Positions 1 through 53,553 of a stretch of DNA of 53,553 nt are shown piece after piece. The DNA is taken from assembly GCA_964606645.1 (NCBI GenBank), contig CAZSIZ010000003.1:1-53553 (forward strand), written 5' to 3'. The number at the start of each line of letters is the position of its first letter. Position 1 is the first letter of the stretch. The notes beneath the pieces were generated by a model, which saw nothing but the letters and a program-made list of their open reading frames with translations, had not been told where the DNA came from and did not search any database. The position numbers were made by a program, and so were the translations under genes. This stretch comes from an uncultured bacterium (GTDB lineage: Bacteria > Hinthialibacterota > Hinthialibacteria > Hinthialibacterales > Hinthialibacteraceae).

Positions 1-52
1 GCTTCGAGGTTTCCCACCTTAAATCACTGTCCGAATTTTGGGGTACATTATA
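1..52 (-). mobile_element. IS end (probable IS3/IS150-type terminal inverted repeat), element continues beyond the window
   Basis: 1-52 is the exact reverse complement of 53502-53553; reads TATAATGTACCCCAAAATTCGGACA..., resembling IS150-group IRs (TGnnnTGnACCCCAAAAnTnGGACA); no transposase in the window. Confidence 0.65.
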
Positions 53-360
53 GAACCTATGAAAAACGAAGTGCCGCGAACCTGCAAAGGTGGCAAAGAT
101 ACTCCGCCGCCATTGAGAACTAATTTTGAACTAGTTTCGGGCAAAAAGAGTTTTCTTCCGGTGTCGTGCAAGGATTAAATAACAGGGCGAACCAAAATAG
201 TGTATGGTTTTCGGACGTCCCAAGCGCTGGTAATCGCCTTATATCATCCACTTGAAAATTCACCCTAACCTAAATTTACCAACAGTTTTTCTTGATGAGG
301 CACTTTACTATTTAATCCACATTAATAAAGATAAAAAAAAGATTAGGAGAGATTGTTCCG

Positions 361-1233
361 ATGACAAAGCAAAGAAATTTCGCAATATTGATTCTGATTG
401 TGCTGGCAACGTTTGCTTTAAATACCAACGCCCAAGTGGAGGCACTCGAAGGAAACTGGATCACCGATGCCGGGATCGAAGGCGTGGAGTACGGCGTGCT
501 TAAAATCGATAGCAAAGGAAACGTCAGTGGTTCGGAAACCCATACCTACACCATCGATGGAACCGACACTATTTTCGATGTCGAGCACACAGGCAAAATA
601 ACCGTTAATGAAGACGATCAATACGTGTACGCAGGAATTGGAATCGGCACGGCTAGGGACTCGAATGGAACGATTCGCGTACGTCTGCAAGTAGCCGGTT
701 CGGGCATGGTTTCGGTAGATGATAATATGCTGGCCGGATTTTGGGTGAGTGTCGAAACGTATATAACACCGGATGGAGAGATTCATAGCGAAGGTGGATA
801 TCCGATGACTCTCATCCGCGAAGGATACGATCCCGGCACACCCGGTGAAGCAATCGCCGGAACGTGGAAAATTTCGATCCAAGGCGAAAACCTGGGGTGG
901 ACGGGAGAAGTGACTCTGAATCCCGATGGAACGATGGCCGGTGAGTATACCTCCGATGCCAATCTGCCTTCCGTGCCCTTATCCGGATTCTTCTCATATT
1001 CGGAAGATCATCATTTCGAGTGCACCTACACGACAACGACTGAACTACCGACAGTAGGAGAAACGACGTTTACCCTCTCCTGCGAAGGACAAGGCAATGA
1101 AGACAACACGTACATCACCGGCACGTGGTCGTTTGAGGTCGATGTGACTGACTTTCTGTCAATGACGTTCGATGGAACGTTCGATCTGACTAAAATCGAA
1201 GAAACCGGAATCCACGATTGGAATTTGTATTGA
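361..1233 (+). CDS. Secreted acidic beta-rich protein, two repeated domains, C-terminal TGIHDWNLY motif
   Basis: AGGAG RBS; Sec signal peptide ending TNA-Q; repeated xxGxW...G.L.I...G.V.G units. Confidence 0.85.
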   Translation: MTKQRNFAILILIVLATFALNTNAQVEALEGNWITDAGIEGVEYGVLKIDSKGNVSGSETHTYTIDGTDTIFDVEHTGKITVNEDDQYVYAGIGIGTARDSNGTIRVRLQVAGSGMVSVDDNMLAGFWVSVETYITPDGEIHSEGGYPMTLIREGYDPGTPGEAIAGTWKISIQGENLGWTGEVTLNPDGTMAGEYTSDANLPSVPLSGFFSYSEDHHFECTYTTTTELPTVGETTFTLSCEGQGNEDNTYITGTWSFEVDVTDFLSMTFDGTFDLTKIEETGIHDWNLY

Positions 1234-1365
1234 CCGACGGCCGGTCTAAATTTTCTTGTTCGATCGATCGTTCGGCATCCATATAGGAAATACGAATCGG
1301 GATGCTATAATCGAAAAAATCGTTGTTGGATATCAACACACACTCGAAAAGAAAGTTGCGATCAG

Positions 1366-2352
1366 ATGAAACGAACCATCCTACTATTCAGTCTCGCTTT
1401 TTGGGGAGTAACCGTTTTCGCCGCCGACGACCTCTGGGTGAAATACCAGGGCGAAAAAGGTCCGGGTAAAGGCAAGCATATCGTTATCGTCACTGGAGAC
1501 GATGAATACCGCTCCGAGGAATCCATGCCGCAGCTCGCGAAAATCCTGGCGAAACGGCACGGTTTCGATTGCACGGTTCTCTTCGCCATCGATCCCGAAA
1601 ACGGAACCATCAAGCCCAACCACCAAACCAACATTCCCGGTTTGGAAACCTTGAAAACCGCCGATCTGATGATCCTCTTCACCCGGTTCCGGGACCTGCC
1701 GGAGAACCAGATGAAACTCATCATCGATTACACCGATTCCGGGAAACCGATTATGGGATTGCGCACTGCCACCCACGCCTTTCGCGTTCAAAATAAGGAG
1801 AGCCTTTACGTGAAATACGACTTCCGTCACAAGAAATTCAAAGGCGGGTACGGACGACAGGTGCTGGGCGAGACCTGGATCAACCATTACGGCCACCATC
1901 AAAAAGAGAGTACTCGCGGATTGATCGTCAAGGGGATGGAAAAGCATCCCATCGTCAAAGGGTGTGAGGATATCTGGGGGCCGTCGGATGTCTACGGAAT
2001 CACAACCCTCCAAGGCGATTGCCAACCCATCGTCATGGGGCAGGTGCTCAAGGGCATGAAGCCGAACGATCCGCCCAATCCCGATAAGAAACTCGTTCCC
2101 GTCGCCTGGCTCAAAACGTATACCGGCTCGAAGGGGAAAACCTCGCAAATCTTCACGACCACGATGGGTCATTCAGGCGACCTGAAGAGCGAAGGTTTCC
2201 GCCGTCTTCTTATCAACGCATCCTATTGGCTGTTAGGGATGGAGAAGCAAATTCCCGCGCGGGCGGCGGCCGGTCAAGTGGGAACGTATAATCCCGGTCC
2301 CATCGGTTTCGACAAACATAAGGTTGGAGTTAAACCGTCGGATCACCGGTAG
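1366..2352 (+). CDS. Secreted ThuA-like (class I GATase-like fold) domain protein
   Basis: Signal peptide VFA-A; GDDEYRSEE, GLRTATHAF and TTMGH motifs typical of ThuA-like proteins. Confidence 0.8.
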   Translation: MKRTILLFSLAFWGVTVFAADDLWVKYQGEKGPGKGKHIVIVTGDDEYRSEESMPQLAKILAKRHGFDCTVLFAIDPENGTIKPNHQTNIPGLETLKTADLMILFTRFRDLPENQMKLIIDYTDSGKPIMGLRTATHAFRVQNKESLYVKYDFRHKKFKGGYGRQVLGETWINHYGHHQKESTRGLIVKGMEKHPIVKGCEDIWGPSDVYGITTLQGDCQPIVMGQVLKGMKPNDPPNPDKKLVPVAWLKTYTGSKGKTSQIFTTTMGHSGDLKSEGFRRLLINASYWLLGMEKQIPARAAAGQVGTYNPGPIGFDKHKVGVKPSDHR

Positions 2353-2594
2353 TCGATTCTTAACATAACACGGATTTTTCCGTGCCCTTCGCCGTTCTTC
2401 ACACTAGGCCGGGATGGTAATCCCGGTTTATCGCGATTCAGACATGAAAGTTCATTGCTTGTTTTCCGAGCGAAGGTCTCGAAGCATACGAATCACATCG
2501 CGCCCCCCGAAGGTAACGACCCAGACACTCATAAACGCGAAAACGGTAACGCTGGTAAAAAAGACGTATTTCCAAATCGATATCCAAACATCCA

Positions 2595-4199
2595 TTATAA
2601 GACCTCCTGTGTATTTTCCGGTTTGGGTGGATCCGGCCAGAGCAACGATCCAAAAAACATGGCGAGAAGACTCAATACCAGAGTGAGTAAGCCGACAACT
2701 GGCGCGGTCAATTGAAAACCGATCGTACCCTCGATCGCTTCATAGTTCAGTAATTCCCTGATTTTGCTTAAGCCCAACAGGGCACTGAAACCGGAAAGCA
2801 GTGCGAGTGTCGCACCGGTCGAACTGGCGCGTTTCCAATACAGGCCGAAGGCGAGAACCGAGATCGCCCCCGTAAAGTAAATAGCCCCAGTGATGCCCAT
2901 GTATTCCCAGATATCGTCGGATCCTTCATACCACAATCCCCAGATCAGAATGTAAATTCCGATGGCCGTCATGATGCAGCGGATCAAGAGCAGTTTCCCT
3001 TTTTCCCCCAGCGGTTTTCTCTGGCGGATCGGGTTGATGATATCGAGCACGATGACCGAGGACCAGCAGAGAAGATAACTGTCGTGTGTCGACATAAACG
3101 CGGCAATCATCGCTGCCGTCACCAGACCCAGCAGACCGGCCGGGAGCGTATGCGAGAGAAAAATGGGCATGGCGTAGAGGTTGTCGAGAGGTTTCTCATC
3201 GCCGGTTGGAAAGAAAGCACTCTCGAAAACACCGCCGGACTTCATCACGAACACAAAAGCGGCGATCCCAAGAAAATAGGGAATCAGAAAGCGGATCAAA
3301 AAGGAGATGGAGGAGAAGAGGTATTGCCTTTTCACGACCCGGGTGCTTCGGGCGGACAATGCGCGCGTGACGGCGGTTGGCCACACAGCGCAACTGACCA
3401 ATCCCAATACGGCCTGCCAGCTCATATACGCCGGGCCGAATCCACTCCCTTCGATCGTGGGATTGAATCCCGGCTCGCCTTTATGCTGCCGAACCACTTC
3501 CACCATTTCGGTCCAACCGAGTTGATTCAGGCTTAAATAGACCACGACCAGAAGCCCCATCGATAAAACCGTGAACTGAACGTAATCGGCGATCACCACC
3601 GAGACCATGCCGCCCAGGATCGTGTAAAACAGAATCAGTACGATCAGCGAGATCATCACCAGCGTCAGCAATCCGCTGGCTGGATCGATCCCGGTTACGC
3701 CGATGATGAATTGCGATCCGACTTTCAGGAACAGCCCCATGTTCAGGATGCCCCCGAATGCCAACAGGGTTCCACCGAGTATCCGCACTCTTCTCCCGAA
3801 ACGGGCTTCGTAATATTCAGGGATAGTCATGACTTTCGTTCGGCGTAAAGGGACCACGATGAAGCCGGTCAGCCCGACGAAGAGTGTGACGACACCGGCG
3901 ATGACGGCGATGTGAAACGCGGCGAATCCGCCAGTAAATCCCTTTTGAGCCGAATACATCACGGTAATCAGACCCATCTCCGTGCCCGTCATGGTGGCGA
4001 CCGACAGGGCCGTTCCCAAATTACGTCCCGCGACGACATAGTCCGACGTGCCTTTGATGAACCGGCTTGCGAACAAGCCGATGAAGATCGAAAGGGAGAC
4101 GTAGCCGATCACGATAATCCAATCCAGTTCGGTAAAGTTTCCCCCGGAAAACACATTCTGAATGACTGTGGTAGATTCCACCAATTTCTCCTTTTCCAT
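2595..4199 (-). CDS. Sodium:solute symporter (SSS family)
   Basis: About 13 TM segments; DYVVAGR, TIPEYYEARFG, YTILGGM..V..AD..Q, AAFMST.DS motifs. Confidence 0.92.
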   Translation of the reverse strand: MEKEKLVESTTVIQNVFSGGNFTELDWIIVIGYVSLSIFIGLFASRFIKGTSDYVVAGRNLGTALSVATMTGTEMGLITVMYSAQKGFTGGFAAFHIAVIAGVVTLFVGLTGFIVVPLRRTKVMTIPEYYEARFGRRVRILGGTLLAFGGILNMGLFLKVGSQFIIGVTGIDPASGLLTLVMISLIVLILFYTILGGMVSVVIADYVQFTVLSMGLLVVVYLSLNQLGWTEMVEVVRQHKGEPGFNPTIEGSGFGPAYMSWQAVLGLVSCAVWPTAVTRALSARSTRVVKRQYLFSSISFLIRFLIPYFLGIAAFVFVMKSGGVFESAFFPTGDEKPLDNLYAMPIFLSHTLPAGLLGLVTAAMIAAFMSTHDSYLLCWSSVIVLDIINPIRQRKPLGEKGKLLLIRCIMTAIGIYILIWGLWYEGSDDIWEYMGITGAIYFTGAISVLAFGLYWKRASSTGATLALLSGFSALLGLSKIRELLNYEAIEGTIGFQLTAPVVGLLTLVLSLLAMFFGSLLWPDPPKPENTQEVL

Positions 4200-4849
4200 T
4201 AGGCTCGATCGAGTGGATGAGTTCCGTAAAGCATGAATTCATACTATAAACCTTTCGGGAATGGCTGTCTATTTGCGTGATTCTCTGAAATGAGTCCTAT
4301 AATGGTGTCTGAATAACTGGGGCCATCGGACGGATGTGTCATCGATTGCCCCTGATTATTCGGATGATGTGGATGGATCCAATGCTGGGGAAATATCCAC
4401 TTTGGGGTTGATCTGGAGAGAAAAGCGAATCAAAAAGAGTATGGAGTAAAATCCAAAATAATACAACGAAACGTTACATTAATTAATATACATAAAATGT
4501 CAAGATTTTTTAAAAATGATCTTGCAAATGAATGGTGATTGTGCTTTATTAATAAATAATTTATATTAAACTGTTTATAAATTAAAATTTCCTATTCTGC
4601 CGGAATGATTTCGAGATTGAATGAATTCTTTCGGTACGATATCTGTGTACGAAATCATTTTAAAATCAAGACCTAGTTTAAAACAGGCGATCCCTGAAAG
4701 GGCTTCGTTCGTTAAGTTGGGTGTTTGAGTGGAAACGGAACTATCGTATTCATCCAATAAGGCTATCATTTAATGGATACAAGCCGTTTCGGGAGAGTCT
4801 AAGGTCTCTATTCGGGATTTTTTAATTGAATACAGGAGATAGCGGAGAA

Positions 4850-7288
4850 ATGGACGAAATAAGTTCCTGGTTCAAGCAAAAACGCGAATTGCTTATCCTG
4901 TTGTCTCTGTTAATTTTTCTAGGCGTTTTTTCTGCGGTTTTATATCACACGAACACCGCAGCCGAGAGAAAGCACTTCCAAATACAGGACGAACATAAAA
5001 TCTATCTACAAGAAAAAAACATTAATACTGATTTGAAATCGATTGTCTCCGACGTATTGGTCTTAGGCGGCCATCATGAGATGCAAATGATGGTTATAAA
5101 ATTAAACTCCGAGAATCGTGACAATCTGACCGGTGAATTTTTCCGCTTCTGCCAAGACAAAAAACTTTACGATCAAGTTCGTTTTCTGGATAAAACCGGG
5201 ATGGAAATCATTCGTGTGAATTTCAATAACGGCGATCCAACGATTGTGCCCAAAGACCAACTGCAGTTAAAAGCCGACCGCTATTACTTCAGCGAAACGC
5301 TGGCGCTCGGTCCGACTGAGATATTCGTATCTCCTCTCGACTTGAATATTGAAAATGGTGAAATCGAATGGCCTCTGAAGCCGATGATTCGACTTGGATT
5401 ACCGATTTTCGACGGACAAGGTCAAAAACGGGGAGTGATCATTCTCAACTATCTCGCTGAGATTCTACTGAATGATTTTGATGAAATTTTACACGACGAC
5501 TTTGGAGAAAACATTCTCTTGAATTCGGATGGATACTTTCTCAAGGCTCCCCAATCCGAACTGGAATGGGGATTCATGTTTGAAGAAAGAAAAGATAGGA
5601 TGTTCGGGCATATTTACCCCGATGAATGGGAACAGATTTCCAGCAATCAGCAGGGACAGTTCGTTACTGCCAATGGCCAGTTCACATTCAAGACACTTTA
5701 TCTTCCCCAGGGAAAACAGAACATGCCCACGTCCTCAAGGAGCCAATCCCTCTTTTCAGAACCTGAAACGCCTGGATCGTATTGGAAGATCGTGTCCCGT
5801 CTCTCTCCCATGAAACTCAATGAGAACGCACGGCGATTTTTTTATCATCTCATTCTGGTCGATTGTGTATTGGGATTCTTGGCTTGCGCTGTTTGTTTTG
5901 CGATGACGCGCATGCGCCAGAAACGTGAATTCATGGATCAAGAAATGCGAAAACTCTCCCAGGCGGTCGAGCAGAGTCCGGCCTCGGTGATTATCACGGA
6001 TCTGGATGGAACGATTACTTATGTCAATCCCAAATTCACCGAGATTTCCGGATACAGTGCCGATGAAGCCATTGGTCAAAATCCAAAAATACTGAAAAGC
6101 GGGTATGCATCTTCGGAAGAGTATAAAGAGTTATGGAAAACCATCACTGCCGGTCATGAATGGCGGGGAGAGTTTAAAAACAAAAAAAAGAATGGGGAAC
6201 TCCATTGGGAATCAGTGTCCATATCTCCCATTTTATCATCCCGAGGTGATATTTCTCACTTCATCGGTGTGCAGGAAGACATCACCGAACGCAAGCAGGC
6301 GGAGGAAAGACTGAATGCGAATCTAAAGGAACTTGCTGAATCGCGGAAGACCGCACTCAAGTTGATGGAAGAGGAGAATAAATCCAGAAAATTCGCCGAA
6401 GAGGCGGCGGAAAAGTTAAAGAAGGCTCGTGACGAGTTGGAAACCCGAGTTAAAGAACGCACAGCCGAACTTTTTCGTACCAATGAAGAACTTGAGGAAG
6501 AGATTAAAGAACATAGACACGCGGAAGAAGAGATTCTCCGGCTGAATGTCACTCTCGAAAAGCGGGTGCTTGAACGGACCACTCAACTCCAAGCGGCCAA
6601 TAAGGAACTGGAATCTTTTTCCTATTCGGTTTCGCACGATCTTCGAACCCCTCTCCGGGCCGTATCCGGCTACAGTAGAATTCTACTTGAGGATTACGGC
6701 GACCGCCTGGATGAAGAGGGGCGGAACTGTCTCGATCGCATCCAGACCGGGGGGAATCGAATGGCGGAGATGATTGACGCTCTGCTGGATCTATCGCGAA
6801 TGTCTCGCCTCGATTTACAACGTAATACTGTCGAACTTAGTGTGCTGGCCAAAGAGATTGCAGAGGAAATTCAAGCGGGCCACCCCGACCGTCATGTCAA
6901 CTTTGTGAATGAGCCGGACCTGACCGCTGAGGGCGATAAAAATTTGCTTCGCCAAGTACTGCAGAATCTCTTAACGAACGCGTGGAAATTCACCCACAAG
7001 CGTGGCCAGGCCAAAATTGAATTTGGCATGACAGAGTACGAGGGCGCACCGGCCTATTACGTGCGGGACAACGGTATTGGATTCGATATGGCTTATGTGG
7101 ATAAACTGTTTGGGGTCTTCCAGCGGCTGCACGGTCCCGATGAATTCGAGGGAACCGGAATCGGTTTAGCAAACGTTCAGCGAATTATCCACCTTCACGG
7201 CGGCCGTGTGTGGGCCGAAGGCGAGGTGGATCAAGGTGCCATTTTTTATTTTACACTTGGAGGAAATGGAGAGAACGTTTCATCCTGA
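4850..7288 (+). CDS. Membrane sensor histidine kinase (TM-Cache-TM-PAS-coiled coil-HisKA-HATPase)
   Basis: ATG 4850 after GGAG; PAS (ITYVNPKFTEISGYS), H-box SYSVSHDLRTPL, N/G boxes NLLTNAWKF, DNGIGF, GTGIGL. Confidence 0.92.
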   Translation: MDEISSWFKQKRELLILLSLLIFLGVFSAVLYHTNTAAERKHFQIQDEHKIYLQEKNINTDLKSIVSDVLVLGGHHEMQMMVIKLNSENRDNLTGEFFRFCQDKKLYDQVRFLDKTGMEIIRVNFNNGDPTIVPKDQLQLKADRYYFSETLALGPTEIFVSPLDLNIENGEIEWPLKPMIRLGLPIFDGQGQKRGVIILNYLAEILLNDFDEILHDDFGENILLNSDGYFLKAPQSELEWGFMFEERKDRMFGHIYPDEWEQISSNQQGQFVTANGQFTFKTLYLPQGKQNMPTSSRSQSLFSEPETPGSYWKIVSRLSPMKLNENARRFFYHLILVDCVLGFLACAVCFAMTRMRQKREFMDQEMRKLSQAVEQSPASVIITDLDGTITYVNPKFTEISGYSADEAIGQNPKILKSGYASSEEYKELWKTITAGHEWRGEFKNKKKNGELHWESVSISPILSSRGDISHFIGVQEDITERKQAEERLNANLKELAESRKTALKLMEEENKSRKFAEEAAEKLKKARDELETRVKERTAELFRTNEELEEEIKEHRHAEEEILRLNVTLEKRVLERTTQLQAANKELESFSYSVSHDLRTPLRAVSGYSRILLEDYGDRLDEEGRNCLDRIQTGGNRMAEMIDALLDLSRMSRLDLQRNTVELSVLAKEIAEEIQAGHPDRHVNFVNEPDLTAEGDKNLLRQVLQNLLTNAWKFTHKRGQAKIEFGMTEYEGAPAYYVRDNGIGFDMAYVDKLFGVFQRLHGPDEFEGTGIGLANVQRIIHLHGGRVWAEGEVDQGAIFYFTLGGNGENVSS

Positions 7289-7466
7289 TAGCGGCCGTTG
7301 ACCGTGTACAAGCAATACGAAAAACCAAAACGCCAAACCTGAAAATTCAACCACATCCAATCAACAATTCCAAAAATCATATCAATCAGATCGGGTACAT
7401 TTCGTCCTCATTTCACCTTTTGCCAATCGTATACCCACGTGTATGCAAATATCGCCTCAATCTTGG

Positions 7467-7494
7467 CCGACAACTGAAAACCGACAACTGAAAA
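7467..7494. repeat. Tandem 14-bp direct repeat CCGACAACTGAAAA x2 (heptamer-based)
   Basis: Directly visible; related to (CAGTTTT)n at 31149-31173 on the opposite strand. Confidence 0.8.
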
Positions 7495-7641
7495 ACTAGT
7501 CATCATAGTGTTAGAATCACTCTTGTTCACATCGGACTAACGAGCTATAGTCGATTGAGAGCAGACCGGAGTAGTTGCAAGGTCAATCTTGCTATTTTCA
7601 CTTCTTGATTCAAAAAGATTCGCACTCTCCGAGGGATATCG

Positions 7642-8868
7642 ATGGCCTCGATCGTAAAAATGCCGAAAATGAGCGACACGATGACGGAAGGCCTGATCGT
7701 TTCCTGGCTCAAACAGGAAGGGGATACGGTCGAATCCGGAGAGATCATCGCCGAATTGGAAACCGATAAAGCCGTCCTGGAATTGGACTCATCCGATCGC
7801 GGTGTCTTGCTGAAAATCCTGGTCGAAGCCAACCGAACGGTTCCTCTGGGTAAGCCGCTCGCGATTATCGGCGAACGAAATGAAAATATCAACGATCTAC
7901 TATTACAAATACAGGAAACGACGAGTGAATTGTCACCCGAACGTCTAGGTCCGGCTCTCCAAACAGCCGCTGTTTCTACGGCCATACAATCAGAAACAGA
8001 CGAATCTGCCCAAATACGAGTTTCCCCAGTCGTTCGCCGCCTGGCTGACGAACATCGAATCGATCTCGGCACGGTCCGGGGATCGGGGCCGGGGGGGCGC
8101 ATTATCAAACGGGATATCGAAACCTTCCTCGAAAATCCACCCGACCGAACTCAAACGCCCCCGCCTTCGGAAGACCGATTCCCGCATAACGACATCCCTC
8201 TTTCTCCGTTTCGATTGACTGCGATCCGGCGGTTGTCGCAAAGTTTGGGGCCGGTCCCTCATTTCTATTTGGAAACCGATGTGAACGCCGAAGCCATGCT
8301 TACCATGAAAGCCGATCTTCGTGCTTCCATTAAAAATTCGCGAATCACCCTGACAGACCTTCTCATCAAAGCCTGCGCCATCGCTTTGGAGCGCCATCCG
8401 GAAGTGAACAGCCGCTTGATGGAAAACGCGATACGGCAATACCAAACGGTCAATATCGGGATGGCGGTATCGGTTGGGGACGATTTATGGGTTCCCGTTA
8501 TCCAGATGTGTGAAAAGAAATCGATCGCGCAAATCGCCGAAGAACGTTCTGCGCTCGTTCAAAAAGCGCAGCAGGGAACACTGACCTTGGAGGAAATGAG
8601 CGGCGGCACGTTTACGATCAGTAATTTGGGAATGTTTGGAATTACACGATTTCGCGCAGTCATCAATCCACCGCAAGCCGCCATCTTAGCAGTGGGCTGT
8701 ATTCGGGACGAACCGATAGTCGAAAACGGTGCGGTCGTTCCCGGAAAACGGATGGCCCTCGATCTATCCTGCGATCACCGCGCGTTCAACGGAACGGACG
8801 GAGCACGCTTTCTCGACACACTGAAAACGCTTTTAGAGAATCCGCAGCCCCTCGCTTCGGATCGTTAA
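7642..8868 (+). CDS. Dihydrolipoamide acyltransferase (E2) of a 2-oxoacid/acetoin dehydrogenase-type complex
   Basis: Lipoyl domain ETDKA, E3-binding GSGPGGRI, catalytic TFTISNLG and DHRAFNG. Confidence 0.93.
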   Translation: MASIVKMPKMSDTMTEGLIVSWLKQEGDTVESGEIIAELETDKAVLELDSSDRGVLLKILVEANRTVPLGKPLAIIGERNENINDLLLQIQETTSELSPERLGPALQTAAVSTAIQSETDESAQIRVSPVVRRLADEHRIDLGTVRGSGPGGRIIKRDIETFLENPPDRTQTPPPSEDRFPHNDIPLSPFRLTAIRRLSQSLGPVPHFYLETDVNAEAMLTMKADLRASIKNSRITLTDLLIKACAIALERHPEVNSRLMENAIRQYQTVNIGMAVSVGDDLWVPVIQMCEKKSIAQIAEERSALVQKAQQGTLTLEEMSGGTFTISNLGMFGITRFRAVINPPQAAILAVGCIRDEPIVENGAVVPGKRMALDLSCDHRAFNGTDGARFLDTLKTLLENPQPLASDR

Positions 8869-8929
8869 CAGATATATGTAATATTACGAATACCATATTT
8901 CCGATTGGGTCTCTCAAACGTCAAGGTGC

Positions 8930-9928
8930 TTATTTCACGTTCATGATACAGTCGCGGGTTAGAACGGCCATTTCCGGGCCGTTGGTTCCGGTCTCCCGCA
9001 ATTCCCGCGCGCCTCGTTCGTTCATCAAGTCCACCGCCTGTTTGGAGAGGTAGAGGTTGTCTCTGGAGAGTTCGATGAACTTTTTCGGGTCGTCCCGATA
9101 GGGAAACAGGTCCAGGCCGAACCAACCGTTGTAATCGATCTCATCCAGGATGTACATCACCGAAACCAAGCGGATAAAATTAACCGTTCCGGGGGGAAGA
9201 TCGGCGTCGCATTGTTGATCGTTGTCGTTGAAGTGGGTGTGGTAGAGTTTGTGGTAACGGCAGATCAACGCCAGCTGATCCTCCAGGTTTTCCGAAGCGA
9301 TCAGGCTGTGGCCGATGTCCAGGTTGATGCCGAAATTGGGATCGTCGATCTCGTTCACCAGGCATAACGCCTGAGCGGTGGTTCCCATGAGAATATGCGA
9401 ACGCGGCTCGAAGGGCTTCGGTTCGATACAGACTTTCGTTTGATAGCGGTTGGTGTGCAGATGTTCCATGATCAGCCGCACGCAGTCCGCATAGCGCTCG
9501 TACAGATCGAGGTAGTTCGTCTGCAAAGGAAAATCGTTACCGTCCGTCGCGGGCCAGAGCACGCTGATGGGCACGTTGAAGCGGGCGCCCATATCCAGCG
9601 CCGCCTTGACTCGCTCTACCGCTTTGGCCCGAACCTTCGGGTCCGAATCGGCCAGTGCCCCGAATTTGTAGTGCTTTTCCGTCCAGGTATGACCGCAGAG
9701 CTGCACGATCCGGAGGTTGTTGTCATTCAGCACCTTTTCGATTTCACCCGCGTTCGATTCGTCGATTTCCGTCGGCAGGTGAAGTTCGATCCCGTCGATT
9801 CCGTCGATCCCCCCCACCTCCTCGATCCGGTCGATCACGGGAACCGCTGTCCCGAATCCGTTCACGTTGAAGCGGTCGACCAGGTTCGTGTTGCCCCAGA
9901 TTCCCATCGATATTTTCATCTTGTCCAC
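8930..9928 (-). CDS. Xylose/rhamnose-isomerase-like TIM-barrel sugar isomerase
   Basis: IEPKPFEPR, DIGH, HFNDN, DADL, LD metal-ligand pattern; GTG at 9928 follows GGAGGAG (alternative starts 9958, 9919). Confidence 0.85.
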   Translation of the reverse strand: MDKMKISMGIWGNTNLVDRFNVNGFGTAVPVIDRIEEVGGIDGIDGIELHLPTEIDESNAGEIEKVLNDNNLRIVQLCGHTWTEKHYKFGALADSDPKVRAKAVERVKAALDMGARFNVPISVLWPATDGNDFPLQTNYLDLYERYADCVRLIMEHLHTNRYQTKVCIEPKPFEPRSHILMGTTAQALCLVNEIDDPNFGINLDIGHSLIASENLEDQLALICRYHKLYHTHFNDNDQQCDADLPPGTVNFIRLVSVMYILDEIDYNGWFGLDLFPYRDDPKKFIELSRDNLYLSKQAVDLMNERGARELRETGTNGPEMAVLTRDCIMNVK

Positions 9929-9957
9929 GATCTCTCCTCCATCCGTTTTTTTATCCA

Positions 9958-10608
9958 TCATTCCATCAGTACTTTCTTCCAATCGAGAATAAATTGTTCG
10001 ATCCCGGCGTCGGTCAATGGATGGTTGTACATTTGGAAGAATAAGCTGTCGGGAATCGTGGCGATATCGAGTCCGGCTCGCAGGCAGGTCAGTAGATGAT
10101 TCTGTGTCTTCACGCTTCCCGCGATGATTTCGCTCGAAAAGCCATAGTTGTGCTTGATCGTAACGGTGTCCACAACCAATACATCGCTTTCATGGGCGCA
10201 GGCGTCCAAGCGGCTCAGGACGATGCTGATGTACGACGCGCCCGCTTTCATGGCGAGAAGCGCCTGGGTCGGCGAAAAGATCATCGTCACATTCGTCTTT
10301 ACGTTTTTCTCACGTTCCAAAACGGGAACGGCTACCAGACCTTCGACAGTCATCGGAATTTTGATGACGATGTTGGGGGCCAAACGCGCGATGGATTGGG
10401 CTTCGGCAATCAGTTCCTCCGCCATATCCCCCACCGCTTCCACACTGACCGGCCCGGGAACGATGGCGCAGATTTCTTCGACGACGCGAAGAAACGGTCT
10501 CCCCGTTTTTGCGACGTGTGTCGGATTCGTCGTCACGCCGTCGATCAGTCCGGTCTCGCATCCTTTGCGAATGGCTTCCACATCGGCGGTATCCAGAAAA
10601 ATTTTCAT
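9958..10608 (-). CDS. Transaldolase/fructose-6-phosphate aldolase family protein (divergent active site)
   Basis: FLDTA, GVTTNP, Schiff-base VIKIP, NVT.IFS, HPLTDAGIEQF..DW. Confidence 0.92.
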   Translation of the reverse strand: MKIFLDTADVEAIRKGCETGLIDGVTTNPTHVAKTGRPFLRVVEEICAIVPGPVSVEAVGDMAEELIAEAQSIARLAPNIVIKIPMTVEGLVAVPVLEREKNVKTNVTMIFSPTQALLAMKAGASYISIVLSRLDACAHESDVLVVDTVTIKHNYGFSSEIIAGSVKTQNHLLTCLRAGLDIATIPDSLFFQMYNHPLTDAGIEQFILDWKKVLME

Positions 10609-10640
10609 CGATTCATCCACTCCCTGTCGTCTTTCGATTC

Positions 10641-11657
10641 CTACTCCGAATAAACCGCCCGTTTGATACCACGAACGATATCCTCCACTTGCGGGACCGA
10701 CGCCCGTTCCAATGCTTCATTATAGGGAATCGGCGTATTTTGTCCGGCAATAATCTCAATAGGAGCGTCCAGGTAATCGAAGGCCTCCGCCTGGATGATC
10801 GAAGCGATGTCCGACGCCACTCCCCCGCGCCGAATCGCTTCTTGAACGATCACGGCGTGGCCGGTTTTTCTCACCGATTCCAGAATCAACTCCACGTCGA
10901 GCGGAACGAGCGTCCGGGGATCGATGATTTCAACATAGATTCCTTGTTGAGCGAGTTGTTCGGCGGCCTCCAGCGACCGGAGAACCATGTTCGACCACGC
11001 GATCACAGTCACATCCTTCCCGACCCGTTTAATATCCCCCCGCCCAAGTTCGATGACATAATCTTCGGCGGGTACATCGCCCTTGGTGGTATAGAGCAAT
11101 TTGTGCTCGATGAAGATCACCGGCTCGTCGTCAAGGATCGCGCTTTTCAATAAGCCTTTGGCATCGCGGGGCGTGGACGGCATCACCAACTTCAAGCCGG
11201 GGATGTGATAGAAAAGCGCTTCAAGGGACTGCGAATGCTGGGCGGCGACTCCCGTCCCGCTGCCCCCTTGCGTACGCACGACGAGAGGAACCGTTCCCTT
11301 GCCGCCCGTCATGAACTTGTACTTGGCCGCCTGGTTGACGATCTGATCCATCGTCAGCAGGGCGAAATCCACGAAGAGAATCTCGACAACCGGCCTCATA
11401 CCCGTAATTGCCGCACCAACTCCGACTCCTGTAAAACTGGCCTCCGCGATGGGCGTGTCGATCACCCGTTTGGGACCGAACTCATCCAGCAGGCCGACGG
11501 TCACTTTGTACGACCCTCCCCGCTCGGCGATTCCCTCACCGAGTATGAAGACCGCCGGGTCGCGGCGCATCTCTTCAAGCAGCGCTTCGTTCAAGGCCTC
11601 GCGGTATAATAAAGTACGGGATTCTTCTTTGAATGCCGTTGAATTCGACGCCGCCAT
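10641..11657 (-). CDS. TPP-dependent dehydrogenase E1 beta subunit (AcoB/PdhB-like)
   Basis: DTPIAE, RPVVEI.F.DF, AAQHSQSLE, IDPRTLVPLD. Confidence 0.93.
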   Translation of the reverse strand: MAASNSTAFKEESRTLLYREALNEALLEEMRRDPAVFILGEGIAERGGSYKVTVGLLDEFGPKRVIDTPIAEASFTGVGVGAAITGMRPVVEILFVDFALLTMDQIVNQAAKYKFMTGGKGTVPLVVRTQGGSGTGVAAQHSQSLEALFYHIPGLKLVMPSTPRDAKGLLKSAILDDEPVIFIEHKLLYTTKGDVPAEDYVIELGRGDIKRVGKDVTVIAWSNMVLRSLEAAEQLAQQGIYVEIIDPRTLVPLDVELILESVRKTGHAVIVQEAIRRGGVASDIASIIQAEAFDYLDAPIEIIAGQNTPIPYNEALERASVPQVEDIVRGIKRAVYSE

Positions 11658-12625
11658 CAGTAAGTCTCAATTTCCTCTAAAAAGGATTGTACGGAAGGTT
11701 CGGGGCTATTCGACGCATACTCGATCGCTTCGGCCATCGCTCGTTCCACATCCGCTTCGATGGCCTGAACGGCCTCTTCCGAAACACCGCCTTGCTCGAT
11801 CAGAAGAGCACGTCCCTGTTTGACGGGGTCTTTCTCTCGATAGTAATCCCGACGCTCCTGGGGCATATATTTTCCTGGATCGTTGCAATGATGCCCGCCG
11901 TGCCGGTACGTTTTCGCTTCCAGCAGAACGGGCCCCTTCCCTTTCTGGCATTGGGCGATGGCGTCCTTCGTGTATTCGTACATTTGTAACACATCGTTGC
12001 CGTCCACTTGGAACGACGGCACACCGCAGGCTTCGCCTTTCCTGAATAAGTCCGGAATGCGGGTCGAGTGTTCGATCGGGGTGGAAACGGCGTATTGGTT
12101 ATTCTCGATCACGAGTATGAAGGGCACGTTCCAGATCGCCGCCAGGTTCAACGCTTCACCGAATACCCCATTATTAACCCCGCCGTCCGAGACGAATGCC
12201 ACCGCCACCCGGTCTTCATTGCGGATCGATGCCCCCAACGCCGCCCCGACACCCAGAGGAATGCCGCCGCCCACAATACCGTTCGCGCCCAGGTTCCCGG
12301 TGGCGATATCCGCGATGTGCATCGATCCACCCCGTCCGGCGCAGTAGCCGGACTCTTTACCGAAGAGTTCGGCGGTCATTAATTTAAGGTCGGCGCCACG
12401 GGCGATGCAGTGGCCGTGGCCGCGATGGGTGCTGACGATGTAATCGGATTCCCGCAGCGCGGCGCAGATCCCCACCGCGATGGCTTCTTCCCCCAGATAG
12501 GGATGGAAATAACCCCGGATCGAGCCGTCCCGGTACAACGGGATGCACCGTTCCTCGAACACCCGAATGGTGTAAAGGGCTTTAAAGAGTTGGGTCAAGA
12601 ACGATCGATCGTACATAAACGACAC
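11657..12625 (-). CDS. TPP-dependent dehydrogenase E1 alpha subunit (AcoA/PdhA-like)
   Basis: STHRGHGH, GRGGSMH, TPP motif SDG...ENNQY, TYRHGGH; stop overlaps the E1 beta start. Confidence 0.93.
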   Translation of the reverse strand: MSFMYDRSFLTQLFKALYTIRVFEERCIPLYRDGSIRGYFHPYLGEEAIAVGICAALRESDYIVSTHRGHGHCIARGADLKLMTAELFGKESGYCAGRGGSMHIADIATGNLGANGIVGGGIPLGVGAALGASIRNEDRVAVAFVSDGGVNNGVFGEALNLAAIWNVPFILVIENNQYAVSTPIEHSTRIPDLFRKGEACGVPSFQVDGNDVLQMYEYTKDAIAQCQKGKGPVLLEAKTYRHGGHHCNDPGKYMPQERRDYYREKDPVKQGRALLIEQGGVSEEAVQAIEADVERAMAEAIEYASNSPEPSVQSFLEEIETY

Positions 12626-12634
12626 CTGTCATAT

Positions 12635-13360
12635 TCATCGTTTGGCCGTGACGGTGAACTGGTAGATATCCCCCCGGTAAAAAGACTGCTCCATTTCCAG
12701 AATCAATTCCTTCCCCCCGAACGTAACGCCATCCACGCGAAACGCCGGGACCGACTCATCCAGATCGAAATAGGTCAAGACGTCTCTCGCCAGCATCACG
12801 GCGCTCAATTCCTGCTGGATTTCGTAGAGCTGCAGTGCATATTCCTTCTCGTAAATTTCGTATAAGGAACGCTCCAGATCGTGTTTGTGAAGGCCGGGGC
12901 AAAATCGAGTGGAGATGTATCGGGTCTCGAACATAATCGGCACATCGTCTCCCAGCCTCAGCCGTTGAATTTTACAGAGTGGGCCTTCCAGTGTGTATTG
13001 ACGGTTGTTGATCGAGATCGAGCGGGACGGTTCGAATAAGTGAAGTCCGACCAGTTTCGTCGAGGGCGTTCGTCCCGCCTCGATCATGTTTTTCGTAAAA
13101 CCGAGAATCCGTGTAGCCGAACGCTCGATCGTACGGTTTCGGACAAACGTGCCTTTGCCTTTGATGCGCGTTACCCAGCCCGATTGCTCCAATTCCTGGA
13201 GCGCTTTGCGGGCGGTCGTATTACTGACACTGTATGCTTCGATGATTTCGTTTTCCGATGGAATCTTGGCTCCGGGCGTTAAATCGCCTTGCTGGATACG
13301 CTCGATTGTATCTCGGCTGATCCGGTAATACTTTGGAATTGTCTTCGATCGTTCGGGCAT
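12635..13360 (-). CDS. GntR family (HutC/UTRA) transcriptional regulator
   Basis: wHTH IPSENE...VS..TARKAL..L...G...R.KGKGTFV plus UTRA; likely start ATG 13360, since the longer ORF overlaps the upstream gene. Confidence 0.92.
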   Translation of the reverse strand: MPERSKTIPKYYRISRDTIERIQQGDLTPGAKIPSENEIIEAYSVSNTTARKALQELEQSGWVTRIKGKGTFVRNRTIERSATRILGFTKNMIEAGRTPSTKLVGLHLFEPSRSISINNRQYTLEGPLCKIQRLRLGDDVPIMFETRYISTRFCPGLHKHDLERSLYEIYEKEYALQLYEIQQELSAVMLARDVLTYFDLDESVPAFRVDGVTFGGKELILEMEQSFYRGDIYQFTVTAKR

Positions 13361-13425
13361 TGGTTTTACCGTTGAATCGTGAATACCAAAGGCATCAAAT
13401 TTCAATATTCCCTCGGTTTCGCGAA

Positions 13426-15780
13426 TTATTTCTCTGTGACATTCAGAAAAATATCCAGTCTCGGCGCTTTCCAACTGTAAGGTTTGGCGAGGATATCGTA
13501 ATCGCCGTCACCGTCTAAATCCGCCATCTTCCCTTCATGAACCCCCTGCCCTTCCTTGACGATATGATGGGTAAAGTTCCCTTGGCCGTCTCCGAGCATG
13601 ATGCGAATTTTAGATTTCGGATTGCCCTCCCCGAAGCGCATTTCCGCACTGAACACATCCAGATGTCCGTCGTGGTTCACATCGAGAACCTGGATCGTAT
13701 GCCCGTTATCGAGTTCGTCGATCAGCAGCTTGCGGAACCAGGTCCCTTTTCCACGCCACTCGTATAAATACATGGCCGCTTTTCCGTCACCCACCACGAG
13801 GATGACTTCGGGGCGTCCCCCTTCGATGAACTGACCGACGGCCGAGCGGCTGAACGTGTAGCTGCTGTCAATGATATTCGCAGTGAAAGATCCATTCTTC
13901 GAGTATTTAAACCAGAGTCCACCCCCGACAATATCTTCAAGACCGTCTCCGTCGATGTCGATTTTCGCCAAGCCTTCGTACTCGTTGACGCCTTTCCAAC
14001 GCGGATATCCTTCATAGCCGATTTGCTGCATTTCACTATCGGATTGATAAGTGTAAATGGGGTGATAATCCCATCGCTCCGCTGTTTTGGGATTGCTGGG
14101 AATCTCCGCTAATAACAATTGCCGCGCGCCCTGATTCCAGAAAACCAGTTCGGTTTTCCCATCTCCATCGAAATCGCCGAATAGCTGGTCGTGGTGTTTT
14201 TTCGCGCCGGTATTCTTGATGATGCGCCGGGTCCAGGGCTTATCCCGCTCGAATTTTGGGTATGGATTTTCCCACCACCAGACTTCGTTGCTGCGGCCCT
14301 CACCGCCGAAAACGATATCGAGATCGCCGTCACCGTCGATGTCGTGTTTGGCCGATCCGGCTTCAATGCGCATGGGATCCGAATCGACGATGTATCGGTT
14401 CCACGTTTTATTTTCATAGCGATATAATACAACGCCTGGAGCCTTCGTCCGTTCGGTGATGACAAAATCTTGATCCCCGTCGTTGTCCACATCGACGATC
14501 AGACTCGCCGTTTGCTGGCCGCCCTTATTCGGTATTTCCAGATCGCCGCTGGCTGAGGAAAGATGCTTCCAATCGAACCGGCTCGTCACGGCGTCATTGC
14601 GCCAGACATGCAGGAATTTGTAATTGTCCCAGGCGTGTCCGATGATATCCAGATCGCCGTCGCTATCCAAATCGACCAGTTTCGTTCCTAAATGACACTC
14701 TTTTCCACGGTCGATTTCACGCACCTGGAATTTTCCTTTGCCGTTGTTTTCGAATAGTTGCAGAAGCAAGTTCGGTCCCTTATGTTCGTTGGTGACGATG
14801 TCGATATCGCCGTCCCCGTCCAGGTCGCCGATATCGAGATTGTTCATCGAGTATTGTTCGATCAATTCATGGCGTTTCCATTTGGAATTATCTTGCGATT
14901 CGAACCAGTACAATTTCGCGTCCGGTTCCTTTCCCGGCGAGCGTTCTTCGGAAATGACGACGTCGAGTTTTCCGTCGGCGTTGAGATCGCCGATTTTAAC
15001 GCGATCGATTGCATGATCCGTGTTCCCGATCCGATGTTGAATCCACGAACCGCCCCGATTCCCTGGATTCTCCCACCAGGACAGCGCGGTGGGGTGCTTC
15101 TCTCCTTCGGGAATATCTCCGCAGACGAGATCGAGATCGTTGTCGCCATCGATATCGGCGGCGGCGAATCCTTCATCCGATTGGCTTTTGATGAGGCGTT
15201 TAAAATGCCAGTTGCCTGGAAAAGGTTTACCGGGGATTTCGGCGCAGTAGATTCCATCTTCGGCAGTGAGCAGAATTTCGGGTTTCCCGCCTTGAATGAC
15301 ATCGGCGATTAAATACCCTTGCCCGTTGCGATGGCCGGTTTTCGGCAGCGTAGCGATTTTCATCGCTTTCCACGCATTCCCATGTAAATCCTCGGCTTCG
15401 AGCCAGTAGACATCCGGCAGCGCTTCGGCGATGACATCCGCGAATTCATCGCCGTCCACATCGGTGAAGAGCATCCCGTCCACGTTGAAACCCAGATCGA
15501 TTCTTCCCCAGGCTTGAGTCATGTCAGCACCCGGATTGCGGTAGACGTAACGTCCGGAAACAATGTCCTGGAAGCCGTCACGGTTGATATCGAACGTGTC
15601 GAGTCCGAAATACCGCAGCCATTCCGGTTCGTCCCAGTCTCCGAATCTGGCCCGCGAATCATCGACTTGAATATAGGTCCATCGGTCTAAGGGTAATATT
15701 CCGCTCTCCGCAAAGGGAGACGGTGAAGCGATCGCTGAATAAACGATCGATACGAGTAACGACATTCGACGTAAATACAT
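13426..15780 (-). CDS. Secreted FG-GAP/VCBS repeat protein (probably two beta-propeller modules)
   Basis: Signal peptide; more than 10 DxDGDGxxD Ca-binding repeats. Confidence 0.88.
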   Translation of the reverse strand: MYLRRMSLLVSIVYSAIASPSPFAESGILPLDRWTYIQVDDSRARFGDWDEPEWLRYFGLDTFDINRDGFQDIVSGRYVYRNPGADMTQAWGRIDLGFNVDGMLFTDVDGDEFADVIAEALPDVYWLEAEDLHGNAWKAMKIATLPKTGHRNGQGYLIADVIQGGKPEILLTAEDGIYCAEIPGKPFPGNWHFKRLIKSQSDEGFAAADIDGDNDLDLVCGDIPEGEKHPTALSWWENPGNRGGSWIQHRIGNTDHAIDRVKIGDLNADGKLDVVISEERSPGKEPDAKLYWFESQDNSKWKRHELIEQYSMNNLDIGDLDGDGDIDIVTNEHKGPNLLLQLFENNGKGKFQVREIDRGKECHLGTKLVDLDSDGDLDIIGHAWDNYKFLHVWRNDAVTSRFDWKHLSSASGDLEIPNKGGQQTASLIVDVDNDGDQDFVITERTKAPGVVLYRYENKTWNRYIVDSDPMRIEAGSAKHDIDGDGDLDIVFGGEGRSNEVWWWENPYPKFERDKPWTRRIIKNTGAKKHHDQLFGDFDGDGKTELVFWNQGARQLLLAEIPSNPKTAERWDYHPIYTYQSDSEMQQIGYEGYPRWKGVNEYEGLAKIDIDGDGLEDIVGGGLWFKYSKNGSFTANIIDSSYTFSRSAVGQFIEGGRPEVILVVGDGKAAMYLYEWRGKGTWFRKLLIDELDNGHTIQVLDVNHDGHLDVFSAEMRFGEGNPKSKIRIMLGDGQGNFTHHIVKEGQGVHEGKMADLDGDGDYDILAKPYSWKAPRLDIFLNVTEK

Positions 15781-15833
15781 GATGATTTTTACCTTTCAAA
15801 CAGTAAATGAATAATCGATTTTTCCAATTGATT

Positions 15834-16727
15834 TCAATTACTTCGATTTGAATTCATGTTGTTTTCAAGAATCGTCTCGATATGCTTTTTGATGAGCGCG
15901 TGGCCGTTCGTTAAATCCACGATTTTCTTTTCAAAAAATCCGATGCAGAAACGAGTGTTTATTTTTTGCATTAAAGGCGTGGCTTTTTCCGCCCGGCCGA
16001 ACCCGAAAACAACCATACCATCGGGCGAGCCGATCCCTTCCTCTGTGTTGCCTAAATAGGAGAAGAAATCGGGATGCTCGTCTTCGTGTTGCTGAGCGAC
16101 AAAAAGCACCCGCTCGCACGAACGGTCTCCAAAGTAAGCCCATTGCCATGATTCGATGATTTTAGTCCCGTTGTACAGGTCCGGTTTCTCGAAACGCGGC
16201 CCGGATGTATTCGTTCCCCAATAGTGATTGTTTGGATCGAACGTGTCCGCAATGGGGCCTTCATAAAGAAACCAATAGGCGTGGGAAGGATCCACTTTCT
16301 CAACGGTCAGCCGCGCGTAATCGTTGAAAAACGACCACGACCATTGCCATTGTCCGCTGTGGCTCACCGTGCGAATGGTATTGGCATCGACTTGCGTACT
16401 CGTACAAATATCGAAACCGGGGTGTCCGGCTCCTCCATCCTCACTTTTAAAAACGAGATTGGGCACACCCCGGTAATCTCCCGCCGCCGAAGCCGGGTAG
16501 GAGGTTTTATCCAACTTTTTAAACTGAATCCAATCACAGCCGTCCCGGTCGATCAAACTCGAAAATCCGCCCGCGTTTTTTTCGAGAATGTATACGGCGG
16601 ACGGCGTAGTAATCTTATAACATTCAACGTGGTGATGAACGGTCTCGCGAATGACGATTTCATCGGCACCCGAAGAAAGAATCATGACGGAAGAGATAAA
16701 AAGTAAAACGAATCGATTGAAAAACAT
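15834..16727 (-). CDS. Secreted hypothetical protein, aromatic-rich beta-sandwich
   Basis: GGAGG RBS, signal peptide, co-oriented with the FG-GAP gene. Confidence 0.75.
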   Translation of the reverse strand: MFFNRFVLLFISSVMILSSGADEIVIRETVHHHVECYKITTPSAVYILEKNAGGFSSLIDRDGCDWIQFKKLDKTSYPASAAGDYRGVPNLVFKSEDGGAGHPGFDICTSTQVDANTIRTVSHSGQWQWSWSFFNDYARLTVEKVDPSHAYWFLYEGPIADTFDPNNHYWGTNTSGPRFEKPDLYNGTKIIESWQWAYFGDRSCERVLFVAQQHEDEHPDFFSYLGNTEEGIGSPDGMVVFGFGRAEKATPLMQKINTRFCIGFFEKKIVDLTNGHALIKKHIETILENNMNSNRSN

Positions 16728-16832
16728 CGATAAACCTCCAACACGTTCCGCAGCCCTTCAACAGGGAAAAACCAGCGAGTGTGCAAGCCATCTCATCTCG
16801 ATGGAATTTCAAAAGCGTCTCATTCTCCCAGG

Positions 16833-18620
16833 TTAGTAGATCGACCACTCACGGACATCCGTTTCATCTCCCACAAACGGCCCGGCGTTGTAGTTCTTGG
16901 ATACGTCCTCAGCCGTGAGCGCCCGATTGTATATCGCAACAAGATGGAGCTGCCCCAGCCAGGCACGCGCCGCAGAGACTTCGTTGCCTAAACCGAATTT
17001 ATAGGTTGTGTCCCAGGTGGAGAATCCCCCCTCGACGAATTCCACTTCATCGCTCAACACCAGCCATTCGTTGTTGACGTAGCCATTCACTTCCCACGCC
17101 TGACTGCGGGTAAAGACGACATGCGTCAGGGCTTCGGTGAACGTTCCCCGGTCGGTGTTGACCGAGATCACTTGCTTTGGATTCCCGTCGGCGATATCGG
17201 TTCGATACCGCATTTCAAATCGGTCGCCACCGGCGTTGTAGTGCCCCTGGCCTAACGTAAAGTTCCGGTCCGAGGCGTCGATGGAGCAGGTGATAATCCG
17301 GGCGGGGCCGTTCTGATTGATGTTCGAGGTTTTGATCCAGCCTTCGATCGTAATCTCATCGGTGGCGATGCACGCCTCGATCAATTTCAACGCCGGTCCT
17401 TCCGTTTCGATATGATTGACACCGGTCGTTTCTAAAAAGCCATCGCCCCAGAAAACTTTGTCGATTTGCTCGATGGTTAAATCCATCGGTTCTCCCATCC
17501 CCGATCGGTCGTGAACGACTTCCCCGCCGCCCTCATCGAAAGGATAAAAGAGAACCAAACCGTCGCTCACCCGGTCGCCACCCGTAATATTCAAAAACGG
17601 CAGCAAATCGACTCCGGCGATTTCGACACTCTCTTTGACATGGCCTGTCCATTCGGCAAACTCGGATGGCGCGGAAGGCGCGGTCACTTGGTAAGCAACC
17701 GTCGTTTCACCCACCGGAAGATTGCTGAGATTCCATTGTATCACACCGTTGCTTTCCGTTCCGCCGTTGCTGACCTCACTGATGGCCCATCCTTCAGGCG
17801 GGATTTCTTCGATCGTCGCAGTCGATCGGTCCTCTCCCGATACATAAACGTTAATTTTCACGCCGATGGTGTCGTTCTCTTTATAGGACTGCTGAGAAAA
17901 ATTCCGTTGAGCGACCGGGGGCGTGGAAACGAAGGAGACACTGCTGGCTTCCACCTCACCGATTTCTTCATCGTCGGCACCGCTCCCGACAGCGATCCCG
18001 AATGCGGCGGTATCGGAAGGCCATTTCATCGTTTGGCTGTCGGCGATGTACCAAGTCTGACCGTCCGGGGAATATTCTCCAAAGAACATATCGACCGGTT
18101 CGATGCGGGTCACACGGAACCACATCCCTTCGCCCGTGTCTTGAATCGGTTCCTCGTCCGGCCCGAATAACTGGAGTGTCACGTTCCCGGAAGCACCCGT
18201 CCGCGTTCGGAAAAGCGCATTAACGGATTCTCCGACCACGCCGCCGAACTGGACCGAATAGAAATTGGAAGCGGGATCATCGGCGTTTTCACGGATCATG
18301 AGCGCACTCGGCCCCCATACCGGATAGAGTTTCGCTTGCAGCGACCAGCTTCCCGTCTTATCCGTGTAAAGATAAAATCCTTCATCCCCCGCGACGCCAT
18401 AGCCTTCTTCGATGCGAAGTCCAAACGATCCATTTCCGGTAACCCGGTATTGGGCGTTCGCTCCCGATCCTTCGACGATCGCTTCCCCCTCGACGTGCGA
18501 ATTCCCGATTTGCGGCCAATCCACGGTTTGGTCGAACAACTCGAATTGAGCGTACACCGGAGCGGTTAACAGAAGTGTCACGATAGTTAATGGAATACTC
18601 ACGACTGATATTTTACTCAT
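16833..18620 (-). CDS. Secreted multi-domain lectin-like protein (C-terminal LamG/ConA domain), C-terminal TDVREWSIY motif
   Basis: Signal peptide VYA-Q; LamG signatures YPFDEG.G..V.D.SG, ITIEGW, VAIYNRALTA; start 18620 after GGAG (alt 18635). Confidence 0.85.
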   Translation of the reverse strand: MSKISVVSIPLTIVTLLLTAPVYAQFELFDQTVDWPQIGNSHVEGEAIVEGSGANAQYRVTGNGSFGLRIEEGYGVAGDEGFYLYTDKTGSWSLQAKLYPVWGPSALMIRENADDPASNFYSVQFGGVVGESVNALFRTRTGASGNVTLQLFGPDEEPIQDTGEGMWFRVTRIEPVDMFFGEYSPDGQTWYIADSQTMKWPSDTAAFGIAVGSGADDEEIGEVEASSVSFVSTPPVAQRNFSQQSYKENDTIGVKINVYVSGEDRSTATIEEIPPEGWAISEVSNGGTESNGVIQWNLSNLPVGETTVAYQVTAPSAPSEFAEWTGHVKESVEIAGVDLLPFLNITGGDRVSDGLVLFYPFDEGGGEVVHDRSGMGEPMDLTIEQIDKVFWGDGFLETTGVNHIETEGPALKLIEACIATDEITIEGWIKTSNINQNGPARIITCSIDASDRNFTLGQGHYNAGGDRFEMRYRTDIADGNPKQVISVNTDRGTFTEALTHVVFTRSQAWEVNGYVNNEWLVLSDEVEFVEGGFSTWDTTYKFGLGNEVSAARAWLGQLHLVAIYNRALTAEDVSKNYNAGPFVGDETDVREWSIY

Positions 18621-19148
18621 TGTGAAATTCTCCATTCCCCTGTTTTTTCGGAAACTTAACGCTCTAAGTTATTCGATTTATTCAAGAATGTCAACCGATA
18701 CCTATTCATTATTTCGATCAAACGATTTACTTTGCCCCTTGATAAAATATCGCCCCACAACCATCCAGCAAAACTGGAAAAACAAGAGACTTTTCAATCG
18801 GTCATTCAATGATTGTTCCCTCTATATCACATCTAATTCAAATATACCCCCATATTATCGTCTCTACACGAAGTCACTGATCGTCAACAGCAAGGAGCAG
18901 CAGTTTGCTAAGTCAAGACGGATCAGCATCAATAGAATTGGGCAATCCATTCATTGCACCTAACGCACTAAGATGGACACGTTGGGATGAAATTGATAAT
19001 TTTTCAGGTCAGAGAGGGACAAGGGAGAGCTAAAGCATATATTACGTGAGCGCTATCTCTTCAAAGAGATAAAGTTCGATACGTTCATGGCACACGCAGG
19101 CTTGGCATGCACGCTTCAGAGTATGTTAAGATACATTGAAAGTACGTT

Positions 19149-20666
19149 TTAATGAATCATCCAGTTGGATACCTTCGTGGCAGGCCCTCCCAGGATGAGT
19201 AATCCATAACTCGACTCGACATGCGGGGTTCCCTGCCAGCGGAGTTGATAGTCCGGTTCGCTTCCTTCGGGATCGTCGTCGTTCACCGCCAGATTGAATC
19301 CGACTTGCTCGAAACCGACAAGTGTTTCTTTCTTGAAGCGCATTTCACCCACCCATCCATTATCATTTTCAGTAGCCCAGGCCCACCAATCGGAGCCGTC
19401 ATCCTCGCCGATTAACGGAGAGTTTTGCGTATTGGAATCTCGAGTGGCGTTCCCTGCCGTCAACACGAATTGACCTTCAATATATTCGGCGCTGTCGTAC
19501 CGGTTATTACTTCCGTTCGATCCGTGGCTGAGGTCCTGGTCGATGAACACCTCGATCGAGTCATCGTGCCAGGTATTGGCGTTGTGCGATCCCTCCGGCT
19601 CAGTATCGTGAATCACCGCGTTATCTTCGACGATCACAGCGACGTATAGCCATGTCTCGTCGTGCATGATATGGGCCGTATAAGCGATATCGCCTTCCAG
19701 GGCAGGCATGATGTCTTCGATCAGCACGCCTTCGATCGGTGTAATATTCTCTACTGCCGCTTTCGCCCAATCCCCTTCATCCATCACCCCGTCGATTGCA
19801 ACCGGTCCGTCAACTAAAGGAGCGGTTAAGGTTCGGGGACCGAAATATAACGTGCCGTAGGTCGATTCGACGTGCGCCAAACCGGTCCATCGCAACTGAT
19901 AGCGGGGATCCGCGTCGTCATCGTCGTCGTTGATCGCGACATTAAAACCGACCGTCGATCCTTTTTGGGGATTCCCGATCTTCGACAGTTTGATTTTCAT
20001 TTCTACTTCGTATCCGGTATCAGTGATTTCCGCGATACCGTACCAATCGGCATCTTGCCCGAACGATGGATTTCCCGCTTCGTTGTCGCGTCGCGCGTTG
20101 ACGCAAGAGATCACGAACTGACCACCGGTGGCGAATTCACGATCCTGATCGGCCGAAGAAGCGCCGGTTAACGATTGATCGAATTTGCTGTGGTCGCCGT
20201 CGATGAAAATCTCCACCGAATCATCATTCCAGGTCGCTTCGTCTTCGCTGTCGGGAGCGGCGTCGTTATAGGCCACGACATCGTCAAGCACTCGCACGGC
20301 GATATAAAAGTATTCATCGTCGTATATCGTGTAAACCGTGCATGAGCAATCGTTGGTGTCGAACGGCACATCGTCGGGTTGGATGGAATCCACCACACCG
20401 GTTTGTTCGCCTAACCCTTCATAGGTGAGATCCCATTGAATGCTCCAAAAGGAACTCGTTGGACTCGAACTTTGGGGTGAATATTGCCATTCCGAACCAT
20501 CGATGAAGCCGTCAATGACCGGGGCGACTGTCCCTTGATCCGCGTAAAATGATACTGGAGCGGTCGTCATGTAGGGTGATTCGGCTGCGAATAAGGGTGT
20601 AAGTGATGCACTGGCAAGAATGAGTGAGAGGATTAAAACGTGAAACGAATGCGAATATTTCATCAT
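19149..20666 (-). CDS. Secreted protein with two tandem CBM9/DOMON-like sugar-binding domains, C-terminal TKVSNWMIH motif
   Basis: Duplicated IDG...EW, W.DDS.E.FID, VGFN.A.NDDD, YQLRW.G..HVES.YG; signal peptide; GGAGG RBS. Confidence 0.88.
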   Translation of the reverse strand: MMKYSHSFHVLILSLILASASLTPLFAAESPYMTTAPVSFYADQGTVAPVIDGFIDGSEWQYSPQSSSPTSSFWSIQWDLTYEGLGEQTGVVDSIQPDDVPFDTNDCSCTVYTIYDDEYFYIAVRVLDDVVAYNDAAPDSEDEATWNDDSVEIFIDGDHSKFDQSLTGASSADQDREFATGGQFVISCVNARRDNEAGNPSFGQDADWYGIAEITDTGYEVEMKIKLSKIGNPQKGSTVGFNVAINDDDDDADPRYQLRWTGLAHVESTYGTLYFGPRTLTAPLVDGPVAIDGVMDEGDWAKAAVENITPIEGVLIEDIMPALEGDIAYTAHIMHDETWLYVAVIVEDNAVIHDTEPEGSHNANTWHDDSIEVFIDQDLSHGSNGSNNRYDSAEYIEGQFVLTAGNATRDSNTQNSPLIGEDDGSDWWAWATENDNGWVGEMRFKKETLVGFEQVGFNLAVNDDDPEGSEPDYQLRWQGTPHVESSYGLLILGGPATKVSNWMIH

Positions 20667-20959
20667 GTCCCTCCAAATTCTTAATCTATCCAGATTATTC
20701 CACTGGACCGGGATTTGAATCCCGTTTTTATAATACGGGCATTTTCACACATAGTAAAAGCGGCTGTCAACCGAATAACCAGTAATTGCATCGATTTATT
20801 GAAAGAAAATGTTTAATTTCTTTATTGATTGCATATAAACAATGAGTCTCAATCCCCGTTGAGGTTCCCTGATTTGAGCCATCTTGTCCCGATCATCGAT
20901 TCTATGGTTAACTTTAGTCAGAGAGAAACATGCAGTGATATGACAAATATAGAATGGCG

Positions 20960-21964
20960 TTATTGGCTGGCTGCATCTCGGATCGCGCGATGCGCCTTCG
21001 CCGCTTCGATCAGAAGCGCTTCCAGTTGGGCGTAATAGTCCTTCCCGTCCATTCCGTTTTTCTGTTTTTTCCACGCGCCGATGGTCTCTAAAACCGACAG
21101 ATAATGCTTGATGAGTTCGGGCGGCGTGTCGGGCGAAAACGAATGTTCTTTCAGAAAGCAATTCGCAGCGTTGTGCCCGTCGCTGCCGGGATCAGATTCG
21201 GATTCATTCAAAACAATCGGCAGGCGGGTTCCCCGTCCATCGCCGTTGTCGTCCATTAGAGCGTGTTCCGTCGCGAGGTTTCCCTCACCGGTATACCATG
21301 CGTCAGTCAGTGAAGCGGCCTGTCCGCAGGCTTCGAGAATGGAAATGCGTCCGTCGCGGTTCGTGTCTGCGCTTCCGTCTTCAAGGCCTTGAAGAAGAAA
21401 TTCCATGAATTCGGGCGCGTTCCGCTCGTTCACATTTTTAACCGCCGTGCAGACGATTCGCCCCGGCACGGAAAGGATGTTGATAAATCCCGCGCTGCTG
21501 GAAGACGTGTCGATGACGGCAGTCCGGCGGGCATTCACGCGGGAAACAAGCCGGTTCAATTCGCCGGCGGTCAGGTCCGGTCCGGGAATCTGGAATTTGG
21601 GTTCATTGCGCAGGGAACTGCCGTGTCCGGTCAGAAAAACGAATAGATCATCTACATCTGTCATTTTTGATTCGAGTTCGTTGAATTCGGAACGAATATG
21701 AAAGAGCGACGTCTCTCGATCGGGCGTCTCGATCGATTCAGACCGTTCCGCCATCCAGCAGACATTTTCCTCAGGATGCCCCAACTTAACAGTCAAAACG
21801 TGTTTCAATCGCGCTCCCCATGAAGTAAATTTTTGTTGATAGTCCTCGATGCCCCCACTCCCGCCGATGATGAGAATGGTTGTTTTCGCCCCTCCCGCGT
21901 TGGGAAGCATCGCGAACAGGATAATAAATAACATCAGGATCGATGAGCGAATTGAAATGATCAT
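20960..21964 (-). CDS. Secreted caspase/legumain-like fold protein, catalytic Cys apparently absent
   Basis: ATGA overlap with upstream stop at 21961-21964; signal peptide; FLTGHGS and IDTSSSSAG. Confidence 0.7.
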   Translation of the reverse strand: MIISIRSSILMLFIILFAMLPNAGGAKTTILIIGGSGGIEDYQQKFTSWGARLKHVLTVKLGHPEENVCWMAERSESIETPDRETSLFHIRSEFNELESKMTDVDDLFVFLTGHGSSLRNEPKFQIPGPDLTAGELNRLVSRVNARRTAVIDTSSSSAGFINILSVPGRIVCTAVKNVNERNAPEFMEFLLQGLEDGSADTNRDGRISILEACGQAASLTDAWYTGEGNLATEHALMDDNGDGRGTRLPIVLNESESDPGSDGHNAANCFLKEHSFSPDTPPELIKHYLSVLETIGAWKKQKNGMDGKDYYAQLEALLIEAAKAHRAIRDAASQ

Positions 21965-24399
21965 GCCAGGCCTCCCCGTCGCCGAATCAGCCATTCCACC
22001 GCCATCAGGAGCGGAAGCAGAAAAAAGAATCCGGGATGATACCATAAATGAATCCGGGCGCGTTCGGATTCCTGAGTGGGAATCCACGGTATTTGACCGA
22101 CGAGCTCGGCCATTCGCTCCAAGGGAACGAACTCGCCTCCAGTCTTCCGGGCGATTGTTTTTAAGCGTTCCGGATTGCTTCGGGGATGCAACCATTCCCG
22201 GCGGTCCGGTTCCACCATCACCGCGTCTTCCAACTCACCAACCGGTTTGCCTTGAGCGTCGGCGGCACGAATCGTAAGCCGGTGCGTGCCTGCTTCGATA
22301 GGAACGAACTCACACGTGTAAAGCCCGGTCTCTTGAATCGATTCATCGACCGGCAACGGAACCGTCTCGCCGGATGGCGCGATAAGCGAGACGCCGGTCT
22401 GAAGACCTTCCATCGCGTTGAACTGCTCATCCCGAACCGTGATACCGAAGCGGATCGGCTGGCTGGTGGGATAAGCATCTTCCTTACCGCGCAACACAAT
22501 CGGTTTTGGTGTATCCATGACCAGACTGCGGATGATTTGACGCCAAATCCGCTCGTGCGCGAAGGGACTCTGCTTGGATTTCATCCGCCAGGGCCACGTT
22601 TCACCAGCGGCCAGAACCGCGCATCGGCCCTGGCCGTATCGTTGAATCGCGAAAAGTGGAAACCCGTCCATTTCGGGATTTCTGCTGCGGGTTCGCGCCC
22701 AAACGGTGGCCCCGGCGCGAGTCAGAGTGAAAGCGTTCAATCCAAACAGCGAGGGCATCATCTCCCAGCGCAAGCGGCTGGTCTCCGGATCGGTGTCAAG
22801 CGGCCATGCGCCGCTTCGTTCGCCGTCAATCGTAGACCGGGTCTGAAAAGGTTCCTGGAGAGTCTCTTCATCGAGTGTTTCTCCGGGAAGCCCCATCTGC
22901 ACGGGAAGCATATTCTCAATTGGCGTCCCTGAGAATCCACCTTCCGTGAACGCCCTTGGCCCGCCCAGAACAAGAAGCGAACCGCCGCGTTTCGAGACGA
23001 ACTCGCGCACCTGATCCAATTGCTCCAGCGTGAAAAAATCCCGCTCGACATCACCGAACACGATCGCATGATAGGAAAACAGGTCTTCCGCCTTGCTGGG
23101 AAACCCATCGGCGAGTTCGGATTCCTTCACCCCAAGCCGCATATAGACCGGCTCGTCGTAACGGCCGTATTTCTCCCGGTCGTTATCGAATCCTTCGAAC
23201 AAGGGATTGGTCATACTGGTCCGCGCCCCGCGATAAACGAACTTCCGTTCGGCGGCGGAGATTCGGATCAGGCTCGACATTTTGAGTTGATCGTCTTCCA
23301 GGAGCGCGCGCCGCACGAATGAATGTTCCCAGTTCGGCCGGCCACTGACATAGAGGATACGGTACTCTTTGGAACGGTTGTCCATAACGAAACGCCGGGA
23401 ATTATTCTCTTTCACCCGGTCGCTGCCGGACCGGGCCGGAACGGGCGCTGAGGCTGAATCCTGTACCGGTTCTTTCTCCTCCAACCGAACCCGCATCGTG
23501 TATTCCGTCCAGCCGGGGCGGCTTGGCGTCACGCGCAGCTGAACGGGAATCGCACTGTCCTTCGTTTCGATTTCAACACGCTTCGTCTCGATCACGCGCG
23601 TGCTTTCGAGCACATCCACAGCCACCTGCTTTCCCGCGAAACCGGTGGCTTGGAGACTGGCGTTGAAGATGATGGGGCTGAGATCAAAGGGCGTCCGTTT
23701 GATGGAAACGTTTTCGATTGAGAGATCGCGCCATTGAGAATCGGTGTCTGTTCCCACCGTATAGACCGGTACACGCGGCGAATCACCGATCGACTGACGA
23801 TCCGGGCGGAGTGGCTGCTGAATCCCATCGGAAAACAAGATAACGGCTGAGAGATGATTCCCTTCCCATTCCTGCACGGTTTCTTGGATCGCGCCGTCGA
23901 TATCGGAAACCGGCTGGTTGAAATCGAGGTTTTCGATGCTGGACAGGCGTTCGATGCCATCTCCGAACCGGTAGGTCACAACTTGAAATTTTTGTCGCAG
24001 ACGCTCCAGGAATTTTTCGGATTCCCGTTGATAGACCTCGATCAAGCGGTCGCCTCTTGATTGGGTATTGCTGCTGAGTATCTTCATGCTGGCTGAATCA
24101 TCGAAGAGAAGAGCCACGGTTCGGTCGCTGGGTTTAATTCGTATACCGGTCAGGCAGGGATCGAATAACAACAATAGAAGAACAAGCACCGAGGCGGTTC
24201 GCAGTGCAAGGGCCATCCAGCGAGATGAAGGTTTGAGCCGATTCAAGCGTGTCCGGTACAGCCAGACAACCGCGATCCCCGCGCAGAGAATCGCTATCAT
24301 GCCGAATTGCGTTCCAAGCGGCGTATTCAACTCGAAAACCAGGTCGGCCAAATCATCCGCCCGGGTTCCCGCTATCCAATGGACAATGGTTTCCCACAT
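21961..24399 (-). CDS. Membrane vWA + glutamine-amidotransferase-like domain protein (MoxR operon)
   Basis: N-terminal TMs, MIDAS DDSAS...FSDG, GGSLLVLGG..AF, GETWPW, C-terminal EWLIRRR; likely start 24399. Confidence 0.85.
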   Translation of the reverse strand: MWETIVHWIAGTRADDLADLVFELNTPLGTQFGMIAILCAGIAVVWLYRTRLNRLKPSSRWMALALRTASVLVLLLLLFDPCLTGIRIKPSDRTVALLFDDSASMKILSSNTQSRGDRLIEVYQRESEKFLERLRQKFQVVTYRFGDGIERLSSIENLDFNQPVSDIDGAIQETVQEWEGNHLSAVILFSDGIQQPLRPDRQSIGDSPRVPVYTVGTDTDSQWRDLSIENVSIKRTPFDLSPIIFNASLQATGFAGKQVAVDVLESTRVIETKRVEIETKDSAIPVQLRVTPSRPGWTEYTMRVRLEEKEPVQDSASAPVPARSGSDRVKENNSRRFVMDNRSKEYRILYVSGRPNWEHSFVRRALLEDDQLKMSSLIRISAAERKFVYRGARTSMTNPLFEGFDNDREKYGRYDEPVYMRLGVKESELADGFPSKAEDLFSYHAIVFGDVERDFFTLEQLDQVREFVSKRGGSLLVLGGPRAFTEGGFSGTPIENMLPVQMGLPGETLDEETLQEPFQTRSTIDGERSGAWPLDTDPETSRLRWEMMPSLFGLNAFTLTRAGATVWARTRSRNPEMDGFPLFAIQRYGQGRCAVLAAGETWPWRMKSKQSPFAHERIWRQIIRSLVMDTPKPIVLRGKEDAYPTSQPIRFGITVRDEQFNAMEGLQTGVSLIAPSGETVPLPVDESIQETGLYTCEFVPIEAGTHRLTIRAADAQGKPVGELEDAVMVEPDRREWLHPRSNPERLKTIARKTGGEFVPLERMAELVGQIPWIPTQESERARIHLWYHPGFFFLLPLLMAVEWLIRRRGGLA

Positions 24400-24509
24400 T
24401 TTAGACTGATATTTAACAATACGTTCGTAATGGCGTATGTAAAATCCCGACAAAGCACGGGATTTTACAAGTCGTAACGCATTCAATCCGACGATACTTT
24501 TGAAAACCG

Positions 24510-27500
24510 CTAACCGTCGTTCTGTTTTCGATCCGCGCCATGATCCGAAAGCGCCTGAAAATAATTCGCAACGTCGTCCTGGTAATTCGATGGAACGTTT
24601 CCCTCGCCGGTAAGGACGAATTCTTTTTGGGATGCCTGGTTTTCAAGGTCCCGTTCGATCCGTTTTACCGCTTCCGCCAGAGGACGGGCGATCCGATCCA
24701 GAAACAAATCGTATTTCGGCGGATTCGGATTATCCCGGTACGCCCGCCGAAATTCGCTGAGACGTTCGCGAACGTTCGTCACATCTCGACGCCCCGGATA
24801 GTCGCCTGGCAGCAGTGATTCGGCGTTTCGCAATGAGTCAGTCCAGTTCGAATAACCGCGATCCATTCGCTGCCGTACGTTCGGGGTATCCCCAGCACCA
24901 CCGCCCATCGGACGGTTGTCGTTCGAGTCACCGGGTGCGCCTCCTTGTCCCCTCTCGCCAGGTGAGTTTTCTTGATTTCTCTCACCGGATCGCTCATCCG
25001 AATTGCCAGGCGCATTGCCGTTCGCTTCGGAATTGGTTTCTTGATCGTTCTGGGTTTGTGTACCCGTATTCCCCTGTCCATCCGTAGATTCGGGATTCAT
25101 CGACTGCAATGTCTCGCGCAGTTCGCTCAGCGCCAACCGCATCCCCTCCAGATCGTTTGAGATCAATGTTTCCGCAACCCGATCCAGGTCTTCCGACGCC
25201 TGACTCATTTTATCGAGAATGCCTTCTTCGTGCTCGACGGCCCGGTCCCAGATTCCATAGTGAATCAGCGGGATGCGGTCTTCCTGGTCGATATCTTCCT
25301 TGATCCCTTTCTGGCTGGTTTGACGCAGCCAGTCACCGAGTTGGCGCGCGGTCAAAGGCTGGCTTTCTCTTGAGCGTTCGGCCAGATCGCCGGCGTCTTC
25401 CAGCAATTCCACCAATCGACCGCTCAGTTCGTTTTTCATGGTACGCAATTCTTTTTTATCATCCTCAGCCGTATCGGAGAGCGAGGTGATGGGTGATTCC
25501 TGTTTTTTACGCACGTCATCGAGCCGGTCGCGAATTGCCCGTTGTTTCTCCATCAATTCGCGCATGGTCTCTTGCAGGGCGCTCATTTTCTCCGCCGCCG
25601 CACCACGCGAATCCTGCTTGAGACGATCCCCGGCCTGATTGAGCGCGGAAAGCGCCCGTGCGCTGGAAGTCCGTGCCCGCTGCAATTGGTTTTGATCCAT
25701 TTGTTCCAGGCTACGGTTCATCTGCTGCCGCACGTTTTGCAGATCGCGCAACGCCTGCTGAATTTGCGGATTACGCATATCGCCCGTTGCCAGATCGCGC
25801 TCCAATTCGTCCAGACGGTTCAAGTTTTTCCGTTCTTCTTCCTGTAATCGTTCGAGTCTTCGTTTTTCTTCTTCCGCCTGAAGTTGAGAATTCTTTTTCT
25901 GTTCGGAGATCAGTTGAGCAATATCGTCCTGGACAGTTTTTTGACGCTGAGCCAGTTCGTTGATTTTGTTCAGCGCCTCGCCGGTTTCTTCGAGTTGCTG
26001 CTGCGTTTGACGTTCTTCTTCGTAAAAGTTCCGCCTTCGCGATAATTCCAGTTGATCGAAATCCTGCCATTCCTGCTGATTGCCGCTGCTCCCTTGCCCT
26101 GCTTGCTGCTGCCGAACTTGGCTCTCCCTGGGCCGCATCCGCAGAATCGACTGGTAAGCGTTCTGTTCGTGAACCGCCGCCTGGGACAATGGCCCGGCCG
26201 GTTCGGGCCACACGGCTTCTCGCAAAGCGTCCACAGCCTGATTCATGGCAAGAAGCAAACGGGGAAGTTCGATCGAGGCTTCAGGACCTTGAGCAGCGTC
26301 CCCGGTTGAGAATTTCTCGACCAAGCCGCGCTGCGCTTCTTCCAGCGCGGCCCGTTTCTCTTCGTATTCATCTTCACTCATGCCGTTGGAATCGCGCCGC
26401 AAGTTCCACGTCGCAATCAGAATTTGCTTTTGGCTGGCCGCATCCGAACGCTCCCCACCCTGTTGACCGGAATTATTTTGCTGTTGCCCCCCTTGGTTGG
26501 AGACGGCTTCCTGAAAGAAGCGGCGGAACGGGCGGACTTCCAGAAAATACGGATCGCCCAGAATTTCAAAATCATCCCGGTCCGGCTTGGCGTCTTCGGC
26601 CCAGATGGTCCATGCGATCAGATCGTTCTCTTCGAGGTCCAGCGTTTCGAGCGCTAGCAGCCAATTCGTCGTCGCTTCTTTAATCGCATGACCACCCGAA
26701 TAGAGCGGAACGCGAACCGTCTCCTCACCGGCAGCCTGATACTGAATACCATACGACGTAATACCGAAATCGTCGGTAACTTGAAACTCGAAGGGCACTT
26801 CAGCCAGGAGATTGACTTCGTAATCCCGGTTAGGGAATAAGAGTTTCGCTTCCGGCGGTTCATCCGTCTGCACTTGGATGCTGTACTGAGGATTGTATTC
26901 CGCGCTTTCACCCTCCAGGTCTTGAATGTGGATGGAGTAAGTATCGTTGCGGGTAACAGTCAGTTCTCCCCGCCACAGCGAGTCGGACCTTTCCTGCAGA
27001 GCGATCCGTTCACCGCTTTCCAGAATAATTTCCGCTTTTTGTAGTTTCTTATTCGAGCGCACCGCGATTTCGATCCGCGTGCCCTCCAGCGCGGTGATTT
27101 CCCCGCCGTTGGGCACTTCTCTGACATCCATTCCAAGATACGGCGGGTAATGATAGATCAAATCGATCGCCTCAATGTGCGGGGGGAGCCACACGGACAG
27201 CGTGTAACTGTCCGACCGGGTAGTTCCGGCTAGAACCTGGTATTGAATGCTGTTTTGCAGGTTCGTGAATGAGTGGTAGTAGACCTGGCTGGACAAACTG
27301 GGTTCCATCGGTTTCGTTTGCCACGCGCCGTCTCCTTCACGATAACGGATCGAAGCGCTCACGCCATCCGCAACGTTTTTCGCCATCACGATTTGGTTAT
27401 CTCCGCGCCTTAAACGGACCGATCCCGGCTCAACGGTGAAGGAAGGGATAAGACCGGTGATTCCCTTGTACGAATCGAAGAACAGGGATGAACCGGGCAT

Positions 27501-28022
27501 CCAGAACGTGTAACATCCGAGGATGACGGCCAGCGCAATCGCAAAAATTGCGGTGGACGCCAGAAACAATTTGACGATCTGATCCGTATCCAGCAATTCG
27601 GAAAACGAAAATTGACGGGTTAACGATTCCGTCTCTTCGAAGAATTGTTCCAGCATCCACTGCGAGCAAGTGGTGTTCCGGTTTTCCCGGAAATCCATCG
27701 CGCTCACCAATCGGTTGTCCAATTCGGGATGCTTTTCTTCCATGTAAAGCGCGATCTGCTGCAAGGTCACCGACCGTTTCAACGGGCAGTAAACGCAACG
27801 CCACCATGCGACGGATTCCGCAAGAACGAACGAGACGATAAGCCATCCGCGAGACAGACCCAACGCCTGAAAAAGAAACAATAAAAGCGAAAACAGAAAA
27901 ACGAATCCCAGTGTCACCAAGCCGAAACGAACCCAAATCCGCAACGATTGGACACACGAGTACTGATTCGCCACTTGGCGTATTTTGGCGTTTAATTTCG
28001 GTGAGCGGTATTCGCGTGGCAT
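24510..28022 (-). CDS. DUF4175-like membrane protein with Ig-like domains and long Gln-rich coiled coil
   Basis: HPELDNRLVSA, Y.YP.YLG, DDFGI, VP..Y...V..YF..L; start 28022 after AAAGGAG. Confidence 0.82.
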   Translation of the reverse strand: MPREYRSPKLNAKIRQVANQYSCVQSLRIWVRFGLVTLGFVFLFSLLLFLFQALGLSRGWLIVSFVLAESVAWWRCVYCPLKRSVTLQQIALYMEEKHPELDNRLVSAMDFRENRNTTCSQWMLEQFFEETESLTRQFSFSELLDTDQIVKLFLASTAIFAIALAVILGCYTFWMPGSSLFFDSYKGITGLIPSFTVEPGSVRLRRGDNQIVMAKNVADGVSASIRYREGDGAWQTKPMEPSLSSQVYYHSFTNLQNSIQYQVLAGTTRSDSYTLSVWLPPHIEAIDLIYHYPPYLGMDVREVPNGGEITALEGTRIEIAVRSNKKLQKAEIILESGERIALQERSDSLWRGELTVTRNDTYSIHIQDLEGESAEYNPQYSIQVQTDEPPEAKLLFPNRDYEVNLLAEVPFEFQVTDDFGITSYGIQYQAAGEETVRVPLYSGGHAIKEATTNWLLALETLDLEENDLIAWTIWAEDAKPDRDDFEILGDPYFLEVRPFRRFFQEAVSNQGGQQQNNSGQQGGERSDAASQKQILIATWNLRRDSNGMSEDEYEEKRAALEEAQRGLVEKFSTGDAAQGPEASIELPRLLLAMNQAVDALREAVWPEPAGPLSQAAVHEQNAYQSILRMRPRESQVRQQQAGQGSSGNQQEWQDFDQLELSRRRNFYEEERQTQQQLEETGEALNKINELAQRQKTVQDDIAQLISEQKKNSQLQAEEEKRRLERLQEEERKNLNRLDELERDLATGDMRNPQIQQALRDLQNVRQQMNRSLEQMDQNQLQRARTSSARALSALNQAGDRLKQDSRGAAAEKMSALQETMRELMEKQRAIRDRLDDVRKKQESPITSLSDTAEDDKKELRTMKNELSGRLVELLEDAGDLAERSRESQPLTARQLGDWLRQTSQKGIKEDIDQEDRIPLIHYGIWDRAVEHEEGILDKMSQASEDLDRVAETLISNDLEGMRLALSELRETLQSMNPESTDGQGNTGTQTQNDQETNSEANGNAPGNSDERSGERNQENSPGERGQGGAPGDSNDNRPMGGGAGDTPNVRQRMDRGYSNWTDSLRNAESLLPGDYPGRRDVTNVRERLSEFRRAYRDNPNPPKYDLFLDRIARPLAEAVKRIERDLENQASQKEFVLTGEGNVPSNYQDDVANYFQALSDHGADRKQNDG

Positions 28023-28051
28023 GGTGTTCGCTCCTTTCTCTGCGTTTTCGG

Positions 28052-30196
28052 TCAGGCTTCCCGTCTCCGTGAAAGCGACGATGCGTACCAAATTTCAACG
28101 GCAAATAGCAACGTCAACAACCCGATGACGAAGCGGCCGTATTCACGAACGAGTGCCGATTCGGTGTTGGGTGAAAGAGGCTGACGAATCGGCGATTCTC
28201 CCACAGCGGCAAGTGTTGAATGGAATTTCCATCGAAATTCGTCGAGCGGAATTCGCGCTGGATTCGATTCCTCCGTTCGGATGTTGACTGCTTCGATGAA
28301 GGTTCGCTGTGCCGGATCGGCGCTTTGCCACTGGAGAAAACCGGCATGTTCCAAGCGCATCGTATCCGGCTCGAAAGGCGTCAACGCCGTTTCCCCCGGC
28401 CGCTGAATGAGCCAATGGCCGTCGCTTCGACTTGTGATTGCGGGAGGAATCAGTCGGTCCCCGGTTTTTCGTTCCTCGATGATTGTCCCGCTTCCTCCGA
28501 GATAAGCCAGCGTTTCAAAAACGAGTGGGAGAAATTTGGGATTCTTCGGCAGATCGCTCCAATCCAAATTCGGCGTAAACGCCCAGACGATCGCCCTCCC
28601 CTGATGATAGCGAATGTCGAGAATGGCGGGTGCGCCCTCATCCAGGGATTCCTCCTCAAACCGTGCAAGTGTTTTTACATTCAAATTGGGATCATCCGGT
28701 CCATTCGATATCGACTCCAGCCGGATGTAATTGAAAAAACGAATCGTGGAAAAATCATTATACTGCGCACCCTGAAATGGAAGAAAAACCGGATGCTCGA
28801 AATCAATCCAGGACAACAAGTTGAATTGATTTTCTACCCTGGCGGTATATCGGAGATCCCCTGCATGGAATCCCAACGGTTCAAACAAAGCGGTATCGAC
28901 AGAGGGCGTAATCGTCGATTCGTTCAACGCCAGAACGGCGTTCCCTCCCTGACGTATGTAGGAGATTAGGGCCTCTGACAGTGAGGGCGAAAGCGTTTGA
29001 CAGTCACAGAGAATCAGAATATCGGGCGGCCCCTCAGCCGATTGAAGCGTTTGCACTAAATCACCTGAACCGATTCGCCGAACGGTCAACAGACGCTTGG
29101 AGGCCGACTGGATCGCCTGAGTAAGAAACCACGTAGCGGGCCATCGTTCACCAGGCGGCGCATCCGAAACGATAATCACCTGTTTTTTGCGGGGAGAAGT
29201 CCAAGTGAAATAGCGCCGGTTATCAATCTGCAAATCATCGTCATCCAGCTGCAACCACCCTTGAATCGATTGCCCCGTTGTGTGGGGGATTTGAAATGAA
29301 ATCTGCGATGCGTTCCCCGGTTTAACGCTCAGAGTCCGAGCCGCCGTATCCTGCCCATCGATATGAAGCGTAACGTTTCGGGAACGTGTGGAATCCAGCG
29401 ATTCGTTGCGGATTTTCGCCCTCAGCCGAACGACGCCGTTTTTCTCGGAACGGATGTTCGACTCGACAATGGCGTAGTTATCGGTTGCTTCGGTTTCCAC
29501 ATCCACAAGATCGAGTTCAATCCGTGAAGGCAGTTTCCATCCAGTATGCGACGAAGGCATCCCCGCTTGCTGAAAGTCGGAGACAAGATGAATCACTTGT
29601 TGAACGGTTTCGCGCCCGCCTTTGTCATAAGCGGCCAACATCGCCTGCGCTTTCTGTAAAACCGGCAGGTACGCGGTCCCCTCTTCGGTGAGATTCGCGT
29701 TTTGGATGGCTTCACGCGCGCGGCTTTGGCTGCCCGCTTGAGAATCATCAGCACTCCATAGAGGAGCCAGGATCGTTGCTTGCTGCGAAAATCCAATGAC
29801 CCCAACCTTGTCGCCGGATCGAACGTCGTCCAGAATGCGCAACGCCTGGTCCTTCGCGTTCTCAAAACGCCCGGCCGTGCCCATGCTGTACGACGTGTCG
29901 AGAAGAATTAAATGCAGGGCCGATCCTTCGGGGATATCGGGCTGAATGGCCGAAAGCCAGGCGGGGCGCGTGAACGCAAGCGCGATGAGCAGCAAAACCA
30001 GCATTCGAAGCAGCATCAGCAAGATGTGCTGAATGCGCCGCCGCTCGATCACTTCCCGCTTGATGTCCGGCACGAACATCAGGCTGCTGAAATCGACCGG
30101 CTCACGTTCGGGCCGCCGGATTTGATGGAGAATCCAGGGAACGGCAAGCAGGGAAAGGCCGCCAAGAAATAATGGAGCGAGTAAAGAGAATCCCAT
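28052..30196 (-). CDS. BatA (N-terminal double TM) + vWA domain protein
   Basis: P.ILH......FSSLMF, LR.L...LA..RP, MIDAS DTSYS, DN.RYF; TGATG overlap with the DUF58 stop. Confidence 0.88.
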   Translation of the reverse strand: MGFSLLAPLFLGGLSLLAVPWILHQIRRPEREPVDFSSLMFVPDIKREVIERRRIQHILLMLLRMLVLLLIALAFTRPAWLSAIQPDIPEGSALHLILLDTSYSMGTAGRFENAKDQALRILDDVRSGDKVGVIGFSQQATILAPLWSADDSQAGSQSRAREAIQNANLTEEGTAYLPVLQKAQAMLAAYDKGGRETVQQVIHLVSDFQQAGMPSSHTGWKLPSRIELDLVDVETEATDNYAIVESNIRSEKNGVVRLRAKIRNESLDSTRSRNVTLHIDGQDTAARTLSVKPGNASQISFQIPHTTGQSIQGWLQLDDDDLQIDNRRYFTWTSPRKKQVIIVSDAPPGERWPATWFLTQAIQSASKRLLTVRRIGSGDLVQTLQSAEGPPDILILCDCQTLSPSLSEALISYIRQGGNAVLALNESTITPSVDTALFEPLGFHAGDLRYTARVENQFNLLSWIDFEHPVFLPFQGAQYNDFSTIRFFNYIRLESISNGPDDPNLNVKTLARFEEESLDEGAPAILDIRYHQGRAIVWAFTPNLDWSDLPKNPKFLPLVFETLAYLGGSGTIIEERKTGDRLIPPAITSRSDGHWLIQRPGETALTPFEPDTMRLEHAGFLQWQSADPAQRTFIEAVNIRTEESNPARIPLDEFRWKFHSTLAAVGESPIRQPLSPNTESALVREYGRFVIGLLTLLFAVEIWYASSLSRRREA

Positions 30197-31134
30197 CACC
30201 ACCCTCCGTCGGATGGCCGATTACGTTTCGTCCCGGCTGCGCGCAGCATCCGGTTTCGGTGCTGGATAAAGAGATGCAGCGCCCGGTCCAAAGGTTCGTT
30301 CGTCACGAACTCGCCATAGTCGATATCCGCCGTCAGACAGGTTTGACGAATGGCGGAAAAATGGTTGTCGCGGTTTTCCAGATATTGTTTCCGGACCGCG
30401 TCCGGCGTGACGTATTGTTCCCGCGAATCTTCCAAATCCACCAGGGTCACGGTGCGGTCGAACGGAAATGTCTGTTCCGCGATATCGCTGATCTGCATGA
30501 CCAGCACATCCTGTTTTCGGGCGCGCACGAGTTTCAAGCGCTCGGCGATCCCTTCGGCGGGGTGCAGCAGATCGGAAATCAACACGACCAATCCCCGTGG
30601 TTTCAAGAGATCGCCCAGATCGTGCAGCGCTTTGTTTAAGTCCGTTTGTCTCTCCGCCTTCAGATTGGCGAGTTCAACCATGAGTCGTCGAAAGTGGCTG
30701 GGAGTGTTCCGTGGGGGGATATAAACATAGCGGTCCTCGTGGAATCCCAGCAGTCCCACGGCGTCTTTTTGCTGTGCGAGAATCGTTGCCAGGCAGGCGG
30801 TCAGCATCCGGGCATACGTAAATTTCGGCACTTCACCGGATGCGTAATTCATCGACGCGCTGCAATCCAGCAGTAGCAAACACCGCAGATTGGTTTCGTC
30901 TTGAAACTGCTTGACGTGAAGCCGGTCGGTGCGGGCGTAGAGCGGCCAGTCGATAAATCGGGGGTCGTCGCTTTGGGCGTAGGGGCGGTATTGGGCGAAC
31001 TCGACGGACGATCCGAAAAAGGGACTTCGATGCAGCCCGGTCATGAATCCGCGAACCACGGACCGGGCCAACAACTGCAAATCCGCAATACGGATCAGTT
31101 GAGCCGGATCAAGCCCTTGCAACGCATTCTGCAT
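30196..31134 (-). CDS. DUF58 family protein
   Basis: G.H.S...G.S.EF..YRPY...DD.R.IDW, LLDCSASM, LISDL. Confidence 0.92.
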   Translation of the reverse strand: MQNALQGLDPAQLIRIADLQLLARSVVRGFMTGLHRSPFFGSSVEFAQYRPYAQSDDPRFIDWPLYARTDRLHVKQFQDETNLRCLLLLDCSASMNYASGEVPKFTYARMLTACLATILAQQKDAVGLLGFHEDRYVYIPPRNTPSHFRRLMVELANLKAERQTDLNKALHDLGDLLKPRGLVVLISDLLHPAEGIAERLKLVRARKQDVLVMQISDIAEQTFPFDRTVTLVDLEDSREQYVTPDAVRKQYLENRDNHFSAIRQTCLTADIDYGEFVTNEPLDRALHLFIQHRNRMLRAAGTKRNRPSDGGW

Positions 31135-31148
31135 AACTCACCGCCAAG

Positions 31149-31173
31149 CAGTTTTCAGTTTTCAGTTATTAGT
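31149..31173. repeat. Heptamer tandem repeat CAGTTTT/CAGTTAT
   Basis: CAGTTTT CAGTTTT CAGTTAT TAGT visible just upstream of DUF58. Confidence 0.7.
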
Positions 31174-31230
31174 CCCTTATCAGTCAAATTGAACGCAAAA
31201 CGGTCGCAAAATCAATAATCCGCGACTAAT

Positions 31231-31265
31231 CCCCTCTCCCTCTGGGAGAGGGTTAGGGTGAGGGT
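31231..31265. repeat. BoxC-like palindromic intergenic repeat
   Basis: CCCTCTCCC-tct-GGGAGAGGG-TTAGGGTGAGGG matches the widespread CCCTCACCCTAACCCTCTCCC...GGGAGAGGG family. Confidence 0.8.
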
Positions 31266-31353
31266 AAAAATGCAAAAGCGTATCGATTTCACAATAACTT
31301 TTTTAGACCAATAGACCCTAAACTCTGTTTTAACCAATTTTACAGATAAGGCC

Positions 31354-32385
31354 CTAACTCAATCCCGATGTCGGCTGCGGCACGCATTCCAAAAGACGGT
31401 CAATAATATTCTCAACACTGACATGATCCGCCTCGGCGCGGAAATTGATCAGAATGCGATGGCGCAGCACCGGCGCGGCCACAGCACGGATATCGGCGCA
31501 GGAAACGTGATAGCGGCCTTCCAGCAGCGCGCGGGCTTTCGCCGCCAGGATCAGATTTTGAGAGCCGCGAGTCCCCGCTCCCCAGCCGACCCAATTGCGC
31601 ACGAACTCCGGCGGGTCCGGTTCCGACGGGCGGCTGGTTTGAACCAGCTGCACGGCGTACCGGGCGACCGGTTCGGCGATCGGAACCATCCGCACCAGCC
31701 GAGCGAATTCAAGCATATCGCCGCCGGTGAAAACCGGGTTCAACTGAAAGTCCTGGACGGCGGTCGTCTGAGTGACCACCTCCAGTTCGTCGTCTTCACT
31801 CAGATAATCGATGTCGATGTTGAACATGAATCGGTCCAGCTGCGCTTCGGGCAGCGGGTAGGTCCCTTCCAGTTCGATGGGATTTTGGGTGGCGAAGACG
31901 TAAAACGGCTGATCCAATGGTCGAACTTCTCCCGCCACCGTAACCTGCTTCTCTTCCATCGCTTCCAGCAAGGCCGCCTGAGTCTTAGGCGGCGTGCGGT
32001 TGATTTCGTCGGCGAGGAGAATATTTGTGAAAACGGGGCCGGGGATAAAGCGCATTTCCCGGTGTCCCGTGGCGCGGTCTTCGTCGATGATTTCCGTTCC
32101 GATGATGTCGGACGGCATCAAGTCGGGTGTGAACTGGATGCGCTTGAATTTCAGGTCCACGATCTGGGCGATCGACCGGATCAGCCGGGTTTTGGCCAGG
32201 CCGGGCGCACCGGTGATCAACGCGTGGCTGCCGGTGAAGAGAACGATCAGCATCTGCTCGATGACTTCGTCCTGGCCGACGATGGACCGGCGCAATTCTT
32301 CAAGCAGGCGTTCGCGTCCGTCACGCAGTTTATTCAACGCCTCTTCTTCGGATGGAGTTTGCATCGTTTGCGTTTCGTTCTGCAC
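31354..32385 (-). CDS. moxR: MoxR family AAA+ ATPase
   Basis: Walker A GAPGLAKT, RIQFTPDLMPSD, Walker B LADEINR, ATQNPIE.EGTYPLPEAQLDRF. Confidence 0.96.
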   Translation of the reverse strand: MQNETQTMQTPSEEEALNKLRDGRERLLEELRRSIVGQDEVIEQMLIVLFTGSHALITGAPGLAKTRLIRSIAQIVDLKFKRIQFTPDLMPSDIIGTEIIDEDRATGHREMRFIPGPVFTNILLADEINRTPPKTQAALLEAMEEKQVTVAGEVRPLDQPFYVFATQNPIELEGTYPLPEAQLDRFMFNIDIDYLSEDDELEVVTQTTAVQDFQLNPVFTGGDMLEFARLVRMVPIAEPVARYAVQLVQTSRPSEPDPPEFVRNWVGWGAGTRGSQNLILAAKARALLEGRYHVSCADIRAVAAPVLRHRILINFRAEADHVSVENIIDRLLECVPQPTSGLS

Positions 32386-32400
32386 GTCAACCTCGTAGAT

Positions 32401-32487
32401 TAGGGTATAGGATCTAGGGTTTAGGGTCTTTTGTGACCGTTTTGTGATTGATGGTACAAGACCCTAACCCCTAAACCCTAGACCCTG
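32401..32487. repeat. Inverted heptamer array (TAGGGTN)4 - spacer - (NACCCTA)4
   Basis: Left arm 32401-32430, right arm 32458-32487, imperfectly complementary. Confidence 0.85.
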
Positions 32488-32489
32488 CT

Positions 32490-33359
32490 TTAATGCGTCA
32501 TGGCATACACGACGATATTGATTCCTAGAGGGTACGCCTTTTTCTTTGAAAATTCATCGAAATAGATCGGGTTCCGGGCTTCTTCTTCCCAGCCGTCTCC
32601 CAGGTCGGTGTTATGCAGGACCACCGCCATTAACCGCCCTTTTTTATCGAACACGCCTTTGCAACTGGGGATTCGGCTGTCCTCGCCACGTTCGGACGTT
32701 CCCCCGCCCGTCCCGTACCAATATCCTATGCCGGGGATTTGGGGCACTTCTTCGATGTCGAAGACGATGTGAAAGATTTCGTGATCCAGGGGGATATCGA
32801 TCATTGGATATTCGTCCGGCGGGAAGACTTTGCTGAATTCGTATTCCCAGTTCGCCCAGGCTCCCGATCCCCAGAAATCGTCCACCATCAAAAAACCGCC
32901 CCGTAGAAGGTAGTCCCGAAGTTGGGCCGCCTCATCCTCCGAAAAAAACAATCCCCCCACTTCCAGCATATAAGCGAAGGGATAGTGATAGAGGTCTTCG
33001 TCCAGCAGATCGACGCAGACGTGTTTGATCCGTCCGTCCTTGGTGCGGTTGATCTCGATCGTGGTCAGTTCCGACAGGCGTAGAGGGAAATTCAGGTCGG
33101 ATTCCGGGTAGTCGGTCCGCCAGCTCCCCCAGCCCCCGCGCCTTCCACCACCCCCGCCGAATAGGCCCCCCTCCCGCCTGCCCAGGCTTTTGTAGGCCAT
33201 CCGGCAGAAACTAAAAGCGTTGCCGGGGAAGATATCCCGTTCGGGCGCTTGGTAATCGCGGCCTCTTCGCCCCCAGTATTGCGCGGAAGCATCCTGCGGC
33301 AGCATCTCGATTGCTGTCAGGAATAGAATAAAAACGAGCGTTCGAATCAGTCGGTTCAT
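32490..33359 (-). CDS. Secreted DUF4159 family protein
   Basis: W.TDYP..D, YPF.Y, LRDYLLRGGFLMVDDFWG, NTDLGDGWE, GINIV.YAMTH; likely start 33359. Confidence 0.9.
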   Translation of the reverse strand: MNRLIRTLVFILFLTAIEMLPQDASAQYWGRRGRDYQAPERDIFPGNAFSFCRMAYKSLGRREGGLFGGGGGRRGGWGSWRTDYPESDLNFPLRLSELTTIEINRTKDGRIKHVCVDLLDEDLYHYPFAYMLEVGGLFFSEDEAAQLRDYLLRGGFLMVDDFWGSGAWANWEYEFSKVFPPDEYPMIDIPLDHEIFHIVFDIEEVPQIPGIGYWYGTGGGTSERGEDSRIPSCKGVFDKKGRLMAVVLHNTDLGDGWEEEARNPIYFDEFSKKKAYPLGINIVVYAMTH

Positions 33360-33360
33360 A

Positions 33361-36000
33361 TCAATTGAGTTTATCATCCCGTTCGACGATCGTCAGCAGC
33401 AAACGCTGCGCATCCCAGAAATGAGGGAACTCCTCCAGCAGTTGGATCGTATCGGATTTCGCCTCGTTCCATCGTTTCAGTTGAATCAAAATCTCAATGG
33501 CTTGCAGGCGGTGTTCCATCCGGCGGGAGGGATCGAGTTCGGTCAGCTGCCGCACGATGGATAACGCTTCAACGCTTTTATCGCTGTGAAGATAACTTTC
33601 GGCCAAGGTTTTTCTCAGCCCCGTATCGAATGGATCGATCCCCAGCGCCAGATCGGCCACGTTGGCGATCTCTTTCCAATCGCGATCTTCGCTTAACAGT
33701 GTAAGCAACCGGCGGCACTCGGAAAGCGCCGTCGCGTCCCATTCGGTAATCCGTTTCAAAGTCTCAATCACACGATCCCGTTTTCCCCAACGCTCGTACA
33801 CCTGTGCGAGTTGCCGGAGGGGCGCGTCTTCGCCCTGGTAATCGGGGAACAATTCATGAGCGGTCTGGAGCGCATGTTCAGCCTCTTCCCAGCGTTCTTC
33901 GGAAACGTGTTTCATCCCTTCGCGCATCGCGTCGGTGAATGGTGAAGATCGCTCGATCCACCGTTCGTTGGTTTCGGTTTTTTTAAAAATCCGCTCCAGG
34001 AGATTCGACGCGCCATCCGGTTTCGATTGAACCGCCGGAAGGTTTCGATAGGCGGATAGCCGCTCACCCAGGTGTTTTTTGAATGTCTGGTCGATTTTCT
34101 CCACCGATGAGTCGCTGGCCTGTGCCAAGGATTCGTTGGCTTTCTCTCCTTTGCCAATTCGATCCAGCGCTTCCCGCATCGCTTCGATCCCGTAAGTGTC
34201 GATGTAAAACTCGACGAACTCCGCAGCCAGCAGATAGCCCAACATGAGGTGCTGCGGAGTTTTGGGCTGGGTAAAGAAACGTTCCAACTCCGTCAGGCCG
34301 GGCGGCGATTTCAAATCCAGGATGGTTTTATACTGGATGTCCATCGTCTGCCCCCAGGCCGGTAAGCGCTGGGTCTCTTCGTAAACGGAAATGCCCTCGG
34401 AAAGCCAGCGCGGCATGAGGTTGTTCGTTTTTTGCAGCGTGATCGCATGGACGAATTCGTGCCAGAGCACCGACCGCCAGTTCGCGGTCTCCTTGAGTCG
34501 GGCCGAGGGTGAATCCATCGTGACCAGCCGCCCGAAGCAGATTCCGAGAAACCCGGTGTTGCCGGGCAGCCCCAGAGAACGCACCATGAAATCGTCGTGA
34601 TCGTCGAATATTTGAATGTGGACGGGCGTTTTGAGTTGGATATCGTATTTCTCTTGATAGGTCTCGTAGGCTTCCATCAGCAGGTTCAGCGCGTCCTCGG
34701 CGATAACATCCTTTTCGGAGGAAGGCAGGCGCAGCACAAACGGTCCCCGCTCCACTTGGGCAAACGTCTCAAGCGAATCCAGCAGTTTGAGCATGTTGTA
34801 GACATGAACGTTATATGGATCCGCCTTGAACGCCGTTTCCAACAACTGGCGGCCTTCGTCTTCCTCTCCGAGCCGGAGCAGATCGAGCGCCAGCAAGGTT
34901 CGCGCTTCGTTGTCGTCTGGATTGGCAAGCAATGCCCGGCGTTGAAATTCGACCCCTTCTTCAAAACGGTAATTCCTCGACGCGATACGGCCTGGAACCC
35001 GAAAGACGCCGGAAGCGTGGGGATTGAACTGGATCGTGTCCTCCTGAATGCGTTTCATTTCGTCTGAATCACCGTTCAGAAAATACGCCGCCGTTTGCAG
35101 AGAACGCAGGGGGATATAATGGGGATTGACCGTCAGCGCCCGGTTCGTGATCTCCAACGCTTCGTCCATTTCCCCGCTTTCCAGTAAAAGTTCCGCTTGA
35201 ATGGATATTCCCTTGAACGAATTCGGATTGAGTTCGAGGAGTTTCGTCAACGGTTCCTGAACGCGGGGGTCGCTCGCTTTCCAGTAACACTCGGCCAATC
35301 CCGCCAGCGCCTCCTGGTTATTCGGCTTCAAGTTGAGCGCGCTGGTGTAATATTTTTCGGCCAGATCGTACGCTTTATGCCGAAGCGAAAGGCCGCCCGC
35401 TCCACTGTATCCCGGCGCGAACGTAGGAGCCTGTTCCATCAGCACAGTATAAATCGTAGCCAGCAGTTGTTTTGGATTTTCACCCCGTAATTCCGCGATC
35501 CTTGCAATAGCCAATAGATTGTATTCCTGGGTGTGGTAACGCCATCGGTTGTTTTCCAAGACGGCCCGCTCAAGTGTTTCCTTGTAATCATCCAATCGCC
35601 CCCGATCCCGGTAACGCTGAGCGAGGCGCAGCAGAAACGCAGGCTCCGGATTGCTTTCGACGACCCACTCCAAGTCTGTTATGGCATCGTCCACTTCACC
35701 GATAGCGAAACGCAGTTCAGAGCGATCCGATATCCACCGAACGTACCGGTAGATGCGTGAGTTCAGCAGTTCCGGCCTGGATTCCATCAGCTGCTTCTGG
35801 GTTTCGAGCGCCTTGCGGTATTCCCCCCGTTCCCATTCCTCATAGTAGTTTTCAGTGATTGAAGAGATATATCCAACCGGCTGTCCATTCGCGTGACGAA
35901 CGGTCTCCCCGGTCAGAAACAGAAGGATGCCTGCAAAGAGCGTCAATCGGGCCGCTCTCTGTATCGTACTCATCATCAAGTGTTGGGGCCGTCGAATCAA
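33361..36000 (-). CDS. TPR-repeat protein with gluzincin (peptidase MA-like) domain
   Basis: Multiple TPRs; HEFVH...PRWLSEG zinc motif; N-terminal hydrophobic signal (start may be ATG 35976/35973). Confidence 0.88.
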   Translation of the reverse strand: MIRRPQHLMMSTIQRAARLTLFAGILLFLTGETVRHANGQPVGYISSITENYYEEWERGEYRKALETQKQLMESRPELLNSRIYRYVRWISDRSELRFAIGEVDDAITDLEWVVESNPEPAFLLRLAQRYRDRGRLDDYKETLERAVLENNRWRYHTQEYNLLAIARIAELRGENPKQLLATIYTVLMEQAPTFAPGYSGAGGLSLRHKAYDLAEKYYTSALNLKPNNQEALAGLAECYWKASDPRVQEPLTKLLELNPNSFKGISIQAELLLESGEMDEALEITNRALTVNPHYIPLRSLQTAAYFLNGDSDEMKRIQEDTIQFNPHASGVFRVPGRIASRNYRFEEGVEFQRRALLANPDDNEARTLLALDLLRLGEEDEGRQLLETAFKADPYNVHVYNMLKLLDSLETFAQVERGPFVLRLPSSEKDVIAEDALNLLMEAYETYQEKYDIQLKTPVHIQIFDDHDDFMVRSLGLPGNTGFLGICFGRLVTMDSPSARLKETANWRSVLWHEFVHAITLQKTNNLMPRWLSEGISVYEETQRLPAWGQTMDIQYKTILDLKSPPGLTELERFFTQPKTPQHLMLGYLLAAEFVEFYIDTYGIEAMREALDRIGKGEKANESLAQASDSSVEKIDQTFKKHLGERLSAYRNLPAVQSKPDGASNLLERIFKKTETNERWIERSSPFTDAMREGMKHVSEERWEEAEHALQTAHELFPDYQGEDAPLRQLAQVYERWGKRDRVIETLKRITEWDATALSECRRLLTLLSEDRDWKEIANVADLALGIDPFDTGLRKTLAESYLHSDKSVEALSIVRQLTELDPSRRMEHRLQAIEILIQLKRWNEAKSDTIQLLEEFPHFWDAQRLLLTIVERDDKLN

Positions 36001-36201
36001 AATAGAGTCACCTGCAAGCCAATATTCATTTAAACGATGATTTCCCGATATTATTCGTGTTTTTTCTCATAAAAACAAATCGTAAACCGAAAAAGTAAAA
36101 TTGGCTATGTACTTTCAGCCTCAGAAGTTGAATATAGATATGAAATGGAGAAGAATAGAGTCGAAAAGACGAAGAGGAACGAAGATGAAAAAGGGAGCGA
36201 G

Positions 36202-38316
36202 TCAATGGTCGGCCCAATGAAGGACGTCCGTTGAATCAAGTATCAGATCGAAGACATCCAGGCCGAATTTGCTTCTCGACTTGTACAAGCGGTTCCCAGA
36301 AAGCGCCGTCCCCCCGCTAACGCTGCCGCCGCTTGATGGTATCCGGGCACATTCAACGGAATTTCCTTCCGGATCGACTTGATAGAAAACAATGGTGTCC
36401 GAATTCACCAATCCCAACACATTCTGATACCAGAATCCATACCAGGCCTTGGGGAATGGGACGGGCTTGTAGGGAACGGGATTCTTCGGGTCGCGAAAAT
36501 CGACGATGCCCGATCGATCCCATCCGGCGTAACCGAGCATGCCGTCATGAACCGCGAGATCGATGAACGACAGAGAATCTTCTCCTTGATTCACTTCAAC
36601 CTGAGAGAGTAAGAGAGGCTGCTGTGGATTCTCCAATGAATAGAGGAAAAGATAATCATAATATTTAAAGGGAGGGGTGTCTTCCGAGTAGTCTCTCACC
36701 GATTCGGTTTTTGAAAAATATAAATGATCTCCGCTCAGGCATAGGCGAGTGGAATTTTTTTGGATTTCAATTTTTGCTTCAGGCACAGAAGAAATGACCG
36801 AACCGGAACGGGAGAATATCCAAAGATCCGTCCTGGAAACGTCATGCCCTTGATAGGACATTGCCACGATAAACAGATCGCGATTCCACACGATTGGCCC
36901 GAAGAGAGAGAAATTTTCATCATCGGTCGGAAGAAAGGGTAAAACGACAGGCGGTCCGACCAAGCCATTGTCCAAAATTTCGTAAAACGTCCTATCCGTG
37001 TTTGAGAAGATTCCGACCAAAGAATGATGGGCCTCGATGTAAGTGTATCGTTCTTCCGGCAGAACGATTCGATCCACTTCTTTGATATCGGAAGGAACAG
37101 CCCCATCCAGCGTCAGCAAAATGTTTCTACCGTTCTCATCCTTATATTTGGAATAAATGTATTGCCCATTCGCGGCAATCCCGCCAGGTTGGAATGACGT
37201 TTTCGCGGAGACCGCAACCTGCCGGGGATTCTTCGGATCGCGGATATCGTAAGCCCCAACTGAAGATTGGTTGCTGTGAATCAAAAACTCCGGCCCCAAG
37301 GCGAATCTCCATACAGGATAAGAAATCGTTGACGCCTTCTCGTAGGCAGGTCCGATTTTCTGATAGAGGTCAAGCGCATTCTCAGGATCGTCTGGGTTGG
37401 GCAATGCAATCAGCGAATCGAACATCGCCGCAATGGTATTACTCCCGAATCCACAATTGAATTTCTGAATTATTTTCGGTTGGTCCCGCTGGCTCCAATC
37501 CGTCAAAACGGCTTCCATTTTCAAGTGCGAAAAGCCCATCGTAATGAGCAGTAGTTTTGAGGCATTTTTGATACTAAAAAAATAAGGATTTCTAGGGCTG
37601 TCAAGCCAACGATTCTCTGAAAGCACGAGTTCGTTACTGTTTGAAATCCACCCGGAAGTCATAAAGGGCGTGCCTCGTCCATTCGAATAATAGAAATTAC
37701 CATCCATGATTTCTAAGTTATTGATCCGGACATCTTCAGGAATGGGGTATCGGGATGTTTCCCCGGCGATGGGTTGTACGACCAATTCCGAAATGTCCCC
37801 GTCAGCCACCATATAGATCGTCTCTCCCTCCAAGGCCTTCTCCCTCACTTTCCCAATATTCGGGATCGTTCCACGATAGGTCACTTGTTGAGTTTTCGCA
37901 TGATCGATAACGATGTATTCGAGAGCGTCATCACCTTGGTAAAGCAAAACGGTGATATTGTCGTTCGACAGGCCTCCCCGCATAACAAGACTTTCAGATA
38001 AATTCGATTGTCCGTCATCAAGATGAATCGAAAACGCTTCGAGCAATTCGCCCTGGCTGGCCTCAAAATAGCGGATGATTCGCTTTCTCTCCTCCCGCCC
38101 TATCAGTACATAGTATGGCTCCGCATACAGAATATTTTCGACTGCGATCGTATCCGCTTCACCTGAGTAATTTCCTAAATACTCTACAGTCAGCGGTTGG
38201 ATCGAAGCGGCGTCATTGTGAACCAGCGCTGAAAACAGGACCAGAATCGAAACGAAAACCAACCTTGACTTGAGGCACAATGGAAAGCCTGTTACCTGAA
38301 CGAGTGTTGAATTCAT
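36202..38316 (-). CDS. Secreted LVIVD-like beta-propeller repeat protein, C-terminal TDVLHWADH motif
   Basis: Repeats YDIRDPKNPRQV, YSLENPQQPLLL, VDFRDPKNP, GLDVFDL; start 38316 after AGGAG; hydrophobic N-terminus. Confidence 0.78.
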   Translation of the reverse strand: MNSTLVQVTGFPLCLKSRLVFVSILVLFSALVHNDAASIQPLTVEYLGNYSGEADTIAVENILYAEPYYVLIGREERKRIIRYFEASQGELLEAFSIHLDDGQSNLSESLVMRGGLSNDNITVLLYQGDDALEYIVIDHAKTQQVTYRGTIPNIGKVREKALEGETIYMVADGDISELVVQPIAGETSRYPIPEDVRINNLEIMDGNFYYSNGRGTPFMTSGWISNSNELVLSENRWLDSPRNPYFFSIKNASKLLLITMGFSHLKMEAVLTDWSQRDQPKIIQKFNCGFGSNTIAAMFDSLIALPNPDDPENALDLYQKIGPAYEKASTISYPVWRFALGPEFLIHSNQSSVGAYDIRDPKNPRQVAVSAKTSFQPGGIAANGQYIYSKYKDENGRNILLTLDGAVPSDIKEVDRIVLPEERYTYIEAHHSLVGIFSNTDRTFYEILDNGLVGPPVVLPFLPTDDENFSLFGPIVWNRDLFIVAMSYQGHDVSRTDLWIFSRSGSVISSVPEAKIEIQKNSTRLCLSGDHLYFSKTESVRDYSEDTPPFKYYDYLFLYSLENPQQPLLLSQVEVNQGEDSLSFIDLAVHDGMLGYAGWDRSGIVDFRDPKNPVPYKPVPFPKAWYGFWYQNVLGLVNSDTIVFYQVDPEGNSVECARIPSSGGSVSGGTALSGNRLYKSRSKFGLDVFDLILDSTDVLHWADH

Positions 38317-38591
38317 GAGGTTCTCCTGACGTGTTAAGTCGAAATAACCCAGATGAAACGAGAATCTGAAACAATACATTTAGGGGGATTGATAATACTA
38401 TATAACATATTTGATTTTGTCAGATATTTTTACACCTCGCTGGATCGAAAAACTCTAACCGGCTTGATCGACAGAGGTTATAGACCATCATATTTCTATC
38501 CTTGCTTAGTACGCCAATTCATAATCATCCCAAAGAATCAATACTCCATTTAGAATTATCGAAGGTTCCTCAAATTGAACTAAATTTTTAT

Positions 38592-38618
38592 TAAAGAAAA
38601 CATTTCATTGGCCGATAA
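38592..38618 (+). promoter_or_regulatory. Sigma28 (FliA) promoter
   Basis: TAAA(38592-95)-N15-GCCGATAA(38611-18), exact consensus with correct spacing. Confidence 0.8.
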
Positions 38619-38689
38619 AAAGGACGAAAGCCGGAAATGGTGTTTTTGCGATAATCTTTTCATTTTGTTGAGTTGTGGGCGGTATCATA

Positions 38690-39844
38690 ATGCTCTCTCC
38701 CCGTATATTACCCATCCTTCAAGCACAGCAGTCCGAGTTTGGTGCGATCCAGAACGAGAATCGAAACCAGCCAGCGCGTGGTGATCCGGATTCTGCGAAT
38801 ACCCAAAATCAGCGGGAAGCAGTCAATCCAGTCAGAGAAGAGATTCGAGCCACCAGCCGGGACCGTATCACCCTCTCCCAGCAGTCGATCGAGCTGGTTT
38901 CACGGGAAAATCTGGATGCTGACGATTCCATCGAAACAACCACTGACACGCTATCATCGGATCAATTGGAAACCCTATTCAGTCAGTTTCGTCAGTTCAT
39001 ACCGGCATCGGGAAGTGCGGAAATTCCTTCCGCTTTACCCGGCTCCGCCAGTATTCGTTTATCATCAGCGTCGGACCTTCAGGCGTATGTGGAACTGATT
39101 CGTCTCTTTTCCGAAGATAAAGAGACGTTCAATGATTTTCTCGCCCGAATCGACGCCTACCTGAATCGGTCACAACAGGAATCCGCTTCTTCATCCATCG
39201 ATATTTCCACTCAAATCAGTGAACATTACCGCGCCGAAATCGAAGCACGCGTTTCCCAACAGGTTTCCAGCGGTGACGATCGAACCGTTCGGCGTATTCA
39301 AGTCTTAACGACAAATGAAGAAATCATCCAGGCCGAGATGCGGCAAGGCGATCCCCTCGTATTCGATCTGGACGATGACGGGCTGGAAATAACACGCGTC
39401 GAGGAGGGGGTGCTGTTCGATCTTGCGGGCAGCGGCCAGCGCAAGCAAACGGCATTCACTTACGGCGGCGACGCGTTTCTCGCTCTCGACCGGAACGCAA
39501 ATGGCCAAATCGACAGCGGGAAGGAACTCTTCGGCGAACATCATGGAGCCGCCGATGGATTCGATGAACTAAGCAAGTTCGACGAGAACGGCGATGGGCA
39601 GATCGATTCGAAAGACGCGATTTTCGATCGATTGCGGCTCTTTGCCGACGAGAACCGCGATGGAATCTCCCAAGACAACGAATTAGTCACCCTGATCGAA
39701 CAGGGCATCCGCTCGATATCGCTCGAACGAAAAGAGCAGAACCAGAACATCTCCGGCAATCGGTTATCGGCGATCTCTCATTACTCACGCCAAAACGGTT
39801 CGCGAGGCCTGATTGGCGACCTATTCCTCAACTACATCGTCTAA
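38690..39844 (+). CDS. Protein with C-terminal FrpC-like Ca2+-dependent self-processing module (Asp-Pro)
   Basis: GDPLVFDLDDDG, LALDRNANGQIDSGKELFG, FDENGDGQIDSKD, DENRDGISQ..EL..L...GI.SISL; no Sec signal. Confidence 0.8.
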   Translation: MLSPRILPILQAQQSEFGAIQNENRNQPARGDPDSANTQNQREAVNPVREEIRATSRDRITLSQQSIELVSRENLDADDSIETTTDTLSSDQLETLFSQFRQFIPASGSAEIPSALPGSASIRLSSASDLQAYVELIRLFSEDKETFNDFLARIDAYLNRSQQESASSSIDISTQISEHYRAEIEARVSQQVSSGDDRTVRRIQVLTTNEEIIQAEMRQGDPLVFDLDDDGLEITRVEEGVLFDLAGSGQRKQTAFTYGGDAFLALDRNANGQIDSGKELFGEHHGAADGFDELSKFDENGDGQIDSKDAIFDRLRLFADENRDGISQDNELVTLIEQGIRSISLERKEQNQNISGNRLSAISHYSRQNGSRGLIGDLFLNYIV

Positions 39845-39928
39845 TCCCGACCCAGACAATATTATCTTTTTCGATACAGTCTTTCTATCATCCTTTTTTA
39901 TCAGAATGCTGTTCCAGCACTTCGTTTC

Positions 39929-40010
39929 CTGGATGGTCTGGATTTAAGGATGAACAGGATAAAGATATTTTTTCAAACATCCTGAATATCCTTCCATCCG
40001 GGGTATCCTG
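39929..40010. repeat. Inverted GGAT/ATCC periodic repeat hairpin
   Basis: GGAT at 39931/39940/39948/39957 and ATCC at 39979/39988/39996/40005 (9-8-9 spacing on both arms). Confidence 0.8.
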
Positions 40011-40262
40011 ATTCTGACAAAAATTTTCGCGTCGCGCCTTCGAAAGCGTTATCGGTTGGAATCAATACTCCAAACCATACATCGGCTATCGGTAAAACTC
40101 CAAACCCGACACTTTGAACGATCACACCATTGGCATCATCCGTGTTCCCGAAAAATCATTTCGGATCGGCAACCCATTTCCGATTCAACGTTGACATTTG
40201 CTATCTTCATCGACAACATTGAAGAATCACGTAAATTCACAGTATGAGGAGGAACATCGAAT

Positions 40263-42638
40263 ATGTTGAACTCTCACCTAAAAAAAATCCACTGCTTGAG
40301 CGTTGTATTGATTGCTTCGATTTTCGCGGGATTGATTCTATGTCATCATAGTATGGCACGTTCCGACCGATCCTCCGAATCCAAACCCACCTGGACCTCA
40401 ACCTTTCCCAGGCTTTATTACACACAGGAAAGAATCAAGGTTTTCAAAGAAAAGTTATCTCAGGATAAAGAGACCCAAAAAGCGTGGAAGCGCCTGTTAG
40501 ACCGCGCGGATCGAAACGTCGAAGACAAACTAGTCACGCTTGAATACGCCGAATCCGGAGGCGGTCAGCATGGAAATTACAGACGTCCCAGCAACCAGAT
40601 CAGTCAAATGGGGGCAACGCTTGGCTTGGCCTACCAAATCACAGGCGATGAGAAGTATGCGAAAAAACTGCGGCAAGCCATGCTGCATTTCTCCCAGTTG
40701 AAACGCTGGGCCGGTGATGCTCATCACGATCCTCCCTGGCACTCCGAATTGAACACCGCCCGGTTCTGTTTCGGTTACGCCGTCGGTTACGACAGCATCC
40801 ATGATTATTTAACGGAATCGGACCGTAAGCGTATCACCAACGCAATCGTCCGACTTGGAATCCTGCCGACACTGGATGATTGGCTCCTTCCTGAACGAAG
40901 AATACACGCGCTGGATTCGATGGGGCACAACTGGTGGAGTGTCTGCGTCGCGATGGCTGGAGTCGCCTCGCTATCAGTCCTTGGAGACCATCCGGATGCC
41001 GATGAATGGGTCGATCAAATCCATGATTCCTTCCCTGAATGGTTCATGTATCAAGGAAACAAACTGCAGAACAAAAGTCCGAATTTCGATCGGCAGGGAG
41101 CGTTTTATGAAAGCGTTTCTTATGCCAATTACGCACTATTCGAATATTTGAATTTCCATCTCGCCTATTCCAACGTTTTCCCCAACGCATCGAATCCGCA
41201 AATTCCGCTCTTGGAAAAAGTGGGCGACTTTTTTATTCACACGGCCTACCCGACTTCCGATTCGATTCTTTCCGTCAATTTCGGAGACAGCAGTTTAAGG
41301 AGCACCGGCGCCAGGACACTGCAATTATTGAAGGCCAATGGATTCGACACGCCTGCGTACTCCTGGTATCTCACACGAACTGATTGGGGATTGAGCGATC
41401 CAATCGGTTTGGTCTATCAAGACGTTCAGACCCAAAACAAACCGCCAGAGGACCTGGCGTCGTCGATGATTTATCCCGATATCGGATGGTGCATGATGAG
41501 GTCGTCCTGGGAGGATGACGCCACGATGCTCGCCATCAAATCGGGTTTTGCATGGAATCACGCCCATCCCGACGCGGGATCGTTCATCCTTTTTCATTGT
41601 GGAAAACCGTTGATTATCGATTCGGGAAACTGCTCGTACAGCCGCCGGGAATATTCAACTTACTACCGCCACAGCAAAGCGCATAACGTCATCCTGTTCG
41701 ATGGCGAAGGGCAGAATCCAGAAGATGTGGCGCGGGGAGACCGTGGTGTGACGCATCCCGGTCAAGTTCTTCATCTCATGGATTCCTCCGGGATCAAATA
41801 CGCGCTTGCCGATGTCACCGGCCCGGCGTCCTGGAAATGTTCGCGAAACTATCGGCATTTCCTTTGGATCGATGATGTCATTCTGATCGTCGATGATATC
41901 AGAACACACGAACCCGCTCAGTTAGAATGGCTGCTCCATTACGAAGGTGACGCATTGGAGGATGGCGAGAGTATTCATCTATCCAACGGCGATCGTTCGC
42001 GCACCACCGTTCAATTCCTCTATCCAGAAAATAAAACGTTTGTAAGAAAGAAAGGATTGAAAGATCACGACCCCGATACCGAAGTGGCGTATTTAGCCAT
42101 GACGCCTGAGGAAAAAAAACAGGAAGCCAAGTTTATAACCGCCATTCTTCCGCTCAATCCTTCCAGCCAAAACTTGAAACCGGAATTAAGTTTGATGCAA
42201 GGCGATGAAATGCTTGGCGTGAAGATCGTCGACGATGAACAAACAACGGAAGTCTTTTTGAATCTCCGAGCGGATGGCAGGCGAATGCATCGAAATAGTA
42301 ATAAGGTCATTCAAGGATGGGATACGGACGCCTATCTCTTTGGATTCACCCGCCCGGCGAACGCGGCTGAAGGTTTCGACTCCATCCAGCGTGGTTTTGT
42401 GATTGGCGGGAGTTATCTTCGACGCGACCGGCAAGTCGTGCTGGATTCTCTCTCCAAAGTGTATTCAATTTTCTCATGGAACGATAGTAAGTTGGATGTG
42501 GTTTTAGAAGGTCAGCCGATCGTCAATTGTTCGGTCTATTCCCCGAATCGTTCGCTGCAAACGGTATTAAATGACAAACCCGTCAATCCTCGATGGAACG
42601 AAATTGGAAACGAATTCCAAATCACTGATCAAAAATAA
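40263..42638 (+). CDS. Heparinase II/III family polysaccharide lyase-like protein
   Basis: Signal peptide; HNWW, G.FYES.SY, NHAHPDAGSF, DSG..SY, S.AHNVI; AGGAGG RBS. Confidence 0.88.
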   Translation: MLNSHLKKIHCLSVVLIASIFAGLILCHHSMARSDRSSESKPTWTSTFPRLYYTQERIKVFKEKLSQDKETQKAWKRLLDRADRNVEDKLVTLEYAESGGGQHGNYRRPSNQISQMGATLGLAYQITGDEKYAKKLRQAMLHFSQLKRWAGDAHHDPPWHSELNTARFCFGYAVGYDSIHDYLTESDRKRITNAIVRLGILPTLDDWLLPERRIHALDSMGHNWWSVCVAMAGVASLSVLGDHPDADEWVDQIHDSFPEWFMYQGNKLQNKSPNFDRQGAFYESVSYANYALFEYLNFHLAYSNVFPNASNPQIPLLEKVGDFFIHTAYPTSDSILSVNFGDSSLRSTGARTLQLLKANGFDTPAYSWYLTRTDWGLSDPIGLVYQDVQTQNKPPEDLASSMIYPDIGWCMMRSSWEDDATMLAIKSGFAWNHAHPDAGSFILFHCGKPLIIDSGNCSYSRREYSTYYRHSKAHNVILFDGEGQNPEDVARGDRGVTHPGQVLHLMDSSGIKYALADVTGPASWKCSRNYRHFLWIDDVILIVDDIRTHEPAQLEWLLHYEGDALEDGESIHLSNGDRSRTTVQFLYPENKTFVRKKGLKDHDPDTEVAYLAMTPEEKKQEAKFITAILPLNPSSQNLKPELSLMQGDEMLGVKIVDDEQTTEVFLNLRADGRRMHRNSNKVIQGWDTDAYLFGFTRPANAAEGFDSIQRGFVIGGSYLRRDRQVVLDSLSKVYSIFSWNDSKLDVVLEGQPIVNCSVYSPNRSLQTVLNDKPVNPRWNEIGNEFQITDQK

Positions 42639-42843
42639 AAACGACTGCCGAGCTTATTTCATTTTACAATATATTACAATTCACAGCCGCACTCGGAAAG
42701 AAAGTGAAAGCAGGATTAATCTCACTCAATTTTTTGTATGTAATTTTGAGTTTTATCCGACCGAGATGTTGTTGTAAATTCCTCGAGTTTTGAGTTTTTG
42801 CTATTTCGTTTCGCTCATCAATAGCCAACTGCTGCCTTCAGGT

Positions 42844-45294
42844 TCAATCATCCACCCAGCCGAGCCGCCGCATTTCAACTTTCAACTTGTCCATTTCCTC
42901 CACGAGTTCCACCCAGGTTTCGTCGAGATGTTGGGATTCGCGATTGCGGCCCATCATCTCCAAGCGCAAGGCGATTTCACGCGCTCTCTCCGCCTGATAG
43001 AAAGCGACCACACCTTTCAAACTGTGCGCCGCCATTCGTAAAGCATCGAAATCCCGCCCATCGACCGCCGTATGGATGTTCCCCATAATCTCCTGGGAGT
43101 TGATCCAGAACATTTCCGTCAACTCCTTCAGTTGATCGAGTTCCCCGTCGACTTGATCCAGAATGAAATCCGGATTGGAAATCGGCGATGTGGAGGGGGC
43201 AGATTCATCGGTTTCGGTTGGCGGAACGGCCGCAACCGGTGAAGCCCCTCGAGTAAATTGCTGAATTTTCCTTAAAACGATTTTCGCATCGATCGGCTTT
43301 GAGACGTAATCATCCATCCCGACTTCCAGGCATCTCTCCATATCGCCTTTCAGCGCATTGGCCGTGACAGCCAGAATGGGGATATGGCCGCCGGTCTGTT
43401 TTTCTTTTTCCCGAATGCGAATCGTGGCTTCCATGCCGTCCATTTCCGGCATGTGTACGTCCATCAGGATGATGTCGAATCGTTCCGTTTCGAGGCATTC
43501 AAGCGCTTTCGCTCCCGTTTCGGCAATAGTGACGTGATGGCCGTTTTTTTCGAGGAGTTTGCTTGCCAATTTCTGATTGAAGGGATTGTCTTCCGCAACA
43601 AGGATTCGCCTACCCGGTTCTGTCGTGGATTTAGATGAGATGGCGTCTTCCATCCCAGTTTCCCGAACCGTTAAACCCAGCACCGTCTGAATGGCGTTGA
43701 GAAGATCGGGTTGGAAGATAGGTTTTGACACGGTCGTAATATTCAGCTGGCGGCATTTATTCAGATCCAATTTTTCCCCGAGTGGAACCAGCGCGACGAT
43801 TTTAATTTCCGAATGGATAGGATGTTGTCGAAGCGATTCTGTGAAACTCCACACATCCATTCCCGGTAATTTCGAATCCAGGAGAAGCAACTGACAGAGA
43901 TTCCCCGACTGATGGACCGCATCCAACGCTTGAATGATCTCTTCTTCGCGTGCCGCTTGGCTGGGTTTCATTTGCCAGTGGCTTAGATAACTGGAGAGGA
44001 TTTTCCGAAGCGATTCATTATCGTCGGCGATCAGAACGGGGATTCCACCGAGCGTTTCGGAAACGGCCGGCTTCTCTGGAGTGGCGGTTTCCTGGGGGCA
44101 GCCGAAGACAGCGTTGAAATGAAAGGTGCTGCCCATGCCGCCGCTATGATCCGGAATGGTGTGAGAATTGTAACTTTCAACCCAGATTCTGCCCCCCATC
44201 ATTTCGGTCAGTTTCGTCGAAATGGCAAGACCGAGTCCGGTTCCCCCGAAATTTCGGGTGGTCGAGAGATCGGCTTGTTCGAATTCCAGGAAGATCAGAT
44301 CCTGCTTGTCCTTTGGAATGCCGATGCCTGTGTCCCGGACTTGGAAATGAATTATAATGCCATCGCCCGTCTCCGCTTCCCGTTCTACGTAAAGATTAAT
44401 TTCGCCATGTTTGGTGAATTTGATCGCGTTGCCGGTCAGGTTGATAATAATTTGACGGAGGCGTGTGGAATCGCCGATCAGTGTGTCGGGGAGGTCAGGC
44501 GCGATGAACGACAGCAGTTCAAGGTTTTTATCATGGGCGCGGATTGCGAGGGAGTGGAGCGTATCGCGAAGTGTTTCGCGCAGGTCGAATTCAGCGTGTT
44601 CGAGGTCGAGTTTGCCCGCTTCGATTTTAGAAAAGTCGATAATGTCGTTGATGAGGGTCAAAAGGAGGTCCGAAGAGGATTTGACGATCGTCAGGTACTC
44701 CCTCAGTTCGTCGTTGAGGGGCATATCCAGAGCCAAATCGGTCATGCCGATGATGGCGTTCATCGGTGTGCGAATTTCGTGGCTCATGTTGGCGAGAAAC
44801 TGGCTTTTCGCCTGAGTGGTCCGGTCGGCGATTTGTTTGGCTTCCTTCAATTCCTCCTCAATCCTTTTTCGTTCCTGGATTTCACTTTCCAGTTTCTTTC
44901 TCTGTTGATAAAGTTCGAGGAAGACATTGACTTTACTTCTTAAAATGTCGGGTTCGACGGGTTTGAAAAGGTAATCGACTGCGCCGGACTCGTATCCTTT
45001 AAAAATGAATTTATCATCTTTGCTGATGGCGGTGACGAAAATGATGGGGATGTGCTGGGTTTTTGTGCTGTCGCGCATGATTTGGGCGACTTCGAAGCCG
45101 TCCATCTCAGGCATTTGGACGTCAAGCAAAACCAATGCGAAGTCGGTGGAGATCATCTGCTCCAACGCTTCCTTGCCGGACGTGGCTTTCACCAGATTGA
45201 GTTCAGGTGCCTCCAACAGGCTTTCCAGCACCATGAGGTTTTCCGGGCGATCGTCCACCAAAAGGATATTTGAAACACCAGTTTGTTCGATCAT
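42844..45294 (-). CDS. Soluble hybrid histidine kinase REC-HisKA-HATPase-REC-REC-Hpt
   Basis: [38 protein letters not shown], Hpt AAHSLKG. Confidence 0.94.
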
Positions 45295-45546
45295 GCAAAT
45301 AGTATATGTGGATTAATTCAGGAAAAGAAGAAGAACTATCAGTTTTATTTTCGCATGACACCGATAGGCTCGCCGGAATATCCCGATCGATCTTAAATAT
45401 TTCCTTAATGTGAATTACACTTGAATTGCTTTTTTGTTTTGTCGGAATCCACTTCCGAGCTATGTTCTTTTCCCGATTCGATCGGTCGGGAGACGAACGG
45501 TTTTACAAAGCGATGAGTACCATTCTCGATCGATTGAGATAATCCG

Positions 45547-46521
45547 ATGAAGAATATTCGTGCCGCTTCCGTACAATTCGAGTCCGCGCCAGGGGATCGA
45601 GCGTCCAACCTGGAGACTGTCGAGCAGTTCGTGAAAGAGGCTTCGGCGCAGCAGACACAACTAATCGTGTTTCCGGAATGCTGCATCACCGGCTATTGGA
45701 ACCTGCGTCACCTGGACCGTGATTCATTGACGGCCCTCGCCGAACCCGTTCCCGCCGGCCCCTCGTCTCAAGCGCTGCTGGCCCTGTCGACGAATTACGG
45801 GATGACCGTGGGGGCCGGGCTGATCGAAATAGCGGACGATGGGACACTGTACAACACGTATGTCGTGGCCATGCCGGACGGAACCTGCCAACGACACCGG
45901 AAAATTCACGCCTTCGTCAATCCACACATCGCCTGCGGGGATGAGTTCACCGTGTTCGACACACCCCACGGCTGCCGGGTGGGTGTATTGATCTGCTACG
46001 ATAACAACCTCATCGAAAACGCCCGGATCACGGCGCTTATGGGTGCGGAAATCCTCCTGGCCCCGCATCAGACCGGCGGGTGCAAATCCCGAAGTCCGCA
46101 TGCAATGGGATTAGTCGATCGAAAACTCTGGGACAACCGGCACAACGATCCCCAGGCGATCGAAGCGGAATTTCGTGGACCGAAAGGGCGGGAATGGCTG
46201 ATGCGGTGGCTTCCCGCACGCGCGCACGATAACGGGATGTTTCTGATTTTCAGCAACGGCGTCGGCGTCGACGGCGATGAGATCCGTACTGGCAATGCGA
46301 TGATCCTGGACTCTTACGGGCGCATTCTGACTGAAACCTGCAGCGCGAGCAACGCGATGGTCGCAGCGGATTTGGACCCATCCCTGCTTGATCGGTGCAC
46401 GGGGAGGCGCTGGATTCAGGCACGGCGTCCCGATTTGTACGATCCACTGACGGTTCGGACGGGGAAGGAACTTGAGACTCGGCTGGTTCGATTGGGCCAG
46501 GACGATTCATCGATGCAATAA
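45547..46521 (+). CDS. Carbon-nitrogen hydrolase (nitrilase family)
   Basis: Triad FPE, HRKIH, LICYD. Confidence 0.93.
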   Translation: MKNIRAASVQFESAPGDRASNLETVEQFVKEASAQQTQLIVFPECCITGYWNLRHLDRDSLTALAEPVPAGPSSQALLALSTNYGMTVGAGLIEIADDGTLYNTYVVAMPDGTCQRHRKIHAFVNPHIACGDEFTVFDTPHGCRVGVLICYDNNLIENARITALMGAEILLAPHQTGGCKSRSPHAMGLVDRKLWDNRHNDPQAIEAEFRGPKGREWLMRWLPARAHDNGMFLIFSNGVGVDGDEIRTGNAMILDSYGRILTETCSASNAMVAADLDPSLLDRCTGRRWIQARRPDLYDPLTVRTGKELETRLVRLGQDDSSMQ

Positions 46522-46534
46522 TTATCCACCTTTT

Positions 46535-46672
46535 GTAGTACAGGCTTCCAGCCTGCTTTGTTACAAGGTACAGGATTTCACGATGCAGGCTAGTATTCTG
46601 TCCATCATATTTTGACGGGTAACAAAACCGTATAGGGGCAGGCCCCTGTGCCTGCCCTAGGCAATCCTACCC
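46535..46672. repeat. Cluster of REP-like palindromes
   Basis: GTAG-ta-CAGGCTtccAGCCTG (46535-46555); GGGCAGGC-ccctgt-GCCTGCCC (46636-46657). Confidence 0.65.
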
Positions 46673-46720
46673 GACCTTATTTGTTAGACAAACTACTGGA
46701 AGAGGTTTCCATTATTACCC

Positions 46721-48004
46721 GTGTCAAATTCATTCTATCCGAAGCAGAGCGGCGACACAAAACACGAAGCATCTCAACAACCTGTTGGGGATGCGGGCCG
46801 TTCCGTCCATCGGGATAAAACAAATCCGGAACGTCTTTACACGAGGACGTTCTATATCGGCTTCGTTTACAATTTTCTCACCAGTTTCGTCTTCTCCAAT
46901 AACGCCATGTACCCGCTGTATATCGAACATGGGGGCGGCGGGGCGGGAACGATCGGATTGTTCATGGGATTCTTTTCCGTGTCGGGCGTGCTGGGGCGTC
47001 CGGTGATCGGATCGTTGGTGGACCGTTTCGGAGTCAAACCCGTTTTGATGGCGGGGGCGCTCATTCAGGCTCTGCCCTGTTTCGGTTTTCTCTTTTTGCT
47101 GGACGGCGGCCTCTCTCCGATGATCTGGGTACTTCGTTTTCTGCAAGGTGTGGGCTGGGGGATGCACATGACGGCGTTCTTTACGTTGGCCGCTCAAGCC
47201 GCGCCTTCATCCCGCCGGAACGAAGCCCTCTCCATGTACGGAATGTCCGGACTGGCGTCCAACCTGATCGGGCCGATTTCAGGTGAAATTCTTATTGAAC
47301 GATTGGGATTTGGATCGTTTTTCTGGATGCTGGCCGGATTGGGATTGGCCTCATTCCTTTTGATCACTTTAATGGAAGCTCCGAAACGCTCCAATCATTC
47401 CGAACGCTTCGAACTCTGGGGGATGCTCACGCTGCTTCGGTCGGTGAATTTCCGTTTCGCCTGCCTCTTGGCATTATTATTGTCCGCTTCTTTTTCCACC
47501 ATATCCGCTTTCATCGCCCCGATCGCACGGGAGCGCGGGATTGTATCGTTCGGCCTGTTCTTCACGGCGTTTTCACTCAGCGGAGTTCTTATCCGGGTAA
47601 TCGGGAGCCGCTGGGGGGACCGGCATGGTTCCGTTCGGGTATTAGTTCCCGGATTTCTCTTCTATGCGGCGGGTTTGCTAACACTTCACTTCAGCCACAG
47701 CTTAACCGGGGTACTGTGGGCGGGGCTATTGAGCGGGATCGGACATGGGATCGCGTTTCCGGCGGTGGCGGTTTTAGGCTACAGTCTGGCTCCTTCGGCG
47801 ATGCGGGGAAGCGGTGTAGCGCTGATTACCGGCATGATGGACGGCGGGTATGGGCTGACCGCCGTGACGCTTGGAACGATCGGGCGGTTCTACGGCATCG
47901 ATTCGCTCTTCGCAATCGGCGCATGTGCCCCGCTATCCGCCACCATTCTGATTCTGCTGTTAGGACGCCTCCTCCCCCCCGGCTCGAATTCCCCCCGTTC
48001 GTAA
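46721..48004 (+). CDS. MFS transporter
   Basis: 12 TMs; motif A GSLVDRFGVK and GSRWGDRHG. Confidence 0.92.
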   Translation: MSNSFYPKQSGDTKHEASQQPVGDAGRSVHRDKTNPERLYTRTFYIGFVYNFLTSFVFSNNAMYPLYIEHGGGGAGTIGLFMGFFSVSGVLGRPVIGSLVDRFGVKPVLMAGALIQALPCFGFLFLLDGGLSPMIWVLRFLQGVGWGMHMTAFFTLAAQAAPSSRRNEALSMYGMSGLASNLIGPISGEILIERLGFGSFFWMLAGLGLASFLLITLMEAPKRSNHSERFELWGMLTLLRSVNFRFACLLALLLSASFSTISAFIAPIARERGIVSFGLFFTAFSLSGVLIRVIGSRWGDRHGSVRVLVPGFLFYAAGLLTLHFSHSLTGVLWAGLLSGIGHGIAFPAVAVLGYSLAPSAMRGSGVALITGMMDGGYGLTAVTLGTIGRFYGIDSLFAIGACAPLSATILILLLGRLLPPGSNSPRS

Positions 48005-48077
48005 CCGACAACCCGATCATTTCTTTTTAACGCTCCCGGCTTTACAAACACCTGCCTACTATGAAATAGTGTATCCC

Positions 48078-48126
48078 GTAGGGTAGGCTCAAAGTAGGGT
48101 GGGCTCAAAGCGCAGCGAGCCTCACC
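48078..48126. repeat. GTAG-type REP with partial tandem duplication
   Basis: GTAGGGTAGGCTCAAA GTAGGGTGGGCTCAAA GCGCAGCGAGCCTCACC. Confidence 0.7.
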
Positions 48127-48196
48127 ATTCCTTCTACTTAAATAGAATTATTGGTTATCCGCTTTTAGAATTAATCAGAAATGGAGAAAAAAAACG

Positions 48197-49183
48197 ATGT
48201 CTGTAAAATCACTAAAAATCATTCTATCCGCATTGATTGCAATCCCGACGTTTTCCGCATGGGCGAGTGAGGAATCGGACGTTATCCGTCTGGGAATGAT
48301 CGGGCTGGACACTTCGCACGTCATCGCATTCACCAGCATGTTGAACGATCCCAACCATAAGGATCACGTACCGGGCGTGAAAGTCGTCGCCGCGTTCAAG
48401 GGAGGCAGTCCCGATATCCCTTCCAGCGCAAACCGGGTGGACAAGTACACACAGGACCTCCAGGACAAATGGGGTGTAAAGATTTACGATTCCATTCCCG
48501 AACTCTGCCGCCATGTCGACGGCATACTGATCGAGAGCGTGGACGGACGCCCTCACCTCGAGCAGGCCAAACCGGTCATCGCCGCCGGCCTGCCGTTTTT
48601 TGTCGATAAGCCGATGGCGGGCAGTTTCAAGGACGCGGTAGAGATCGCTCGTTTGGCGAAACGCGCGGGCGTACCGTGGTTCGGGGGATCGAGCCTGCGC
48701 TTTTGGAAAGGCGTGCGCGAAGCCACCGATCCCGACAAGGTAGGGGACATCCTGGGCTGCGACGCCTTCTCACCGTGCAGCATCGAGCCGCATCACCCCG
48801 ATCTCTTCTGGTACGGTGTGCATGGGGTCGAAATTCTCTATGCGGCGATGGGGAAGGGATGTCAAACCGTCTCCCGCGTCTCGACACCGGACACCGATTT
48901 CGTCGTAGGCGTCTGGGAAGGCGGGCGCATCGGTACGTTCCGGGGAACGCGCAAGGGCAAGCATTCCTACGGAGCGAAGATTTTCGGGACAAAAGCCATT
49001 ACGACAGTTGACGGACATAGCTATCACGGCCTGATGCAGGAGATCGTCAAGTTCTTCAAAACGAAACAGCCGCCTCTCGAAGCGGAAGCAATGGTCGAAG
49101 TGATGGCGTTCATGGAAGCGGCCGACGAAAGCAAGCGCCAAGGGGGAAAAACCGTTCCCATGCCAGCGTTTTCACTGGATTGA
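48197..49183 (+). CDS. Secreted Gfo/Idh/MocA family oxidoreductase
   Basis: Signal peptide AWA-S; IGLDTSH, FVDKPMA, SSLRF, WYGVHGVE. Confidence 0.9.
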   Translation: MSVKSLKIILSALIAIPTFSAWASEESDVIRLGMIGLDTSHVIAFTSMLNDPNHKDHVPGVKVVAAFKGGSPDIPSSANRVDKYTQDLQDKWGVKIYDSIPELCRHVDGILIESVDGRPHLEQAKPVIAAGLPFFVDKPMAGSFKDAVEIARLAKRAGVPWFGGSSLRFWKGVREATDPDKVGDILGCDAFSPCSIEPHHPDLFWYGVHGVEILYAAMGKGCQTVSRVSTPDTDFVVGVWEGGRIGTFRGTRKGKHSYGAKIFGTKAITTVDGHSYHGLMQEIVKFFKTKQPPLEAEAMVEVMAFMEAADESKRQGGKTVPMPAFSLD

Positions 49184-49222
49184 CCAAAGCGATTGCCCGG
49201 AATCAATCACAAGAATTTTTAT

Positions 49223-49251
49223 TTGACATTATATTGCCTTTCGATTACACT
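49223..49251 (+). promoter_or_regulatory. Sigma70-type promoter upstream of rloAB
   Basis: TTGACA-17 bp-TACACT about 60 bp upstream of the ATG. Confidence 0.65.
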
Positions 49252-49311
49252 TTCTAAGCGTTTTCATCGGATTTTCAGCAGAAAACGACTTAATTATGTG
49301 AGAACAGGCCA

Positions 49312-50565
49312 ATGTTGATTGAATTTTCGGTAAAAAATTTCCGCTCCATCCGCGAAAAGCAGACCTTGAGCCTGGTAGCGAACAACAAAGATAAGCAGCT
49401 ACCCGGCAACCTGATCGAGATCAACGCCCCTGGATTGTCCAACACCAAACTGCTTAAAAGCTCCGCTATCTATGGCGCAAACGCCTCCGGCAAAAGCAAC
49501 CTCTTCAAAGCCGCCGAGTTTATACAGCAATTTGTTCTCACGTCAGCCACGAAACCGAATCCAGAGGAAAAAACCGGCGTCACTCCTTTCAGACTTGATA
49601 GTCATAGTTCCGATGAACCAAGTGAATTTGAGATGATCTTTATTTACAAAGGTGTTCGGTATCAATATGGGTTTGCGTTGGATAATAAGAGAGTGCATGA
49701 AGAATGGTTGATCACTTATCCCGTTGGGCAGCCTCAGCGCTGGTTCTCCCGTGTTTGGAATTCGGACAAGAAACAATACGATTGGAAAATCGGGAAGAAA
49801 CTTCTTGGCGAAACGAAGAGTTTAAAAACACAAACGAAAAAGAACTCCCTGTTTCTATCCACGGCAGCTCAATTCAATCACAAGCAGTTATGTGTAGTTT
49901 ATGATTGGTTTGCTAATTATATTTTTTCGCTCAGCCATATTGATTCTAACTATCAATTTGATATGACCTCGCCTTTACTATTAAACAGAGAAAAGGAGTT
50001 TAAAGAAATATTCGATTTAATCAAGAACGCTGATTTAGGGATTTCAGGGATTAATGTTGTACGCATGAAATCGGAAGATGTCGAAGATATTGTTGATGCA
50101 ATTATTCAAATGGCAAAAAGTGTAAAACTTGAATTTATACATCTTTTAGAAAATACAGAAGAAGAAATTGCTTTCGATAAGGACGACGAATCATTGGGGA
50201 CACTCAAATATTACTTTTTATTAGGGCCTTTTCTATTAGCATTAAAAATGGGCTATACGGTTTTCATTGATGAAATTGGAGCACAGATGCATCCGCTTCT
50301 GGTGCGGCAGCTTGTCCAGATGATAAACGATCCGAAAATCAACACGAAAGGGGCGCAGTTAATCCTGACAACCCACGATACAACGCTGTTGGATACGTCA
50401 CTTTTCCGGCGGGACCAAATCTGGTTCACCGAAAAGAACAAAGCGGGAGCAACAACGCTCTACCCCCTGACAGATTTCAAACCCCGCTCGGACGAAGCGC
50501 TTCAGAAAGGCTATCTGGCGGGCCGCTACGGCGCGATCCCGTTCCTTGGGGAGTTCCCATTCTGA
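49312..50565 (+). CDS. rloA: RloA-like ABC/AAA_21 ATPase
   Basis: F.V.NF.SI, Walker A GANASGKS, ES.GT, IDE...HP, TTH, RRDQIWF, Y..GRYGAIP. Confidence 0.88.
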   Translation: MLIEFSVKNFRSIREKQTLSLVANNKDKQLPGNLIEINAPGLSNTKLLKSSAIYGANASGKSNLFKAAEFIQQFVLTSATKPNPEEKTGVTPFRLDSHSSDEPSEFEMIFIYKGVRYQYGFALDNKRVHEEWLITYPVGQPQRWFSRVWNSDKKQYDWKIGKKLLGETKSLKTQTKKNSLFLSTAAQFNHKQLCVVYDWFANYIFSLSHIDSNYQFDMTSPLLLNREKEFKEIFDLIKNADLGISGINVVRMKSEDVEDIVDAIIQMAKSVKLEFIHLLENTEEEIAFDKDDESLGTLKYYFLLGPFLLALKMGYTVFIDEIGAQMHPLLVRQLVQMINDPKINTKGAQLILTTHDTTLLDTSLFRRDQIWFTEKNKAGATTLYPLTDFKPRSDEALQKGYLAGRYGAIPFLGEFPF

Positions 50566-51218
50566 TGCCTCACCGATCCTCCCGATCCATTCGACGCGAA
50601 CGATCCCTTCGGCGTAAAACACTGAAGCAGCAACGATCCGGCGATATCATTCTGATCGTCTGTGAAGGAGAAAAAACCGAGCCGGAGTACTTAAAAGGCT
50701 TGGTTCGCCATTGGAAATTGAATCCCGTCAACGTTGAGATTACCGGGAAGGAATGCGGCAGCGCACCGATCAGCGTGGTCGATTATGCCTTAAAACGAAG
50801 AAAGGAAATCGAGAAGCGGGAAAAAATCAAGTACGACGAGGTCTGGTGCGTCATTAACCATGAGGGAATTAACAAGCATGAAAGTTTGGACCGGGTGATC
50901 AAAAAAGCCAAGGATAATCACTTGAAAGTCGCGCTCTCCGTTCCCTGTTTCGAGTTCTGGTATCTGCTGCACTTTGAATGTACCACCAGGATGTATTCGG
51001 ATTGTAAGGAATTGACCTCACGACTAAGAAATCACATTCCCGAATACTATAAAAAAGGGCCATTCGATCGATTGGTAATCAAACTGGATGAGGCATTCGT
51101 GAATGCGGAAAGGATGCGACACTATCACAAGACATCCGGCACCAATAATCCATCCTCCGATGCCGACCTGTTGATCCAAAAACTGAAGTCGATGGTGTTA
51201 CCCCATCACTTAACGTAA
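50565..51218 (+). CDS. rloB: RloB family protein
   Basis: IVCEG.KTE..Y, S.PCFEFW.LLHF, NPSS; TGATG coupling to rloA. Confidence 0.88.
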   Translation: MPHRSSRSIRRERSLRRKTLKQQRSGDIILIVCEGEKTEPEYLKGLVRHWKLNPVNVEITGKECGSAPISVVDYALKRRKEIEKREKIKYDEVWCVINHEGINKHESLDRVIKKAKDNHLKVALSVPCFEFWYLLHFECTTRMYSDCKELTSRLRNHIPEYYKKGPFDRLVIKLDEAFVNAERMRHYHKTSGTNNPSSDADLLIQKLKSMVLPHHLT

Positions 51219-51313
51219 GTTTAACCTCAATGGCGTTCCCCGCGCTTGAGAACCCGTCGATTTTTTGTATGATAAGAAACCACATTATTCCATACTGAAT
51301 CAGGGGAGAGACG

Positions 51314-52750
51314 ATGAGCGCAGACAAACAGAAACTATCACGCCGTTCGACCATCAAAGGGATTGGAACCGCCGGGGCCGCCGCGATGCTGGGAGCCGCC
51401 GCCGGACCACTCGCGCCGGGGAAGGCCGAAGCGGGAACAGGCGGCGCTCACAATCCCATCACCCAACTCGTCAATGAAACTCCGATCGTCGATACACACG
51501 AGCATCTGATCGAAGAAGAAGACCGGCTGAGCGGAAACAGTAACCGCATTAAAGCAAACGACTGGTCGATGCTGTTGTCCCACTATATCGACTCGGACTT
51601 AAAAACGTCGGGGATGCCGAACGAAGCGTTCGATGCGTTCATGTCTCCCAAGACCGATCCCATCAAAAAGTGGGATATTCTCGAACCGTATTGGGGCGCG
51701 GTGCGAAACACGGGTTACGGGCAGGTGGTCGAAATCGCCATGCGCGAGCTATACGGAATCGACCGGCTGTCAGCCTCGACGGTACGCGCGGTTCAGGACG
51801 GTTATCTCAAAACCATTCGCCCCGGATTCTATAAAACCGTTCTTCAGGATCGGGGTGGGATCGAATCGTGCCAGGTCAATTTTCTGGGCGCACCTTTCGG
51901 TGAATCCAAGCAACCCACCTTGCTCATGCAGGACATCAGTATCCTCGGGATGCACATGGGGCCGAACATCGGGGCCTACGCGCCCAAAGCCGGGATCGAG
52001 GTGAAGGATCTGCAAGACTGGCACCGGGTAATCGACTGGTGGTTCGAACACTACGGGCGTTATGCGGTGGCGGTCAAAACCCAGGCGGCCTATTCACGCA
52101 ACATCGATTTCGATGACGTGCCCGCCGAAAAAGCCGAACGCCCCTTCAAACGTAAAATCGACGGTCAATCCCTCAGCGGCGAAGACCGGAAATTGCTCGA
52201 AGACCATCTCTTCTGGTACGCCGCGCGCAAAGCCACAGAGCATCACCTGCCCGTCAAAATGCACACCGGCTACTACGCCGGGCAGAACAGCATGCCCCTC
52301 GACCGGCTTCAGAAGAATGCCGGTGCAGTGACGGACCTCTGCCGAATCGCTCCCGAAACGAAATTCGTCTTCATGCACATCAACTATCCGTTCTACGAAG
52401 CGCTGATCTCCGCCGCCAAGCAATGGACAAACTGTCACATCGATATGTGCTGGGCCTGGATTGTGAATCCGGTGGCCAGTGTCGATTTTCTGAAAAAATA
52501 TCTGGTGACCGCGCCCGCGAATAAAGTGCTGACATTCGGTGGCGATTACATTCCGGTCGAGCCGGTTCTGGGACACGTTCGACTCGCGCGCCGGGGGATC
52601 GCCATTGCGTTGACGCAACTCGTCGAGGAAGGCTGGCTCGATCTCGATTCCGCTTTGGAACTCGTCGAACCCATCATGCGGGGAAACGCGCGACAACTCT
52701 TCGACCTGGAGAAAAAGACCACCCTCCTGGAAAAAGCACCTTGGTTATAG
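51314..52750 (+). CDS. Tat-exported amidohydrolase-superfamily protein
   Basis: Twin-arginine SRRSTIKG...AEA; DTHEH, MHTG, MH, FGGD metal ligands. Confidence 0.88.
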   Translation: MSADKQKLSRRSTIKGIGTAGAAAMLGAAAGPLAPGKAEAGTGGAHNPITQLVNETPIVDTHEHLIEEEDRLSGNSNRIKANDWSMLLSHYIDSDLKTSGMPNEAFDAFMSPKTDPIKKWDILEPYWGAVRNTGYGQVVEIAMRELYGIDRLSASTVRAVQDGYLKTIRPGFYKTVLQDRGGIESCQVNFLGAPFGESKQPTLLMQDISILGMHMGPNIGAYAPKAGIEVKDLQDWHRVIDWWFEHYGRYAVAVKTQAAYSRNIDFDDVPAEKAERPFKRKIDGQSLSGEDRKLLEDHLFWYAARKATEHHLPVKMHTGYYAGQNSMPLDRLQKNAGAVTDLCRIAPETKFVFMHINYPFYEALISAAKQWTNCHIDMCWAWIVNPVASVDFLKKYLVTAPANKVLTFGGDYIPVEPVLGHVRLARRGIAIALTQLVEEGWLDLDSALELVEPIMRGNARQLFDLEKKTTLLEKAPWL

Positions 52751-52810
52751 GTCTCCCCCAAGATGGGAAAAATTTAAGAGGGGATTGTAAACGATCATCG
52801 AGACAGTTTC

Positions 52811-52878
52811 GTAGGGGCACTCTGCCTCACCGATTCAATTACCAATGATGGAACGATAAGGCGTGACATCACCCTACG
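52811..52878. repeat. Degenerate inverted GTAG REP pair between convergent genes
   Basis: CGTAGGGG... and ...CACCCTACG, the latter overlapping the higA stop. Confidence 0.45.
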
Positions 52879-53191
52879 GCTCCACATGCGATGGATTCTG
52901 TGTCCCGATCCAGGGCTTGATCTTCTTTAATTCAGAACCGAGTTTGCGCTCGGCAATCTCTGAATCGCGCGCCGCTTGCGCTCGTAACCAATACCCATTG
53001 GATAACCCGAAAAAGCGGCATAAACGTAAATCCGTATCCGCCGTGACCGCTCTTTGTCCCGCAACAATTTCACTGATACGCTGGGCGGGAACGTTAATCT
53101 CCTTGGCCAAGCGGTATTGACTTATTCCCATGGGTTTCAGAAATTCTTCCAATAGAATTTCGCCGGGAGTAACAGGGTTTAGTTTTTTCAC
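52874..53191 (-). CDS. higA: HigA antitoxin (HTH)
   Basis: P.TPGEIL.EEFL.P.GISQY.LAK...RISEI..G.R..TADT..RL..FFG....W. Confidence 0.93.
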   Translation of the reverse strand: MKKLNPVTPGEILLEEFLKPMGISQYRLAKEINVPAQRISEIVAGQRAVTADTDLRLCRFFGLSNGYWLRAQAARDSEIAERKLGSELKKIKPWIGTQNPSHVEP

Positions 53192-53203
53192 AATCGGTTC
53201 ACC

Positions 53204-53482
53204 TTAATGGTAATCAACGATTTCAACGTTTTCCGCTCCCGCATCCGTCCACCGAAAACAAATCCGCCATCGATCGTTGATACGGATACTGTATTGCCCG
53301 ACACGATCGCCTTTAAGCCGTTCGAGACGATTTCCTGGCGGAACGGTGAGATCGTTCAAACAACCGGCAATTTCAATCTGCCGTAATTTACGCCGGGCCA
53401 CGGTCGCGATGTTCGCGAATCGTTTTACGCGAATGCCTTTAGACAACGCTTTCGTATCAGCGCACTGAAACGATAATATCAT
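53204..53482 (-). CDS. higB: HigB/RelE-type toxin
   Basis: MILSF...T, A.RKL, DL..PPGNRLE.LKGDR.GQYSIRINDRWRICF.W, VEIVDYH; toxin upstream of antitoxin. Confidence 0.93.
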   Translation of the reverse strand: MILSFQCADTKALSKGIRVKRFANIATVARRKLRQIEIAGCLNDLTVPPGNRLERLKGDRVGQYSIRINDRWRICFRWTDAGAENVEIVDYH

Positions 53483-53501
53483 CCATGAATAATAACGCAA
53501 G

Positions 53502-53553
53502 TATAATGTACCCCAAAATTCGGACAGTGATTTAAGGTGGGAAACCTCGAAGC
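53502..53553 (+). mobile_element. IS end (probable IS3/IS150-type), inverted copy of 1-52
   Basis: 52/52 identity to the reverse complement of 1-52; similarity ends abruptly at 53501 and 53. Confidence 0.65.

What the first reader, a model, noticed from the sequence alone, without database searches (positions are those of the whole stretch)
361..38316. Shared short C-terminal motif T-x-[IV]-x-x-W-x-x-[YH]-stop on four unrelated secreted proteins: candidate novel protein-sorting signal
Seen: four otherwise non-homologous signal-peptide proteins end in TGIHDWNLY (1204-1233), TDVREWSIY (16833-16862), TKVSNWMIH (19149-19178) and TDVLHWADH (36202-36231). T is always at -9, I/V at -7, W at -4 and Y/H at -1. 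The other exported proteins here (ThuA-like, FG-GAP, heparinase, Gfo/Idh/MocA, Tat amidohydrolase, DUF4159) and the cytoplasmic ones lack it. Three of the carriers are strongly acidic lectin-like or beta-rich proteins. Established: C-terminal sorting signals (LPXTG, PEP-CTERM, GlyGly-CTERM, T9SS CTD, BAM beta-signal) mark cargo of dedicated machineries. This motif has no TM helix or basic tail and is much shorter than a T9SS CTD, although T-x-[IV] resembles the linker before T9SS CTDs. Inference: it is a lineage-specific secretion or surface-anchoring tag for a machinery I cannot name, and I do not recognise a characterised family for it.
Basis: partly seen in the sequence, partly recalled or inferred. 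Interest (0 to 1): 0.88.

Follow-up and report, generated by a model that had tools for sequence, protein, structure and literature searches.

The report
Phylum-wide C-terminal tag on secreted proteins
More than a hundred unrelated exported proteins of this uncultured bacterium, and of its relatives, end in the same nine-residue tail, which looks like a previously undescribed address label for sending proteins to the cell surface or outside.

Summary
The four tails lie exactly where stated. In the whole 6.43-Mb genome, T.[IV]..W..[YHF] ends 64 ORFs where 0.26 are expected. A relaxed form marks about 136 genes in 75 unrelated sequence clusters. Carriers have signal peptides (109 of 122 with intact N-termini). 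They are very acidic, are not lipoproteins and have no C-terminal TM helix. The tail follows the last folded domain, is disordered in an AlphaFold model, is kept in orthologues and is encoded with varied synonymous codons. It is enriched in most of the 35 genomes of this one-class phylum, with lineage-specific drift. It is not enriched in 366 genomes of other families. No Pfam or NCBIfam sorting model matches it, although PEP-CTERM is detected on homologues that carry it at the same position. It is selective: 13 of 16 CBM9 proteins carry it, against 0 of 66 sulfatases. Best reading: a new, TM-less, free-C-terminus sorting tag. The machinery was not identified; a type II secretion link is only hinted at.

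The parts
361..1233 (+). Gene for a 290-aa exported acidic protein (P0001; no Pfam family over cut-off) that carries the tag
   Evidence: Atlas lead only
1204..1230 (+). W-tail TGIHDWNLY (stop codon at 1231-1233)
16833..18635 (-). Gene for a 600-aa exported protein with a C-terminal Laminin_G_3 domain (P0002); the Pfam match ends at residue 579 and the tag follows
16836..16862 (-). W-tail TDVREWSIY (stop codon at 16833-16835); residues 582-600 have pLDDT below 50 in the AlphaFold model
19149..20666 (-). Gene for a 505-aa exported protein with two CBM9 domains (P0003)
19152..19178 (-). W-tail TKVSNWMIH (stop codon at 19149-19151); kept in orthologues L001 and L002
36202..38379 (-). Gene for an exported protein of up to 725 aa (P0004; likely start at 38316; no Pfam hit; LVIVD beta-propeller-like by Atlas features, a lead only)
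36205..36231 (-). W-tail TDVLHWADH (stop codon at 36202-36204); a weaker variant with D, not L/I/V, at -2

Best explanation
The four tails are copies of a proteome-wide, lineage-restricted C-terminal tag, here called the W-tail. Its consensus is [T>V,A,P]-x-[V/I]-x-[D>N,H,E]-W-x-[L/I/V]-[Y>H,F]-COOH. A few G/P/T/D/E-rich residues join it to the last folded domain of more than 100 Sec-exported proteins. These carriers are not lipoproteins and are very acidic. They include CBM9 and LamG lectin-like modules, beta-helix and beta-propeller proteins, MtrC-like multihaem cytochromes and proteases.

Proposed mechanism. After Sec export and folding in the periplasm, the flexible tail is read at or next to its free carboxyl end by one shared receptor. 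It probably binds as an added beta-strand, because conserved residues alternate along it. The receptor directs the cargo across the outer membrane and/or holds it on the cell surface. The exporter I consider most plausible is one of the type II secretion (T2SS) machines of this phylum.

Shown: existence, enrichment, terminal position, independence from fold, protein-level selection, conservation, lineage drift, selectivity among exported proteins, and no match to known sorting models.

Inferred: the sorting function, reading by a single receptor, the beta-strand mode and the T2SS link. The T2SS link is the weakest step; I put it at about 0.2 on its own.
For: Enrichment and position: 64 observed against 0.26 expected; 63 motifs end exactly at the stop.

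Modularity: the relaxed set holds 136 genes (about 5 expected) in 75 BLAST clusters, 57 of them singletons, once the tail is removed. Pfam on 64 carriers (the 4 of the window plus 60 drawn at random from 117 eligible) gives 79 families: CBM9 8, Laminin_G_3 5, DUF5123 3, beta-helix, FG-GAP, MtrC/MtrF-like cytochromes, S8 and S15 peptidases, WD40, CotH.

Export: 109/122 carriers with intact N-termini have a signal-like h-region, against 1955/3900 other genes. Lipobox-like 1/136, TM-like stretch in the last 50 aa 1/136, median pI 4.24 against 6.46.

Tag, not domain: a distant LamG homologue ends at the domain without a tail. The tail has pLDDT below 50.

Protein-level selection: 63 distinct 30-mers among 64; four Thr codons and seven Val/Ile codons are used.

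Conservation: W is invariant in 16/16 orthologues; L001 and L002 keep the tail.

Tag swapping: of 119 CBM9 homologues, 64 carry a W-tail, 3 a PEP-CTERM and 46 another ('FYRVR'-type) tail at the same place; TIGR02595 confirms PEP-CTERM on two of the three.

Lineage: all 20 genomes of family f1 give 20-87 DNA-pattern hits against 0-16 for the reversed control. The maximum among 366 genomes of other families is 15.

Concerted drift: in genus g24 position -2 is often Q/E/N and -1 is almost always Y (G034, my hand translation: -2 = L13 Q9 I3 E3 N2 M1 of 31; Y 30/31). In G000, -2 is L40 I13 V4 of 64 and -1 is Y39 H13 F12.

Selectivity: 13/16 CBM9 proteins against 0/66 sulfatases. Two of the three untagged CBM9 proteins end in an OMP-type beta-signal.

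T2SS context: 7 secretin matches and two complete T2SS-like clusters. About 135 GspG-like pseudopilin genes, next to 17/136 W-tail genes against 189/4889 other genes (OR 3.6, p 3e-5).
Against: No receptor or machinery was identified.

No candidate family tracked presence or absence of the tag within the phylum. Both T2SS secretins, BamA, S41 peptidases and PDZ proteins also occur in the tag-poor genomes G027, G028 and G033.

The window's TPR/peptidase-MA gene is missing from 5 tag-rich f1 genomes. The 708-aa T2SS-linked unknown was found only in f1 and f2.

Pseudopilin numbers do not follow tag numbers. For example g21 genomes give up to 136 first-look T2SSG candidates but only 9-14 pattern hits.

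The pseudopilin adjacency covers only 12.5% of W-tail genes. Against other acidic secreted proteins it is not significant (10/151, p 0.11).

Eleven carriers have 1-3 residues after the motif, so strict recognition of the carboxylate is not universal.

Localisation and processing were not observed.

Genes were called with a greedy longest-ORF script and signal peptides with a hydrophobicity rule. Both are crude.
Confidence: 0.6

Rival explanations
1. The tail is a recognition tag for a periplasmic C-terminus-reading protease or sensor (PDZ-bearing S41/Ctp/Prc-type, tricorn-like or HtrA/DegS-type). It would serve as a removable C-terminal propeptide, a degron or an envelope-stress signal, not as an address for export.
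For: The motif sits at the free C-terminus and ends hydrophobic-aromatic. As I recall, OMP YxF tails activate DegS, and Ctp/Prc enzymes remove C-terminal extensions of about 9-16 residues. G000 encodes 5 S41 peptidases, two of about 1160 aa, and at least 11 PDZ proteins.
Against: S41 and PDZ repertoires are similar in tag-rich and tag-poor genomes. The position that canonical PDZ pockets read (second residue before the last, here -3) is the most variable in the core, while -2 and -4 are conserved. Homologues carry bona fide surface-sorting signals at the same place. The cargo set resembles surface or extracellular proteins, and sulfatases are excluded.
Confidence: 0.12
2. The tail needs no dedicated protein receptor. 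Its aromatic-hydrophobic end (V, W, L, Y) tethers acidic secreted proteins directly to the outer leaflet, to LPS or to a cell-bound polysaccharide or S-layer.
For: Trp and Tyr are typical membrane-interface and sugar-stacking residues (general knowledge). The tail is exposed and disordered. Many carriers are lectin-like.
Against: The fixed spacing, the preferred Thr at -9 and Asp at -5, the exact terminal position and the concerted lineage-specific change at -2 and -1 point to one specific, co-evolving binding site. Nine residues with one Trp make a weak membrane anchor. This reading also leaves open how the proteins cross the outer membrane.
Confidence: 0.1
3. The tail is the ordinary BAM beta-signal of outer-membrane beta-barrel proteins.
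For: It is a short C-terminal motif ending in an aromatic residue on Sec-exported proteins of a diderm; BamA is present.
Against: Barrel-type C-termini in the same genome are different: alternating hydrophobics ending in F (BamA ends ...FSFGQSF; others ...KLTFTF...KIAYTF). Carriers are soluble folds such as LamG, CBM9, propellers and cytochromes, and the tail follows the domain as a disordered extension.
Confidence: 0.01
4. It belongs to a known C-terminal sorting system: a tripartite LPXTG/PEP-CTERM/GlyGly-CTERM/MYXO-CTERM type, or the T9SS C-terminal domain.
For: It shares five of the seven attributes listed for such signals in bioRxiv 10.1101/2023.06.07.544157 (passages read): near the C-terminus, many per genome, at least 3 near-invariant residues, N-terminal signal peptides, and carriers otherwise unrelated.
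Against: There is no TM segment and no basic cluster (1/136). Exosortase was not found in families f1, f2, f3 and f6. No NCBIfam sorting model is among the 25 families shown of 43 matched, and none matched the four window proteins, while the PEP-CTERM control worked. The tail is 9-12 residues and disordered, not a folded domain of about 80 aa. SprA_N was not found, but its control was silent.
Confidence: 0.01
5. Chance, compositional bias or a repeated DNA element at gene ends.
For: None beyond the shortness of the motif.
Against: Enrichment is about 240-fold. There are 63 distinct 30-mers among 64, and third-position identity is 0.40. The reversed-pattern controls stay low in every genome.
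Confidence: 0.005

Closest known systems
Tripartite C-terminal sorting signals (LPXTG/sortase, PEP-CTERM/exosortase, GlyGly-CTERM/rhombosortase, MYXO-CTERM/myxosortase)
   Same: Many copies per genome. Found at the C-terminus of signal-peptide proteins that are otherwise unrelated. Lineage-restricted. Occupies the same position as PEP-CTERM on homologous CBM9 proteins.
   Different: No transmembrane helix and no Arg/Lys cluster, so an intramembrane or membrane-anchored sorting enzyme cannot hold it. Only about 9 residues. Exosortase was not found in the order that uses the tag most.
Type IX secretion C-terminal domain (CTD)
   Same: Marks Sec-exported, folded, often lectin-like, protease or adhesin cargo for outer-membrane passage and surface attachment, with dozens to hundreds of carriers per genome (what is known of T9SS is recalled).
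   Different: The CTD is a folded beta-sandwich of about 70-100 residues. The W-tail is a disordered nonapeptide. No T9SS marker was found, but that search had no working control.
BAM beta-signal of outer-membrane proteins, and the OMP YxF tail sensed by the DegS PDZ domain
   Same: A short motif at the very C-terminus of Sec-exported proteins in a diderm, ending in an aromatic residue and read in the periplasm.
   Different: Different consensus (W at -4, L/I/V at -2, Y/H/F at -1, against alternating hydrophobics ending in F). Sits on soluble non-barrel proteins.
Type II secretion substrates (for example MtrC/OmcA cytochromes, or GlyGly-CTERM proteases that also use the T2SS; recalled)
   Same: Sec export, periplasmic folding (including haem attachment), then export of folded protein. 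T2SS clusters and a large pseudopilin family are present.
   Different: As far as I recall, no linear C-terminal T2SS signal is known. T2SS genes also occur in tag-poor relatives, so the link is unproven.

Membership tests
Tripartite C-terminal sorting signals (attribute list in bioRxiv 10.1101/2023.06.07.544157) | Located at or very near the C-terminus, with many occurrences in one genome | tested here: met
   63 motifs end at offset 0; 64 strict and about 136 relaxed carriers
Tripartite C-terminal sorting signals | [quoted passage not shown] | tested here: met
   W at -4, V/I at -7 and an aromatic or His at -1, with T at -9 and L/I/V at -2 preferred
Tripartite C-terminal sorting signals | Hydrophobic transmembrane segment after the motif | tested here: not met
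   The motif is the end of the protein; a TM-like stretch occurs in the last 50 aa of 1/136 carriers
Tripartite C-terminal sorting signals | Cluster of basic residues at the end | tested here: not met
   Tails end W-x-[LIV]-[YHF]
Tripartite C-terminal sorting signals | Carriers have N-terminal signal peptides and are otherwise unrelated | tested here: met
   109/122 signal-like; 75 clusters, 57 singletons
PEP-CTERM/exosortase | Cognate exosortase gene in the genome | tested here: not met
   PF09721 gave no match in G000 or in any f1, f2, f3 or f6 genome; it is present in f4 and f5
T9SS cargo | Folded C-terminal domain of about 70-100 aa matching Por_Secre_tail | tested here: not met
   The tail is 9-12 residues beyond the last domain, with pLDDT below 50. 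No such family matched the four window proteins or appeared among the 25 families shown for 64 carriers
T9SS cargo | T9SS core genes present (SprA/Sov and others) | tested here: inconclusive
   SprA_N was not found in G000, but it rang in none of the 14 control genomes
BAM beta-signal | Last strand of a beta-barrel OMP, alternating hydrophobics, terminal F (or Y/W) | tested here: not met
   Carriers are soluble folds; barrel-type ends in the same genome differ
PDZ-read C-terminal peptides (DegS/Prc type) | Free hydrophobic C-terminus, with specificity at the last residue and the second residue before it | tested here: inconclusive
   The terminal residue is conserved and aromatic, but the second residue before it (-3 here) is the most variable core position. 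Binding is not testable with these tools
T2SS substrates | Signal peptide plus a T2SS in the genome | tested here: met
T2SS substrates | Export depends on the T2SS | not testable with these tools
   Needs genetics or proteomics in an uncultured lineage
T1SS substrates | C-terminal signal on proteins without an N-terminal signal peptide | tested here: not met
   109/122 carriers have signal-like N-termini

The most novel reading that the evidence does not exclude
The W-tail is the linear address of a new Sec-dependent route to the cell surface in this candidate phylum. In the boldest version, it is the first linear targeting signal for a type II-secretion-type machine, and the roughly 135 GspG-like pseudopilin paralogues, often encoded next to W-tail genes, act as cargo adaptors or display stalks. 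This would be a pathway with no counterpart among secretion types I-XI or the sortase-like systems.
Probability: 0.15. Interest if true: 0.95.

Novelty: new variant of a known kind. Interest (0 to 1): 0.8.

Why it matters
C-terminal sorting tags such as LPXTG, PEP-CTERM and the T9SS CTD each led to the discovery of a dedicated machinery, and they let surface proteomes be read from sequence alone.

This tag is of a different build from all of them: nine residues, no membrane anchor, no folded domain, and a position at the free C-terminus. It marks about 2-3% of the genes of an uncultured phylum of polymer-degrading bacteria.

It gives three things:
- a direct way to list the likely surface or exoproteome of these organisms;
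- a sharp phylogenetic profile, with tag-rich and tag-poor genera in one family, for finding the unknown receptor or exporter;
- if it proves transplantable, a very short export or display tag.

If the link to the type II secretion machines held, it would bear on the old question of how such machines choose their cargo.

Tried and rejected
Machinery hunt by presence or absence within the phylum. None of these tracked the tag:
- C114-type GspD secretin and C26-type GspD: present in all 35 and in 33/35 genomes, tag-poor ones included.
- 708-aa unknown beside the C114 secretin: found in f1 and f2 only.
- Omp85/BamA: one copy nearly everywhere.
- S41 peptidases: everywhere.
- PDZ_2 repertoires of two tag-rich and three tag-poor genomes: similar.
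- T2SSG counts: no correlation.
- The window's TPR + Peptidase_MA protein (33364-36000, next to the fourth carrier): missing from 5 f1 genomes and present in G028 and G033. Rejected.
- Exosortase: absent from the main tag-using order. Rejected.

The GspC-like proteins of both T2SS clusters have an HR-like domain but no PDZ domain. The idea that a GspC PDZ domain reads the tail was therefore dropped.

Orthologues of P0003 were sought in tag-poor genomes, to see what replaces the tail. None was found with this query. CBM9 proteins there belong to other subfamilies, so no tag swap inside the phylum could be shown.

One complex prediction paired a GspG-like pseudopilin soluble domain (alignment A3) with the last 36 residues of its neighbouring W-tail protein (alignment A4). 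Verdict: no answer (score 0.00, mark 0.32, controls not run). This is evidence neither for nor against binding.

Taxon: close homologues are labelled 'Candidatus Omnitrophica/Omnitrophota bacterium' in NCBI. The phylum has 35 species genomes in one class. Passages of PMC9324843 say that OLB16/Hinthialibacterota was formerly placed in Omnitrophota, so that identity is possible, but I could not verify it. That paper has no occurrence of 'C-terminal', 'sorting', 'pseudopilin' or 'type II secretion'.

Not in print, as far as searched. Full-text searches returned nothing on such a motif; I saw listings and abstracts only. I read passages of bioRxiv 10.1101/2023.06.07.544157 and of PMC9324843. Supplements are closed and were not requested.

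The Atlas searches gave only leads on the folds of P0004 and P0001.

The DNA pattern used for cross-genome counts is approximate. It misses Val GTG (11 of 64 tails in G000), and it also accepts Leu CTY at -1 and TGG in place of a stop.

Full report
**1. The observation.** Each is followed directly by a stop codon. All four proteins have a hydrophobic N-terminal signal-like segment and pI 4.05-4.81. Pfam finds Laminin_G_3 in the second protein; the match ends at residue 579 of 600. It finds two CBM9 domains in the third, and nothing over cut-off in the first and fourth. NCBIfam finds no sorting-signal model in any of them, even at E up to 1. The other signal-peptide-like proteins of the window lack the tail. 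They were annotated and include an FG-GAP protein, a heparinase II/III-like protein, a Gfo/Idh/MocA protein, DUF4159 and members of a Bat/MoxR-type operon.

**2. Is it more than chance?** The window is contig C3 of a 6.43-Mb, 541-contig assembly.
- Among all 28,067 ORFs of at least 60 aa, T.[IV]..W..[YHF] ends 64.
- The same pattern occurs only 37 times internally in 3.96 million positions, so 0.26 terminal hits are expected.
- In ORFs of at least 150 aa the motif ends at the stop in 63 cases. It ends one, two or three residues before the stop in 8, 3 and 1 cases, and otherwise only at scattered distances.
- The profile is T(-9), V46/I18 (-7), D21 as the commonest residue at -5, W(-4), S20/E18/M9 (-3), L40/I13/V4 (-2) and Y39/H13/F12 (-1). 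Positions -10 to -13 are rich in G, P, T, D and E.
- Thr at -9 is preferred, not required. A pattern without it, [IV]..W.[LIVM][YFH]$, marks 91 genes of a greedy set of 5,160. Further variants have F or Y at -4, or 1-3 extra residues.
- A combined relaxed definition gives 136 genes, with about 5 expected by chance.
- The tails are not a DNA repeat. There are 63 distinct 30-mers among 64, all four Thr codons and seven Val/Ile codons are used, and identity at third codon positions is 0.40.

**3. What carries it.**
- With the last 14 residues removed, the 136 proteins fall into 75 BLAST clusters, 57 of them singletons and the largest with 32 members.
- Pfam was run on 64 carriers: the four of the window plus 60 drawn at random from 117 eligible. 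It finds 79 families. The leading ones are CBM9 (8), Laminin_G_3 (5), DUF5123 (3), FG-GAP, beta-helix, multihaem cytochromes including MtrC/MtrF-like domains, S8 and S15 peptidases, WD40 propellers and CotH.
- Of the 122 carriers whose ORF is not open to a contig end, 109 have a signal-like hydrophobic segment, against 1955 of 3900 other genes (odds ratio 8.3, p 1.3e-19). The predictor is crude and over-inclusive.
- One of 136 has a lipobox-like motif. One of 136 has a TM-like stretch in the last 50 residues. Median pI is 4.24 against 6.46 for the genome.
- The tag is selective among exported proteins. None of 66 sulfatase genes carries it, while 13 of 16 CBM9 genes do. A fourteenth has a degenerate form, and the other two end in an OMP-type beta-signal.

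**4. A tag, not part of a fold.**
- In the LamG protein the tail starts about five residues after the end of the domain. A distant LamG homologue ends at the domain.
- In an AlphaFold2 model built on 16 orthologues (mean pLDDT 73), residues 582-600 are below 50 and the last ten average 28.
- The tail is nevertheless conserved. W is invariant and V(-7) at least 90% conserved in the 16 orthologues, which are 56-68% identical overall. All six orthologues I read keep it, with varying x positions. The two CBM9 orthologues from other MAGs keep it as well.

**5. Equivalent position to known sorting signals.** I sorted 119 database homologues of the CBM9 protein by their ends.
- 38 end in the strict W-tail and 26 in a relaxed one.
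- 3 end in a PEP-CTERM-type signal (VPEP, hydrophobic stretch, Arg/Lys cluster).
- 46 end in a different '...FYRVR'-type tail, and 6 end otherwise.
- NCBIfam detects PEP-CTERM (TIGR02595, over cut-off) on two of the three. It detects nothing on W-tail homologues in the same call. This also serves as a positive control for the negative results.

**6. Distribution.** A degenerate DNA pattern for T-x-[V/I]-x-x-W-x-x-[Y/H/F/L]-stop was counted against its reversed form.
- The phylum holds 35 species genomes in one class. All 20 genomes of family f1 give 20-87 hits against 0-16 for the control.
- G019, G020, G029, G030 and G034 give 26-39 against 2-12.
- G021-G026 and G032 give weak excesses: 9-14 against 1-5.
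- G027, G028 and G033 give none: 2-5 against 2-7.
- Reading 400 kb each of G028 and G027 found no W-tail on the genes called there, apart from one marginal match on a 167-aa ORF without a signal peptide.
- Among 366 genomes of other families, the highest count is 15 against 9, and no genome reaches 20. The two best-looking outsiders of the first round, G037 and G062, show only random-looking matches.
- In genus g24 the tag has drifted as a set. From my hand translation, G034 has L13, Q9, I3, E3, N2 and M1 at -2 in 31 readable tails, and Y in 30 of 31 at -1. In G000, -2 is L/I/V in 57 of 64, and -1 is Y, H or F.
- CBM9 proteins carry the tail in 8 of 10 cases in G029 and G034, and in 0 of 6 in G027, G028 and G033.
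- A concerted change across unrelated proteins is what a single co-evolving reader would produce.

**7. Known systems.**
- The attribute list for small C-terminal sorting domains in bioRxiv 10.1101/2023.06.07.544157 (passages) is met for position, multiplicity, signature residues, signal peptides and unrelated carriers. It fails on the transmembrane segment and the basic cluster.
- Exosortase was not found in f1, f2, f3 and f6.
- The tail is far too short and too disordered to be a T9SS CTD. SprA_N was not found, but its control was silent.
- Barrel proteins of the same genome end in a different, classical beta-signal, and there is a single BamA.

**8. Machinery.**
- G000 has 7 secretin matches and two full T2SS-like clusters with GspG-K, L/M-like proteins, GspC-like proteins with an HR-like domain but no PDZ, and GspD.
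- A neighbour-enrichment screen singled out one family: GspG-like pseudopilins. About 135 genes carry the prepilin N-terminus. They lie next to 17 of 136 W-tail genes, against 189 of 4889 other genes (p 3e-5).
- That excess is weaker against other secreted proteins (56/1038, p 0.004). It is not significant against other acidic secreted proteins (10/151, p 0.11).
- No tested family follows the presence or absence of the tag across the phylum.
- The reader of the tag therefore remains unknown, and the T2SS link is a hypothesis.

**9. Verdict.** The finding is a real, strongly supported C-terminal tag. As far as my searches reach, it is undescribed. It is restricted to one candidate phylum among the 401 genomes sampled. 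Its behaviour matches that of a protein-sorting signal in every respect that sequence can show, but its architecture excludes the known sortase-like, T9SS and BAM mechanisms. Function and machinery are inferred, not shown.

**Limits.**
- Gene calling and signal-peptide prediction were home-made.
- Cross-genome counts rest on an approximate DNA pattern.
- The organism's name is not established.

Noticed in passing
G000 genome-wide, e.g. C101:14350-15054, C322:5046-5639, C435:2216-2881: About 135 genes of about 200 aa encode GspG-like pseudopilins. They share a near-identical prepilin N-terminus and conserved TTP.AY...P.DPF and SNGL.S.GD motifs. The expansion is phylum-wide (32-196 first-look T2SSG candidates per genome), and the genes are often adjacent to W-tail genes.
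   Followed up: partly
Database homologues of P0003 (e.g. P0045, P0047, P0048, P0119): 46 of 119 CBM9 homologues from other lineages (two are labelled Verrucomicrobia) end in a shared '...FYRVR'-type C-terminal element. NCBIfam has no model for it. It may be another uncharacterised C-terminal module or signal.
   Followed up: partly
window 21964-36000 (- strand): A Bat/MoxR-type operon lies between W-tail genes. It encodes TPR + Peptidase_MA_2 (879 aa), DUF4159, a MoxR AAA_3 ATPase, DUF58, BatA/VWA, a DUF4175-like 1193-aa protein and a GATase1-like protein. The TPR/peptidase gene does not co-occur with the tag.
   Followed up: partly
window 49312-51218 (+): An AAA_21 ATPase (417 aa) directly followed by an RloB-like protein (217 aa). 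Such a pair is often found in phage-defence islands (recalled).
   Followed up: no
G000 contig ends (about 50 ends share one sequence, about 47 another): Many contigs start or end with the same stretch of at least 24 nt. As a result, several truncated ORFs begin with identical peptides. This is probably a multi-copy repeat or mobile element at which the assembly breaks.
   Followed up: partly
G029:C11, G034:C9, G028:C6, G033:C377: In family f5 the orthologue of the multi-N-domain GspD secretin lies in open frames of 1,636-3,966 aa with many repeated Secretin_N-like stretches. These would be unusually large secretins.
   Followed up: no
G000 C484:1451-3523 and C1:43875-46001: Two CBM9-bearing proteins of about 700 aa end in a classical OMP beta-signal (...KIAYTF, ...KLTFTF). 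They look like a CBM9 module fused to an outer-membrane barrel, an alternative to the W-tail on the same domain family.
   Followed up: no
G029, G030, G034: These three tag-rich g24 genomes have a second, divergent exosortase paralogue that G026, G028 and G033 lack. It cannot explain the tag, because family f1 has no exosortase.
   Followed up: no
G000 genome-wide: 77 sulfatase-family matches, all without the tag. This fits a specialist in degrading sulfated polysaccharides.
   Followed up: partly

Follow-up and report, generated by a model that had tools for sequence, protein, structure and literature searches.

The window analysed here, a stretch of 53,553 nt from the genome of an uncultured bacterium, contains a gene whose product raises two questions: by which route would it leave the cell, and to what end would it cut itself? 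The coding sequence (38690..39844, + strand; 384 aa plus stop) is preceded by a sigma28-type promoter and encodes a leaderless protein in two parts, an N-terminal region of about 220 aa, here called the payload, and a C-terminal self-processing module (SPM; residues 221-384) of the FrpC type. The reading that we favour, with a probability of roughly one half, is that this is a FliA-regulon protein which is exported via the flagellum and undergoes calcium-triggered self-cleavage at Asp221-Pro222, generating an anhydride that links the payload to a partner or is hydrolysed.

The extent of the gene was defined from the list of ORFs, the N-termini of orthologues and 116 database homologues. Two start codons are in frame, an ATG at 38690 and a GTG upstream at 38675, with the stop codon at 39842-39844; the ATG was taken as the start because the N-termini of the orthologues agree with it. 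A candidate intrinsic terminator 3' of the gene was rejected, as only a weak 5-pair stem (39907-39919) was present and the count was at shuffle level.

The self-processing module and the proposed fate of its anhydride

The SPM occupies 39353..39841 on the + strand (residues 222-384, extending to the C-terminus), and was recognized by phmmer search of the PDB, AF2 modelling, Foldseek and Pfam family PF26745. The phmmer search matched residues 222-380 to positions 1-168 of FrpC chain 6sjw_A (E 1.9e-28), with a match to 6sjx_A at E 4.8e-28, and aligned the scissile Asp221-Pro222 (39350..39355, + strand) with Asp414-Pro415 of FrpC in both chains. Within the SPM, the block-mean pLDDT of the AF2 model was 94-98. 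Foldseek comparison of this predicted structure returned 6sjw with an E value of 1.1e-15 and a target TM score of 0.76 (0.76 also for 6sjx), and the two FrpC entries were the only matches at E<=0.001. The precomputed PF26745 annotation, which carries the label 'SPM' in the Atlas, was present in all 116 homologues. On sequence evidence, residues 221-384 are clearly homologous to the SPM of FrpC. The first-pass annotation had proposed an FrpC-type Asp-Pro module from the letters alone, and this proposal holds for the whole module, with the Asp-Pro in register and the fold predicted. It had also described about 163 aa of module after a DPLVFDLDDDG start; exactly 163 residues follow Asp221, and they end the protein.

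The list of calcium ligands given by Kuban et al. 2020 (PMC7078468) was transferred to the present protein via the phmmer alignment to 6sjw/6sjx. Eleven of the listed ligands of the four EF-hand-like sites are identical to those of FrpC: D419/D421/D423 map to D226/D228/D230, D462/N464 to D267/N269, D499/N501/D503 to D298/N300/D302, and D521/N523/D525 to D320/N322/D324. The same applies to D579 of the transient fifth site (D377 here) and to D414-P415 (D221-P222). By our own count, the published 'N468' aligns with an Ile, and N466 aligns with N271. There are departures from FrpC. The second residue of the transient fifth site, D478, is Glu283 here, and the D478A substitution is reported to reduce processing of FrpC (PMC7078468). 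The Trp451/Trp519 pair is replaced by Phe256/Phe318, and of the 'narrow port' residues L475 and G477 are kept, whereas a 6-residue loop that includes G491 is deleted. Amongst 19 orthologues Pro222 is invariant and Asp221 is kept in 17; the other two have Glu, are the closest relatives of this protein, and also lack the DxVxLS motif discussed below.

The biochemistry of the FrpC module is informative. The apo-SPM is described as unstructured and as folding upon addition of calcium (PMC7078468). The D414A substitution abolishes cleavage, and the anhydride has three reported fates, namely coupling to lysine, cyclization and hydrolysis (PMC7846742). A set of diverse SPM homologues is reported to have cleaved without exception (PMC12538545). 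The present module shares homology with that of FrpC over its full length (43% identity in the Foldseek alignment), the Asp-Pro at its N-terminal border and eleven listed ligands of the four EF-hand-like calcium sites, and we therefore expect disorder in the absence of calcium and an aspartic anhydride upon cleavage here too. The context of the two modules is different: in FrpC the SPM is internal to a large RTX protein and the promoter is iron-regulated, whereas here the SPM is the extreme C-terminus of a 384 aa protein that lacks RTX repeats, a type I signal and adjoining type I genes, and the promoter is of the sigma28 type.

From these features and the promoter, we infer flagellar export, calcium-dependent cleavage and cross-linking of this protein. 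FliA would transcribe the gene alongside flagellin and flgM, and in the low-calcium cytoplasm the entire chain would remain unfolded because the apo-SPM is intrinsically disordered. The chain would then exit via the flagellar type III export channel, as FlgM does. External calcium would fold the SPM and so place strain on the Asp221-Pro222 bond, which would be attacked by the Asp side chain. The 18-kDa SPM would be freed, and the 24-kDa payload would bear a C-terminal aspartic anhydride that would either acylate a nearby amine, such as a lysine on a partner to which it is bound, be it the filament, the cell surface, a particle or a different cell, or be hydrolysed.

The last step could be dispensed with if the SPM were simply a self-removing C-terminal tag. 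Under this alternative, folding in external calcium would help to pull the chain out, or stop it from sliding back, before the self-cut; the anhydride would be hydrolysed, and the free payload would act non-covalently. Hydrolysis and self-cyclization are indeed reported when no partner is held near (PMC7846742), and cleavage is reported to need minutes or longer (PMC12538545), time enough for the payload to diffuse off. No conserved neighbour or partner gene was found across 12 orthologous loci. Lysine depletion of the payload, which we considered as a signature of a cross-linker, was rejected: it is extreme here (one lysine in 221 residues) but is not conserved, with 2.2% lysine in the pooled payloads vs 2.9% in the SPM. 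On the other hand, the anhydride-forming Asp-Pro is retained in 17/19 orthologues, and the most conserved part of the payload (39068..39181, + strand; residues 127-164) is a helical pair, YLxLIRxLSKDxE..FLxxIE, that could hold a partner. Its two helices (residues 127-141 and 144-164) are modelled by AF2 with a pLDDT of 64-76, and Y133, I137 and D143 are invariant or almost so in three alignments. A tag that clips without linking is in our view rather unlikely.

A leaderless N-terminus and the probable route of export

Reading of the translation and of the orthologues revealed neither a hydrophobic signal peptide nor a twin-arginine motif. The N-terminus (38690..38887, + strand; residues 1-66) is polar and FlgM-like in layout, with a brief conserved start and a polar linker, and ends in the DRITLSQQS stretch that had been pointed out in the initial annotation (residues 58-66; 38861-38887). 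AF2 assigns residues 1-46 and 48-78 a pLDDT below 50, and the N-terminal 220 aa are predicted to be mostly disordered. The protein thereby has the traits of a flagellar export substrate, namely the absence of a Sec/Tat signal, a disordered N-terminus and a late-flagellar promoter, traits that are permissive rather than diagnostic. A leaderless late-flagellar protein with an SPM suggests a self-activating, possibly self-gluing cargo that is sent out through the flagellum.

A second alternative concerns the route: the protein may be co-regulated with flagella and yet be exported otherwise, by a type I-like ABC exporter or another system, and function as a calcium-activated adhesin or effector for which the flagellum sets the timing only. 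The characterized SPM proteins are all type I substrates, and three full-length ABC exporters (618-660 aa) are encoded in the genome. Furthermore, a sigma28 promoter is not proof of flagellar export, as illustrated by the Vibrio cholerae adhesin FrhA, which is under the flagellar hierarchy and is placed in the type I-secreted RTX family (PMC3034196). FrhA resembles the present protein in being a calcium-binding secreted protein with expression dependent on the flagellar regulatory hierarchy (PMC3034196); it is, however, a large RTX/cadherin protein, whereas the protein studied here is without RTX repeats or a C-terminal signal. The initial annotation was right that RTX nonapeptides are absent, as the 384-aa translation contains no GGxGxD motif. 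The chain ends with the last strand of the SPM, with zero residues beyond the module, and therefore no space is left for a C-terminal type I signal. A PrtD-type type I ABC exporter was not found above the cut-off in the genome (best score 234.7 vs 510 bits). Secretion genes do not adjoin the gene, either in the window or at the 12 orthologous loci; in agreement with the earlier remark on the lack of nearby type I genes, a Pfam scan assigned none of the 21 neighbouring ORFs in the window to type I secretion or to flagella. The N-terminus, moreover, is like those of FlgM and two further sigma28-regulon proteins. Taken with the missing type I features, this makes export by a non-flagellar route unlikely in our judgement.

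The similarity to FlgM centres on a short motif. DR[IV]x[LI]S occurs within residues 21-110 of 10 of the 4904 genes in a crude gene set, and four of these ten genes lie behind sigma28-like sites: the present gene, flgM, a gene for a DUF5610 protein and one for a 493-aa orphan. A looser form of the motif was found in 12/19 orthologues, compared with 6.2% of proteins in the crude proteome. The initial annotation had placed D-x-[VI]-x-[LI]-S in FlgM-like flagellar export substrates, and this agrees with its presence in 23 of the 25 FlgM ORFs of the lineage that were extracted by tblastn. FlgM (PF04316) and the present protein also share a sigma28-dependent promoter, the absence of a signal peptide and a disordered polar N-terminus, with D-R-[IV]-x-[LI]-S at a comparable spacing from the first residue. 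The differences are substantial: outside the motif neither sequence nor profile comparison gives significant similarity, and the present protein, which contains an SPM, has four times the length of FlgM.

These likenesses raise the possibility that the protein is not exported at all, but is a cytoplasmic FlgM-like regulator, either a second anti-sigma28 factor or a FliA-bound protein, whose action is ended by calcium-triggered self-cleavage. In the lineage's FlgM, D-R-[IV]-x-[LI]-S opens the Pfam FlgM domain region, and the motif is the sole stretch paired by hhalign; the layout is FlgM-like, and the gene, like flgM, belongs to the FliA regulon. However, canonical FlgM is already encoded in 25 of the 26 genomes of the order, and in the genome studied here it lies at another locus. 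Homology of the payload to FlgM was rejected: none of 20 family members matched Pfam FlgM at E<=10, and hhalign comparison with 13 FlgM sequences from this order gave an E value of 0.14 over 20 columns that covered the motif only. Millimolar calcium, moreover, is far above cytoplasmic levels. FrpC-type SPMs are reported to require roughly millimolar concentrations, the reaction being efficient at 2 mM (PMC7846742). A regulatory role inside the cell is thus very improbable, and export through the flagellum remains the preferred reading.

The payload was likewise judged not to be homologous to the DUF5610 protein of the sigma28 regulon (hhalign E 0.11, in an unrelated stretch). Foldseek returned no matches to the payload outside the SPM, and the best look-alike in the Atlas had a score of 0.81, which is chance level. 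Payload-type sequence is lineage-specific and was found solely in fusion with an SPM.

A conserved sigma28-type promoter

The promoter consists of a -35 element, TAAAG (38592..38596, + strand), and a -10 element, GCCGATAA (38611..38618, + strand), which lies 15 nt past the TAAA. The first-pass annotation had reported an exact TAAA-N15-GCCGATAA promoter, and direct reading of the sequence locates TAAA at 38592-38595, the spacer at 38596-38610 and GCCGATAA at 38611-38618. Judging from promoter geometry, transcription is expected to start a few bases past the -10 element, giving a putative 5' untranslated leader at 38619..38689 (+ strand). The exact 12-base pattern occurs twice in the 6.43-Mb genome, counting both strands, and about 0.8 occurrences are expected; the exact match by itself is therefore within chance, and the significance of the promoter derives from its conservation upstream of orthologues.

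To quantify conservation, upstream regions were scanned with the pattern T[AC]AAG-N14-16-G[ACT]CGAT.., which has a genome background of 0.005 sites per 470 nt. A site was present upstream of 18 of the 19 orthologues of the order, with T[AC]AAG at the equal relative place in each, and the flanking genes differ at all 12 of the orthologous loci compared. The same scan was negative for neighbour genes (0/45) and for fliA genes (0/25), and positive for every flgM gene (25/25). The flagellin gene has two sigma28-type sites upstream, and a -35 element as at 38592 precedes both flagellin and flgM. The genome encodes FliA (243.9 bits in a profile search, cut-off 189.6) and FlhA (804.5 bits), as well as FlgM and flagellin. 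The annotation had named a lack of flagellar genes, or of promoter conservation in homologues, as grounds for abandoning its view, and neither was found. These sequence comparisons show sigma28-type control, with a promoter under selection, and place the gene among the putative late, FliA-dependent members of the flagellar regulon. That the promoter match is fortuitous, and the gene that of an ordinary calcium-binding protein with no tie to flagella, would fit the near-chance frequency of the exact pattern and the 21 non-flagellar neighbours in the window, but is refuted, as far as sequence allows, by the retention of the site amid unrelated neighbours, by its recurrence in other phyla and by the control counts.

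A sigma28-like site 5 nt ahead of fliA (C81) was rejected as a fliA promoter because it is too near the start, and no fliA orthologue has such a site.

Non-structural proteins that share the expression of flagella, or are secreted through them, are known from Campylobacter jejuni, where the Feds are part of the sigma28 regulon and the Cia proteins are secreted by flagella (PMC6196472). The Feds, the Cia proteins and the Cj0814 family resemble the present protein in being leaderless products of sigma28-regulon genes that lie outside flagellar clusters, and are set beside it by description, not by homology. We know of no Fed, Cia or Cj0814-family protein of C. jejuni with a self-cleaving or cross-linking module. 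Separately, a Cj0814-family cluster appeared in the Atlas at a score of 0.76, which is chance level and is recorded as a lead only.

Terminal modules within the order and in other phyla

No match to the query was found in 7 of the 26 genomes of the order, of which four are 94-98% complete, whilst FliA is encoded in all 26. The protein is thus dispensable for flagella.

In the literature that we found, SPM clip-and-link chemistry, which underlies the NeissLock protein-ligation technology, is reported only within large RTX proteins that pathogens secrete by type I systems. The first-pass annotation regarded the locus as an unusual non-RTX use of the module. The SPM is indeed terminal and free of RTX repeats, but the use is less singular than was supposed: by sequence, SPM proteins of the terminal, non-RTX kind form a widespread subfamily with members in other phyla. 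Our census covered the best 80 of at least 561 SPM loci confirmed among at least 618 matched stretches. Within these 80, a sigma28-type site precedes 17 of the 39 terminal-SPM proteins (18 of 40 if locus L094 is counted), with members labelled as Hydrogenedentota, Planctomycetota and Sumerlaeota, and the same scan finds no site for roughly half of the terminal-SPM proteins from other phyla. The remaining loci of this sample had a site in 2/41 cases, of which one is L094 and the second has its sites more than 850 nt away; SPM proteins of the RTX type are without the site. Searching the terminal-SPM proteins of other phyla with an HMM of the order's N-terminal region gave two weak matches only (E 1e-5).

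A compact, RTX-free SPM subfamily that is subject to conserved sigma28 control across at least four labelled phyla would extend the module to environmental non-pathogens, and would indicate flagellar export as its second route. Small natural 'binder-SPM' proteins of this kind (~220 + 163 aa) offer test cases for the purpose of the anhydride. The analysis also defines a FliA regulon for a candidate phylum without a cultured member. This regulon holds three conserved orphans with a common FlgM-like N-terminal motif, and the marks of late flagellar export substrates therefore become testable in a new lineage. We tentatively speculate that flagella deliver self-arming SPM cargo in a number of largely uncultured phyla, and that this cargo becomes covalently fixed outside the cell; within the present order, DRIxLS would be a common recognition element. 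The cargo may attach to the filament, to the surface of the producing cell or to any object that this cell has just met whilst swimming, and DRIxLS could act through sigma28 as a chaperone, or as an export-gate signal that admits non-structural late cargo.

The relationship between the two forms of the module was visualized in a FastTree phylogeny of 79 SPM domains, a sample biased toward relatives of the query. Basal support in this tree is weak, and the terminal-SPM proteins split from the long/RTX forms with one label change.

The sigma28-type site and its conservation

The gene for the 384-aa protein runs from an ATG at 38690 to a stop codon at 39842-39844 on the forward strand, 384 codons in the ORF list, and orthologue N-termini favour this start over a GTG at 38675. 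All of the features read by the first-pass annotation were found at the coordinates it gave. The intergenic region 38380-38689 contains TAAA at 38592-38595 (+) and GCCGATAA at 38611-38618 (+), separated by a 15-nt spacer, whilst the translation contains DRITLSQQS at residues 58-66 and an Asp221-Pro222 dipeptide (39350-39355, +), with 163 residues after the Asp completing the protein. A divergent 725-aa ORF (36202-38379, -) adjoins none of the orthologues compared, and gave zero matches in a Pfam search, even at E 0.1.

The window corresponds to contig C3 in a 541-contig, 6.43-Mb genome, and 26 species genomes of its order were compared. Public relatives of the 384-aa protein carry the labels Candidatus Hinthialibacter antarcticus and Hinthialibacteria bacterium OLB16, which makes candidate phylum Hinthialibacterota the probable home of the genome. 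A MAG has led to the inference of flagella and Tad pili for this phylum (PMC9324843). Flagellar genes of the genome include those for FliA (243.9 bits, cut-off 189.6), FlhA (804.5 bits, cut-off 772.1), a canonical FlgM of 102 aa and an 881-aa flagellin. The flagellin (G000:C26, L010:2488-5133, -) is unusually long, with ~620 aa between its Flagellin_N and Flagellin_C domains, and a tandem pair of sigma28-type sites precedes its listed ORF start by 121 and 209 nt.

The exact promoter match alone proves nothing, as two copies of the 12-base pattern were counted genome-wide versus ~0.8 expected by our own arithmetic. The 384-aa protein has one orthologue per genome in 19 of the 26 genomes, the window's own included, and 18 of the 19 carry T[AC]AAG-N14-16-G[ACT]CGAT.. 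at ~30-145 nt before the start, conserved as the sigma28 proposal predicted. The sole orthologue lacking a clear site is L028, in which a doubtful TGAAG site overlaps the start. The genome-wide background of the pattern is 0.005 per 470 nt (0.11 per 470 nt for a relaxed pattern). Controls were scanned with a slightly wider TNAAG form (background 0.0065 per 300 nt), which was present at 25/25 flgM genes, their ORFs placed by tblastn, and at 0/45 neighbour genes and 0/25 fliA genes.

Across the 12 orthologous loci compared, the gene neighbours show no relationship to one another, and the predicted sigma28 site is thus the only conserved cis feature; none of 45 orthologue neighbours was a flagellar or secretion-related protein. 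Related genomes are non-independent samples, and the orthologue proteins compared are only 33-48% identical; an intergenic site beside proteins this diverged would not persist without selection. Sigma28 control of the gene is well supported, though not demonstrated, by the conservation of the site rather than by the exact match itself.

A self-processing module joined to a lineage-restricted payload

Assignment of the C-terminal half to the FrpC self-processing module (SPM) held in both sequence and structure searches. Phmmer against the PDB matched the FrpC SPM structures 6sjw (E 1.9e-28) and 6sjx (E 4.8e-28), in an alignment spanning query residues 221/222-380 and both entire chains, and placing D221-P222 over FrpC D414-P415. 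An AF2 model from a 68-sequence alignment gave block-mean pLDDT of 94-98 throughout the SPM, and Foldseek of this model returned no structures at E<=0.001 other than the two from FrpC (TM 0.76). PF26745, named 'SPM' in the Atlas, is precomputed in 116/116 database homologues.

The SPM residues named by Kuban et al. 2020 (PMC7078468) were transferred to the 384-aa protein via the phmmer alignment. Eleven of the ligands listed for the four EF-hand-like sites are identical, as is D579 (FrpC numbering); FrpC N468, a listed ligand, aligns to Ile by our own count, and N466 pairs with N271. Unlike FrpC, the protein has Glu283 in place of D478 and Phe256/Phe318 in place of the W451/W519 pair, and is missing a six-residue loop that includes G491. 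With these ligands and D579 kept beside these changed or ambiguous residues, the SPM looks competent for cleavage, with caveats. In the two closest orthologues (L016 and L017, genomes G008 and G010), Glu-Pro replaces Asp-Pro at the scissile site and the DxVxLS motif is absent, whilst the sigma28 site and all else are retained. Either the two are inactive, or they offer a test of Glu as a stand-in for Asp.

The ~220-aa N-terminal payload has pLDDT <50 at residues 1-46, 48-78, 108-127 and 172-211, with helices of moderate confidence at 64-103 and 127-164. Alignments of the 19 orthologues show a conserved M..P-I start followed by a polar linker, D-x-[VIL]-x-[LI]-[ST] in 12/19, and a single well-conserved helical pair with the pattern YLxLIRxLSKDxE..FL. 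Searched against 1.84 billion representative proteins, the payload profile gave 31 matches at E<=0.001, all 322-463 aa long apart from one 68-aa piece. Both SPM patterns are satisfied by 26 of the 31, and three more carry an SPM by site pattern or in the family alignment A1. By this profile the payload is lineage-restricted and seen only fused to the SPM, with two of the 31 matches undecided.

A shared N-terminal motif and a possible route of export

The resemblance of DRITLSQQS to a motif of FlgM-like export substrates, raised in the first-pass annotation, gained support from other members of the putative sigma28 regulon. Strict intergenic sigma28 sites with a downstream gene number only ~10 in the genome, and lie before flagellin (twice), the 384-aa protein, a 224-aa DUF5610 protein and a few others. 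Of 4904 crudely called genes, 10 encode DR[IV]x[LI]S within residues 21-110, and a sigma28-like site lies upstream of four of these: the gene for the 384-aa protein, flgM, and the genes for the DUF5610 protein and for an orphan of 493 aa. The loose form of the motif has a background of 6.2% of the crude proteome. It occurs at 17/27 loci of the DUF5610 protein (matched in 26/26 genomes; sigma28-like site at 26/27 loci) and at 16/21 of the orphan (22/26 genomes; site at 20/21), for which 27 loci were returned and 21 analysed, the other six being second pieces. The motif and sigma28-like sites shared by these proteins and FlgM support the idea that a D-R-[IV]-x-[LI]-S-type motif may mark FlgM-like flagellar cargo in this lineage.

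The DUF5610 protein (G000:C111:2284-2955, +; L177:2284-2955; Pfam E 2.4e-22) begins M..IDPINSIP...DRISLS, and its gene is preceded by TCAAG-N14-GCCGATAA. DUF5610 may be a flagellar-regulon family; we found no mention of it in the papers searched. The orphan (G000:C4:13803-15281, -; L180:2801-4282) has DRVELS at about residue 100, a TTAAG-N15-GCCGATAC site 68 nt upstream and no Pfam family above threshold; its orthologue in G019 contains an in-frame TAG. A 205-aa protein on contig C2 (L009:1830-2447, -), also without a Pfam family, lies behind TAAAG-N14-GCCGATAT, with an SLT lytic transglycosylase (L009:477-1334) downstream. The two may make up another unit of the flagellar regulon, whose role could resemble that of FlgJ.

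The most economical reading is that the gene would be transcribed by FliA, and the chain, unfolded while in the calcium-poor cytoplasm, would be carried out by the flagellar type III channel. Outside, calcium would fold the SPM and trigger Asp-Pro cleavage, and the payload anhydride would couple to a nearby amine or hydrolyse. The steps after transcription draw on published FrpC biochemistry, on the FlgM-like N-terminus, and on the lack of a Sec/Tat or type I signal in the 384-aa protein. The chief reservation is that co-regulation with flagella does not prove export through them, as the precedent of FrhA shows. This RTX adhesin of V. cholerae is controlled by the flagellar hierarchy, yet is a member of the type I-secreted RTX family; an RTX review brings up flagella only for FrhA and in a reference (PMC3034196).

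RTX-free SPM proteins beyond the order, and other genes of the window

The SPM literature that we found concerns RTX proteins or NeissLock technology throughout, and our search, made outside subscription journals and supplements, found no description of RTX-free proteins ending in an SPM (terminal-SPM proteins) or of their sigma28 control. A one-genome-per-species scan matched at least 618 stretches, 561 of which encode an SPM relative; the best 80 of these at least 561 loci were analysed, a sample biased toward relatives of the 384-aa protein. The SPM ends the chain, without RTX repeats, in 39 of these loci (40 if L094, at a contig end, is counted), whilst the remaining 41 encode longer proteins, many of which have 5-17 GGxGxD repeats. 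A strict sigma28 site precedes 17/39 terminal-SPM genes (18/40 with L094; 22 with relaxed forms), and the remaining 41 have sites only at L094 itself and, >850 nt away, at one further locus.

The terminal-SPM genes with a site in this sample come mostly from MAGs labelled Hydrogenedentota; one each comes from a MAG with the label Planctomycetota, Sumerlaeota or Nitrospiraceae, and for several the phylum label is absent. No recognisable kinship to the payload described here was found in those of other phyla among the best 80. In a quick FastTree phylogeny of 79 SPM domains, the terminal forms part from the long ones with one label change, and support for this split is weak. These results suggest that terminal-SPM proteins form a distinct and widespread subfamily whose payloads vary, many of its genes lying behind putative sigma28-type promoters. 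Cultured Thalassospira species also have terminal-SPM proteins, 367-378 aa long and with a payload of their own (L103, L105, L114, L115 and L121); the scan found no sigma28-type site upstream of these genes. These bacteria are possible cultivable models in which to study RTX-free SPM proteins.

Elsewhere in the window, a row of BatA/VWA, DUF58, MoxR AAA+ and DUF4159 genes (28052-33377, -) is of the aerotolerance-operon type, and very large ORFs with DUF4175 and GATase1-like matches lie upstream of it (24510-28091 and 21961-24486). At 49312-51218 (+), an RloB-like gene (E 1.4e-40) comes directly after an AAA_21 gene (AbiEii-like ATPase, E 1e-40), a pairing typical of candidate anti-phage defence modules.
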